Source: Puniceicoccales bacterium
GTDB lineage: Bacteria; Verrucomicrobiota; Verrucomicrobiia; Opitutales; JAIRLM01
Direction of reading: 5' to 3'
DNA length: 32,000 nt
NCBI GenBank assembly: GCA_031268535.1
Contig: JAIRXB010000010.1
Location: 1-32,000, forward strand
In this document: in pieces, positions 1 through 32,000 of the stretch
How positions within the stretch are numbered: the first letter of the stretch is position 1
Layout: the number at the start of each line of letters is the position of its first letter
Notes under the pieces: generated by a model
The model's input: only the letters and a program-made list of their open reading frames with translations
Database searches by the model: none
What the model was told of the DNA's origin: nothing
Position numbers and translations under genes: made by a program

Positions 1-1991
1 TTAGCTGACAGCTTAGTTAGTTCATAGAAAAACCCTCTCCCGCGAAAAGCCGGCGCGAAAACACCAATGCCACCAACGCCACAGAGGCAATGCCCCAATG
101 CAGCACGAAGCATAGATTCGCCATCGGCTATATGGCTAATAACATCAGTCGCTTCTTTTGCTTTGCGCACCCAGTCGCCAAAGCCATCGGCGGGAAATGT
201 TCCACCAAACAAATCGGCAAATGCGTCAACGGACGTGAGCAACGCTTCTTTCGCCGCCTCCACATGCGGGAGAACCACCTCCACAACAGCTGGTTTTAGC
301 GCCGCACCGGCACCTCCGACATTTGGATCGCCAATGACTTGGCCAGCATTTGCCGCCGCCACATCCGAGGGCACTGAAGATGCTGCTGGCGATGATGCGG
401 ACTGTGCGGACTCCGGCTGATTTGACGTCGACGAAACAGGCGACGCTTTCTGAGCTGGTCGGGCAGACTGTGCCGGCACATGCGCAAGCGGATTTGAACC
501 TGACTTCTGAACTGGCGGTTGCGAAGGCTCCACAGGCAGAGTAGAACTGGACGCATCCCCAGCTCCAGGCGGCGAAACTGGAGGAGGTTGCGAATCGGAT
601 TTCTTGGACGTCTCAGCCCGTGAATCATCTATCACTAGCTGGAGCGCAGACGATTGCGGAGCGGACGGAGGTGCAGCTGGAGGCGGATTTGTCTGCGGCT
701 GAGGCTGGCTGCCATGTGCGGCACTTTGCTGAGCATCCAACGGAGGAGCACCGCCGCCCTGCGGGCTGGCCGGAGGAAGATTTGCTGCGACTGTCGTTGG
801 CATCGGTTGCGCCGAAGAGGCTTGTGCATTCGCGGAGCCGGACGATTGAGCCGGCACGGATTGGGATTGGGACGCTGCTTGCGGAAGATTTGAACCGAGT
901 TGCTGAGAAGGCGTAGCTGCAGGCGGTACGCCGCCGCCTTGGCTGGCCAAAGGAGGATTTGGGCCAGATTGAGAAGCAGGCGCTTGCGGAGGTGTAGCCG
1001 AAGAAGGATTTACGGCACCTGGCGCTAGAGAAGATTGCAGAGCCGGTTGGCCAAGCGGCAGTTGCACAGCTGGAGGCGATTGCGGTTGCGCAGCTGCAGG
1101 CGGCGAAGGCGGAAGCTGCGCTGTTGGCTCTTGGGGAGCACCATCGGCCTGCGGAGGCATGAGCGGACCAAGTTGCTCAACTGGCGGTTGCAAAGGCTCC
1201 ACAGGCGGAGCAGAACTGGATGCATCTTCAGCTTCAGACGGCGTAGCTGGAGGAGATTGCGAATCGGATTTCTTGGACGTCTCGATCTGCGAAATATTTG
1301 GCGCCGACGGTGGCACAGACGATGACGGCGGCGGAGCAAGAGGCGGTTTCGGAGCTTGTTGGACAGGCGGCGGTTGCGGTTGCGCAGCTGAAGGCGGATT
1401 TACCTGCGGCTGAGGCTGGCTGCCATGTGCGGCACTTTGCGGGGCGCCCAACGGATGGCTGGACGGCGGCGGAGCAGACGGCTGCGACGGCGCCTGGCTC
1501 TGAGGCGAAAGCGAAGCAGATGCGGACGGCTGGCCCGGAAGATTTGGCGGCGCTGACTCCTGCTGCTGCGCCACGGCCGAACCGCCATTGTCGCCACCGG
1601 CCGCATCTTCGTCGCCTCCTGCGCCATCTGAATCGGATGGCACGGCGGCGCCGGCGGCAATTTTGCCGCTTTTCCCACGGTCCGCCTTTGCATGCCGAAG
1701 TGCGCTCCACAGCAAATTGAGCTGCGCACCGCCTCTGTTGATTTGAACCGCAACATACGTAAGTAGCGCAATCCAATATATTCCGGCGGTAAAAATCGTT
1801 ACTGCGACAATCAGAATTACGTGCTTTGCCGCAAGACCTTTGGCAACAGCCGCCAGCTGATTGCAGCCTTCCGTACGGCAAGCGGAAACCATATCGTCGG
1901 AGCTGGCGCCGGCAAGCACCCTAACGAATGCACTGCTAATTGCCGTAGCCGCACCAACCTTCGGCAAACCTGCGACACTACCCTTAATCAT
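1..1991 (-). CDS. Membrane-anchored Pro/Gln-rich protein, family member 1 (3' end cut by the window edge)
   Basis: Not in the ORF track because this frame has no stop before position 1. Manual translation from the ATG at 1989-1991 (in-frame TAA upstream at 2004-2006) gives MIKGSVAGLPKVGAATAISSAFVRVLAGASSDDMVSACRTEGCNQLAAVAKGLAAKHVILIVAVTIFTAGIYWIALLTYVAVQINRGGAQLNLLWSALRHAKADRGKSGK. About 480 aa of P/Q/S/A-rich low complexity follow (e.g. SAPPPSSHPLGAPQSAAHGSQPQPQVNPPSAAQPQPPPVQQAPKPPLAPPPSSSVPPS). The sequence then reads ...VDAFADLFGGTFPADGFGDWVRKAKEATDVISHIADGESMLRAALGHC... and runs off the window. All listed minus ORFs in this region are in the other two frames. Confidence 0.75.
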   Translation of the reverse strand, partial: MIKGSVAGLPKVGAATAISSAFVRVLAGASSDDMVSACRTEGCNQLAAVAKGLAAKHVILIVAVTIFTAGIYWIALLTYVAVQINRGGAQLNLLWSALRHAKADRGKSGKIAAGAAVPSDSDGAGGDEDAAGGDNGGSAVAQQQESAPPNLPGQPSASASLSPQSQAPSQPSAPPPSSHPLGAPQSAAHGSQPQPQVNPPSAAQPQPPPVQQAPKPPLAPPPSSSVPPSAPNISQIETSKKSDSQSPPATPSEAEDASSSAPPVEPLQPPVEQLGPLMPPQADGAPQEPTAQLPPSPPAAAQPQSPPAVQLPLGQPALQSSLAPGAVNPSSATPPQAPASQSGPNPPLASQGGGVPPAATPSQQLGSNLPQAASQSQSVPAQSSGSANAQASSAQPMPTTVAANLPPASPQGGGAPPLDAQQSAAHGSQPQPQTNPPPAAPPSAPQSSALQLVIDDSRAETSKKSDSQPPPVSPPGAGDASSSTLPVEPSQPPVQKSGSNPLAHVPAQSARPAQKASPVSSTSNQPESAQSASSPAASSVPSDVAAANAGQVIGDPNVGGAGAALKPAVVEVVLPHVEAAKEALLTSVDAFADLFGGTFPADGFGDWVRKAKEATDVISHIADGESMLRAALGHCLCGVGGIGVFAPAFRGRGFFYELTKLSA
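505..1560. repeat. Internal duplication within the Pro-rich linker of family member 1 (two homologous 0.25-0.35-kb blocks offset by 669-711 bp)
   Basis: actggcggttgc(g/a)aaggctccacaggc(a/g)gag occurs at 511 and 1180. gcgaatcggatttcttggacgtctc occurs at 590 and 1259. ctgcggctgaggctggctgccatgtgcggcactttgc occurs at 693 and 1404. At protein level ETSKKSDSQSPPATPSEAEDASSSAPPVEPLQPPVEQ matches ETSKKSDSQPPPVSPPGAGDASSSTLPVEPSQPPVQK, and QSAAHGSQPQPQ occurs twice. Confidence 0.7.
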
Positions 1992-1999
1992 TTGACATA

Positions 2000-2029
2000 A
2001 TTCTTAGCCGCTGCGCAACGAGTAGTCAA
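2000..2029 (-). promoter_or_regulatory. Candidate sigma70-like promoter for family member 1, at the edge of direct-repeat copy A
   Basis: On the minus strand: TTGACT (2024-2029), a 17-nt spacer, then TAAGAAT (2000-2006), 8 nt before the ATG at 1991. The TTGACT box and 17-nt spacing are conserved in repeat copy B. This is pattern matching only. Confidence 0.25.
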
Positions 2030-2090
2030 ACGGAATCTTCAGTCCGCGAAGACAAACAATCCAAACAAGCACCGAAACGCCACACTAGTT

Positions 2091-2354
2091 TTAAACGGAA
2101 GATGGCACCACAATAGCATTGCCATCGGCAAAATAATTGATGCGAAAATTATCTTTATGCAATATGCCAACGGTCGTTTTAATTGCTTTGATTTTGGCAC
2201 CATTGTCCGCGACATCCTTCAGCATTGCCTCAGCCGCGATGCGCACCGCCGTCCTCGCGCCTCTAAATTCAACACATTCTGCTTCGTCACTTTTCCCCGT
2301 ATTCATTCGGCCGCGTGAAGCAACCATTTCCATGCAAATGGAAACGAAAGGCAT
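2091..2354 (-). CDS. Small conserved hypothetical protein (87 aa), intact copy
   Basis: ORF MPFVSICMEMVASRGRMNTGKSDEAECVEFRGARTAVRIAAEAMLKDVADNGAKIKAIKTTVGILHKDNFRINYFADGNAIVVPSSV. It is co-directional with the flanking genes. The ATG and the stop context are both conserved in repeat copy B. Several inter-copy substitutions are silent (GCG/GCA, GAC/GAT, GGT/GGC). However, the antisense plus ORF 2137-2418 shares the same wobble positions, so the strand call rests on context. Confidence 0.5.
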   Translation of the reverse strand: MPFVSICMEMVASRGRMNTGKSDEAECVEFRGARTAVRIAAEAMLKDVADNGAKIKAIKTTVGILHKDNFRINYFADGNAIVVPSSV

Positions 2355-2372
2355 TTTCTTTTCCGGCTTTTG

Positions 2373-2513
2373 CTATTCTTTTTCCACAACTCCATATCGA
2401 TACTGGCATTTTCTATGAATATGAAACTTGCAATTATCGATCGTTCCATTGACGCCCTCTTTCGCTAACGCCATACACTTTCGGAACGAGGTTGCTGTCC
2501 GGCATCCTAGCAT
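2373..2513 (-). CDS. Candidate small Cys-containing ORF (46 aa) at the start of the repeat module
   Basis: MLGCRTATSFRKCMALAKEGVNGTIDNCKFHIHRKCQYRYGVVEKE. Copy B (14689-14799) encodes MLGCRTATSFRKCMALAKEGADGAIDNCKFHIHGKR. Four of 9 changed codons between copies are silent in this frame, against 1 of 7 in the overlapping frame. No convincing Shine-Dalgarno sequence. The region could instead be a conserved untranslated or regulatory element. Confidence 0.25.
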   Translation of the reverse strand: MLGCRTATSFRKCMALAKEGVNGTIDNCKFHIHRKCQYRYGVVEKE

Positions 2514-2949
2514 TCTCGCAAATAAATCCACAATTCGCACACATATGGGCATCTTCCATGCATCTAGCCACGGCATTCTCGCCGTCAAAACTGTGCGGCA
2601 GCAGACAGGGCCATGCGCGCACTGCGCGCTTAAGCGAGCAGCCTCTAAAGCAACCGGAGAAGCGATCTTTAGCTCGCTTCGGCGCAACGGCAAGTGTATC
2701 ACTGACCAACTCATCTAAGCGCTTACAGTAAGTCTCATCACCGCGATACCTTGTCGGCCCTTTGAGCTCATCTTGAACCCGATCAATTCCTCCAACAATT
2801 TCATATGGCATTCCACCCACATTGCCAAAGCAGTCAACAATGTCTCTTTCTTCAATGAATCTGAACTACAACTCTTTCGCCATGCGCCGATAGATAAAAG
2901 ATTTAATTGACGCTTCATTAACTAATTTGCGCGGCAGGAAATTTTTCAT
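2434..2949 (-). pseudogene. Cys-rich module, paralog copy 3, with an in-frame TAG at 2866-2868
   Basis: One frame reads MKNFLPRKLVNEASIKSFIYRRMAKEL*FRFIEERDIVDCFGNVGGMPYEIVGGIDRVQDELKGPTRYRGDETYCKRLDELVSDTLAVAPKRAKDRFSGCFRGCSLKRAVRAWPC... It is colinear with the C-terminal half of the 3001-3903 protein: FIDEELRKSFNFEIKG...IIERVEQIQEMFKGLPKCGGDVTRCKCLDELLLD...ASGDALVRAVGEIS. Confidence 0.45.
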
Positions 2950-3000
2950 GTGCTTAGCCGCCACATTCATGCATTTAATTGCACAGTCTAAATCACTACC

Positions 3001-3903
3001 CTATTCCAGCACAACCAATTTATATTGGCCATTTCCCTCCCGTACTGGCGCTATCGTATTGATAGTTGCTATGGCAGCCGTTTCTGCCATACGATTGGCG
3101 ATGCCGTCAATCACATTGTTATAGCCCGCGAATGACAGACACCAAGGGAGTGTCGTCGCAACGACATCTGGCGCAGTTGCCGCATTAGCCACAGCTGAGC
3201 TGGGCGGCCTAAACACCATACGGGACAGTTCACAGTAAGCTCCTACGGCGCCCCGACAAAATTGCACGCCTTCATATTGCGCGCTATTGGAAATTTCTCC
3301 AACGGCGCGCACCAACGCATCGCCGCTAGCTTCCCTGAAGGCGTCCGCATAGGATTCCTCCGATACGTTGAAGAATGCATCAAGGAGCAGCTCGTCTAGA
3401 CACTTACAGCGAGTCACATCGCCGCCGCACTTTGGCAATCCTTTAAACATCTCCTGTATCTGTTCGACTCTTTCAATAATTGAACATAGCAGCCAATTCG
3501 CGAAATCGGAACCCTTAGGAGTATTTTCCTCTAGAAAAATGTCGGCAATGCGATTGACTCCCTTTATCTCAAAATTGAAAGATTTACGCAACTCTTCATC
3601 AATGAATCTGGAAACCGGAAAATTCACTCCGCATTCAGTCAGCTTAGTTAGTGACGAAATCGCATCGCCAAGATCCCCACTCTCCTTCAACAAAGCCAAT
3701 CTAGTTCCTGACCACTCACGTTCAGTTTCTGGCCAAATACGTCCACAGCTCGACAACTTCGCTAGCTTCACTGCACCAATGATCGCCGCACTAGCCATTT
3801 TCGAAAGAAGCTCTCCAATGCAGTCAGTCAATGCGCCATACTTCCTGAACAGCTCCAAAGCCACTCCGGACTCGATCGCCTTGGCTTTAGCTGCGCTGAG
3901 CAT
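3001..3903 (-). CDS. Hypothetical Cys-containing protein (300 aa), paralog copy 2 (intact)
   Basis: ATG-initiated 300-aa ORF whose start abuts the stop of the upstream ORF (TAGATG at 3901-3906). It contains the module ...CKCLDELLLDAFFNVSEESYADAFREASGDALVRAVGEISNSAQYEGVQFCRGAVGAYCEL, shared with the 3904-4110 and 2434-2820 ORFs. I recognise no known domain. Confidence 0.7.
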   Translation of the reverse strand: MLSAAKAKAIESGVALELFRKYGALTDCIGELLSKMASAAIIGAVKLAKLSSCGRIWPETEREWSGTRLALLKESGDLGDAISSLTKLTECGVNFPVSRFIDEELRKSFNFEIKGVNRIADIFLEENTPKGSDFANWLLCSIIERVEQIQEMFKGLPKCGGDVTRCKCLDELLLDAFFNVSEESYADAFREASGDALVRAVGEISNSAQYEGVQFCRGAVGAYCELSRMVFRPPSSAVANAATAPDVVATTLPWCLSFAGYNNVIDGIANRMAETAAIATINTIAPVREGNGQYKLVVLE

Positions 3904-4444
3904 CTAAAAGGCTGTAGTCAGCAGTTTGCAGCGAACTCCTGCAGCGCCATCAGGACAGAAGCACCGATCATCCCATCCGCTATTCTTCACAGCGCAGGAG
4001 ATTTCTTCAACTGCGCGCACCAACACATCGCCGCTGGCGCCCACTAGACATCGCTCCATAAGAAACCTGCACAGAACGCAAGGATCTTTCGCACATTCCT
4101 TATCGCCCAATACGCACTGTCCGCCATTACTAATTGATCGCTCAAACAGATCATTTACAGCGCTCTACGTAGCGCAAGTGCAGGATGTCGCGTAGTTTGC
4201 CGTTACGATTTAAGCCGGCATAGCCGGATTCGCTAGCAATCCTCCACAACACATCGCAAATCGCATCGAAGTTTTTGTTATTTGCGGACGTTTCGCAGCC
4301 ACGAGACCAGTCGCACACCGCACTCCAACAACTACTGTTCAAACTCTCGTTAATCGCCACATAATGCGATGTCATCGCTGCAGAGAGCCATAAATAGAGA
4401 GCATTGCTGTTCACTGGCACCGTGCTTACAATGGCGGTGCCCAA
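3904..4444 (-). pseudogene. Cys-rich module, paralog copy 1, apparently split by a frameshift near 4151-4164
   Basis: ORF 4151-4444 (...VAINESLNSSCWSAVCDWSRGCETSANNKNFDAICDVLWRI...) aligns with the N-terminal part of the module (LVNEASIKSF / FIDEELRKSF). A second frame is open from 4164 to 3904 (SAVNDLFERSISNGGQCVLGDKECAKDPCVLCRFLMERCLVGASGDVLVRAVEEISCAVKNSGWDDRCFCPDGAAGVRCKLL) and supplies the C-terminal part. Both listed ORFs start at TTG. They could also be two genuine small genes. Confidence 0.4.
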
Positions 4445-4450
4445 TAGTTT

Positions 4451-7400
4451 CTAAATGCGCTTACTGTTAAGTTCCCTCAAAGAATACCGAAGTGAATAGC
4501 GAAAGTAGTCCCGGACTTTCAATTCTCTTTCGCCTAACGCACATTTGTCAACCGCGTCGGCTACGGCTGACAGCCGTAGTAGGGCGCCTTGCAAATCATT
4601 CACGTCCACTTTGCCCAAACACAACAACTCTAACATAGAGCTAATCTCGCAAAAAATATTTTCAATACATTCGATGCCACTCGATCTGCACATGGCGACT
4701 AGCTCATTACAGACCGCAGCAGCACCACTCTCGGACGCGCTTGAATCAACAACCGCCAAAGCAACGATACGGTCAATCGCTGTTCGCCTTACACCGGCAA
4801 TTTTGCCAAACCCCAGTCCGAAATCGTAGTAGCGGCAGTCATGCGCAGCCAACTCACCGCGGAGATGCCAAATGTCGGTAATAAACCTACACACTTCACC
4901 AATGCGGCCCATAGACAAATTCTCTGCAGCCATGCACCCTTTAAGTAGCGCGCAAATTTCACCCAAAAAACCCATGCAGCGCGGCGATGCGCCGGAATAA
5001 TAATATCCGCCACTGCGTAGCGCACGGGCGCACGCAGCAAGAGCCGCATCCCTCATGCTTGCGTCAGCCATATCGTCGTCCAACATAGACTTTACGGTGA
5101 CAATTGCTCTGATGCCATCCGCCGTGTGCGGCAGCAAATCGAAATCAAAAAGAGACCCAAACTTGCCGCTAAGCGCTTCGCACAGCGCTTTGACATTCTC
5201 TTCGGAGCGTGGTCCGCAATTGGCTAATTTATTCCTGATTTGATCTACGCAACCATAGCACACATTCCCTTCGCCGTCAACAATGGCGGCCGATATGGCT
5301 TCGCAGATCTCGCCAATTTCAGTCGCATCAGCGACGGCAGACTTATCGCCAAGAAATTTGCCGATCGCGTCGATGGCATCATCGACTTTTTTTCGGTTGC
5401 TGGCAACTTCAATGTCAAATTCTAGACATCGCACCACATCCGCCACAGCAGCGTCACCGGCAGAACCACCGGCCGAAGATTTAAGAACATCGCACAGCAC
5501 ATCCATGGCGGCATTTATGGAGGCGGCGCTAGTGTCTTTTGCCACTTCGCTCGGCATCTCCACTTCCGCAAGCGCACTTACTCTCAAATCAAGGGAACTC
5601 TCCGGCGATAGCCGTAGCCAACGGCACAGGTGATCCGCCAAGAATTCGTCGATTTTCCCGTTCACACACACTGCCGCTAAGAGCTTGTCGCGCACATTTT
5701 GGTCTCCGAGACCTACACCGTTTGTGATTCCTTCCGCAATCAAGCGCTTCGCCGCATTCAACTTATCGTAATTGGCAGCGTATCTAATGGCGCCAATCAT
5801 CAAAAGGTAGCTTTTTTCGCCATGGGTCACACTGGGGAAACGTAAAAGCTCCATCAACTTGTTATATTCTCTACTCACAGTTGGGGCTTTGCTTGCCATT
5901 TCCCCAAGCAAATTGTCAACGACGCTGGATAAAAGTCTGAGATTTCCACTGTCCACCTTTTCGCCATCCACAAGTACGAACTTCAAAATTTCTTCCTTGG
6001 CGGCAGTAACATCAACTGCTTCGCCGTAGGCGGCTTTGCGAAGCAAAGCCACTATGGAGTGCAGCTCGCAAATCGAAATAAGCGGCTCGACAATTACACT
6101 TTTAAAAGTGCTACCAGTTCCTCCCTTCCATGGGGGGAACTTGAGCGCCGCAAGCAATTCATCGGGGTTTTCGTTTTGGAGTGCGGCGTCATGGATTTTT
6201 CCGCAGCCATATCCTTTGAAGCCGCAAAAACTTGATAGTAAAATTTCTTCGCAGGTTTGGTTGACCTTCCCATCGACAAAAACGGCAGATTCGTATGCCG
6301 CAAAAACCTTTTTGAAGTCAGCCTCTTTGCCCTCGAGCGCGGCAAACAAACTGCTTCTAGCGGTCGACATCTCGCTAAATTTCGCCGCCGCTAGCGCTGC
6401 GCGGGACAGTGCGACATTCGCATTATGATGATGTTTGGTGCTGTCACCAAATGAAATGGCCAGCTTCGCTAAATCGTCGGCGTCAGCGGCCGCGGGTTCG
6501 CCAAACGGCAAAAGCAAATGGGGGAGTTTGCCAAAAACAAGATGCGCGAAATAACCCTCACGGACATTAAGGCGACTCAGGCAGCTACTGTAGTCCACTC
6601 CACCGCGAAATTTGTCGAGGGAAGACTTCCACCCGTCGGTCACATCAGAAACTAATCCTCCTACGGCAGCAATGACTTCTACACGGGTAGTGGTAGGCGG
6701 TTTTTTACCGCTCACCGCTGCAATGACTCCAAGATATGCTCCATAGGCTATAGCAAGCTCTTTATTTCTTGCGTAATCACCATCAGATTTTTCGACCGCG
6801 GCAGCGGGAGGACTATAGCCAAGGAGCTCCATAAGACCAGCTGTGTGACATCTGATTTCCTGCGCACCATCAGAAGTCCTGTCGGTGAAATGCGCAAAAA
6901 TATCCTTAAGTCCGGCTGCGGCACTGCCGTCGCCATAGCCATCGCGGCACAAGTTTTCGATGCAACTCATAATGCAACGCACATGTTTCCTATGCCAAGA
7001 TTCTAAGTTGCAATCAGCTCCTCCGGACGCATTCCGCAAATCATTCCCCAACTCCCCACGCAGCGAACCAATCAATTGGTCGGCCAAATTGATAACTTTT
7101 CTAGTTTTTTCGAGGTCACTGTCGCACTTTTCAAGTGCGCCCACCGCTTTTGCCCGCAATCTTTCACTAATGGCAAGACCAGGTTTTGACGGCACGATAG
7201 GGGTTTTGCCCGCTTTAGCGGGGTCCAGAAGCGCATTTTGAAATAATTCAAAGGCTGACTCGTCAACATTCCACTTTTCTCCGCTACGTACGGTTAACCG
7301 TAAGCGCATGGCGTCGACGAAGCCCTCAAGCAATCGATCCGATTCATCTTCACTTTCCCGTTCCCTCAGAAGAGATGCCCACACGGCGACGGCGCAGTTG

Positions 7401-10400
7401 GTGCGCACAGAGTCGTCTTGATCGGAGCCGCAATATGCCACCACAAGCGCTGCGGATTTATCGAGCGCAGTTTCGCACAGTTTCGCGTCCTTGCTTGTCG
7501 CGGCAAAATCAAACAATTCACCAACAAGATCGATCGGAAACGGAACTGACTCATTTCTCCACTTGCCATCTTCAGAAACAAATAGGCAGAGCCCGCCACT
7601 TATGGCGACTCCGGCATGTGACAGCTCCGCAAGCTCAGTTACTGCTTTGTCGCCGACAGCTTTGATGAACATGTCATCTACGTGATGCAGTGCGCAAATC
7701 GAAATGAGCGGCTCGGCAATTGCCCGTTTAAAAATGCTACCGGTTTCCGCACTCCATTGGGTCGACCCGAACGCCTCAAGCAATGCATCGGGGGTTTTGT
7801 TTTGGAGTGCGGCTGCACGCAATTCATGGTTATTACCTCTGAAGCCGCAAAAATCTGATAGAAAAAATTCTTCGCAGATTTGGTTGACCTTCCCATCGAC
7901 AAAAACGGCAGTTTTGTATGCCTCGAGAACCTTTTTGTAGTCCTTTTCTTTGCCTTCGATCGCGGCAAACAAATGTTTCTTGGCGGCCTGCATCTCGCTA
8001 AATCTCACCACACCTATCGCGCCCATGGATAACTCGACATTCGCATTATGGGGATGGTCGGTGCTGTCACCAAATGAAATTGCCAACTTCGCTAAATCGT
8101 CGGCGTCAGCGGCCGCAGGTTTGCCAAACGGCAAAAGTAAATTGGGGAGTTTGCTAAAAACAAAACTCGAAAAACGCCGTTGGATCGTTTCACTGCCCCG
8201 TTCGACGGGCGCAGAGCTCCGCCACCCATCGGCAGCATTAAAAACTAATTCTCCTACTGCAGCAATGACTTCTCCACGGGTGGTGACAGGCGGTTTTTTA
8301 CCGCTCACCGCCGCAATGACTTCAAGATATGCTCCATAGGCTGCAGTAAGCTCTTCACTGCTTGCGTAATCACCGTCAAATTTTTCGACCGCGGCGTCGC
8401 GAGGGCAATAGCCAAGAAGCTCCATGAGATCAGCTGTGTGACGTCTGATTTCCGTCGCACCATCATAAGTCCTGCCGGCGAAATGCGCAAAAATATCCTC
8501 AAGTCCGGCTGCGGCATTGCCGTCGCCGCAGCCATCGCGGCACCAGTTTTCGACGCAACTCAAAAGGCAACTGACGTGCTCATTGTGCCAAATGTAGTCC
8601 GCATCTTTTTCGGCGACATCCAGCAAATCATTCAGCCCGTGGGCCAAACCGAAAACTTGCCCAGTTTTTTTGAAGTCACTGTCGCACTTTTTAAGTGCGT
8701 CCACCGCTTTTGCCCGCAATCTTTCACTAATGACAAGACCAGGTTTTGACGGCGCGATAGGGCTTTTGCCCGCTTCGGCGGGCTCCGGAAACGCATTTCG
8801 AAATAATTCAAAGGTGGACTCGTCAACATTCCACCCTTCTCCGCTACGTACGGTCAACCGTAAGCGCATGGCGTCGACGAAGCCCTCCAGCAATCGATCC
8901 GATTCATCTTCACTTCCTCCCCGTTCCCTCAGAAGAGATGCCCACACAACGCCGGCGCAGCTGGCGCGCACAGCAGAGTCGTCTTGATCGGAGCCGCAAT
9001 ATGCCACCACAAGCGCTGCGGATTTATCGAGCGCAGTTTCGCGCAGTTTCGCGTCCTTGCTTGTCGCGGCAAAATCAAACAATTCATCCACAAGATGAAT
9101 CGGAAACGGAACTGACTTATTTCTCCACTTGCCATCTTCAGAAACAAATAGGCAGAGCCCGTCATCTATGGCCATTCCGGGACGTGACAACTCCGCAAGC
9201 TCAGTCATTGCTTTGCCGCCGGCAGCTTTGATGAACAGGTCCTCTATGGGCCGCAACTCGCAAATCGAAATAAGCGGCTCGACAATTACACTTTTAAAAG
9301 TGCTACCAGTTCCTCCCTTCCATGGGGGAAACTTGAGCGCCTCAAGCAATGCATCGAGGTTTTCGTTTTCGAGCGCGGCGCAATGGATTTTTCCGTGGCC
9401 ATGTTTTCCGAAGCCGCAATGCAATGATAGAAGAATTTCTTCGCAAGTTTGATTGACATTCCCATCGACAAAAACGGCAGATTTGTATACCTCAAAAACA
9501 CTTTCGTAGTCATTTTCTTTACCTTCGAGTGCGGCAAACAAACTGCTTCTAGCGGCCTTCATCTCGCTAAATCTCACTACACTTATCGCATCCATGGACA
9601 GCTCGACATTCGCATTATTGGGATGCTCGGTGCTGTCACCAAATGAAATGGCCAGCTTCACTAGCTCGTCAGCGCCAACGCGGCCACCAAGCGGCAAAAG
9701 TAAATTTGGGAGTCCGCTAAAAACAAAACTCAAAAAATACCGTCGGATCGTTTCACGGCCACGTCCGACGGACGCAAAGCGCCGCCACCCATCGACAGCA
9801 TTAAAAACTAATTCTCCTACGGCAGCAATGGCATCTCCGCGGGTACCTGGCGGTTCTCTATGGCGCACATTTGCAATGGCGTCGCGCACTTCAAGATATG
9901 CTCCATAGGCCATAGCAAACTCTTTGCTTCTTGCGTAATCACCGTCAAATTCTTCGACCGCGGCAGTGGGAGGGCTATAGCCAAGGAGCTCCACAAGATC
10001 AACTATGCCACATATGGCTTCCTGCCCCAAAGTAAACATGCCGCTGATGCTCCACTCCAGAATATCCGCAAGTTCGGCTGCGGCACTGCCGTCGCCACAG
10101 CCATCGCGGTACCAGTTTTCGACGCAACTCATAATGCAACGCACATGTTTCCTATGCCAAAATCTTAAGTTGTAATCAGCTTCTCCGAACGCATCCCGCA
10201 AATTATTCTCCAACTCCCCACGCAGCGAACCAATCAATTGGTCGGCCGAATTGATAACTTTTCTAGTTTTTCCGAGGTCACTGTCGCACTTTTTAAGTGC
10301 GTCCACCACTTTTGCCTGCAATCTTTCACTAATGACAAGACCAGGTTTTGACGGCGCGATAGGGTTTTTGCCCGCTTCGGCGGGCTCCAGAAACGCATTT

Positions 10401-13400
10401 CGAAATAATTCAAAGGTGGACTCGTCAACATTCCACTCTTCTCCGCTACGTACGGTTAACCGTAAGCGCATGGCGTCGACGAAGCCCTCCAGCAATCGAT
10501 CCGATTCATCTTCACTTCCCCGTTCCCTCAGAAGAGATGCCCACACGGCGACGGCGCAGTTGGTGCGCACAGCGGGGGCTCGACCGGAGCCGCAATATGC
10601 CACCACAAGCGCTGCGGATTTATCGAGCGCAGTTTCGCGCAGTTTCGCGTCCTTGCTTATCGCGGCAAAATCAAACAATTCACCCACAAGATCGATCGGA
10701 AACGGAACTGACTTATTTCTCCACTTGCCATCTTCAGAAACAAATAGGCTGAGCCCGCCACTTGTGGCAGCTCCGGCATATGACAGCTTCGCAAGCTCAG
10801 TCACTGCTTCGTCGCCGGCAGCTTTGATGAACAGGTCCTCTATGGGACGCAGCTCGCAAATCGAAATGAGCTGCTCGACAATTACACTTTTAAAAGTGCT
10901 ACCGGTTTTCCCATTCCATTGGGGCAACTTGAGCGCATCAAGCAATGCATTGGGGGTTTTGTTTTGGCGCACGACTGCACGCAATACTTCATAGTCATTA
11001 TGGCCGAAGCCGCAAAAATCTGACAGTAAAATTTCTTCGCAGGTTTGGTTGACATTCCCATCGACAAAAACGGCAGATTCGTATGCCGCAAAAACCTTTT
11101 TGAGGTCATCTTCTTTACCTTCGAGTGCGGCAACCAAACTGCTTCTAGCGGTCGACATCTCGCTAAATTTCACCGCCGCTAGCGCTGCGCGGGACAGCTC
11201 GGCATTCGCATTATGGTGATGCTTGGTTTTGTCACCAAATGAAATGGCCAGTTTCGCTAAATCCTCGGTGTCAGCGGCCGCTGGTTCGCCAAACGGCAAA
11301 AGTAAATGGGGGAGTTTGTCAAAAACAAAATACGCGAAGTATTTCATACGTCCACCGTGGCCCGATTCTTTATTGCAACGCCACCCGTCGACCACGCCAA
11401 AAACTAATTCTCCCACGGCAGCAATGACTTCTCCACGGGTAACAGGCGGCGGTCCTTTGACGCTCTCCGCCGCAATGGCGTCGCGCACTTCAAGGTATGC
11501 TCTATAGGATGGCACAAGCCAGCTATCCGCATCAGCTTTTTCTACCGCGGCAGCTGGAGGGCTATAGCCAAGGAACTCCATGAGATCAGCTGTGCGACGT
11601 CTGATTTCCTGCGCACAATCATAAGTCCTGCCGGTGAAATACGCAAAAATATCCTCAAGTTTGGCTGCGGCATTGCCGTCGCCGCAGCCATCGCGGCACC
11701 AGTTTTCGACGCAACTCAAAAGGCAACTGACGTGATGCTGCTCATTGTACCAAATGCAGTTCGCATCTTTTTTGGCGGCATCCAGCAAATCATTCAGCCT
11801 GTGGGCCAAACCGAAAACTTGCCTAGTTTTTTCGAAGCCACGGTCGCACTTTTCAAATACGGCCACCGCTTTTGCCAGCAATCCTTCACTAATGGCAAGA
11901 CCAGATTTTAACGGCGCGATAGGGCTTTCGCCCGCTTTAGCGGGCTCCAGAAACGCTGCTCGAAATAATTCAAGGGTTGACTCGTCAACAATCCACCTTT
12001 CGCCGCTATATGCGGTTAACCGTAAGCGCATGGCGTCGACGAAGCCCTCCAGCAATCGATCCGATTCATCTGCACTTCCCAGTTCCCTCGAAAGAGATAC
12101 CCACACTGCGCCGATGCAGTCGGCGCGCACAGAGTCGTCTTGATCGGAGCCGCAATATGCCGCCACAAGCGCTGCGGATTTATCGAGCACAGTTCCGCGC
12201 AGTTTCGCGTTATTGCTTTTCGCGGCAAAATCAAACAATTCATCCATAAGATGAATCGGAAACGGAACTGACTTATTTCTCCGCTTGCCATCTCCAGAAA
12301 CAAATAGACTGAGCCCGCCACCTATGGCCGTTCCGATATCTGACAGCTTCGCAAGCTCAGCACTTGATTGGTCGCCACTGCGAATAACCTTTTCTAGTTC
12401 CCGCAGCTCTTTCGAGAGATAGCTCCAAAAAGCCTTATTTTCTGCAACAACAGTCGGATCGCCAAATACCTCTTTGGCAATCTGAAATGCACCGTCACCG
12501 GCCAAATGGCCGACGACGCTAAACGGGGAAAGGGATACATCGCCATCGGCCAGTTTTCCGGCTAGAATTTTCGCCAAGGCGAAAATCTCATCCATGAGAG
12601 AAATTTCCACAGCGCATCCAGATTCGTCAGTTGAGCCACTAAACCTAACGGGCAAAGGATCTGGAACCGCCGAGACGCAACCAATCATATCGTTTAGGAG
12701 CGCAGCCCTGAACGGACTAATGGCATCTCCGCTGCCATCTTTGCCGCGCAGAGAAATTAGCGCTTTCGCGGCGGATGCCCTAAATACATCAATTTCATCA
12801 CCGGCTTCCACTGCAAGTGTTAGCAGCCGACTCATCACGCCTTTATTTTGGACAATGTAATCCACAACATCCTTGCGGTCAGCAAGGTCACGCAGAAACG
12901 GCGGCGCATCGTACCAGACACCCATATCAAACTTAAACAAATCCGAAAATATGGAACATCCAAACAGCGCCTGCGCTGCTCTATTACTGTAACTCGAATC
13001 AAGCTCGGCGGCCATCGAAACCAAGGCGCCTCTCAGCTCATCTTCGCCACCTTTGCTGAGTCTGCTTACTTTTATACTTAAACCTGCAGACTCAAACAAA
13101 CTATGCTGCAACAAATCACCTTCATCTGTAGGAGAAGATTTCTGGGCTGGTTTTGGTGGCGCATCGCCTTTCAGATGTGTGGACGGCCTACCGCGGGGTG
13201 CTCTCGCATGTGGCGGCGGCTTTGGTTGCGAAACGGCCGGAGGCTGCGCGGGTTTTGCTGCTGGCGGAGGAGGCGGTGGCGGAGAAGATGGTGCTGATGG
13301 GGCTGGCGGCGGTTGCGCAGCTGCAGACGGATTTGAACCAGGCTGCGGAGATGTAACTGCAGGCGGCGCAGCTGGAGGAGGCGTAGATGGAGGCACCGAA

Positions 13401-14197
13401 GATGCAGGCGGAGCAGGCGGCGGTGGCGAAGAAGGTTGCGGCGGTGGCGAAGCTGGCGGAGGTGTAGCCGAAGGAGGCTGCGCGGGTTTTGCTGCTGGCG
13501 GAGGAGGCGGTGGCTGAGAAGGAGGCGATGGCGGAGCAGATGGTGCTGATTGGGCTGGCGGCGGTTGCGCAGCTGGAGGAGGCGTAGATGGAGGCACCGA
13601 ACCGGACGGAGAATTGGGCTGCGACGACGACGGCGATTTGCCGGACGTCGATTGCGGACCATGCAGCCCGCCAGAAGCCGAACCGCCCGGCGACGGAGAG
13701 CCAGAAGCGCCAGCGGCGTGTCCAGCGGTGGCGCCACTTCTCCCGCGGTCCTTCGGCCGTACGCGGGTGGCGGGTTTTCCAGGTTCTTCGGACGCATCGG
13801 AAGCGCCGCTGGCAATTTCCTCCCGCTGCGCTGGCGTGGCGGCGAAAAATTCACTCAGGTAGCCAATGAGCGTTTCGCGATTCTTGATTCTGCGGAAAAC
13901 GTAACAGGCATATGCAACCCAAACAATTCCAACGCTAATAATCGTCAGAGCAATCCACAGCAAAGTCCGCGCCGCACCCGAACGGCAGTAAACGGCATTC
14001 AGCACTTGGTCTAAATTATAATCGACGCCTTCGGCCCGATAGGCCAATGCATGTTCAGTGACATCGTCGCTACCCTTTAATCCTTTCAGCCGTTTCCCAT
14101 ACCTGAAAATAACGGCGGAAGCTTCGAGGAAACCAAGCTTAAGCTCATCATTGCCGCGCATTTCTTCTTTTAAAGGGCAATTGCCAAGCAAAGTCAA
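4451..14197 (-). CDS. Giant membrane-anchored Pro-rich repeat protein, family member 2 (3,248 codons from TTG at 14197; first ATG at 14161)
   Basis: A single uninterrupted 9.7-kb ORF. The hydrophobic segment is RTLLWIALTIISVGIVWVAYACYVF (about nt 13895-13966), followed by RRIKNR. The Pro-rich linker spans about aa 165-355 and includes PPPPPPAAKPAQPP twice. Four repeats of about 520 aa span aa 614-2729. A unique helical Cys-containing C-terminal region of about 520 aa follows. I recognise no enzymatic motif. Confidence 0.9.
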   Translation of the reverse strand: MTLLGNCPLKEEMRGNDELKLGFLEASAVIFRYGKRLKGLKGSDDVTEHALAYRAEGVDYNLDQVLNAVYCRSGAARTLLWIALTIISVGIVWVAYACYVFRRIKNRETLIGYLSEFFAATPAQREEIASGASDASEEPGKPATRVRPKDRGRSGATAGHAAGASGSPSPGGSASGGLHGPQSTSGKSPSSSQPNSPSGSVPPSTPPPAAQPPPAQSAPSAPPSPPSQPPPPPPAAKPAQPPSATPPPASPPPQPSSPPPPAPPASSVPPSTPPPAAPPAVTSPQPGSNPSAAAQPPPAPSAPSSPPPPPPPAAKPAQPPAVSQPKPPPHARAPRGRPSTHLKGDAPPKPAQKSSPTDEGDLLQHSLFESAGLSIKVSRLSKGGEDELRGALVSMAAELDSSYSNRAAQALFGCSIFSDLFKFDMGVWYDAPPFLRDLADRKDVVDYIVQNKGVMSRLLTLAVEAGDEIDVFRASAAKALISLRGKDGSGDAISPFRAALLNDMIGCVSAVPDPLPVRFSGSTDESGCAVEISLMDEIFALAKILAGKLADGDVSLSPFSVVGHLAGDGAFQIAKEVFGDPTVVAENKAFWSYLSKELRELEKVIRSGDQSSAELAKLSDIGTAIGGGLSLFVSGDGKRRNKSVPFPIHLMDELFDFAAKSNNAKLRGTVLDKSAALVAAYCGSDQDDSVRADCIGAVWVSLSRELGSADESDRLLEGFVDAMRLRLTAYSGERWIVDESTLELFRAAFLEPAKAGESPIAPLKSGLAISEGLLAKAVAVFEKCDRGFEKTRQVFGLAHRLNDLLDAAKKDANCIWYNEQHHVSCLLSCVENWCRDGCGDGNAAAKLEDIFAYFTGRTYDCAQEIRRRTADLMEFLGYSPPAAAVEKADADSWLVPSYRAYLEVRDAIAAESVKGPPPVTRGEVIAAVGELVFGVVDGWRCNKESGHGGRMKYFAYFVFDKLPHLLLPFGEPAAADTEDLAKLAISFGDKTKHHHNANAELSRAALAAVKFSEMSTARSSLVAALEGKEDDLKKVFAAYESAVFVDGNVNQTCEEILLSDFCGFGHNDYEVLRAVVRQNKTPNALLDALKLPQWNGKTGSTFKSVIVEQLISICELRPIEDLFIKAAGDEAVTELAKLSYAGAATSGGLSLFVSEDGKWRNKSVPFPIDLVGELFDFAAISKDAKLRETALDKSAALVVAYCGSGRAPAVRTNCAVAVWASLLRERGSEDESDRLLEGFVDAMRLRLTVRSGEEWNVDESTFELFRNAFLEPAEAGKNPIAPSKPGLVISERLQAKVVDALKKCDSDLGKTRKVINSADQLIGSLRGELENNLRDAFGEADYNLRFWHRKHVRCIMSCVENWYRDGCGDGSAAAELADILEWSISGMFTLGQEAICGIVDLVELLGYSPPTAAVEEFDGDYARSKEFAMAYGAYLEVRDAIANVRHREPPGTRGDAIAAVGELVFNAVDGWRRFASVGRGRETIRRYFLSFVFSGLPNLLLPLGGRVGADELVKLAISFGDSTEHPNNANVELSMDAISVVRFSEMKAARSSLFAALEGKENDYESVFEVYKSAVFVDGNVNQTCEEILLSLHCGFGKHGHGKIHCAALENENLDALLEALKFPPWKGGTGSTFKSVIVEPLISICELRPIEDLFIKAAGGKAMTELAELSRPGMAIDDGLCLFVSEDGKWRNKSVPFPIHLVDELFDFAATSKDAKLRETALDKSAALVVAYCGSDQDDSAVRASCAGVVWASLLRERGGSEDESDRLLEGFVDAMRLRLTVRSGEGWNVDESTFELFRNAFPEPAEAGKSPIAPSKPGLVISERLRAKAVDALKKCDSDFKKTGQVFGLAHGLNDLLDVAEKDADYIWHNEHVSCLLSCVENWCRDGCGDGNAAAGLEDIFAHFAGRTYDGATEIRRHTADLMELLGYCPRDAAVEKFDGDYASSEELTAAYGAYLEVIAAVSGKKPPVTTRGEVIAAVGELVFNAADGWRSSAPVERGSETIQRRFSSFVFSKLPNLLLPFGKPAAADADDLAKLAISFGDSTDHPHNANVELSMGAIGVVRFSEMQAAKKHLFAAIEGKEKDYKKVLEAYKTAVFVDGKVNQICEEFFLSDFCGFRGNNHELRAAALQNKTPDALLEAFGSTQWSAETGSIFKRAIAEPLISICALHHVDDMFIKAVGDKAVTELAELSHAGVAISGGLCLFVSEDGKWRNESVPFPIDLVGELFDFAATSKDAKLCETALDKSAALVVAYCGSDQDDSVRTNCAVAVWASLLRERESEDESDRLLEGFVDAMRLRLTVRSGEKWNVDESAFELFQNALLDPAKAGKTPIVPSKPGLAISERLRAKAVGALEKCDSDLEKTRKVINLADQLIGSLRGELGNDLRNASGGADCNLESWHRKHVRCIMSCIENLCRDGYGDGSAAAGLKDIFAHFTDRTSDGAQEIRCHTAGLMELLGYSPPAAAVEKSDGDYARNKELAIAYGAYLGVIAAVSGKKPPTTTRVEVIAAVGGLVSDVTDGWKSSLDKFRGGVDYSSCLSRLNVREGYFAHLVFGKLPHLLLPFGEPAAADADDLAKLAISFGDSTKHHHNANVALSRAALAAAKFSEMSTARSSLFAALEGKEADFKKVFAAYESAVFVDGKVNQTCEEILLSSFCGFKGYGCGKIHDAALQNENPDELLAALKFPPWKGGTGSTFKSVIVEPLISICELHSIVALLRKAAYGEAVDVTAAKEEILKFVLVDGEKVDSGNLRLLSSVVDNLLGEMASKAPTVSREYNKLMELLRFPSVTHGEKSYLLMIGAIRYAANYDKLNAAKRLIAEGITNGVGLGDQNVRDKLLAAVCVNGKIDEFLADHLCRWLRLSPESSLDLRVSALAEVEMPSEVAKDTSAASINAAMDVLCDVLKSSAGGSAGDAAVADVVRCLEFDIEVASNRKKVDDAIDAIGKFLGDKSAVADATEIGEICEAISAAIVDGEGNVCYGCVDQIRNKLANCGPRSEENVKALCEALSGKFGSLFDFDLLPHTADGIRAIVTVKSMLDDDMADASMRDAALAACARALRSGGYYYSGASPRCMGFLGEICALLKGCMAAENLSMGRIGEVCRFITDIWHLRGELAAHDCRYYDFGLGFGKIAGVRRTAIDRIVALAVVDSSASESGAAAVCNELVAMCRSSGIECIENIFCEISSMLELLCLGKVDVNDLQGALLRLSAVADAVDKCALGERELKVRDYFRYSLRYSLRELNSKRI
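6010..12358. repeat. Four tandem intragenic repeats of about 1.56-1.63 kb (units start at about 12358, 10798, 9202 and 7636 on the minus strand)
   Basis: Each unit begins ELA(K/E)LS....GGL(S/C)LFVS(G/E)DGK(R/W)RN(K/E)SVPFPI.L..ELFDFAA and ends ...STFKSVIVE.LISICEL. The marker tgaca(g/a)ct(t/c)cgcaagctc recurs with spacings of 1560, 1596 and 1566 bp. Antisense pseudo-ORFs recur with the same period (7072-7269, 8632-8829, 10234-10431). Confidence 0.9.
13238..13600. repeat. Duplication inside the poly-proline linker of the giant gene (offset about 234 bp)
   Basis: ggaggctgcgcgggttttgctgctggcggaggaggcggtggc occurs at 13239 and 13473. At protein level SVPPSTPPPAA...PPPPPPAAKPAQPP occurs twice, with offsets of 67-78 aa. 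Confidence 0.7.
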
Positions 14198-14288
14198 TGG
14201 CGAAACTCACCCTTCCAGATGGACTCGCAACAGAAACATATTGGCCGCAAAGCATCCTTACGGCTTCACCCACAATCTCTTGGGGTGA

Positions 14289-14317
14289 GCCATAGCCGCT
14301 GCGCAATGAGTAGTCAA
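14289..14317 (-). promoter_or_regulatory. Candidate promoter for the giant gene at the edge of direct-repeat copy B
   Basis: On the minus strand: TTGACT (14312-14317), a 17-nt spacer, then TATGGC (14289-14294). It is positionally equivalent to the copy A candidate. The -10 element is weak. Pattern matching only. Confidence 0.2.
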
Positions 14318-14378
14318 ACGAAATCTTCGGTCCGCAAAGACAAGCAAGGCGAACAAGTGTCGAAGCGCCACACTAATT

Positions 14379-14640
14379 TTAAACGGAAGATGGCGCCCCA
14401 ATCGCATTGCCATCGGCGAAATAGTTGGTAGGGAATCATCTTTGCGCAATGTGTCGATGGTCGTTTCAATTGCTTTGATTTTGGCGCCATTATCTGCGAC
14501 ATCCTTCAGCATCGCCCCAGCCACGATGCGCACCGCCGTCCTCGCGCCTCTAAGCCCAGCACATTCTGCTTCGTCACTTTTCCCGCATTCATTTGGCCAC
14601 GTGAAGCAATCATTTCCGTGCAAACGGAAATGAAAGGCAT
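14379..14640 (-). pseudogene. Frameshifted copy of the 87-aa small ORF
   Basis: The ATG at 14638-14640 gives MPFISVCTEMIASRGQMNAGK. A 1-nt loss follows (GGGGAAAAG in copy A, GGGAAAAG here), and a second 1-nt loss lies near the C-terminus. The middle part (SDEAECAGLRGARTAVRIVAGAMLKDVADNGAKIKAIETT) is conserved only in a shifted frame. Confidence 0.55.
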
Positions 14641-14688
14641 TTTCTTTTTCGGCTTTTACTAGTCATTTTTCACAATCCAATACCGACA

Positions 14689-14799
14689 TTAGCGTTTTCC
14701 ATGAATATGGAATTTGCAATTATCGATTGCTCCATCGGCGCCCTCTTTCGCTAGCGCCATACATTTTCGGAACGAGGTTGCTGTCCGGCATCCTAGCAT
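14689..14799 (-). CDS. Copy B of the candidate small Cys-containing ORF (36 aa)
   Basis: MLGCRTATSFRKCMALAKEGADGAIDNCKFHIHGKR. See the 2373-2513 entry for the substitution argument and caveats. Confidence 0.2.
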   Translation of the reverse strand: MLGCRTATSFRKCMALAKEGADGAIDNCKFHIHGKR

Positions 14800-14856
14800 C
14801 CTCGCAAATAAATCTCCAACCCCTTCGCATGGGGTCAGTCTTGCGTTGAAAGTAAA

Positions 14857-14936
14857 TGGTCGGGATGACTGGATTTGAACCAGCGACTTCTACGTCCCGA
14901 ACGTAGCGCTCTAGCCAGGCTGAGCTACATCCCGAC
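14857..14936 (-). tRNA. tRNA-Pro (anticodon CGG), with encoded CCA
   Basis: The reverse complement is GTCGGGATGTAGCTCAGCCTGGCTAGAGCGCTACGTTCGGGACGTAGAAGTCGCTGGTTCAAATCCAGTCATCCCGACCA. It has a 7-bp acceptor stem (GTCGGGA/TCCCGAC), an anticodon stem CTACG/CGTAG with loop TTCGGGA, and a T-arm GCTGGTTCAAATCCAGT. Confidence 0.92.
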
Positions 14937-15053
14937 TCCGCCACTGATGGACGATCGTTGGCGTCGGGCAAGGGAAAAATTCGCCAACAAAATGTTCCCG
15001 CCGGCGTAACGGACAGGTTGCATTGCGCTGCCGCACACCATAGGAATTCGCAA

Positions 15054-15626
15054 ATGAAAAAAAATCTATTCCTGGACGGATCCCTACATCCGTGCCGCAT
15101 AGGCCTTTGCCATCACTACGAAACGGCAAAGTGGCATGGCCGCGCCGTGGACGGGCTATTCTCCTCACTGGATGAACTTTTCAAAACTAGGCGAATGTCG
15201 CCGGAAGACGTGGAATGCATTGTGGCCTGCGCCGGACCTGGCAATAAAATGGGGCTGCGCGCCGTGAAGATGTTCATTGGCACAGCCGAAGCCATCGGCA
15301 TGGGCAAGCCGATCTACGCCTACAATGGCCTCGAAGCGGAAGCGCGGTGGATAGTGCGCTCCATGTCCCTGCGAGACTTCTCGGTCATTGCTCCAATCGG
15401 CAAAAAGCGCGGAGCCGCCATTACGGTCACCGGCGGAATCCTCGGAAAGACTTTTGCCGTCGAAAATTCAAACTTTAGCGGCAATGGGCGCACTTTCGCC
15501 ATGGACACCGGCTTTCTTCCGGCCGACGGCAATTTTGAAGCGGCTCCGGAGGTGCCGCCAAACTTTTTAATCGGCGCATTGGCGACTATGGCGCAGTCAA
15601 AAACGTTTGCGCCAATAGAACTCTAG
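15054..15626 (+). CDS. tsaB: TsaB/YeaZ-like protein (tRNA t6A37 pathway), divergent
   Basis: MKKNLFLDGSLHPCRIGL... and ...DVECIVACAGPGNKMGLRAVKMFIGTAEAIGMGKPIYAYNGLEAEA resemble E. coli TsaB ([54 protein letters not shown]). I prefer the ATG at 15054 over the track start at 14958, which abuts the tRNA. Confidence 0.6.
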   Translation: MKKNLFLDGSLHPCRIGLCHHYETAKWHGRAVDGLFSSLDELFKTRRMSPEDVECIVACAGPGNKMGLRAVKMFIGTAEAIGMGKPIYAYNGLEAEARWIVRSMSLRDFSVIAPIGKKRGAAITVTGGILGKTFAVENSNFSGNGRTFAMDTGFLPADGNFEAAPEVPPNFLIGALATMAQSKTFAPIEL

Positions 15627-15634
15627 GGCCCGCA

Positions 15635-16330
15635 TTAATCTTTGCGGAAAATTTGGATGCACCAAAAGGCAAACGTGCTGCGGTAATTTTGTAGGCACCG
15701 AAATTTCTTTGCGCAGAAAAAAAAATGTTCGATAATGTTGCATTATCCATGAACATTCTGGCGATTTCCCCGTTGCGTCGCTCTGAAATTACGGCCCGCA
15801 CCCATCTCTAGGATGGCACATTGCGGAATTTATTGGTGCCACAGCCAGTCTGCAATAGCTCGTTCGCAGCTATCTTTGGGGAGGAGAAGGTCCGTTTGCC
15901 AACAGTTCGATTTCTGGCCAGCCGCCACAATGGAACACCTCTGGCGTCGACTTATATGTTAAACTTCGCCGCCAAGGCGCCGCGGCTTCTCGCGACGGCT
16001 TGACACTTTGCCCTGCCCCTGCTCCAGCGGCCGCTTTATGGGCGTTTGCGATGGTGGAATCGATCAAATGTGTCTGCAAAGATTCCATTTTTTGTGCGTC
16101 AAGATTTTGCCCCGTTACCCACGCACTGTCCAGATGGCGTAGCGGCAATGGACTGTCCACCAATGGCCAAATTCTGACGAAATGTCCAGTCGTGCGACTC
16201 CAGTCCTAAAAATTTAGCACATTGCCTCGATGGAAGGCGGTCATTTCGACCATGGCGCCCATTCGGCGCCGACAGTAGCGACCGTAATATTTTTCACAGC
16301 TTGTCAGTGAACACAATTCTGCTTAAAGCA
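15635..16330 (-). mobile_element. Decayed IS5-family (IS427/IS1031-like) transposase remnant with multiple frameshifts
   Basis: Minus-strand fragments lie in different frames. They are GRHGRNDRLPSRQCAKFLGLESHDWTFRQNL (N-terminal-like), LIDSTIANAHKAAAGA (compare the canonical IDSTIVRAHQHAAGA), AVARSRGALAAKFNI (compare RSRGGLTTKIH), VDARGVPL, and NIIEHFFFCAKKFRCL (compare RNxIERFFxxLKxFRRIA). No intact ORF and no identified terminal inverted repeats. Confidence 0.5.
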
Positions 16331-16374
16331 CATAAATGGCGGCATTTCCCCGCCTGCAAATTTAAAGGCAGACC

Positions 16375-16752
16375 CTAGGAACAACCGTCCTGAAGCGAAC
16401 TCACTATGGCGCGGAAGGCCGCCAAGTGGCGCAGCGGCTGCAGATGTTGATCTTTTTCCATGCGCTGGGAGTCGTCATAGCCTAGCCCGACGGCGATCTT
16501 TAGGTGTTCAATGGCGAACTGAGCTTGGTTGGAAGCGGCAAATGCACAGCCGAGTACGTAGTGCAAATCTGGACTGTTCGGGTGCAAAACCGCAGCGCGC
16601 ACACTCACCTGTAGAGCTTCTCCAATCTGGCCGCAGTCCAAACACAGCTCGCCGAGCTTTAGCAGCGTTGGTAAATCATTGCCACATTTGGCGGCGAGCT
16701 TTTCGAAAAATGCAAGCTGAAAGGCCTTATCTTCGGCAAAACGTTTTTTCAT
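16375..16752 (-). CDS. Small TPR-like protein (125 aa)
   Basis: MKKRFAEDKAFQLAFFEKLAAKCGNDLPTLLKLGELCLDCGQIGEALQVSVRAAVLHPNSPDLHYVLGCAFAASNQAQFAIEHLKIAVGLGYDD... shows TPR-like helical-pair periodicity. The ATG at 16750-16752 lies 4 nt after the argS stop. The longer track ORF (to 17058) would overlap argS by 300 nt. Confidence 0.6.
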   Translation of the reverse strand: MKKRFAEDKAFQLAFFEKLAAKCGNDLPTLLKLGELCLDCGQIGEALQVSVRAAVLHPNSPDLHYVLGCAFAASNQAQFAIEHLKIAVGLGYDDSQRMEKDQHLQPLRHLAAFRAIVSSLQDGCS

Positions 16753-16756
16753 CGTC

Positions 16757-18601
16757 TCACATCCTACCCAGAGGTTCAATAGCAAGCAATTTGAGTCCAA
16801 TTTCCAGAAAATTCCCAGCGCTTTTGCAGAGGCCAAGTCTTCTGGCAACGGCGACATCGCCCTCTCCAAAAATGCGATTTGCACCGTAGAACGAAGAAAA
16901 TTCCACGGCAAGATCATATAGGTAGGAGCAAAGAACGTGTGGGCGAAAATCCCCCATGGCCATGGCCAAAGCGATCGGGAAAAAAACCAGTCGCCGCGCC
17001 AGCGTTCGCTCTTCGGCCGTTTCCGGCACCGGTCGCGCGCTAGGCGTCGCGCCCTCATCGGCCCCGCGCCTAACGATTGCCCCTATGCGAGCGCACGCAT
17101 ACTGCAGATATGGCGCTGTATTTCCGTCAAACGTAAGCGCGCTATCCAGAGAAAATACATAGTCTGAAGTTCGATTTTGGCAAAGATCGCCATACTTAAT
17201 GGCGCCGACGGCGACGGCACGGGCTATGCGCTCCCTTTCGCACAGATCTGCCACAGAGCTCTTTTCGGCGACAATGCGAACGGCTTGGCCAATGGCGCTG
17301 TCGAAGAGATTCTGCAGGCTCGGCGATTCGCCACTGCGCGTTTTTATGGCTTTCCCGCCGTCGCCGCAAACGGTCCCAAACCAAACGTGCCTCAGAGTCG
17401 GCACGGCGTAGCCCATTGCCCCAAACCATTTCCTGACCGTAAGAAAAAGCTGTTCAAAATGATCTCGCTGGCGACCGTCCGTAACGTAAATAATTTCATC
17501 GGCACCAAGTTCCTCAACGCGGTACAGGACGGTCGCCAGATCGGTGGCGGCGTAGTTCGATGCCCCATCAGATTTACGCACTATGAACGGCTGCTCCCCG
17601 AAACGGTCGTGCTCGCCGTGAAACACAACGAGTGCTCCATCGTCCTCGACGGCCACTCCGCACCGGAGTAGCTCCCCATAGACGCGCTCCACCATTGGGG
17701 CGTAGAACGATTCCCCCAAAACCATGTCAAATTGCACATCACAAAGATCGTAAATGCGCTGGAAAGACCCATAGGAAAGTTCGTTTATCTTCCTCCATAT
17801 GCTTAGGCGGACAGGATCACCCACCTGCAGCGCAACCAATTCCCGCCTGGCCCCAAGCAGAGCATTCGGCGAACGCTCTACGGCGGCAGCGCCACGCCTA
17901 TAGAGCTCCTCGATGCAATCTAGCGCATCATCACCCGAAAGCGAATCCAAGTCTAGGCCCTCTTCGGCAATTTGGCGCAGCACTATGCCGAATTGCGTTC
18001 CCCAATCGCCTATGTGGTTATCGCCAAGAGCTTTTGCCCCAAAAAATTTTTCCATGCGGCAAATTGCATTTCCGATTACCATCGAACGGAGATGACCAAC
18101 GTGCATGCGTTTGGCACTGTTTGGACAGGAGTAGTCCACCACAACCGTGCGCCCGGCCAATTCAGTTGCCGCAGAGGCGGCTCTGCGAAAATTTTCGCCG
18201 TCGCCGTAGGTCGCCAGCCAATCGCCAATGGCCGAGGCATTCAGTTCCACATTGACAAATCCAGGTCCGGCAACCTCAGCGGAAGCAATGGCCCTAAATG
18301 TGCCATCGAGCATCAATTCGGCGCAAAGTTTTTCAGCAAGTTGGCGCGGATTTTGGCCGAAGCGTCCACCCATCGCCAAAATTCCATTGCACTGGAAGTC
18401 ACCAAACCGTCCCGCTGCGGGGCGCACTAGGGGACAGAAATCATCGCCAAAGGCGCACCGCCCACGGCCAATTGAGCCAATTAGCCCCTCAAAGTGCCGC
18501 TGGAAATCGAACGGAGCACCACCCATAGCGATTCTTATGCATAGCGCCATTTCGCGACTGAAGTCTAGTAAATAGTGCAACCCATAGCATTTTTCACCCA
18601 T
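16757..18601 (-). CDS. argS: Arginine--tRNA ligase
   Basis: Class I HIGH region SCPNSAKRMHVGHLRS. N-terminal ArgS-like block FGDFQCNGILAMGGRFGQNPRQLAEKLCAEL...VAGPGFVNVEL. Anticodon-binding C-terminus ...YLQYACARI...L. The true start may be an internal Met (MALCIRIAMGG...). Confidence 0.95.
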   Translation of the reverse strand: MGEKCYGLHYLLDFSREMALCIRIAMGGAPFDFQRHFEGLIGSIGRGRCAFGDDFCPLVRPAAGRFGDFQCNGILAMGGRFGQNPRQLAEKLCAELMLDGTFRAIASAEVAGPGFVNVELNASAIGDWLATYGDGENFRRAASAATELAGRTVVVDYSCPNSAKRMHVGHLRSMVIGNAICRMEKFFGAKALGDNHIGDWGTQFGIVLRQIAEEGLDLDSLSGDDALDCIEELYRRGAAAVERSPNALLGARRELVALQVGDPVRLSIWRKINELSYGSFQRIYDLCDVQFDMVLGESFYAPMVERVYGELLRCGVAVEDDGALVVFHGEHDRFGEQPFIVRKSDGASNYAATDLATVLYRVEELGADEIIYVTDGRQRDHFEQLFLTVRKWFGAMGYAVPTLRHVWFGTVCGDGGKAIKTRSGESPSLQNLFDSAIGQAVRIVAEKSSVADLCERERIARAVAVGAIKYGDLCQNRTSDYVFSLDSALTFDGNTAPYLQYACARIGAIVRRGADEGATPSARPVPETAEERTLARRLVFFPIALAMAMGDFRPHVLCSYLYDLAVEFSSFYGANRIFGEGDVAVARRLGLCKSAGNFLEIGLKLLAIEPLGRM

Positions 18602-18781
18602 TTGGCATTTTACCCGCAGACGACGCAGCGGCTAGGGCATTTTCCACTTTGCCGGCGAAATTCCGCGCCGTAGCGCTACGGCAGATTATCCGGCCACAAA
18701 TTCCAACGCACCAATGGCGCTGCACATCCATCCGCCGACTCCGGAAAACCAAAAGCGCCGCCGCAATTGGCGGCATAAACG

Positions 18782-19876
18782 CTATGATGATTTGCTAATT
18801 TTGAGCCACGTGGGCAAATCCTGCAGCACGACGCCAGTGCCATTGGCTACGGCGCGAAGGGCGTCTTCCGCAACAAATACTGGCAATGCAGTGCGCTGCC
18901 GCAGCAGCTGGTCCAAATTCTTAATCAACGCCCCGCCGCCTGCAAGCACGATACCCCTGTCAACCAAGTCCGAAGACAGCTCAGGGGGACAGCGCTCTAG
19001 GGTTGTGCGAATCATGTCAGCAATTGCGTTTAGCGAGTCGCCAAGCGCCTCACGCACCTCCTGCGACGTCACCTGGACCGTTTGCGGCAGTCCAGTAATT
19101 GTGTCGCGCCCCTTCACCGCAATCGACAATTCCACGGCCAACGGCAGAGCTGAGCCAATGCGAATTTTTATCGCCTCCGCAGTCCTCTCCCCTATGAAAA
19201 GGTTATGGGCGCGCTTTAGATGATTGACTATGGCCGCATCCATGGCGTCTCCGCCAACGCGCAGGCTGCGCGAATAGACGACTCCGCTCAGCGAGATGAT
19301 GGCCACCTCCGTCGTGCCGCCGCCAATGTCGACGATCATGCTGGCCGCCGGCTCATCTATGGGCAACCCGACACCTATGGCGGCGGCAACTGGCTCTTGC
19401 AGGAGAAGAACCTCTCTGGCGCCAGCGTTCATGGCGGACTCCTTAACGGCCCTGCGCTCAACCTCCGTAATGCCGGAAGGAACGGCAACAACTACACGCG
19501 GCGCAACGAACCGCGCAGATCGGCAAGCTTTCGCTATGAAATAGCGCAACATAGCCTCCGTCACGTCGAAATCAGCTATGACGCCATCCTTCATCGGCCT
19601 GGTGGCGACAATATTGCCTGGCGTACGCCCCAACATTGACTTCGCTTCGTCGCCGACGGCGCGCACCTTTCGCGTATCGCTGTAGAGGGCAACTACGCTT
19701 GGCTCATTCAAGACGATGCCGCGATCTCTGGCGTAAACCAACGTATTTGCGGTACCCAAATCAATGCCAAGATCATGGGAGAGAAGGCCGAAAGCTCTCC
19801 CAACGCCACCAAATAGCCTCTTGTACAGCCTTCTCACCATCGCGCCTGCCCCAGAAGGCTTTTTGCAAAGTTGCAT
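18782..19876 (-). CDS. mreB: Rod-shape determining actin homolog MreB
   Basis: DLGIDLGTANTLVYARDRGIVLNEPSVVA..., ...MIVDIGGGTTEVAIISLSGVV... and ...GIVLAGGGALIKNLDQLL... are classic MreB/actin-fold phosphate and adenosine motifs. An alternative ATG lies at 19840 (MVRRLYKRLF...). Confidence 0.95.
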   Translation of the reverse strand: MQLCKKPSGAGAMVRRLYKRLFGGVGRAFGLLSHDLGIDLGTANTLVYARDRGIVLNEPSVVALYSDTRKVRAVGDEAKSMLGRTPGNIVATRPMKDGVIADFDVTEAMLRYFIAKACRSARFVAPRVVVAVPSGITEVERRAVKESAMNAGAREVLLLQEPVAAAIGVGLPIDEPAASMIVDIGGGTTEVAIISLSGVVYSRSLRVGGDAMDAAIVNHLKRAHNLFIGERTAEAIKIRIGSALPLAVELSIAVKGRDTITGLPQTVQVTSQEVREALGDSLNAIADMIRTTLERCPPELSSDLVDRGIVLAGGGALIKNLDQLLRQRTALPVFVAEDALRAVANGTGVVLQDLPTWLKISKSS

Positions 19877-20209
19877 TTTTCGCCGAAAATGTCAATGTTG
19901 TTTGCTAACTTTTCCATGGGGGAAGCACATTTCACGGAATGGCAATGGCCATCGCCGCCGCACCCTACGGATTGTTTGCCCAACGTAGCCATGGCGCCTA
20001 TCATAATCGCTCCGCATGAAAAATTGACCTAGGCGCTTAGGGTTGTCAACTTTGGAATTGTTGTGGGCAGCGACAATTTGAGCGAAACGATCGCATAGAG
20101 CAGCCAGCCAACCCATTGAAGGCCGACGGCGGTTTCGTCGACAACTTGGCAAATCCGCAGCTCATTCGCAGGCAAATTGCGAACCATCCGCAAATTGCCG
20201 CCGCCGCTA

Positions 20210-23200
20210 ATGGATCGCTGGCCGTCTAGTGTTTTATTGGGTCTCACCCCAATTCAACGCTTCCAAGCGGTATTTTTACGTGGCCGATTTTTCATTGACA
20301 GTCTGGCCATTTTGCAATTGCATAGCGCAATCTTGGGTGAGGTCGGCAGGTTGGAGGTTAGCACGCTTGCCAAGGTCGCCATATTGACTGTAAGCAAAAA
20401 CTCTTTTGCGAACGTTAGCAATGCAACTATCGCGCAGCAGCTGGAAACCGTGCGGCAAACGGAGCTAGGCGTGGGGTGCATTTTCGTCCTGATAGTGTTA
20501 ACAATTGTTAGCGCCGGAATAGTTTGGGTGGTGCTGGCCGCCTACGCCGCCTATGCCATCGGAAATCCGAAAACAAATCTGGGTCGCATTAGAGCGCTCT
20601 GCAGCAGTAGTGCTGCCGCCGGCGAGCCGGTCGATGGGCATGGAGAAATGAGGCATCAAGTCGCAGAAAAGGATGGCCCAACTCCAATTGGGGCAGCTGC
20701 CCAACAAAATGCAACCGGTGGCACTAGCGGTGACACTCCAGGCGGGACGCAAGGAAGTGGCGCCGGACCGCTGCGGCCACCAAGTTCGAAAGCGCCAACG
20801 CAATCGCCGCAGGGCATCACTCCGCAATCGAGCGCCCAACAGCCACCGCTCCAGCCAGCACCGGCAATTACGCAGCCGGCCACTACTCCGTCGGCAGCAC
20901 AGCAATCGCCACAATCTAGCGCAGCTGCTTCTCCGCCTGCGCCAACTGGCGGAGGGAGAGGTGGCCCGTCGGCAGCTCCGCAATCGGCGGCTGCGGTTGC
21001 GCAACCTCAACGGCCTCCATCAACAGGTGAACTACCAGCGAAATGCAATGCCTACCTTTTCTTCGAGCAGCAAAACTTCTTTGGTAACAAGTCAAGTCTA
21101 TCCAAATCAGCCCAGTGCGACGAGCCCCCAAGCAGACTTTTCGCTTCTTTTTTGTGTGTAGTTGATTCGAAACCGAAAAACGAGACCGACATCGACGCAT
21201 TGGCGTCATGGCTTTCCTTCAAAATTGAAGACATGGAACGCACCGGGAAACCCTATAAACGACGCTGCATTTTTCAATTAATTTCTTGCGCAATCGCCAG
21301 CGGCAAAGTCTCAAGTGACGGCGTAAAAAAATTAGAAACCGCCATACTTCCAGTTAGAGAAACGTTTGCACGTGACCTGCTAGACTCCTTTGGTGAATTT
21401 TTTGGCAATCTCCTCAAAAACGGACTACTACGTGAACGGCGTCAGTACGATTGGGTTTTAAGTGCTACTAAAGCAGCTACTGAGCGGGAGTTCCTAGTTA
21501 TCATCAGGGAAAATATTGACAATATGGCCGAATTGCTAATCTACGCTAGCCGGTCATACGAAGACCCAGCAAGTGGCGTTGCGGACATAAAACACTTCGC
21601 GAACTTTTTTTCGCGCGACAGTTTTTTTAGTAAGTTGATCAGGTTTTTCCCGCCAAACGACAGAAATTCGTTGGCGTGCAGAATCCTCGAAAAATATGCC
21701 GATTGCGTCAATTGCTCCGACAAAGCCAACCATCCGGAAATTGTCATGGCGATGGCGTACGCCGCCTATGTTGACGGAAGATCAACGTGCGCAAATGTCG
21801 CACTCAGAAAACTGCTTTATAATATTTCGCATGACGCGCACGAAGCCATTTGCGGCAGCAAAGATTCCGCCAAGTTCGTAGCAGCCGGATACAAGTTAAC
21901 TGACGCGAAACTCAACATGAACCGTCTTCGTCAGGCTGATGATGTGCTTGAGTTTCTTCAAATTAACAATTGCGTGCTTAGCAATTTTTTGGCGCTAGCA
22001 ACCAGTGGCGCCATTCCGCAGAATCAGAAAGTTAAAACTTTAGCCGAATCGGCTTTTGCCTTACTCCACGCAGCTAACCCGCAAGATTCGTACATTGGGG
22101 TCGGCTGCACACTTAGTGGCATCGAGTTGCTCGATAGTGCCGATCGCGCAGGATCAATTGAGCTGAAACAGTTCGCATTTGGCGCGGAAGATCCAACGCT
22201 AAGCAATTGCGAAATTCGAATCGGAGAGATAGTCGCAAGTCGCATTATTAACAACGATGATGTGTTTGGACATCCCGATCGCATATTTGGAGCGCGAGCA
22301 TTTTTGCTGCTGCTTTCCACGCAAGTGCTGCGCAAGCTCGTTGCATATTCAAATCACGAATTGGTCACACGCAAAATTTTCGACAGTGAAAATGGCTTTT
22401 TGGCGGCAGTCATGGCTGGCGGAATTTTCTACGAACAGGCTGTATCATCCATTTCTGTCTCTTGCGGAAAATTTTCCGGCGATTCCCCATTTTTTATGGA
22501 GACCATAGCGTCTCTCGATATTCCGTCAATGACAATCGACAACGTCGAGTTGCTAACGGCGCTGCTAAAAAACATTCTTAGCGACAGCAGGATGCCGGAA
22601 TACGATTGCAGTTTCAAGCGGGAAATTGCATCCTTTATGGCCCGCCTTAAAGCCAGGAAAGATGCCCTTGAAAAAACCGACGAGAAGTCTACCGTTACCG
22701 GCATCGCCGCCAAAACCATTGGCGCAATCGCCGAATTGGCAAATAGTCTCGCCAGCATTGACGGCACAATTGGTGACATATATGGTGCCACCTCCGCGGC
22801 TTGGAATGGGATGCCGTGCCGCAACCTCGCCAAACAACTGCTTGGCGCAACAGCCGATCCAGAAAAGCTTTTCGCGGACAACCCGGAGCTCATCCGGGTG
22901 CTATTGTACATTGGAACCAGTTATGCTTCAATACAAAGTGGAAACGATAGAGTTAAATCGGCATCCAAACTTTGCGACACAGTTCTTTCAAATCTATGCG
23001 CCGATGGCGATGAAACAAACAATTCCATGCTGCGCTGCTTTTCTTCGAATGCTCTATACTTTATTGCCAATCCAGTTGACGAAATAAACGCATCCAATTA
23101 TACCGATGCATACGGTAAAGCGACAACAGCATTTACCAAATTACTGGATGAAATCGCCAAGTCGCCCGAAAACCTACCGCCAGTAGCCTTTTTCACCTGC

Positions 23201-23602
23201 GAATGGAGCAATCAGTTTTCACAATTTAAACCGTTCGGCGCAGACTGGATTAGAAAAGGTTTTCGTGTAGCTCGAAGCCGTAAAGGATATCTCTTTTCCA
23301 GTAGCCGTGGTGACTATTCAAAGGCATTCATGAAAGATGGCCCCATATACGAATTGTTTGCGAGGGAAGTCGCAAGCGGTGAACCGCCGGCAGCCAACGT
23401 CGAGCGCGTCAAGTTGGCCTTTGAAAAAGGAATTATTGGCAGGCTCTGCTTTTCCTCCGAAGGGAAATGGACAGGTGGTGACGCAAATCTGCTGATAGTC
23501 ATGCTCACCGAAATGGGAAATGATCAGCGATTCAGTGCCAGCGAATGCAAAGCGCTGCTCGCGGCGCTAATTGACAAGGTAAACTCAGCAAGCAAGCAGT
23601 AA
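20210..23602 (+). CDS. Membrane-anchored Gln/Pro-rich protein, family member 3 (about 1,130 aa)
   Basis: The track ORF starts at TTG 20177; the first ATG is at 20210. The hydrophobic segment is GVGCIFVLIVLTIVSAGIVWVVLAAYAAYAIG (about nt 20468-20563), followed by NPKTNLGRIR. A Q/P/S/A-rich region follows (about nt 20670-21045: ...QSPQGITPQSSAQQPPLQPAPAITQPATTPSAAQQSPQSS...). The remaining unique domain of about 850 aa has no motif I recognise. Confidence 0.8.
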   Translation: MDRWPSSVLLGLTPIQRFQAVFLRGRFFIDSLAILQLHSAILGEVGRLEVSTLAKVAILTVSKNSFANVSNATIAQQLETVRQTELGVGCIFVLIVLTIVSAGIVWVVLAAYAAYAIGNPKTNLGRIRALCSSSAAAGEPVDGHGEMRHQVAEKDGPTPIGAAAQQNATGGTSGDTPGGTQGSGAGPLRPPSSKAPTQSPQGITPQSSAQQPPLQPAPAITQPATTPSAAQQSPQSSAAASPPAPTGGGRGGPSAAPQSAAAVAQPQRPPSTGELPAKCNAYLFFEQQNFFGNKSSLSKSAQCDEPPSRLFASFLCVVDSKPKNETDIDALASWLSFKIEDMERTGKPYKRRCIFQLISCAIASGKVSSDGVKKLETAILPVRETFARDLLDSFGEFFGNLLKNGLLRERRQYDWVLSATKAATEREFLVIIRENIDNMAELLIYASRSYEDPASGVADIKHFANFFSRDSFFSKLIRFFPPNDRNSLACRILEKYADCVNCSDKANHPEIVMAMAYAAYVDGRSTCANVALRKLLYNISHDAHEAICGSKDSAKFVAAGYKLTDAKLNMNRLRQADDVLEFLQINNCVLSNFLALATSGAIPQNQKVKTLAESAFALLHAANPQDSYIGVGCTLSGIELLDSADRAGSIELKQFAFGAEDPTLSNCEIRIGEIVASRIINNDDVFGHPDRIFGARAFLLLLSTQVLRKLVAYSNHELVTRKIFDSENGFLAAVMAGGIFYEQAVSSISVSCGKFSGDSPFFMETIASLDIPSMTIDNVELLTALLKNILSDSRMPEYDCSFKREIASFMARLKARKDALEKTDEKSTVTGIAAKTIGAIAELANSLASIDGTIGDIYGATSAAWNGMPCRNLAKQLLGATADPEKLFADNPELIRVLLYIGTSYASIQSGNDRVKSASKLCDTVLSNLCADGDETNNSMLRCFSSNALYFIANPVDEINASNYTDAYGKATTAFTKLLDEIAKSPENLPPVAFFTCEWSNQFSQFKPFGADWIRKGFRVARSRKGYLFSSSRGDYSKAFMKDGPIYELFAREVASGEPPAANVERVKLAFEKGIIGRLCFSSEGKWTGGDANLLIVMLTEMGNDQRFSASECKALLAALIDKVNSASKQ

Positions 23603-23611
23603 GCTGCTTGC
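23592..23611 (+). other. Perfect 8-bp hairpin spanning the stop codon of family member 3
   Basis: gcaagcag-taag-ctgcttgc. No U-tract follows, so it is not a canonical intrinsic terminator. Confidence 0.3.
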
Positions 23612-23724
23612 CGCATCAGCAGTCGCCCGACGATCGGCGATTGCGACGGCACTTCGCAAATATTAATTTTTTCAAAAATTTCGCTTGCCTATCGCCGACG
23701 AATGGAATTCCTCTGCCACAGGCG

Positions 23725-25419
23725 ATGCCAAAGCGCTGGGCAATTCCCATCTTCTTTTTTGCGCTGGCAATTTTCACGTCATTCTTCCTTTTTCCTCTGT
23801 TTTCAACAGTGCGCGGCGGATTTGTGGACGTAGACGGCAGATTTACCGCGGTCTACCTAATGGAGGCGCTGCGCAATCAGCTCTGCCGCCAATCGTTTTT
23901 TAACTCATTGGCCCTAGCTTCCCTAACGACGCTAAGCGCGCTAGCCATGGCGCTTCCACTGGCATTTTTTTCGTGCCGCTACGATTTCCCGCTGAAGAAG
24001 TTTTTTAGCGCTATGGTGCTCGTGCCGATGATATTGCCGCCTTTCGTTGGCGCCATCGGCATAATGAAAATCTTCGGCAGCCACGGAATGCTAAATGCCA
24101 TCATTTTCAAGCTAGGGCACCTAAGCCATTTCCCAACAATCGACTGGCTTGGCAGACACAAATTTGGCGGGATTGTATTTTTCCAGGCACTCAATCTATA
24201 CCCCATACTCTTCCTAAACATTTCTGCCGCACTTGCAAACGTCGACCCGGCAATGGAGGAGGCCGCCGCCAACATGGGCTGCATAGGGCTGAAGCGCTTC
24301 CGACTCATCACGGCACCACTGATTAGGCCAGGCCTTTTTGCCGGACTCACCATAGTTTTTATCTGGTCGTTCACGGAACTGGGCGTACCGCTGATCTTCA
24401 ACTACGACCGTGTGCTGCCGGTGCAGGTCTACGGAATGCTTAAAGAGCTGGGCAGCAACCCATTCCCCTATGCCCTAGCGACCGTTGTGCTGCTGTCGTC
24501 TATTTCGTTTTACTTCATAGGGAAAAAGATTCTCGGTCGCGATGGCGCGGCAACTGTCGCCAAAGCGTCCCACGTGAGCAGTTTCCGCTCCATCTCAAAA
24601 AAAAAGAAGGCGCTCTGCGTGGCCCTATTTGGGGCAGTCATAGGCTGTTCGATGCTGCCGCACCTGGCCGTTGTGCTGTATTCATTTGCCGGCGACTGGT
24701 TTGGCACAATTCTGCCGAGCTCATGGACCCTTAAAAATTACGGCGCAGCACTCGGCCATCCCCTAGCCGTATCGGCCATTCGCAACAGCCTCACATACGC
24801 CGGCTGCGCAACAATTGCCGCCATACTCCTCGGCACGGCCACGGCGCTCGTTACGGCGCGCAGCCGCATCGCCGGCAGGGGACTCCTAGACGCACTGGCG
24901 ATGATGCCTTTGGCCGTACCTGGCATAGTTATCGCATTTGGCTATTTGGTCATCAGCCAAAGGGGACGCTTTTTCGCATTCCTCAACCCAATCGCAAACC
25001 CAACTGCACTACTCATAGCGGCGTACTGCATCAGGAAAGTGCCATTCATGGTGCGATCGGCCGCTGCCGGCCTACAGCAAACGAGCGCCACCTACGAAGA
25101 AGCCGCCGCCTGTCTCGGCAGCCCTCCGGTAAAAACGTACGTAACCATAACATTGCCGCTCATTTTCGCCAACATACTTGGGGGCGGACTTATGGTATTC
25201 TCGCAGACGATGATGGAAGTTTCAGACTCCATGATCATCGCCCAGAAGCAGCAATTTTACCCCATAACGAAGGCCATCTATGAGTTGATAAATCTGATAG
25301 GCAACGGGCCCTACGTCGCCTGCGCGCTTGGAGTTTGGTCCATGGCGCTCCTGGCGACGGCCCTATTTACCATGGCCCACCTGCTCGGCAAAAATATGGG
25401 GGCGCTGTTTCGCGCATGA
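23725..25419 (+). CDS. Fused two-domain ABC transporter permease (FbpB/ThiP-type, iron(III)-like)
   Basis: About 12 predicted TM segments. Two EAA-loop motifs are present (MEEAAANMGCIGLKRFRLITAPLIRPG and YEEAAACLGSPPVKTYVTITLPLIF). The ATG at 23725 (MPKRWAIPIFFF...) is preferred over the TTG at 23608. No cognate ATPase or binding-protein gene is adjacent in this window. Confidence 0.85.
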   Translation: MPKRWAIPIFFFALAIFTSFFLFPLFSTVRGGFVDVDGRFTAVYLMEALRNQLCRQSFFNSLALASLTTLSALAMALPLAFFSCRYDFPLKKFFSAMVLVPMILPPFVGAIGIMKIFGSHGMLNAIIFKLGHLSHFPTIDWLGRHKFGGIVFFQALNLYPILFLNISAALANVDPAMEEAAANMGCIGLKRFRLITAPLIRPGLFAGLTIVFIWSFTELGVPLIFNYDRVLPVQVYGMLKELGSNPFPYALATVVLLSSISFYFIGKKILGRDGAATVAKASHVSSFRSISKKKKALCVALFGAVIGCSMLPHLAVVLYSFAGDWFGTILPSSWTLKNYGAALGHPLAVSAIRNSLTYAGCATIAAILLGTATALVTARSRIAGRGLLDALAMMPLAVPGIVIAFGYLVISQRGRFFAFLNPIANPTALLIAAYCIRKVPFMVRSAAAGLQQTSATYEEAAACLGSPPVKTYVTITLPLIFANILGGGLMVFSQTMMEVSDSMIIAQKQQFYPITKAIYELINLIGNGPYVACALGVWSMALLATALFTMAHLLGKNMGALFRA

Positions 25420-25530
25420 CATTTTTGCATGGAGCCCTTTAAAATTCTATGGCCGCCAACAGATTAGCTAGGCGGCGAGCCACACTTCCATTAGCGTTGA
25501 CAAATCTGCAGCGGTTGCCAGCTGTGCCTA

Positions 25531-26439
25531 ATGGCGATTGTTGGCACGGCATTAACACTTCTGACAACGCTTGACAGCAAAGCCGCGGAAATAGCGGCGG
25601 AACTTTTCCCGAAGTGCGTAGACGCCGCCAAAGGGGGAGGTAAAATCACCGACAAACATCTCTGCGAAAAGATTAATGGCAACGCCATATTGCGAAGTGC
25701 GTGCGCGCGGCGAAAAATCGAATACATTCATGCGTCGTTTTTCGCATCAGCAGTCAAGTTCCTATTGGTGTGCCTGCGCGCATTTGTTGCAGCCATTTTA
25801 ATTCCAATCAACATCATAATTTTGCCGCTCACCAACTACGTGCTAGACCAGGAAATGGAGAAGCTGCGCCCTCTTCCGTCTGTGAGCGCAGCCAACAAAG
25901 GCGAAAAAACGGCAGCCGCCTATGTGTCCGACAAAAGAATCATAGGCGAAGTCACGGAGCGCTCCGGGAGCGAACCAGATAGCTCATGCGGACCCAACAA
26001 CGGCATAGGCTCACATTACTATAATGCACTGGCGCATCGCATTACCATTGCGGAATGTACGGCAAATTCAGATTTGCCAACGGCATTGGCATTCGCCGCC
26101 CACGAATGCGGCCATGGCGAACAGCGCATTTTCCTGTTGGTGCGATCGGCGTTGCTCATAATTTGCTCCATATCGGCACTAGTTGGCTTAGCGATTTTAA
26201 CCGTATCCCCAATTGTTGGAACCATAATGCTGATAGTCGGCGGCGTAGCGCTGCTAACCGCACCCATAGCGCTGGCCATGTGTGAAATAAACGCGTCGCA
26301 GCGCGGCATAGTAAATTTGATCGCCTACGACTACATCACTACGCGGAAAGATGCCGAAGAAGCTTCGTTCGCACTGCAGCTGGCAGCCACCACCTACCTG
26401 GCCGCCATAGTGAGTTCGTTTGCGGGAATCTTCTACTAG
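25531..26439 (+). CDS. YugP-family putative membrane Zn metallopeptidase with an extended N-terminus
   Basis: GSHYYNALAHRITIAECTANSDLPTALAFAAHECGHGEQ contains the HExxH motif. TM segments follow, then ...EINASQRGIVNLI...DAEEASFALQLAATTYLAAIV, which matches the YugP layout (NASRRA...AAALTYVAA). Confidence 0.75.
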   Translation: MAIVGTALTLLTTLDSKAAEIAAELFPKCVDAAKGGGKITDKHLCEKINGNAILRSACARRKIEYIHASFFASAVKFLLVCLRAFVAAILIPINIIILPLTNYVLDQEMEKLRPLPSVSAANKGEKTAAAYVSDKRIIGEVTERSGSEPDSSCGPNNGIGSHYYNALAHRITIAECTANSDLPTALAFAAHECGHGEQRIFLLVRSALLIICSISALVGLAILTVSPIVGTIMLIVGGVALLTAPIALAMCEINASQRGIVNLIAYDYITTRKDAEEASFALQLAATTYLAAIVSSFAGIFY

Positions 26440-26597
26440 GAACAATTGATAGCGCACAATTGCTCACCAAAGAATTGAATGGCGCATAATTTTTGGCAAA
26501 AGAACAAGCGACACCGCGTAGAAAAACCTTGGCCAATCGCTACAATTGGCCATTATTATGGTCGCCCAGAGAGAAGTTTCTCTCCATTGGCAAATGA

Positions 26598-27662
26598 ATG
26601 ATCATGGATCAGGACATTGTCACACTGGCGCGCAGTGCAGTGCCATGGCTTTCCAGCGACGGCAATCAAGTGGCCATTTCTTCGCGCGTCCGCCTGGTGC
26701 GCAACCTCGCCGACGAGCGATTTCCCGGCTGGGCTAAAAATGAACAGCAATTTAGCGCACGGGAGCGAGTTCACTGCGCCGTTGCGGACAGCTACCCCAC
26801 GGTGCGCCATTGGCGCATGGAAACGCTCGCGCGGAATGAGCGAGAACTATTTGCGGAGCGGCGCATCGCCGGGAAATTTTTCGCTAAAACAGCCGACCTC
26901 GCCGAAGTGGCCATCGAGAAGGACCAACATCTTGCCTTTCGCATAAACGATGGAGACCATTTAAAAATTTCCTGCACACTGCCGGGGCTGAACCTATTCG
27001 CCTCCCACGAAATGGCCGATTCTGCCGACAACTCCATCTCAAACCGCCTTGAGTTTGCCTTCGACGAAAAGCGTGGATTTTTAACGGCAGACCCAGCCGA
27101 CATGGGGACGGGGCTGCGCGCCTCACTGCTGCTCTTTTTGCCGGCGCTTTCCACGGCGGAAAAAATTGGCCAGATAACACACGCCATTCAGCAACTCGGA
27201 TGCTCAGTTGGCGGATTTGGAGGCGCCGGAACTGGCCCGGAAGCCTGCATTTTTCAGGTGCACAATCGCATTACACTCGGAGAAAGCGAAGAAACCATAT
27301 TGCGCCGCATGGCGGCCCTCGGCGAAACCATAGCTGAACAGGAGCTTGCGGCCCGCAGCGAAATGGATAGCACACTTTCCAGCCTAATCGCGGACCGCAT
27401 GGCGCGGGTGATAGCCATGCTCTGCAGCGCGCGCGTTGTCACGCTGCAAGAAGGACTTGCACTGCTTGGGCAGGCGCGGCTGGCCGCTTCCCTGGGCTAC
27501 ATTGAAAGTCGTTTTCTCCAAAAAATAGACGAACTCCTGATCGCCATCCTTCCAATACACCTCCAACTGCGCTACGGCGAATGGGTCAAGGACGATAAAT
27601 TGGACGCTCTGCGCGCAGACATGCTTCGCCAAGCTTTTGCCAAGGTGCAACTACTCCGCTAA
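26598..27662 (+). CDS. mcsB: Protein arginine kinase (McsB-like, ATP:guanido phosphotransferase fold)
   Basis: VAISSRVRLVRNLADERFPGWA (McsB N-terminal signature SSRVRLARNL..FP). DHLKISC. DPADMGTGLRASLLLFLPAL (guanido kinase active-site loop). C-terminal dimerisation-like helices. Confidence 0.85.
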   Translation: MIMDQDIVTLARSAVPWLSSDGNQVAISSRVRLVRNLADERFPGWAKNEQQFSARERVHCAVADSYPTVRHWRMETLARNERELFAERRIAGKFFAKTADLAEVAIEKDQHLAFRINDGDHLKISCTLPGLNLFASHEMADSADNSISNRLEFAFDEKRGFLTADPADMGTGLRASLLLFLPALSTAEKIGQITHAIQQLGCSVGGFGGAGTGPEACIFQVHNRITLGESEETILRRMAALGETIAEQELAARSEMDSTLSSLIADRMARVIAMLCSARVVTLQEGLALLGQARLAASLGYIESRFLQKIDELLIAILPIHLQLRYGEWVKDDKLDALRADMLRQAFAKVQLLR

Positions 27663-27668
27663 AATGAG

Positions 27669-28424
27669 ATGCGCCCCATGTTGGAAGTGCGTAAATTGGA
27701 AAAACACTACGGCCGCAATGCCGTCGTCCGCTGCGTAGATTTCGACGTCGGCCTCGGAGAAATAGTTGGTCTCCTCGGCCCAAACGGCGCCGGCAAAACT
27801 ACCACCTTTCACATGACCGTTGGCCTCCTGCGCCCCACTGGCGGCAGCATCCATTTCGAAGGCAAAGACATCACAAATCTTCCGGTCTATAGGAGAGCCA
27901 GGGTCGGACTGGGCTATCTTCCCCAGGAGCCATCCGTTTTTCGCCGTCTATCGGTGCGCAAAAATCTCATGGCCATAGCGGAACTGCTTCCACTTTCGCG
28001 CAGCGATCGGAGGCGGCGCGTTGAGAAATTTCTGGACGATCTCGCCATCGCAAGCATATCAGACCGTCGAGCAGATGAGTTGAGCGGCGGAGAGCGAAGG
28101 AGGCTGGAAATAGCTAGGGCTCTACTTCTCGAACCGAAATTATTGCTGCTCGATGAACCTTTCAGCGGCGTTGACCCCATAAGCGTGGGAGACTTGCAGC
28201 GCATCATATTGCAACTGCGCAGCAAATCCATAGGCATACTCATAACGGATCACAACGTCAGGGAAACGCTGTCCATAGTGGACAGAGCCTACCTCATTCA
28301 CAAAGGCTGCGTTCTGGCCTCCGGAAACAGAGATTCGCTCCTGAATAACCCGCTAAGCAGGAAGCACTATCTAGGTGAAAACTTCCACATTGACGCCCCA
28401 CTGGGGGCAATGGCGGCAAAATGA
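27669..28424 (+). CDS. lptB: LPS export ABC transporter ATP-binding protein LptB
   Basis: Walker A GPNGAGKTTTF, Q-loop YLPQEPSVFRRLSV, signature LSGGERRRLEIARAL, Walker B LLLLDEPFSGVDP, H-loop ITDHNVRETL. Starts 6 nt after the mcsB stop. Confidence 0.9.
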   Translation: MRPMLEVRKLEKHYGRNAVVRCVDFDVGLGEIVGLLGPNGAGKTTTFHMTVGLLRPTGGSIHFEGKDITNLPVYRRARVGLGYLPQEPSVFRRLSVRKNLMAIAELLPLSRSDRRRRVEKFLDDLAIASISDRRADELSGGERRRLEIARALLLEPKLLLLDEPFSGVDPISVGDLQRIILQLRSKSIGILITDHNVRETLSIVDRAYLIHKGCVLASGNRDSLLNNPLSRKHYLGENFHIDAPLGAMAAK

Positions 28425-28583
28425 TTAATGGCGCGCCGGACGGGCGAAGCCGGAAAACTGCATTGACCGGCCAATCGCGTCGCCGTAGGAGTCTGCCGTG
28501 CGGTTGAAAGGTGAACATTTAGACGCTGCACTTTCGCTCGGCCTCGCATTCGCTCTGCGCACGCTGCCAAGCGGAGCCCTTTC

Positions 28584-29258
28584 GTGCGCATCCTACACGG
28601 CCAAAAAAATTTGCCAATGGCGCCAAGCGACATTGACGCTGTCGGCGCTGTTGGCTGCGGCGGCAATTGTCTTTTTCGATTTATGTTAAATTTTTTCGAG
28701 CTCACTTTCCTAGCGGTACCGCTGGCCCTGTGCCTATGTCCAGTCTTTGTGCTCAGGGGCAAACGCTGCGACAGCAGTAGGGCGATTTGCATTTTTGAGA
28801 CACCGGCAATGGGTGCCTTGGCGCTAGCACTTGCGAGACAAACCCATCACATTTCGCCAAAGATATGCGCCACGCTTCTATTTTTTTCGCTGCCGATGCT
28901 CCACGGAATCGCACCATTTGATAGATGGCTACGCTTCGAACTGCACCTGCGCAGCGCCATTTGGTCCTCGGTGCGAACAATTTCTCTCGCTGCGCTGCCA
29001 TGGCTGGCTCACGGTGACATTTTGCCTATTGGGAATTTTGCCCTAGCACTGGCCATCCTCCACGGCGCCCTGTACCTGCGCCGCATCATGGCCGATGGAG
29101 ACAGTGTGCGATCCAGAAGCGGCACAGCACTTGCCTCCATCGGAGCAGCACACATCATCGCATTGCGGTTCAACTGCGCAACACTCGCGCTCACATCACT
29201 CTTGCTGCAGCTGGTGCTCATTCGGAAAGCCATCCGATCGGAGGCAGCCGGATGCTAG
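28584..29258 (+). CDS. Hypothetical polytopic membrane protein (start uncertain: GTG 28584, ATG 28618 or ATG 28683)
   Basis: Several hydrophobic segments (FELTFLAVPLALCLCPVFVL, AMGALALALA, ICATLLFFSLPML, ISLAALPWLA, NFALALAILHGALYL, LALTSLLLQLVLI). Its stop overlaps the nrdG start by 7 nt (ATGCTAG at 29252-29258). Confidence 0.5.
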   Translation: MRILHGQKNLPMAPSDIDAVGAVGCGGNCLFRFMLNFFELTFLAVPLALCLCPVFVLRGKRCDSSRAICIFETPAMGALALALARQTHHISPKICATLLFFSLPMLHGIAPFDRWLRFELHLRSAIWSSVRTISLAALPWLAHGDILPIGNFALALAILHGALYLRRIMADGDSVRSRSGTALASIGAAHIIALRFNCATLALTSLLLQLVLIRKAIRSEAAGC

Positions 29259-29938
29259 TGGGCGGGCTGCAAAAATATACGCTGATCGATTTTCCAGGTC
29301 GCGTTGCCTGCGTGCTATTTACCCAAGGGTGCAACATGCGTTGCCCATTCTGCCACAACGAAAGCCTGTGGCCAATGGAAGGCAACGGCCAGCTATCGGA
29401 AGACGATTTTTTCCTCTTTCTGCAAAATCGGATCGGAAAACTCGACGGAGCAGTAATTTCCGGAGGAGAGCCAACCCTGCAGCCGGACTTGGCTGAAGTT
29501 TTCAAAAAAATTCACGGGCTCGGATTTGCGACAAAATTGGACACAAACGGAACGCGCCCAGACGTCCTGGAACGGCTGATCGGCGAAGGACTCGTCGATT
29601 TCGTAGCCATGGACCTAAAGCATCGTCTAGACGAATACTCCGTCGCCTGCGGCACACATGTAGACCTAAGCTCCATCAAAAAATCGCTGGCTCTGCTAAA
29701 ATCCAGTTCTCTGCACTATGAATTGCGCACGACCGCAATCCCCGCCATACACAGCATGGACCACCTGAAATCGCTCAGCGCCATCGTTGCCGGCGCGCCA
29801 CGCTTTACGCTGCAGAATTTTTCTCCAAAAAATGCGGCAGCGCCGTGGCTGCGGCAAACCAAGCCGTTTCAACTCAGCCAACTCGAACAATTGCGGCCAA
29901 TTTTTGAACCAATTGTTGGCAAGTTCACAATACGCTAG
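29252..29938 (+). CDS. nrdG: Anaerobic ribonucleoside-triphosphate reductase activating protein (radical SAM)
   Basis: GGLQKYTLIDFPGRVACVLFTQGCNMRCPFCHN carries the CxxxCxxC cluster motif and the characteristic N-terminal context of class III RNR activases. GGEPTLQPDL is the SAM-binding motif. Confidence 0.8.
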   Translation: MLVGGLQKYTLIDFPGRVACVLFTQGCNMRCPFCHNESLWPMEGNGQLSEDDFFLFLQNRIGKLDGAVISGGEPTLQPDLAEVFKKIHGLGFATKLDTNGTRPDVLERLIGEGLVDFVAMDLKHRLDEYSVACGTHVDLSSIKKSLALLKSSSLHYELRTTAIPAIHSMDHLKSLSAIVAGAPRFTLQNFSPKNAAAPWLRQTKPFQLSQLEQLRPIFEPIVGKFTIR

Positions 29939-30091
29939 CGGCAATAGGGAGGCGCCTTTGCTGAAAAGTGAAACCTCAACTGCGCATAGGCGGCGTGGCC
30001 GGAAAATGCTATGGCAGTGCAGCTGCCTGAAATTGAACGGAGCACCAGTAAATTTTATTGACGCCACGTGGACCAATGCTAAACTTAAAAC

Positions 30092-31177
30092 ATGGCATCC
30101 ATGACAAGTGCTGTCCACATGTACGGCAGCAGTCTTCGCCTTCATCCTCACCTAGCCGACGTGGAAAACTTCAAATGTGCTGTCTCCAAATTGCGCGACG
30201 GCAAAATGAGCTTCGGAAACTTCATGGACTATGTGCTATATCGACTGTTTCTATTTCAAGCGAAAAATGCCAGGGGCTACATTCAAAACGACAGCGCAGC
30301 CGATAGAAACAAGTTAGTTGGAAGCCTCTCGGAACTTGACTGCAATTCCAAAATATGCACGCTATCACCGGACGAAGCAAACACTGTTGCCACCTCCTTT
30401 CATTTGGCGCTAGGAGATGGCGATGAGCGATTACGAGCAGAATTCATCGGCTCAGTCAAAAAGTATGCACATAGGATTAGCGTCAGAATTCCAGACAATA
30501 ATGAGCTGGTCCCTTTTTCAGAATTTTGCTCAAATTCTAATGAACAATGGAAAAAAAAATTTGGTTCATCCATCGCCGACTTTAGCCAAAGCACCGTTTC
30601 CGATGAGCTATCCAAAACTTTTTCGCATAGGCCAGCAGCGCCATCAATGGCCAAAACACACATCCGAGAAGATGGTGGACGCGTGAACTTCAATGTTCCG
30701 CCAGGACCAAGCCCAGATGACAGTAGCAGCGGCAAGCAAATTGCAGACGACATTACGCAGCAAATCGCCAAAGCTAGATCGATCGACAAAGATCACGTCG
30801 CCACCAAAATTACCAGCGTGGCATTTGACGCATCGAGCGGCACATTGGAAATTACGCTGCCGCAGCGCGGCGGAACAGTGACGTATCTATGCGAAACAAA
30901 TGGGGCAGATTTGAATCTGATTGCCGAAGTTGTCGCTGAATTGCAGTGCCCAACAACCACAACGCACATAGCGTGCAGTGGCGCAATTGACGTGAAATTT
31001 TTTAGAACCTTAGCGGCAAAAATAATTGAAAGACACTGCGAAAAGCACGGACATATTCATGTGCTAATCATTGCATGCAAAGACAACGGAAAATTTAAAA
31101 AAATCACCGATGCAATAGCTAAACTTCAAAATGGGAGCAGCATACACGTAGAACGAGACCTAACGGCGGACGAGTAG
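30092..31177 (+). CDS. Hypothetical protein (361 aa), convergent with the T3SS genes
   Basis: ATG-initiated ORF with no competing long ORF, AT-richer than the neighbouring genes. I recognise no motif. Confidence 0.6.
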   Translation: MASMTSAVHMYGSSLRLHPHLADVENFKCAVSKLRDGKMSFGNFMDYVLYRLFLFQAKNARGYIQNDSAADRNKLVGSLSELDCNSKICTLSPDEANTVATSFHLALGDGDERLRAEFIGSVKKYAHRISVRIPDNNELVPFSEFCSNSNEQWKKKFGSSIADFSQSTVSDELSKTFSHRPAAPSMAKTHIREDGGRVNFNVPPGPSPDDSSSGKQIADDITQQIAKARSIDKDHVATKITSVAFDASSGTLEITLPQRGGTVTYLCETNGADLNLIAEVVAELQCPTTTTHIACSGAIDVKFFRTLAAKIIERHCEKHGHIHVLIIACKDNGKFKKITDAIAKLQNGSSIHVERDLTADE

Positions 31178-31208
31178 GGCAAACGGGACGGTTTGACGGC
31201 AAAAATGA

Positions 31209-31607
31209 CTAGCCCTGATTTCGAAACAGAGTCTGCGCACCCTGGCCAAGCTTGTCGGCCGTCTTAGAGCTAACATCATTCATGTAGGCAAGCTGCGTCA
31301 GCTGGTACTGTATTTGGATAAGCTCCTTCATCGTAATGTCACCCTTCCCAACGATGCCGACTATGTTGTCTACTATGGCGTTCAATTTTTTACGAAAACT
31401 GCCAAGTGGACGCAAAATATTGCCGGCAAAAGGCTTTTCGGATCTTGCGCTCTGCCCTGCGGCTCCGACGATATTCCCGTTTAGCATGTCCGCAAACGAA
31501 TCAACATTTCTCCACAGAACGGACCCAAACGGTTCACCGCCAACTGCACCATCCCCAGTTGCCTGGAGACCATGCATTTGCACCTCGTCCACTACGCCAT
31601 CGGACAT
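31209..31607 (-). CDS. T3SS inner-rod/needle-family protein (YscI/PrgJ/EscI-like, SctI)
   Basis: 132 aa. The C-terminus ...MKELIQIQYQLTQLAYMNDVSSKTADKLGQGAQTLFRNQG has the helical L..hQ..L....h...SK......Q.L pattern of rod/needle proteins. It sits 15 nt downstream of a YscG-like TPR gene, matching the yscG...yscI order. Confidence 0.55.
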   Translation of the reverse strand: MSDGVVDEVQMHGLQATGDGAVGGEPFGSVLWRNVDSFADMLNGNIVGAAGQSARSEKPFAGNILRPLGSFRKKLNAIVDNIVGIVGKGDITMKELIQIQYQLTQLAYMNDVSSKTADKLGQGAQTLFRNQG

Positions 31608-31622
31608 AATTTTTACCAGTCG

Positions 31623-32000
31623 CTAGCGCCTATTTCGCTCACGCAAATAGGCAAAATCTTCGGTTTTTAAATGGCGGGCCAACTCTACGGCGCAGTCGTC
31701 GCTGCCGTCTTCAATTACGGCATTCAAAATTGCATCGCTCTCATCAACGGCACCGGACATGCGAAACACCATGGCAGCCATGGTATCCACTAGCAAATTT
31801 TCCGGATTCAGCTTCTTTGCCCGCTTAACCAAAGTGTCGCAAGCTGCCGTCAATTTCCCCAGATTCATCTGGGCCATGGCCAAACCTATGAGTGGCAATT
31901 CGGATTTTGGCCTTACCGCCGAAATGCCATCAAAGATAGTCGCCGCCTGGGTGGGCCTGCCTTGGCCGCAGGCTACGTAGCCAACCTCCATCAGGAGCTG
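31623..32000 (-). CDS. Small TPR T3SS chaperone (YscG/CdsG-like); frame open to the window end
   Basis: LLMEVGYVACGQGRPTQAATIFDGISAVRPKSELPLIGLAMAQMNLGKLTAACDTL resembles YscG ([25 protein letters not shown]...). There is a Met at 31991, but the three upstream codons are also open, so the 5' end may lie outside the window. Confidence 0.5.
   Translation of the reverse strand, partial: QLLMEVGYVACGQGRPTQAATIFDGISAVRPKSELPLIGLAMAQMNLGKLTAACDTLVKRAKKLNPENLLVDTMAAMVFRMSGAVDESDAILNAVIEDGSDDCAVELARHLKTEDFAYLRERNRR

Follow-up and report, generated by a model that had tools for sequence, protein, structure and literature searches.

Three genes of the window (the whole stretch of Puniceicoccales DNA that was analysed, 32,000 nucleotides), denoted g1, g2, and g3, almost certainly belong to one homologous family of modular proteins. 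The family is real and undescribed, and as far as sequence searches reach it is small, unnamed, and lineage-restricted, found so far in only two Puniceicoccales (GTDB Opitutales-type) MAGs. Its members are composed of a conserved N-module of ~100 aa, a disordered P/Q/S/A tether that grows by internal duplication, and an exchangeable, Cys-rich, all-alpha “cargo” domain. The proteins are probably host-interaction factors. A mechanism resembling that of the chlamydial Incs, in which they would be secreted and anchored in a host membrane, is proposed by analogy with a probability of about 0.4, and the reading as T3SS effectors is the one that best fits the evolutionary pattern and the putative chlamydia-type T3SS genes nearby.

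The layout noticed in the first-pass annotation is common to g1, g2, and g3: an N-region of 48–90 aa, one very hydrophobic segment, a basic flank, a linker, and a large domain. The three hydrophobic cores that it quoted were found in the genes to which it had assigned them, each protein has a single strongly hydrophobic N-proximal segment, and the six-frame translation of the window has exactly three instances of the motif (S/T)(A/V)GI(V/Y)W, one in each gene. The flank following the anchor is the more basic one in every member, with 2–4 K+R in 15 residues against 0–2 in the N-flank (19 against 10 when summed over the seven members). Linkers of 115–440 aa follow, in which P+Q+S+A make up 50–96% and Pro reaches 54% per 50-aa window; the order of anchor, basic flank, and P/Q linker is repeated in all members. 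An upstream SDD..R(T/A)EG motif, also reported earlier, was confirmed in g1 and g2, but the nearest paralogues of g2 lack it and have GSADAT..HRVNG and GGGDAT..YRVDG at this position.

The best-conserved part of the proteins is the anchor core. All seven known members contain a central block T-I-x-(S/T)-x-G-(I/V)-x-(W/Y), a Tyr six residues later, the basic flank, and (T/S)xIG, with T, I, G, and Y invariant among the anchor-motif residues. The anchor is 23–31 aa long and starts at residue 49–91. Pairwise BLAST of the N-modules gives E=3e-6 for g2 and g3 and E=4e-4 for g1 and g3. Judged by profile comparison, the likeness of the anchors is homology rather than chance.

Table 1. Coordinates of the family genes, their modules, and neighbouring features in the window
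Feature	Position	Strand	Basis or remark
g1, family member	1..1991	-	open frame from ATG 1991 to window edge; family-profile match
g1 N-module (N-region, anchor, basic juxtamembrane segment)	1656..1991	-	
g1 hydrophobic anchor HVILIVAVTIFTAGIYWIALLTYVAVQI	1740..1823	-	
g1 P/Q/S/A-rich linker, about 440 aa (about aa 113-550)	342..1655	-	
g1 upstream region, second copy upstream of g2	1992..2533	-	
g2, giant family member, 3236 aa	4451..14161	-	ATG 14161 backed by P0002/P0003 paralogue alignment
g2 N-module	13814..14161	-	
g2 hydrophobic anchor TLLWIALTIISVGIVWVAYACYVF	13895..13966	-	
g2 Pro-rich linker (about aa 117-345) with polyproline runs	13127..13813	-	
g2 four tandem units, ~525 aa each, all-alpha	6065..12406	-	
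Second copy of g1 upstream region, adjoins tRNA-Pro	14280..14819	-	86% nt identity
g3, family member, 1130 aa from ATG	20210..23602	+	
g3 hydrophobic anchor VGCIFVLIVLTIVSAGIVWVVLAAYAAYAI	20471..20560	+	
g3 P/Q/S/A-rich linker (about aa 136-275)	20615..21034	+	
g3 orphan all-alpha C-domain, 855 aa, 22 Cys	21035..23602	+	
SctI-like small gene	31209-31607	-	weak T3SS match
CdsG/SctY-like TPR small gene	31623-31991	-	weak T3SS match

The C-terminus of g1 is lost at the window edge, leaving 663 aa visible, and its linker contains an internal duplication of about 670 bp. In the g2 linker, PPPPPP(P)AAKPAQPP is present twice. The NCBI call for g3 starts at TTG 20312 and gives the 1096-aa protein P0001.

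A profile built from the three N-modules was searched exhaustively against 1.84e9 representative proteins and matched only proteins of the same lineage: P0001 (g3 itself), P0002, P0003, P0005, and P0006, with E from 2e-34 to 3e-4. These are annotated “hypothetical protein [Puniceicoccales bacterium]” and come from MAGs LBI39 and LBB38; the last four bring the known members to seven. The first-pass annotation had allowed that the anchor motif might look no better than random TM helices once more homologues were aligned, and these homologues keep it. The pattern [LM]TI[VI]S[AVT]GI[VF][WY] occurs in only 7 stretches of 596 Gb of species-representative genomes, with one confirmed match in JAITDL010000061 (isolate Nm470_bin13), and was not found in JGI metagenomes. 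The JAITDL accession lies within the range of a termite-gut MAG set, with Nm470 denoting Neotermes meruensis (PMC11257099), and one of the two member-bearing MAGs is shown to come from a lower-termite gut. Both MAGs, and the uncultured bacterium of the window, are taken to be of termite-gut origin. The member genes are clustered: g1, g2, and g3 share the window, locus tags place LBI39_01240 and LBI39_01250 near each other on a single 38.5-kb contig, and at a further locus (L001) two member genes stand side by side. The N-module profile is a ready marker to find such genes in related symbiont genomes.

It is extremely improbable that the shared anchor is a cleaved signal peptide or a likeness between transmembrane helices that arose by chance. 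Spurious similarity is easy between hydrophobic segments, and pairwise BLAST of g1 against g2 leaves the anchors unaligned, but the profile E-values reach 1e-23 in one lineage only among the 1.84e9 proteins, the motif is nearly absent from the 596 Gb of genomes, and the other membrane proteins of the window do not match the family profile (E>5). The profile search, the genome motif search, and the comparison within the window effectively refute this explanation. A cleavable signal peptide was rejected, as the segment lies 48–90 aa from the N-terminus, is 23–31 aa long, and lacks a conserved AxA site.

The C-domains of g1, g2, and g3 are mutually dissimilar, as had been claimed (BLAST E 0.19–0.31). 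In AlphaFold models they are about 75–80% helix, and since these models are of low confidence (pLDDT 50 and 43), a eukaryote-like fold could not be shown. Their Cys content is 2.6–4.8%, the 2,900-aa domain of g2 having 2.6%. Across the members, the head domains are orphan and range from 190 to 2,900 aa. Pfam, NCBIfam, PADLOC, and the PDB yielded no relative for any part of the proteins, and profiles assign g1, g2, and g3 to no known family, which agrees with their earlier placement in no named group. The cargo domains are unrelated between paralogues, and they are fast diversifying. The tandem units of g2 are 61–72% identical to each other at the amino acid level, with a dN/dS of 0.85–1.19, and change is more frequent at their codon positions 1 and 2 than at position 3, an indication that change is selected for and is not simply decay. 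The repeats are a clean example of an intact open frame despite a dN/dS of about 1. A host-interface signature of the family is inferred from the orphan C-domains, this dN/dS, and the frame that is still open.

Decaying or non-functional ORFs, either lineage-specific junk or genes without a present function that are under relaxed selection in a genome undergoing reduction, would also account for the dN/dS of ~1 between the units of g2. Decay would likewise suit the frameshift at the P0006 locus, the short P0002 and P0003, which stop within the linker, and the absence of g1 and g2 from the protein collections searched. Against it, the 9.7-kb frame of g2 is open with in-frame indels only, which is very unlikely under neutrality (the probability of no stop is 0.0005–0.007 per unit in neutral simulation), the N-module is conserved between two different MAGs, and the excess of change at codon positions 1 and 2 speaks for selection. 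Decay is accordingly regarded as very unlikely.

Two non-secreted designs have to be weighed. In a TonB/TolA-like arrangement, one of the two readings offered by the first-pass annotation, the N-region would be cytoplasmic, the helix would dock to an inner-membrane motor or partner, and the Pro-rich spacer would span the periplasm to present a periplasmic or surface domain. The conserved, single N-proximal anchor with its Pro-rich spacer does resemble TonB/TolA, conservation is highest in the anchor core as it is in TonB, and the K+R-rich N-region as a whole would suit an N-in orientation. This reading is nonetheless disfavoured and quite unlikely: Pfam/NCBIfam showed no TonB_C, TolA, or other periplasmic domain in g1–g3, P0005, or P0006; SxxxH is absent, the anchor core TIxSxGIxW having no His; and no ExbB/ExbD or TolQ/TolR genes lie in the window or at loci L001 and L002. 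Whereas the N-terminus of TonB/TolA is short and cytoplasmic, the family N-region is 48–90 aa, and the C-domains are 10–30 times larger than those of TonB/TolA and Cys-rich. The local charge bias is opposite, with a basic cluster right after the helix that would be periplasmic. Domains of 855–2,890 aa with 22–75 Cys are implausible in the periplasm, but the Cys content carries little weight here, given that 1.8% Cys occurs in an autotransporter-like protein of the sister MAG. From its sequence, that protein suggests an outer membrane in the lineage and a capacity for surface display by a T5SS.

The main rival to the secreted reading, and a natural non-secreted alternative missed in the earlier note, is a resident inner-membrane tether of the ZipA type, inserted co-translationally by SRP/Sec or YidC, whose flank, tether, and helical domain would be cytoplasmic and hold a partner at the membrane. 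ZipA, the E. coli divisome anchor, has a single TM followed by a charged region, an unstructured P/Q-rich tether, and a cytoplasmic globular head (PMC6904479), an order matched exactly by the basic flank and P/Q/S/A linker after the anchor in all members. The anchor hydrophobicity is in the SRP range and at least matches that of the resident membrane proteins encoded in the window, for which the values are -2.6 (Zn-peptidase-like) and at best -0.9 (ABC permease). A specific intramembrane contact is suggested by the polar and small residues that are conserved in the core, and the Cys content of the C-domains would suit a cytoplasmic location. The earlier argument from the positive-inside rule, which put the large domain on the cytoplasmic side, stands for the local flanks, as these favour C-in in 7/7 members; it is weaker than stated, because the whole N-region also carries 4–10 K+R, and C-in is thus a candidate topology. 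An N-region of 48–90 aa with this charge would need translocation without a signal peptide, whereas the TM of ZipA lies at the extreme N-terminus (aa 7–28, type Ib, N-out). ZipA has no homology to the family, its head is an FtsZ-binding domain, and Pfam detects no ZipA_C or other known cytoplasmic domain. Orphan, paralogue-specific, tandemly growing domains with a dN/dS of ~1 are unusual for housekeeping cytoplasmic proteins, and the family is missing from all other bacteria searched. The tether is on balance an unlikely explanation; if it is correct, the ZipA-like “anchor, floppy tether, head” design would be reusable as a cassette for many unrelated heads.

The secreted reading draws on the genetic context. 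Of the T3SS said to be encoded about 8 kb away, two mutually consistent T3SS-like genes stand, 7.6 kb from g3; their matches are weak and below curated cut-offs (SctI-like, E=2.9e-5 and 24.9 bits against a cut-off of 32.4; CdsG/SctY-like, E=2e-9 and 1.5e-6). No core T3SS gene was found within the window, and the two genes are a weak indication of what may be the edge of a chlamydia-type T3SS cluster. Beside the family genes, no gene for a class I chaperone was recognised, and the first 25 residues of the members do not obviously resemble the canonical Ser/Thr-rich T3S signal.

Many membrane effectors are exported by T3SS, chiefly the chlamydial Incs (PMC6110835; PMC9993115). Most have two helices of 15–32 aa joined by 3–22 residues (PMC9993115), so that both termini are cytosolic. 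The family has one segment, and it is single, not bilobed: in 6/7 members the next most hydrophobic 19-mer has a Hessa sum of +5 to +13, and only P0005 has a second, marginally hydrophobic segment (+0.4) about 24 aa from the anchor. A protein with one span has to pass either its N-region or its giant C-domain across a membrane. The unweighted, approximate Hessa-scale sum of the anchor is -1.5 to -3.1 over 12–17 aa and -1.3 to -3.7 over 19 aa, compared with -1.5 to +0.5 over 12–17 aa and a peak of about -1 kcal/mol over 18–35 aa for T3SS membrane substrates (PMC6110835). On this approximate scale the anchor falls where SRP substrates and classical single-span proteins are reported to lie (PMC6110835), which speaks against the secreted reading.

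In its favour, the family resembles Incs, Tir, SseF, SseG, and SteD in having an N-terminal region of tens of residues, an anchor, and a large variable domain thought to be host-cytosolic, and it resembles Incs in its multi-copy, lineage-specific, clustered genes in a PVC-superphylum bacterium with a putative chlamydia-type T3SS. There is no sequence similarity to these effectors. Inc anchors are conserved mainly in hydrophobic character, whereas in the family the anchor sequence itself is conserved and a long P/Q tether is present. Under the secreted reading, the N-region would supply an export signal and a chaperone-binding part for the nearby T3SS, the helix would fix the protein in a host-derived membrane, and the tether and alpha-solenoid-like domain would remain in the host cytosol as a scaffold, with the polyproline runs as possible profilin/SH3-type ligands. 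A bolder version, which is rather doubtful, makes the family an independent verrucomicrobial counterpart of the Inc arsenal, delivered by the T3SS of a bacterium associated with termite-gut flagellates. The conserved helix, which would either span the membrane once or form a short re-entrant hairpin about the central S-x-G, would fix rapidly diversifying alpha-solenoid scaffolds and an FH1-like polyproline tether to host membranes, and a dedicated chaperone would recognise the anchor block and keep the hydrophobic helix from SRP. If injected and host-anchored, the proteins would give verrucomicrobial symbionts of protists their first described effector family and would be a second, independently evolved way in the PVC superphylum to decorate host membranes with bacterial proteins. 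Their sequence-conserved single anchor would also be a handle on how hydrophobic helices are exported without loss to SRP, an open problem.

The joining of a conserved N-module to unrelated C-domains in paralogues is also like terminal reassortment, by which, as Stavrinides and colleagues reportedly described in 2006, effector families arise with a shared N-terminal delivery module and swapped C-termini. Comparably, g1 and g2 have in common a duplicated, promoter-bearing upstream region. The family differs in that the 86% identity of this upstream DNA extends no further than the start codon, the N-modules sharing only about 25–30% identity, and the upstream duplication and the origin of the N-modules are for this reason taken to be separate events. 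The g1 upstream region ends at a sigma-70-like promoter (2029-2000), and the small ORF inside it (2094-2306) is frameshifted in the copy upstream of g2.

The proteins encoded by g1, g2, and g3 share one layout. A hydropathy scan shows just one strongly hydrophobic stretch in each, close to the N-terminus; downstream lie a basic flank (NRGG..R in g1, RRIKNR in g2, and GNPKTNLGRIR in g3), a linker consisting of 50–96% Pro, Gln, Ser, and Ala (~440 aa in g1, ~230 aa in g2, and ~140 aa in g3), and a large C-terminal domain. This order of anchor, basic flank, Pro/Gln-rich linker, and large domain had been proposed in the first-pass annotation and is seen in all three genes; the hydrophobic cores it listed are identical in the translations. 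The common anchor motif it described, (S/T)(A/V)GI(V/Y)W, occurs exactly three times in a six-frame translation of the window, once in each gene. Within the g1 linker lies an internal duplication, and the low-complexity linkers expand through segmental duplication.

Coordinates of the features discussed, in the window and in two contigs of the sister MAG LBB38
Feature	Sequence	Coordinates	Strand	Remarks
g1	window	1–1991	−	left window edge cuts gene
Internal duplication, g1 linker	window	507–744 vs 1176–1455		~670 bp, 79–87% identity
Duplicated region upstream of g1	window	1992–2533		~540 bp
Small upstream ORF, two copies	window	2094–2306 and 14382–14584	−	71–74 aa, MNTGKSDEAEC...KIKAIKTTVGILHKDNF...
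300-aa orphan	window	3001–3903	−	between g1 and g2
Degenerate partial copy of 300-aa orphan	window	3877–4038		residues 192–241; directly upstream of it
g2	window	4451–14161	−	3236 aa from ATG; start backed by paralogue alignment
g2 tandem units	window	6065–12406	−	four units
Duplicated region upstream of g2	window	14280–14819		86% nt identity
tRNA-Pro(cgg)	window	14857–14934		abuts g2-side upstream copy
TPR ORF	window	16375–17058	−	overlaps argS 3' end
g3	window	20210–23602	+	NCBI start 34 codons further in, TTG 20312
224-aa hydrophobic orphan	window	28584–29258	+	adjoins T3SS-like genes
361-aa orphan	window	30092–31177	+	adjoins T3SS-like genes
P0006 locus with adjacent upstream gene	JAITDL010000061.1	1–6347		upstream gene >1,460 aa, its P/E-rich start beyond contig end
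ORF downstream of P0006	JAITDL010000061.1	5775–6347
Autotransporter-like protein	JAITDL010000089.1	2631–4952	−	773+ aa, ends ...GGEF; adjoins P0005

The N-region, anchor, basic flank, and a following (T/S)xIG form an N-module of ~100 aa. BLAST aligns the N-modules of g2 and g3 (E = 3e-6) and of g1 and g3 (E = 4e-4), and for g1 against g2 it leaves the anchors unaligned. The family search suggested by the first-pass annotation was run exhaustively: a HMMER profile built from the N-modules of g1, g2, and g3 was compared with 1.84 billion representative proteins. It yields six matches: P0001 (g3 itself), P0002 (2.9e-23), P0003 (1.3e-21), P0005 (9.6e-6), P0006 (2.8e-4), and P0004. P0004 is taken as spurious, being a non-hydrophobic repeat protein of 2264 aa, unrelated to the anchor family, in which the weak matches to 29 copies of 'GSLLIAFDILTAGALWVGEARETS...' are additive. 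Four further members are thus gained besides g3, from Puniceicoccales only, and all true matches are annotated 'hypothetical protein [Puniceicoccales bacterium]'. P0002 and P0003 (LBI39_01240 and LBI39_01250) lie on a different contig of the window's MAG, and P0005 and P0006 belong to the second MAG, LBB38. In 4/4 further members, the N-region precedes the anchor, with the basic flank and the P/Q-rich linker after it.

Alignment of the seven members shows invariant T, I, G, and Y in the anchor. The conserved contiguous core is T-I-x-(S/T)-x-G-(I/V)-x-(W/Y), with the Tyr six residues on and then the basic flank and (T/S)xIG. A single conserved helix face is rejected, as the conservation lacks helical periodicity (P = 0.42). 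None of the window's other membrane proteins matches the family HMM (E > 5), and the homologues keep the motif, which upholds the claim that the anchors are more alike than random TM helices. SDD..R(T/A)EG, previously taken as a second common motif, is absent from the closest g2 paralogues and is no family feature. The pattern [LM]TI[VI]S[AVT]GI[VF][WY] occurs in 7 stretches of 596 Gb of species-representative genomes, the sole confirmed one being the P0006 locus; two scans of JGI metagenomes give 111 pattern matches, none confirmed. The anchor module is a genuine homologous unit of very narrow distribution. Nulls from the large-collection searches are weaker than apparent because a word-indexed protein search with the seven-member N-module alignment returned no matches despite members in the collection (a word-index miss, hence an uninformative null), and because g1 and g2 are missing from both large protein collections.

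No part of g1–g3 has a match above noise in Pfam, NCBIfam, PADLOC, or PDB sequences, in agreement with the earlier failure to place the family in any named group. Weak library matches are to DUF6693 (E = 0.004, g2-like trio), Kinocilin, and a botulinum-like toxin (E = 0.14). Full-length g3 finds only itself among the matches listed from a large protein collection, and a profile of the g2 repeat unit finds none in a large protein collection. AlphaFold models of a g2 unit and of the C-domain of g3 are all-alpha and of low confidence (pLDDT 50 and 43, respectively); the best Foldseek match in the PDB, to importin-alpha/generic alpha-solenoids, is non-significant and uninformative (E = 0.011, TM 0.13). 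The C-domains of g1, g2, and g3 show no mutual similarity, as had been noted, and P0005 carries a different C-domain again. The family therefore joins a conserved N-module to exchangeable heads, and these cargo domains are orphans in the searches above. The family is undescribed, but proteins of its kind, whether modular bitopic membrane proteins or effectors that insert into membranes, are known. Cys makes up 2.6–4.8% of the C-domains, which suggests a reducing compartment; it is only a weak marker because the autotransporter-like protein beside P0005 has 1.8% Cys.

Four tandem units of ~525 aa (1.6 kb) each, with 61–72% identity, lie within g2. Between units, dN/dS is 0.85–1.19, with codon position 3 varying less than positions 1 and 2. 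The 9.7-kb frame contains zero stops and its indels are all in-frame, whereas neutral simulation expects 4.5–8.8 stops per unit (P of no stop 0.0005–0.007). These repeats carry the signature of a maintained yet rapidly diversifying protein. Unit codons 61–180, a 120-codon stretch, are much better conserved than the remainder.

All ~540 bp preceding g1 recur as a second copy ahead of g2, and the two copies are far better kept than the coding N-modules (~25–30% aa identity). The likeness ends at a sigma-70-like promoter immediately before the g1 ATG. Rfam matches only the tRNA-Pro, and an RNA element in the duplicated region is rejected. The small ORF within the duplicates is uninterrupted in the g1-side copy, whereas two 1-nt deletions disrupt it on the g2 side. 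Its pN/pS is 0.47 (50 codons) and it has no family match. It may represent either non-coding sequence or a small gene duplicated together with the region, the latter a chaperone-like candidate.

Housekeeping neighbours in the window encode ArgRS, MreB, an ABC transporter, a McsB-like kinase, and a radical-SAM protein; mreB adjoins g3 and is divergently oriented. A T3SS had been reported near the three genes. What stands are two small genes at the right window edge with weak but concordant matches, both under curated cut-offs, to SctI (E = 2.9e-5) and CdsG/SctY (E = 2e-9 and 1.5e-6), whereas the window contains no core T3SS gene. The two orphans adjoining them have no Pfam/NCBIfam match. The TPR ORF matches TPR_END_plus (E = 3e-10) and, weakly, LcrH/SycD (E = 4.8e-5); translation probably begins at an internal Met, which would yield a product of ~125 aa, matching class II T3SS chaperones in length. 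The 300-aa orphan is acidic (pI 5.0), Cys-rich (3.3%), and has no family match; it could be a further lineage-specific effector-type gene.

The confirmed pattern locus, JAITDL010000061.1, is 'MAG: Puniceicoccales bacterium isolate Nm470_bin13' (assembly GCA_031282565.1), where Nm470 denotes Neotermes meruensis, a lower termite. Its accession falls within the range of a termite-gut MAG study, which also lists Opitutales among putatively endosymbiotic groups with nucleotide transporters (PMC11257099). We infer that the window's MAG stems from that study too, and the bacterium is likely host-associated.

A single span demands translocation of either the charged N-region (48–90 aa) or the giant C-domain. 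The large domain had been assigned to the cytoplasmic side by the positive-inside rule. The C-flank is indeed more basic than the N-flank in 7/7 members (K+R in 15-residue flanks, 19 vs 10 in total), but the rule leaves orientation unsettled because the entire N-region also carries 4–10 K+R. The anchor is very hydrophobic: its unweighted biological-scale sum, an approximation of dGpred, is −1.5 to −3.1 over 12–17 aa. In published data, T3SS membrane substrates range from −1.5 to +0.5, and SRP substrates lie at ~−2 (PMC6110835). T3SS membrane effectors known so far mostly form a two-helix hairpin (PMC9993115), which the g1–g3 family lacks.

The analysis demonstrates the family with its modules, distribution, and mode of evolution, whereas its route, topology, and function are deduced. 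Members of the family may be host-anchored effectors analogous to Inc proteins, the reading preferred here at a probability of roughly 0.4. It is preferred because of lineage restriction, clustered genes, modular head swapping, tandem expansion, neighbouring T3SS genes of chlamydia type (weak matches), and likely host association; the dN/dS of ~1 and polyproline tracts also fit. To our knowledge, no group other than Chlamydiae, the nearest T3SS relatives, is known to export very hydrophobic membrane proteins by the dozen. A resident ZipA-like tether seems rather unlikely: the long N-region, orphan heads, and fast head diversification do not fit, although anchor hydrophobicity and the part order after the helix agree with ZipA (PMC6904479). 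The TonB/TolA-like role offered by the first-pass annotation is improbable, as the Pro-rich spacer is the only defining feature present; a C-terminal TonB_C or TolA domain, a short N-terminus, and the SxxxH anchor motif are lacking, and no exbBD or tolQR gene occurs in the window or the two sister-MAG contigs. Decay or other explanations take up the remaining probability. RodZ, considered since g3 adjoins mreB, is rejected for want of an HTH or other supporting domain or neighbour, as is prePAAR/T6SS for want of PAAR or the like; an anti-sigma factor and a prepilin-like protein (GFxxE in the g2-type N-region) likewise have no supporting domain or neighbour.

The P0006 gene of the sister MAG, which encodes anchor and linker, carries a frameshift after the linker. 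The ORF downstream of it is homologous to two C-terminal portions of the gene adjoining upstream, itself probably another tandem family member. Next in line are an OPA-type MFS transporter gene and rpoD. The autotransporter-like protein adjoins P0005, and an OmpR-type response regulator lies on the other side. This protein suggests an outer membrane in the lineage and a capacity for surface display through a T5SS.

Follow-up and report, generated by a model that had tools for sequence, protein, structure and literature searches.

A giant gene with four tandem modules of about 520 residues in an uncultured Puniceicoccales bacterium

Introduction

The Inc proteins of chlamydiae are type III secreted and carry a bilobed hydrophobic domain of about 40-60 aa near the N-terminus. 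TARP, another effector of these relatives within the PVC superphylum, has proline-rich tracts and repeats of about 50 aa that vary in number. Giant proteins of the RTX/BIg/cadherin type (SiiE, LapA) are made of beta-sandwich repeats of about 90-110 aa, with calcium-binding motifs and a C-terminal type I secretion signal. Here we describe a giant gene located in a window of 32,000 nucleotides (contig JAIRXB010000010.1 of assembly GCA_031268535.1, positions 1 to 32,000), whose product combines an N-terminal membrane anchor, a polyproline linker and four long tandem units of predicted helical structure.

Results

Architecture and start codon of the giant gene

The minus-strand open reading frame at 4451..14197 runs uninterrupted over 3,248 codons and ends in one terminal stop (Table 1). 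The earlier note had presented it as a single 9.7-kb frame of that length; the frame is indeed open with one stop, but the true start is almost certainly ATG 14161, as judged from the alignment to P0005 (LBI39_01250, the gene adjoining the paralogue P0002 described below), and the protein would then have 3,236 aa. In this alignment the giant protein opens with MRGN and P0005 with MRDG, and the earliest in-frame start, TTG 14197, lies 12 codons 5' of the ATG. The annotated start, TTG 13114, is situated at the 5' end of the pre-repeat region, and both public annotations are without the 349 N-terminal residues that comprise the anchor and the polyproline linker of about 240 aa. The case illustrates how GC-rich low-complexity segments can mislead gene callers into an internal start and mask a localisation signal; the linker has a GC content of 66% and internal short DNA repeats (D7/D12).

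Table 1. Features of the giant-gene locus and its surroundings within the window
Feature	Coordinates	Strand	Details
Gene A, downstream neighbour	1..1991	-	runs off the window
524-nt element, copy 2	2005..2528	-	directly upstream of gene A
Broken 3' tail	2091..4450	-	ORF fragments homologous to P0002 aa ~1250-1796
Giant gene	4451..14161	-	ATG 14161 (almost certain start) to TAG 4453-4451; 3,236 codons/aa
C-terminal region (predicted all-alpha)	4454..6055	-	aa 2715-3248; 42% identical to P0002 aa ~713-1260
Repeat unit U4	6056..7681	-	aa 2173-2714; 542 aa
Repeat unit U3	7682..9247	-	aa 1651-2172; 522 aa
Repeat unit U2	9248..10843	-	aa 1119-1650; 532 aa
Repeat unit U1	10844..12403	-	aa 599-1118; 520 aa
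Pre-repeat region	12404..13114	-	aa 362-598; homologous to P0002 aa 17-186
Pro/Ser/Ala-rich low-complexity linker	13115..13822	-	aa 126-361; ~240 aa
N-terminal anchor module	13823..14161	-	ORF aa 13-125; ~110 aa
524-nt element, copy 1	14293..14814	-	directly upstream of the giant gene
tRNA-Pro (CGG)	14857..14934	-	43 nt upstream of the 524-nt element
SctI/YscI-like inner-rod gene	31209-31607	-	Pfam PF17001, E 2.9e-5, profile positions 2-94 of 94
CdsG/SctY-like TPR chaperone gene	31623-31991	-	NCBIfam CdsG E 2e-9, SctY E 1.5e-6

The anchor contains one transmembrane (TM) helix (aa 78-100, nt 13898-13966, hydropathy peak 2.23). Hydropathy analysis detected no second hydrophobic lobe near the N-terminus, where a single segment of about 24 aa is found, and the charges flanking the helix gave no clear membrane topology. 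Conservation within the family is highest in this module, with 68% identity to P0005 as against about 40% between the paralogous bodies. It is also homologous to the N-terminus of gene A, with a Smith-Waterman score of 77 compared with 27.5 +/- 4.6 for shuffled sequences, none of 500 of which reached 77. Gene A displays a similar layout, in which the homologous anchor with its TM helix is followed by a linker of about 480 aa rich in P, S, Q and A and by the start of a structured body; no similarity was detected between this body, as far as gene A lies within the window, and that of the giant protein. The polyproline-rich linker of the giant protein (28.6% Pro over aa 121-400, with runs of PPPPPP, PPPP and PPPPPPP) probably adopts an extended form.

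The repeat array and its relatives

The proposal of four head-to-tail units of about 520 aa, unusual in their length, was borne out, since the units measure 520-542 aa and lie in register at aa 599-2714; the motifs quoted for them in the earlier note were likewise found in the sequence. Tiled BLASTP placed the repeated block at aa ~597-2728, and U4 is followed by the first 14 or so residues of a fifth copy, reaching nt ~6015. In the DNA, the repeat families have four copies each, with a start-to-start spacing of 1560-1626 nt that is in every instance a multiple of 3. As regards the reported stretches of 85-90% identity, these do exist as blocks, and 40-codon blocks attain up to 97-98% nucleotide identity between units, but over full-length units the identity falls to 61-72% for protein and 78-85% for DNA, U1 being the most diverged copy over most of its length. 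Profile self- and flank comparisons with hhalign revealed neither sub-repeats within the unit nor any relationship between the unit and its flanks (best off-diagonal probability 0.6%). A short ancestral flank repeat that might have seeded unequal crossing-over was rejected as a candidate, as 17 of 1000 shuffles reached the score obtained for P0002 and nothing was found in the giant gene.

Similarity across the array is mosaic and shows a two-unit periodicity, and the array probably passed from one to two to four copies, with subsequent gene conversion among them. P0002 has a single unit, whose identity to the individual copies of the array is about 38-43%, and the amplification is accordingly placed after the split from this paralogue. 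We consider it highly improbable that the four copies are an artefact of assembly, produced by collapse, expansion or a chimeric join of repeat or multi-strain reads. It is true that the contig belongs to a metagenome bin built from short reads, that the repeats are of considerable length and that mosaic similarity could in principle arise by chimeric assembly; nevertheless, the units differ by 15-22% in their DNA, the frame is unbroken across all unit junctions and the two-unit periodicity is internally coherent. Moreover, usual short reads and final assembly k-mers exceed the longest exact match between units (74 nt), which makes collapse or expansion unlikely.

An exhaustive profile search of 1.84 billion representative proteins retrieved as relatives of the unit only the giant protein (P0001) and P0002, a paralogue in the same Puniceicoccales metagenome-assembled genome (MAG). 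The two contigs concerned, of 62.8 kb and 38.6 kb, carry the NCBI proteins MDR1435924.1 (LBI39_01815), MDR1435817.1 (LBI39_01245) and LBI39_01250, the last two being a body and an anchor, respectively. The search with the full-length giant protein returned only itself, that with P0002 only the two paralogues, and exact look-ups of four proteins gave no record. When metagenome DNA was scanned twice, with patterns of the unit and of the anchor, nothing was matched, the source contig included, and the syntenic region of the nearest genome harboured no homologue. The view that the unit cannot be assigned to any known family of repeats, adhesins or catalytic domains agrees with our searches, as Pfam, NCBIfam, PADLOC and PDB sequences were all empty for the unit; the three Pfam matches at E <= 1 were all at chance level. 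As far as these sequence searches reach, this is an orphan family with two known members, both in one uncultured Puniceicoccales (Verrucomicrobiota) genome.

Selection on the reading frame

The units have accumulated 627 substitutions relative to their own consensus, and no stop codon is observed among them. In 2000 simulations with the observed mutation spectrum, the mean number of stops was 18 and the minimum 7. All indels of the array, over 6.3 kb, are in frame, while the non-coding 524-nt repeat, of similar divergence, differs between its two copies (86% identical) by two 1-nt indels. Inter-unit dN/dS values ranged from 0.84 to 1.16, and differences were distributed over the codon positions as 219/230/178, with no excess at third positions, as with free or diversifying amino-acid change. 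The absence of stops and the in-frame indels in spite of a dN/dS of about 1 indicate that the reading frame is selected while surfaces vary; the giant gene is most probably a genuine protein-coding gene that is held open by selection. Across the four units, 61% of hydrophobic and 80% of Cys columns are invariant, compared with 30% of basic and 43% of polar ones. The folded core of the unit thus remains constrained, hydrophobic and Cys columns being preferentially invariant.

There are no premature stops or frameshifts in the 9.7-kb frame, yet the gene ends early in comparison with P0002. The C-terminal region of about 520 aa, which had been called unique, is not: it is related to P0002 (Table 1), and the homology extends past the stop codon for 2.3 kb through broken frames. 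Interruptions were located at TAG 4451, TGA 4151 together with a frameshift, TAG 3904, TAG 3001, TAG 2866 and TAA 2434, a second frame change precedes 2279, and the tail contains an internal duplication of about 250 aa (4086-3340 versus 3330-2467). The stop of the giant gene is therefore secondary, and the ancestral C-terminal part has been lost. Stop reassignment, with read-through or recoding, came into consideration because four of the five tail-breaking stops are TAG. It was discarded on two grounds: of 15 ORFs checked, 10 terminate in TAG, including MreB and the giant gene, and the frame of the tail shifts as well. The copy of the 524-nt element that precedes the giant gene originated as the tail of a P0002-like gene, corresponding to aa ~1600-1796. 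With respect to the host-facing function proposed below, a dN/dS of about 1 and a decayed tail would also fit a gene heading for loss.

Predicted structure and the Cys motif

AF2 secondary structure was all-helical in the two segments modelled, the unit and the C-terminal region, with about 21 helices per unit, and on this basis the body of about 2,850 aa is predicted to be all-alpha-helical. The unit thereby differs from short repeats of the Ig, cadherin or RTX type, as the earlier note had maintained, and no such Pfam match was found. The structure prediction and Foldseek search that it had recommended gave no significant fold match: the top lists consisted of HEAT/ARM solenoids, with a best E of 3e-3 and a TM of at most 0.24, for models of low confidence (pLDDT 53 and 56). 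Such models, the lack of a significant fold match and a topology that is not clear from the charges count against the host-facing function considered below.

A metal or disulfide site had been suggested for the Cys clusters. Of the four Cys in the motif SC(L/I)(L/M)SCVENWCRDGCGDG, all units retain just two, and the other two give way to Y, in U2 and in U4; since the motif is not conserved, metal binding is unsupported. A Cys-cluster domain that binds metal or is stabilised by disulfides is accordingly a very unlikely description of the unit, in spite of the presence of the motif SCxxSCVENWCRDGCGDG and of eight Cys columns invariant among the four units. Over its full length the unit has only four Cys columns in common with the paralogue, which preserves a single column of the cluster region, and no metal-binding family was matched. 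A Cys content of 2.4-3.9% fits a reducing compartment and speaks for an interaction with a host.

Genomic context

[quoted passage not shown] All their scores are below the curated cut-offs, PDB sequence searches with both genes gave no support, and the core genes sctV, sctN and sctJ were not found within the window. The window also encodes ArgRS, MreB, an ABC transporter and the anaerobic activase NrdG, and the nearest genome by ArgRS is a termite-gut Puniceicoccales MAG. Opitutales lineages of termite guts have been described as putative flagellate endosymbionts (PMC11257099). The T3SS-like genes, NrdG and the termite-gut origin of the nearest genome speak for an interaction with a host; the sub-threshold nature of every T3SS match, and a single hydrophobic segment of 24 aa instead of a bilobed Inc domain, speak against it.

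The tRNA-Pro gene, the sole result of the Rfam search, possibly lies at the border of a variable or island-like region. A tRNA-derived direct repeat as island border was sought and none was present in the window, where PADLOC likewise matched no defence system.

Discussion

Our tentative reading, to which we give somewhat less than an even chance, is that the giant protein is a membrane-tethered, length-extensible helical scaffold that likely faces a host cell. The repeated modules would present variable binding surfaces on this scaffold, and the cell it faces would most likely be a eukaryotic host, a gut protist. Delivery or exposure may be aided by the T3SS whose genes appear in the vicinity, and the polyproline tract could serve as a spacer or as a docking site for proline-binding domains of the host.

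Two other explanations have to be weighed against this scaffold facing a host. The protein may instead stay in the bacterium, fixed to the cytoplasmic membrane by its N-terminal helix as a scaffold or tether, with a Pro-rich spacer and a helical body that would act on the cytoplasmic or periplasmic side, for example to organise the envelope or cell shape. We regard this as unlikely, though by no means negligible: TonB and TolA likewise have a lone TM helix at the N-terminus and a Pro-rich spacer behind it, a slight excess of positive charge after the helix (RRIKNR) and the high Cys content would place the body in the cytoplasm, no recognisable secretion signal was seen and the neighbours ArgRS, MreB and ABC transporter are housekeeping genes. 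On the other hand, no envelope domain, of TonB, TolA or otherwise, was found, and a structural housekeeping protein would be expected to be conserved, yet the search of 1.84 billion representative proteins and the syntenic region of the nearest genome yielded no relative, and a dN/dS of about 1 would be unusual for such a protein.

Alternatively, the gene might be decaying, a recently amplified and useless paralogue that drifts neutrally and whose frame has not yet been hit. The dN/dS and the third positions without excess would suit this, as would an ancestral 3' part (P0002 aa ~1250-1796) broken by five stops and two frame changes, the lack of any counterpart of P0002 aa 1797-2580, the remnants of another copy upstream and a GC3 below that of housekeeping genes. 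Neutrality, however, predicts about 18 stops in the array, and never fewer than 7, where none is seen; it is also at variance with indels that are all in frame, against two frameshifting ones in the non-coding repeat, with the preferential retention of hydrophobic and Cys positions and with an anchor that is far better conserved between paralogues than the bodies. For these reasons we hold decay to be improbable; were it true, the gene would be an ordinary lineage-specific orphan.

If the scaffold does interact with a host, it would offer an entry point for studying the way in which uncultured Verrucomicrobiota of the gut, which are related to protist endosymbionts, interact with eukaryotic cells, and also a clear example of protein growth by recent amplification of a 520-aa module under selection for frame integrity rather than sequence. 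A broader and decidedly speculative possibility, which we think improbable at present, is that Verrucomicrobiota associated with protists or termites possess a hitherto unrecognised class of proteins targeted to the host. Its members would join an anchor or secretion module and a polyproline stalk to swappable giant helical bodies that grow by amplification of modules of about 0.5 kaa, diversify under host pressure and are delivered by a chlamydia-like T3SS.

Comparison with known systems

With the giants of the RTX/BIg/cadherin type, the protein described here has in common that it exceeds 3,000 aa, is internally repeated in tandem and includes a linker of low complexity. In contrast to them, it is predicted to be all-alpha, its units have 520 aa and its membrane anchor is N-terminal; no RTX/HemolysinCabind match was found in it with Pfam, and its C-terminus is predicted to be helical and is homologous to an internal part of the paralogue. 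HEAT/ARM solenoids (importins, beta-catenin, bacterial solenoid effectors) dominate the Foldseek lists and have the all-alpha helix-turn-helix organisation that is predicted here as well, but the sole ARM-like Pfam match had an E of 0.11, and a sub-repeat of about 40-50 aa is not detectable by profile self-comparison, the unit being a composite module of 520 aa. TonB and TolA resemble the giant protein in their N-terminal single-pass anchor followed by a long Pro-rich or extended spacer; unlike them, it has no TonB_C or TolA domain in Pfam or NCBIfam searches, and its distal 2,850 or so residues form an orphan, predicted helical body of a family confined to one genome.

As for Inc proteins and TARP, the body of the giant protein is about 10 times larger than theirs and its unit has 520 aa instead of about 50; it carries a single helix of 24 aa in place of the bilobed domain of Inc proteins, shows no sequence similarity to either, and its secretion is hypothetical. 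The likeness lies in an N-terminal region with a hydrophobic segment ahead of a large, mostly helical domain, in a lineage-specific and fast-evolving sequence without detectable homologues beyond its own genome, in the repeats and proline-rich tract that recall TARP, and in the sub-threshold match to the chlamydia-type T3SS chaperone CdsG within the same window.

Organization of the Giant Gene and Its Repeat Array

The four long repeat units that had been described in a single ORF were confirmed, and the giant gene is genuine. Tiled BLASTP comparison placed the repeated block at aa ~597-2728, with four in-register units (U1 to U4) followed by ~14 residues that correspond to the start of a fifth copy. 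Every DNA repeat family of the array had four copies, with spacings of 1560-1626 nt, each divisible by three. Identity between units was 61-72% at the protein level and 78-85% at the DNA level.

Coordinates of the giant gene, its broken 3′ remainder (tail) and neighboring features
Feature	Position (strand)	Details
Gene A	1-1991 (-)	663 codons, open to window edge; ~150-nt repeat in P/S/Q/A-rich region, 507-659 vs 1176-1328, 79% identity
Tail, aligned to P0002	4086-3340; 3330-2467; 2279-2112	Frames other than that of the giant gene
Tail interruption	4451	TAG
Tail interruption	4151	TGA, with frameshift
Tail interruption	3904	TAG, ATG immediately after
Tail interruption	3001	TAG
Tail interruption	2866	TAG
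Tail interruption	2434	TAA; additional frame change before 2279
524-nt repeat	2005-2528; 14293-14814	
Giant gene	4451..14197 (-)	3,248 codons, no internal stop
U1	aa 599-1118	In-register unit
U2	aa 1119-1650	In-register unit
U3	aa 1651-2172	In-register unit
U4	aa 2173-2714	In-register unit
Unannotated N-terminal region	13114-14161 (-)	Membrane anchor and proline-rich linker
P0002-like tail relic	14432-14941 (-)	30% identity to aa 1600-1785, frameshifted
tRNA-Pro	14857-14934 (-)	Anticodon CGG
TsaB-like ORF	14958-15626 (+)	Weak similarity; abuts tail relic
TPR protein	16375-17058 (-)	TPR end-of-group domain
Orphan ORF	20177-23602 (+)	1,141 aa; GC3 0.50
McsB-type protein arginine kinase	26598-27662 (+)	NCBIfam E 6e-74, below equivalog cut-off
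Orphan ORF	30092-31177 (+)	361 aa; lowest GC of window (0.465)
CdsG/SctY-like TPR chaperone and SctI/YscI-like inner rod	31209-31991 (-)	CdsG E 2e-9, profile 12-117 of 133; SctY E 1.5e-6; SctI/YscI E 2.9e-5, profile 2-94 of 94

N-Terminal Anchor, Linker and Start Codon

In the JGI and NCBI (MDR1435924.1) annotations, TTG 13114 (ORF aa 362) is taken as the start codon of the giant gene, so that 349 N-terminal residues are missing. In frame upstream of this codon, we found a 110-aa anchor module that contains one strongly hydrophobic helix (aa 78-100, hydropathy 2.23), followed by a low-complexity linker of ~240 aa (28.6% Pro in aa 121-400, with PPPPPP and PPPPPPP runs). Over 91% of its length, the anchor was 68% identical to P0005 (LBI39_01250, 223 aa), whose gene adjoins that of the single-unit paralogue P0002; P0005 likewise enters a Pro-rich tract, and both proteins start with MR(G/D). 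It was also homologous to the N-terminus of the downstream neighbor gene A (Smith-Waterman score of 77; shuffles 27.5 ± 4.6, with 0/500 reaching 77), which has the same layout of a short N-terminus, a TM helix and a ~480-aa P/S/Q/A-rich linker. Since these similarities indicate that the omitted region is coding, the true start is almost certainly ATG 14161, which has AAAGAAGAAA in front and would give a protein of 3,236 aa. Conservation between the paralogues was 68% for the anchor versus ~40% for the body, and the charges beside the TM helix were indecisive as to membrane topology. The interpretation given in the earlier note was partly right; it had overlooked the anchor and linker, the existence of a paralogue, the decay of the tail and the evolutionary signature.

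On the P0002 contig, the anchor is called separately (LBI39_01250), next to the body (LBI39_01245). In the ~60 aa of the structured part of gene A visible within the window, beyond which the remainder lies, no similarity to the giant protein body was detected.

Evolution of the Repeat Units

Similarity between units was mosaic along their alignment. U2, U3 and U4 were closest in columns 1-200 (87-98% nt), with U1 as the outlier, whereas U1-U3 were closest in columns 241-280 (94% nt) and U1-U4 in columns 401-480 (90-93% nt). In columns 201-240, where U2 and U4 share a 9-aa insertion, nt identity was 91% for U2-U4 and 73% for U1-U3, in contrast to 67% for U2-U3. The DNA repeats also showed two-unit spacings (3162 and 3192 nt), and both patterns fit two rounds of duplication (1 to 2 to 4) with later gene conversion. 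The single unit of P0002 was ~38-43% identical to the four units, which are far closer to one another; the amplification thus postdates the paralogue split.

The dN/dS ratio was 0.84-1.16 in all six unit pairs, and the 627 differences from the consensus (219/230/178 at codon positions 1/2/3) showed no third-position excess. When an equal number of substitutions was distributed at random under the observed mutation spectrum, 2000 runs produced a mean of 18 stops and a minimum of 7, compared with 0 observed in the array. All inter-unit indels were in frame, whereas the non-coding 524-nt repeat, an about equally diverged internal control (86% identity), carries two 1-nt indels, its copies being spaced by 12286, 12287 and 12288. 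The reading frame of the array is thus protected despite unusual divergence. Cys consensus columns were invariant across units in 80% of cases, hydrophobic ones in 61%, polar ones in 43% and basic ones in 30%. Collectively, these findings point to a protein that is translated and folded, with a constrained core and a surface that changes freely or diversifies.

Decay of the giant gene is a less likely explanation, against which stand the missing stops, the in-frame indels and the preferential invariance of Cys and hydrophobic columns. It is also less likely that the four-copy array is an assembly artefact, and collapse or expansion seems unlikely, because the longest exact match between any two units is 74 nt, which makes the copies distinguishable by a short-read assembler.

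Broken Tail and Surrounding Locus

The C-terminal region, previously considered unique, proved to align with P0002, and this alignment crosses TAG 4451 in the same frame, reaching 4154, and resumes in other frames up to P0002 residue 1796. As homology runs past it through broken frames, the present stop is secondary, and the ancestral C-terminal part is decaying or else has been divided among small ORFs. For the final ~780 residues of P0002, the window had no counterpart. TAG recoding in the tail was rejected, since, among the ORFs checked, TAG is the stop used most often.

The tail has its own ~250-aa tandem duplication, as segments 4086-3340 and 3330-2467 both match P0002 aa ~1354-1660; with this second, independent event, internal segment duplication recurs in the giant-protein family. 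Each copy of the 524-nt tail piece immediately precedes an anchor-plus-linker gene; together with the tail duplication, this marks the locus as a set of related modular genes undergoing recombination. GC3 was 0.50-0.52 in the locus versus 0.56-0.64 in housekeeping genes. The tRNA-Pro gene, 43 nt from the upstream 524-nt copy, may sit at the edge of a variable island, although the window contained no direct repeat derived from the tRNA. In the proline-rich tract of the giant gene, downstream of this tRNA gene, CCG is the top Pro codon (29/80). The further tail relic that precedes the giant gene would be what is left of a previous copy, most of which was deleted.

Elsewhere in the window, the TPR protein encoded between ArgRS and this relic matched LcrH/SycD-class type III chaperones weakly (E 4.8e-5, far below cut-off), and its true start is probably ~100 codons later, since the ORF overlaps the ArgRS 3′ end by 300 nt. 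The 1,141-aa ORF, directly upstream of an ABC permease and with GC3 below that of housekeeping genes, had no match in Pfam, NCBIfam or PADLOC. The McsB-type kinase gene lies between genes for an ABC ATPase and a zinc-peptidase-like protein.

Family Distribution and Source Genome

P0001, the called product of the giant gene (2,887 aa), is identical to MDR1435924.1 (LBI39_01815; 62,777-bp contig, 'MAG: Puniceicoccales bacterium'). P0002 (2,580 aa; MDR1435817.1, LBI39_01245) is encoded on a different contig of the same MAG and has no internal repeat. Neither protein matched Pfam, NCBIfam, PADLOC or PDB sequences, in agreement with the earlier view of the units as a long, unclassified repeat. Of all 1.84 billion representative proteins, a profile built from the four units matched only P0001 and P0002 (E 3e-108 for P0002, one unit at aa 187-711), and word-indexed searches of 5.8 billion proteins yielded no further relatives. 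No homologue was present downstream of ArgRS in the related MAG that has the closest ArgRS, and JGI metagenome contigs, scanned twice at the DNA level, gave no match. Judged from these searches, the family belongs to no known one, and its members so far come from a single genome.

The neighboring genes code for ordinary bacterial proteins (ArgRS, MreB, ABC transporter parts, McsB-type arginine kinase, anaerobic ribonucleotide reductase activase). Among 185,579 species genomes, the closest ArgRS (55% identical) was that of the Puniceicoccales MAG Roe453_bin74. The gut of Roisinitermes ebogoensis, a lower termite, is the source of the Roe453 bins (PMC11707648), and termite-gut Opitutales lineages have been described as putative endosymbionts of gut flagellates (PMC11257099).

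Predicted Structure and Cysteine Content

AF2 predicted ~21 helices per unit from the five-unit alignment (pLDDT 53) and 25 helices in the C-terminal region (pLDDT 56). Foldseek gave no significant match in the PDB (best E 0.14 and 3e-3, TM <= 0.24); both lists of non-significant matches consisted mostly of HEAT/ARM solenoids (importins, catenins, designed helical repeats). Profile self-comparison detected no short sub-repeat within the unit and no unit-flank relation. The body is thus predicted to be all-alpha and is possibly solenoid-like.

The proposal that the Cys cluster forms a metal or disulfide site was not sustained: of the four Cys in SCxxSCVENWCRDGCGDG, two are substituted, each in one unit, and the whole unit shares only four Cys columns with P0002. 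Cys content was 2.4% in the body and 3.9% in the C-terminal region, which would suit a reducing compartment better than an oxidizing periplasm.

Type III Secretion Context and Possible Function

Two adjacent small genes at the right window end resemble type III secretion components in yscG-to-yscI order. CdsG is the chlamydial needle-chaperone family. The matches were full-length, but all scored below curated cut-offs, and PDB sequence searches with both genes added no support. A type III secretion system in the source genome seems likely, judging from these genes; any remaining components would fall past the right window end. The adjoining 361-aa ORF had no family match and could encode another lineage-specific secreted protein.

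The evolutionary pattern and architecture of the giant protein are striking, and its function is proposed from context. Orphan status, fast surface evolution, the polyproline tract and relatives in protist-rich guts argue for a membrane-tethered, extensible helical scaffold as the most likely role; it would display its binding module, in four variable copies, towards a eukaryotic host and might be exported as a type III substrate. The leading alternative to this host-facing scaffold is a cell-internal or envelope scaffold, anchored in a manner similar to TonB or TolA.
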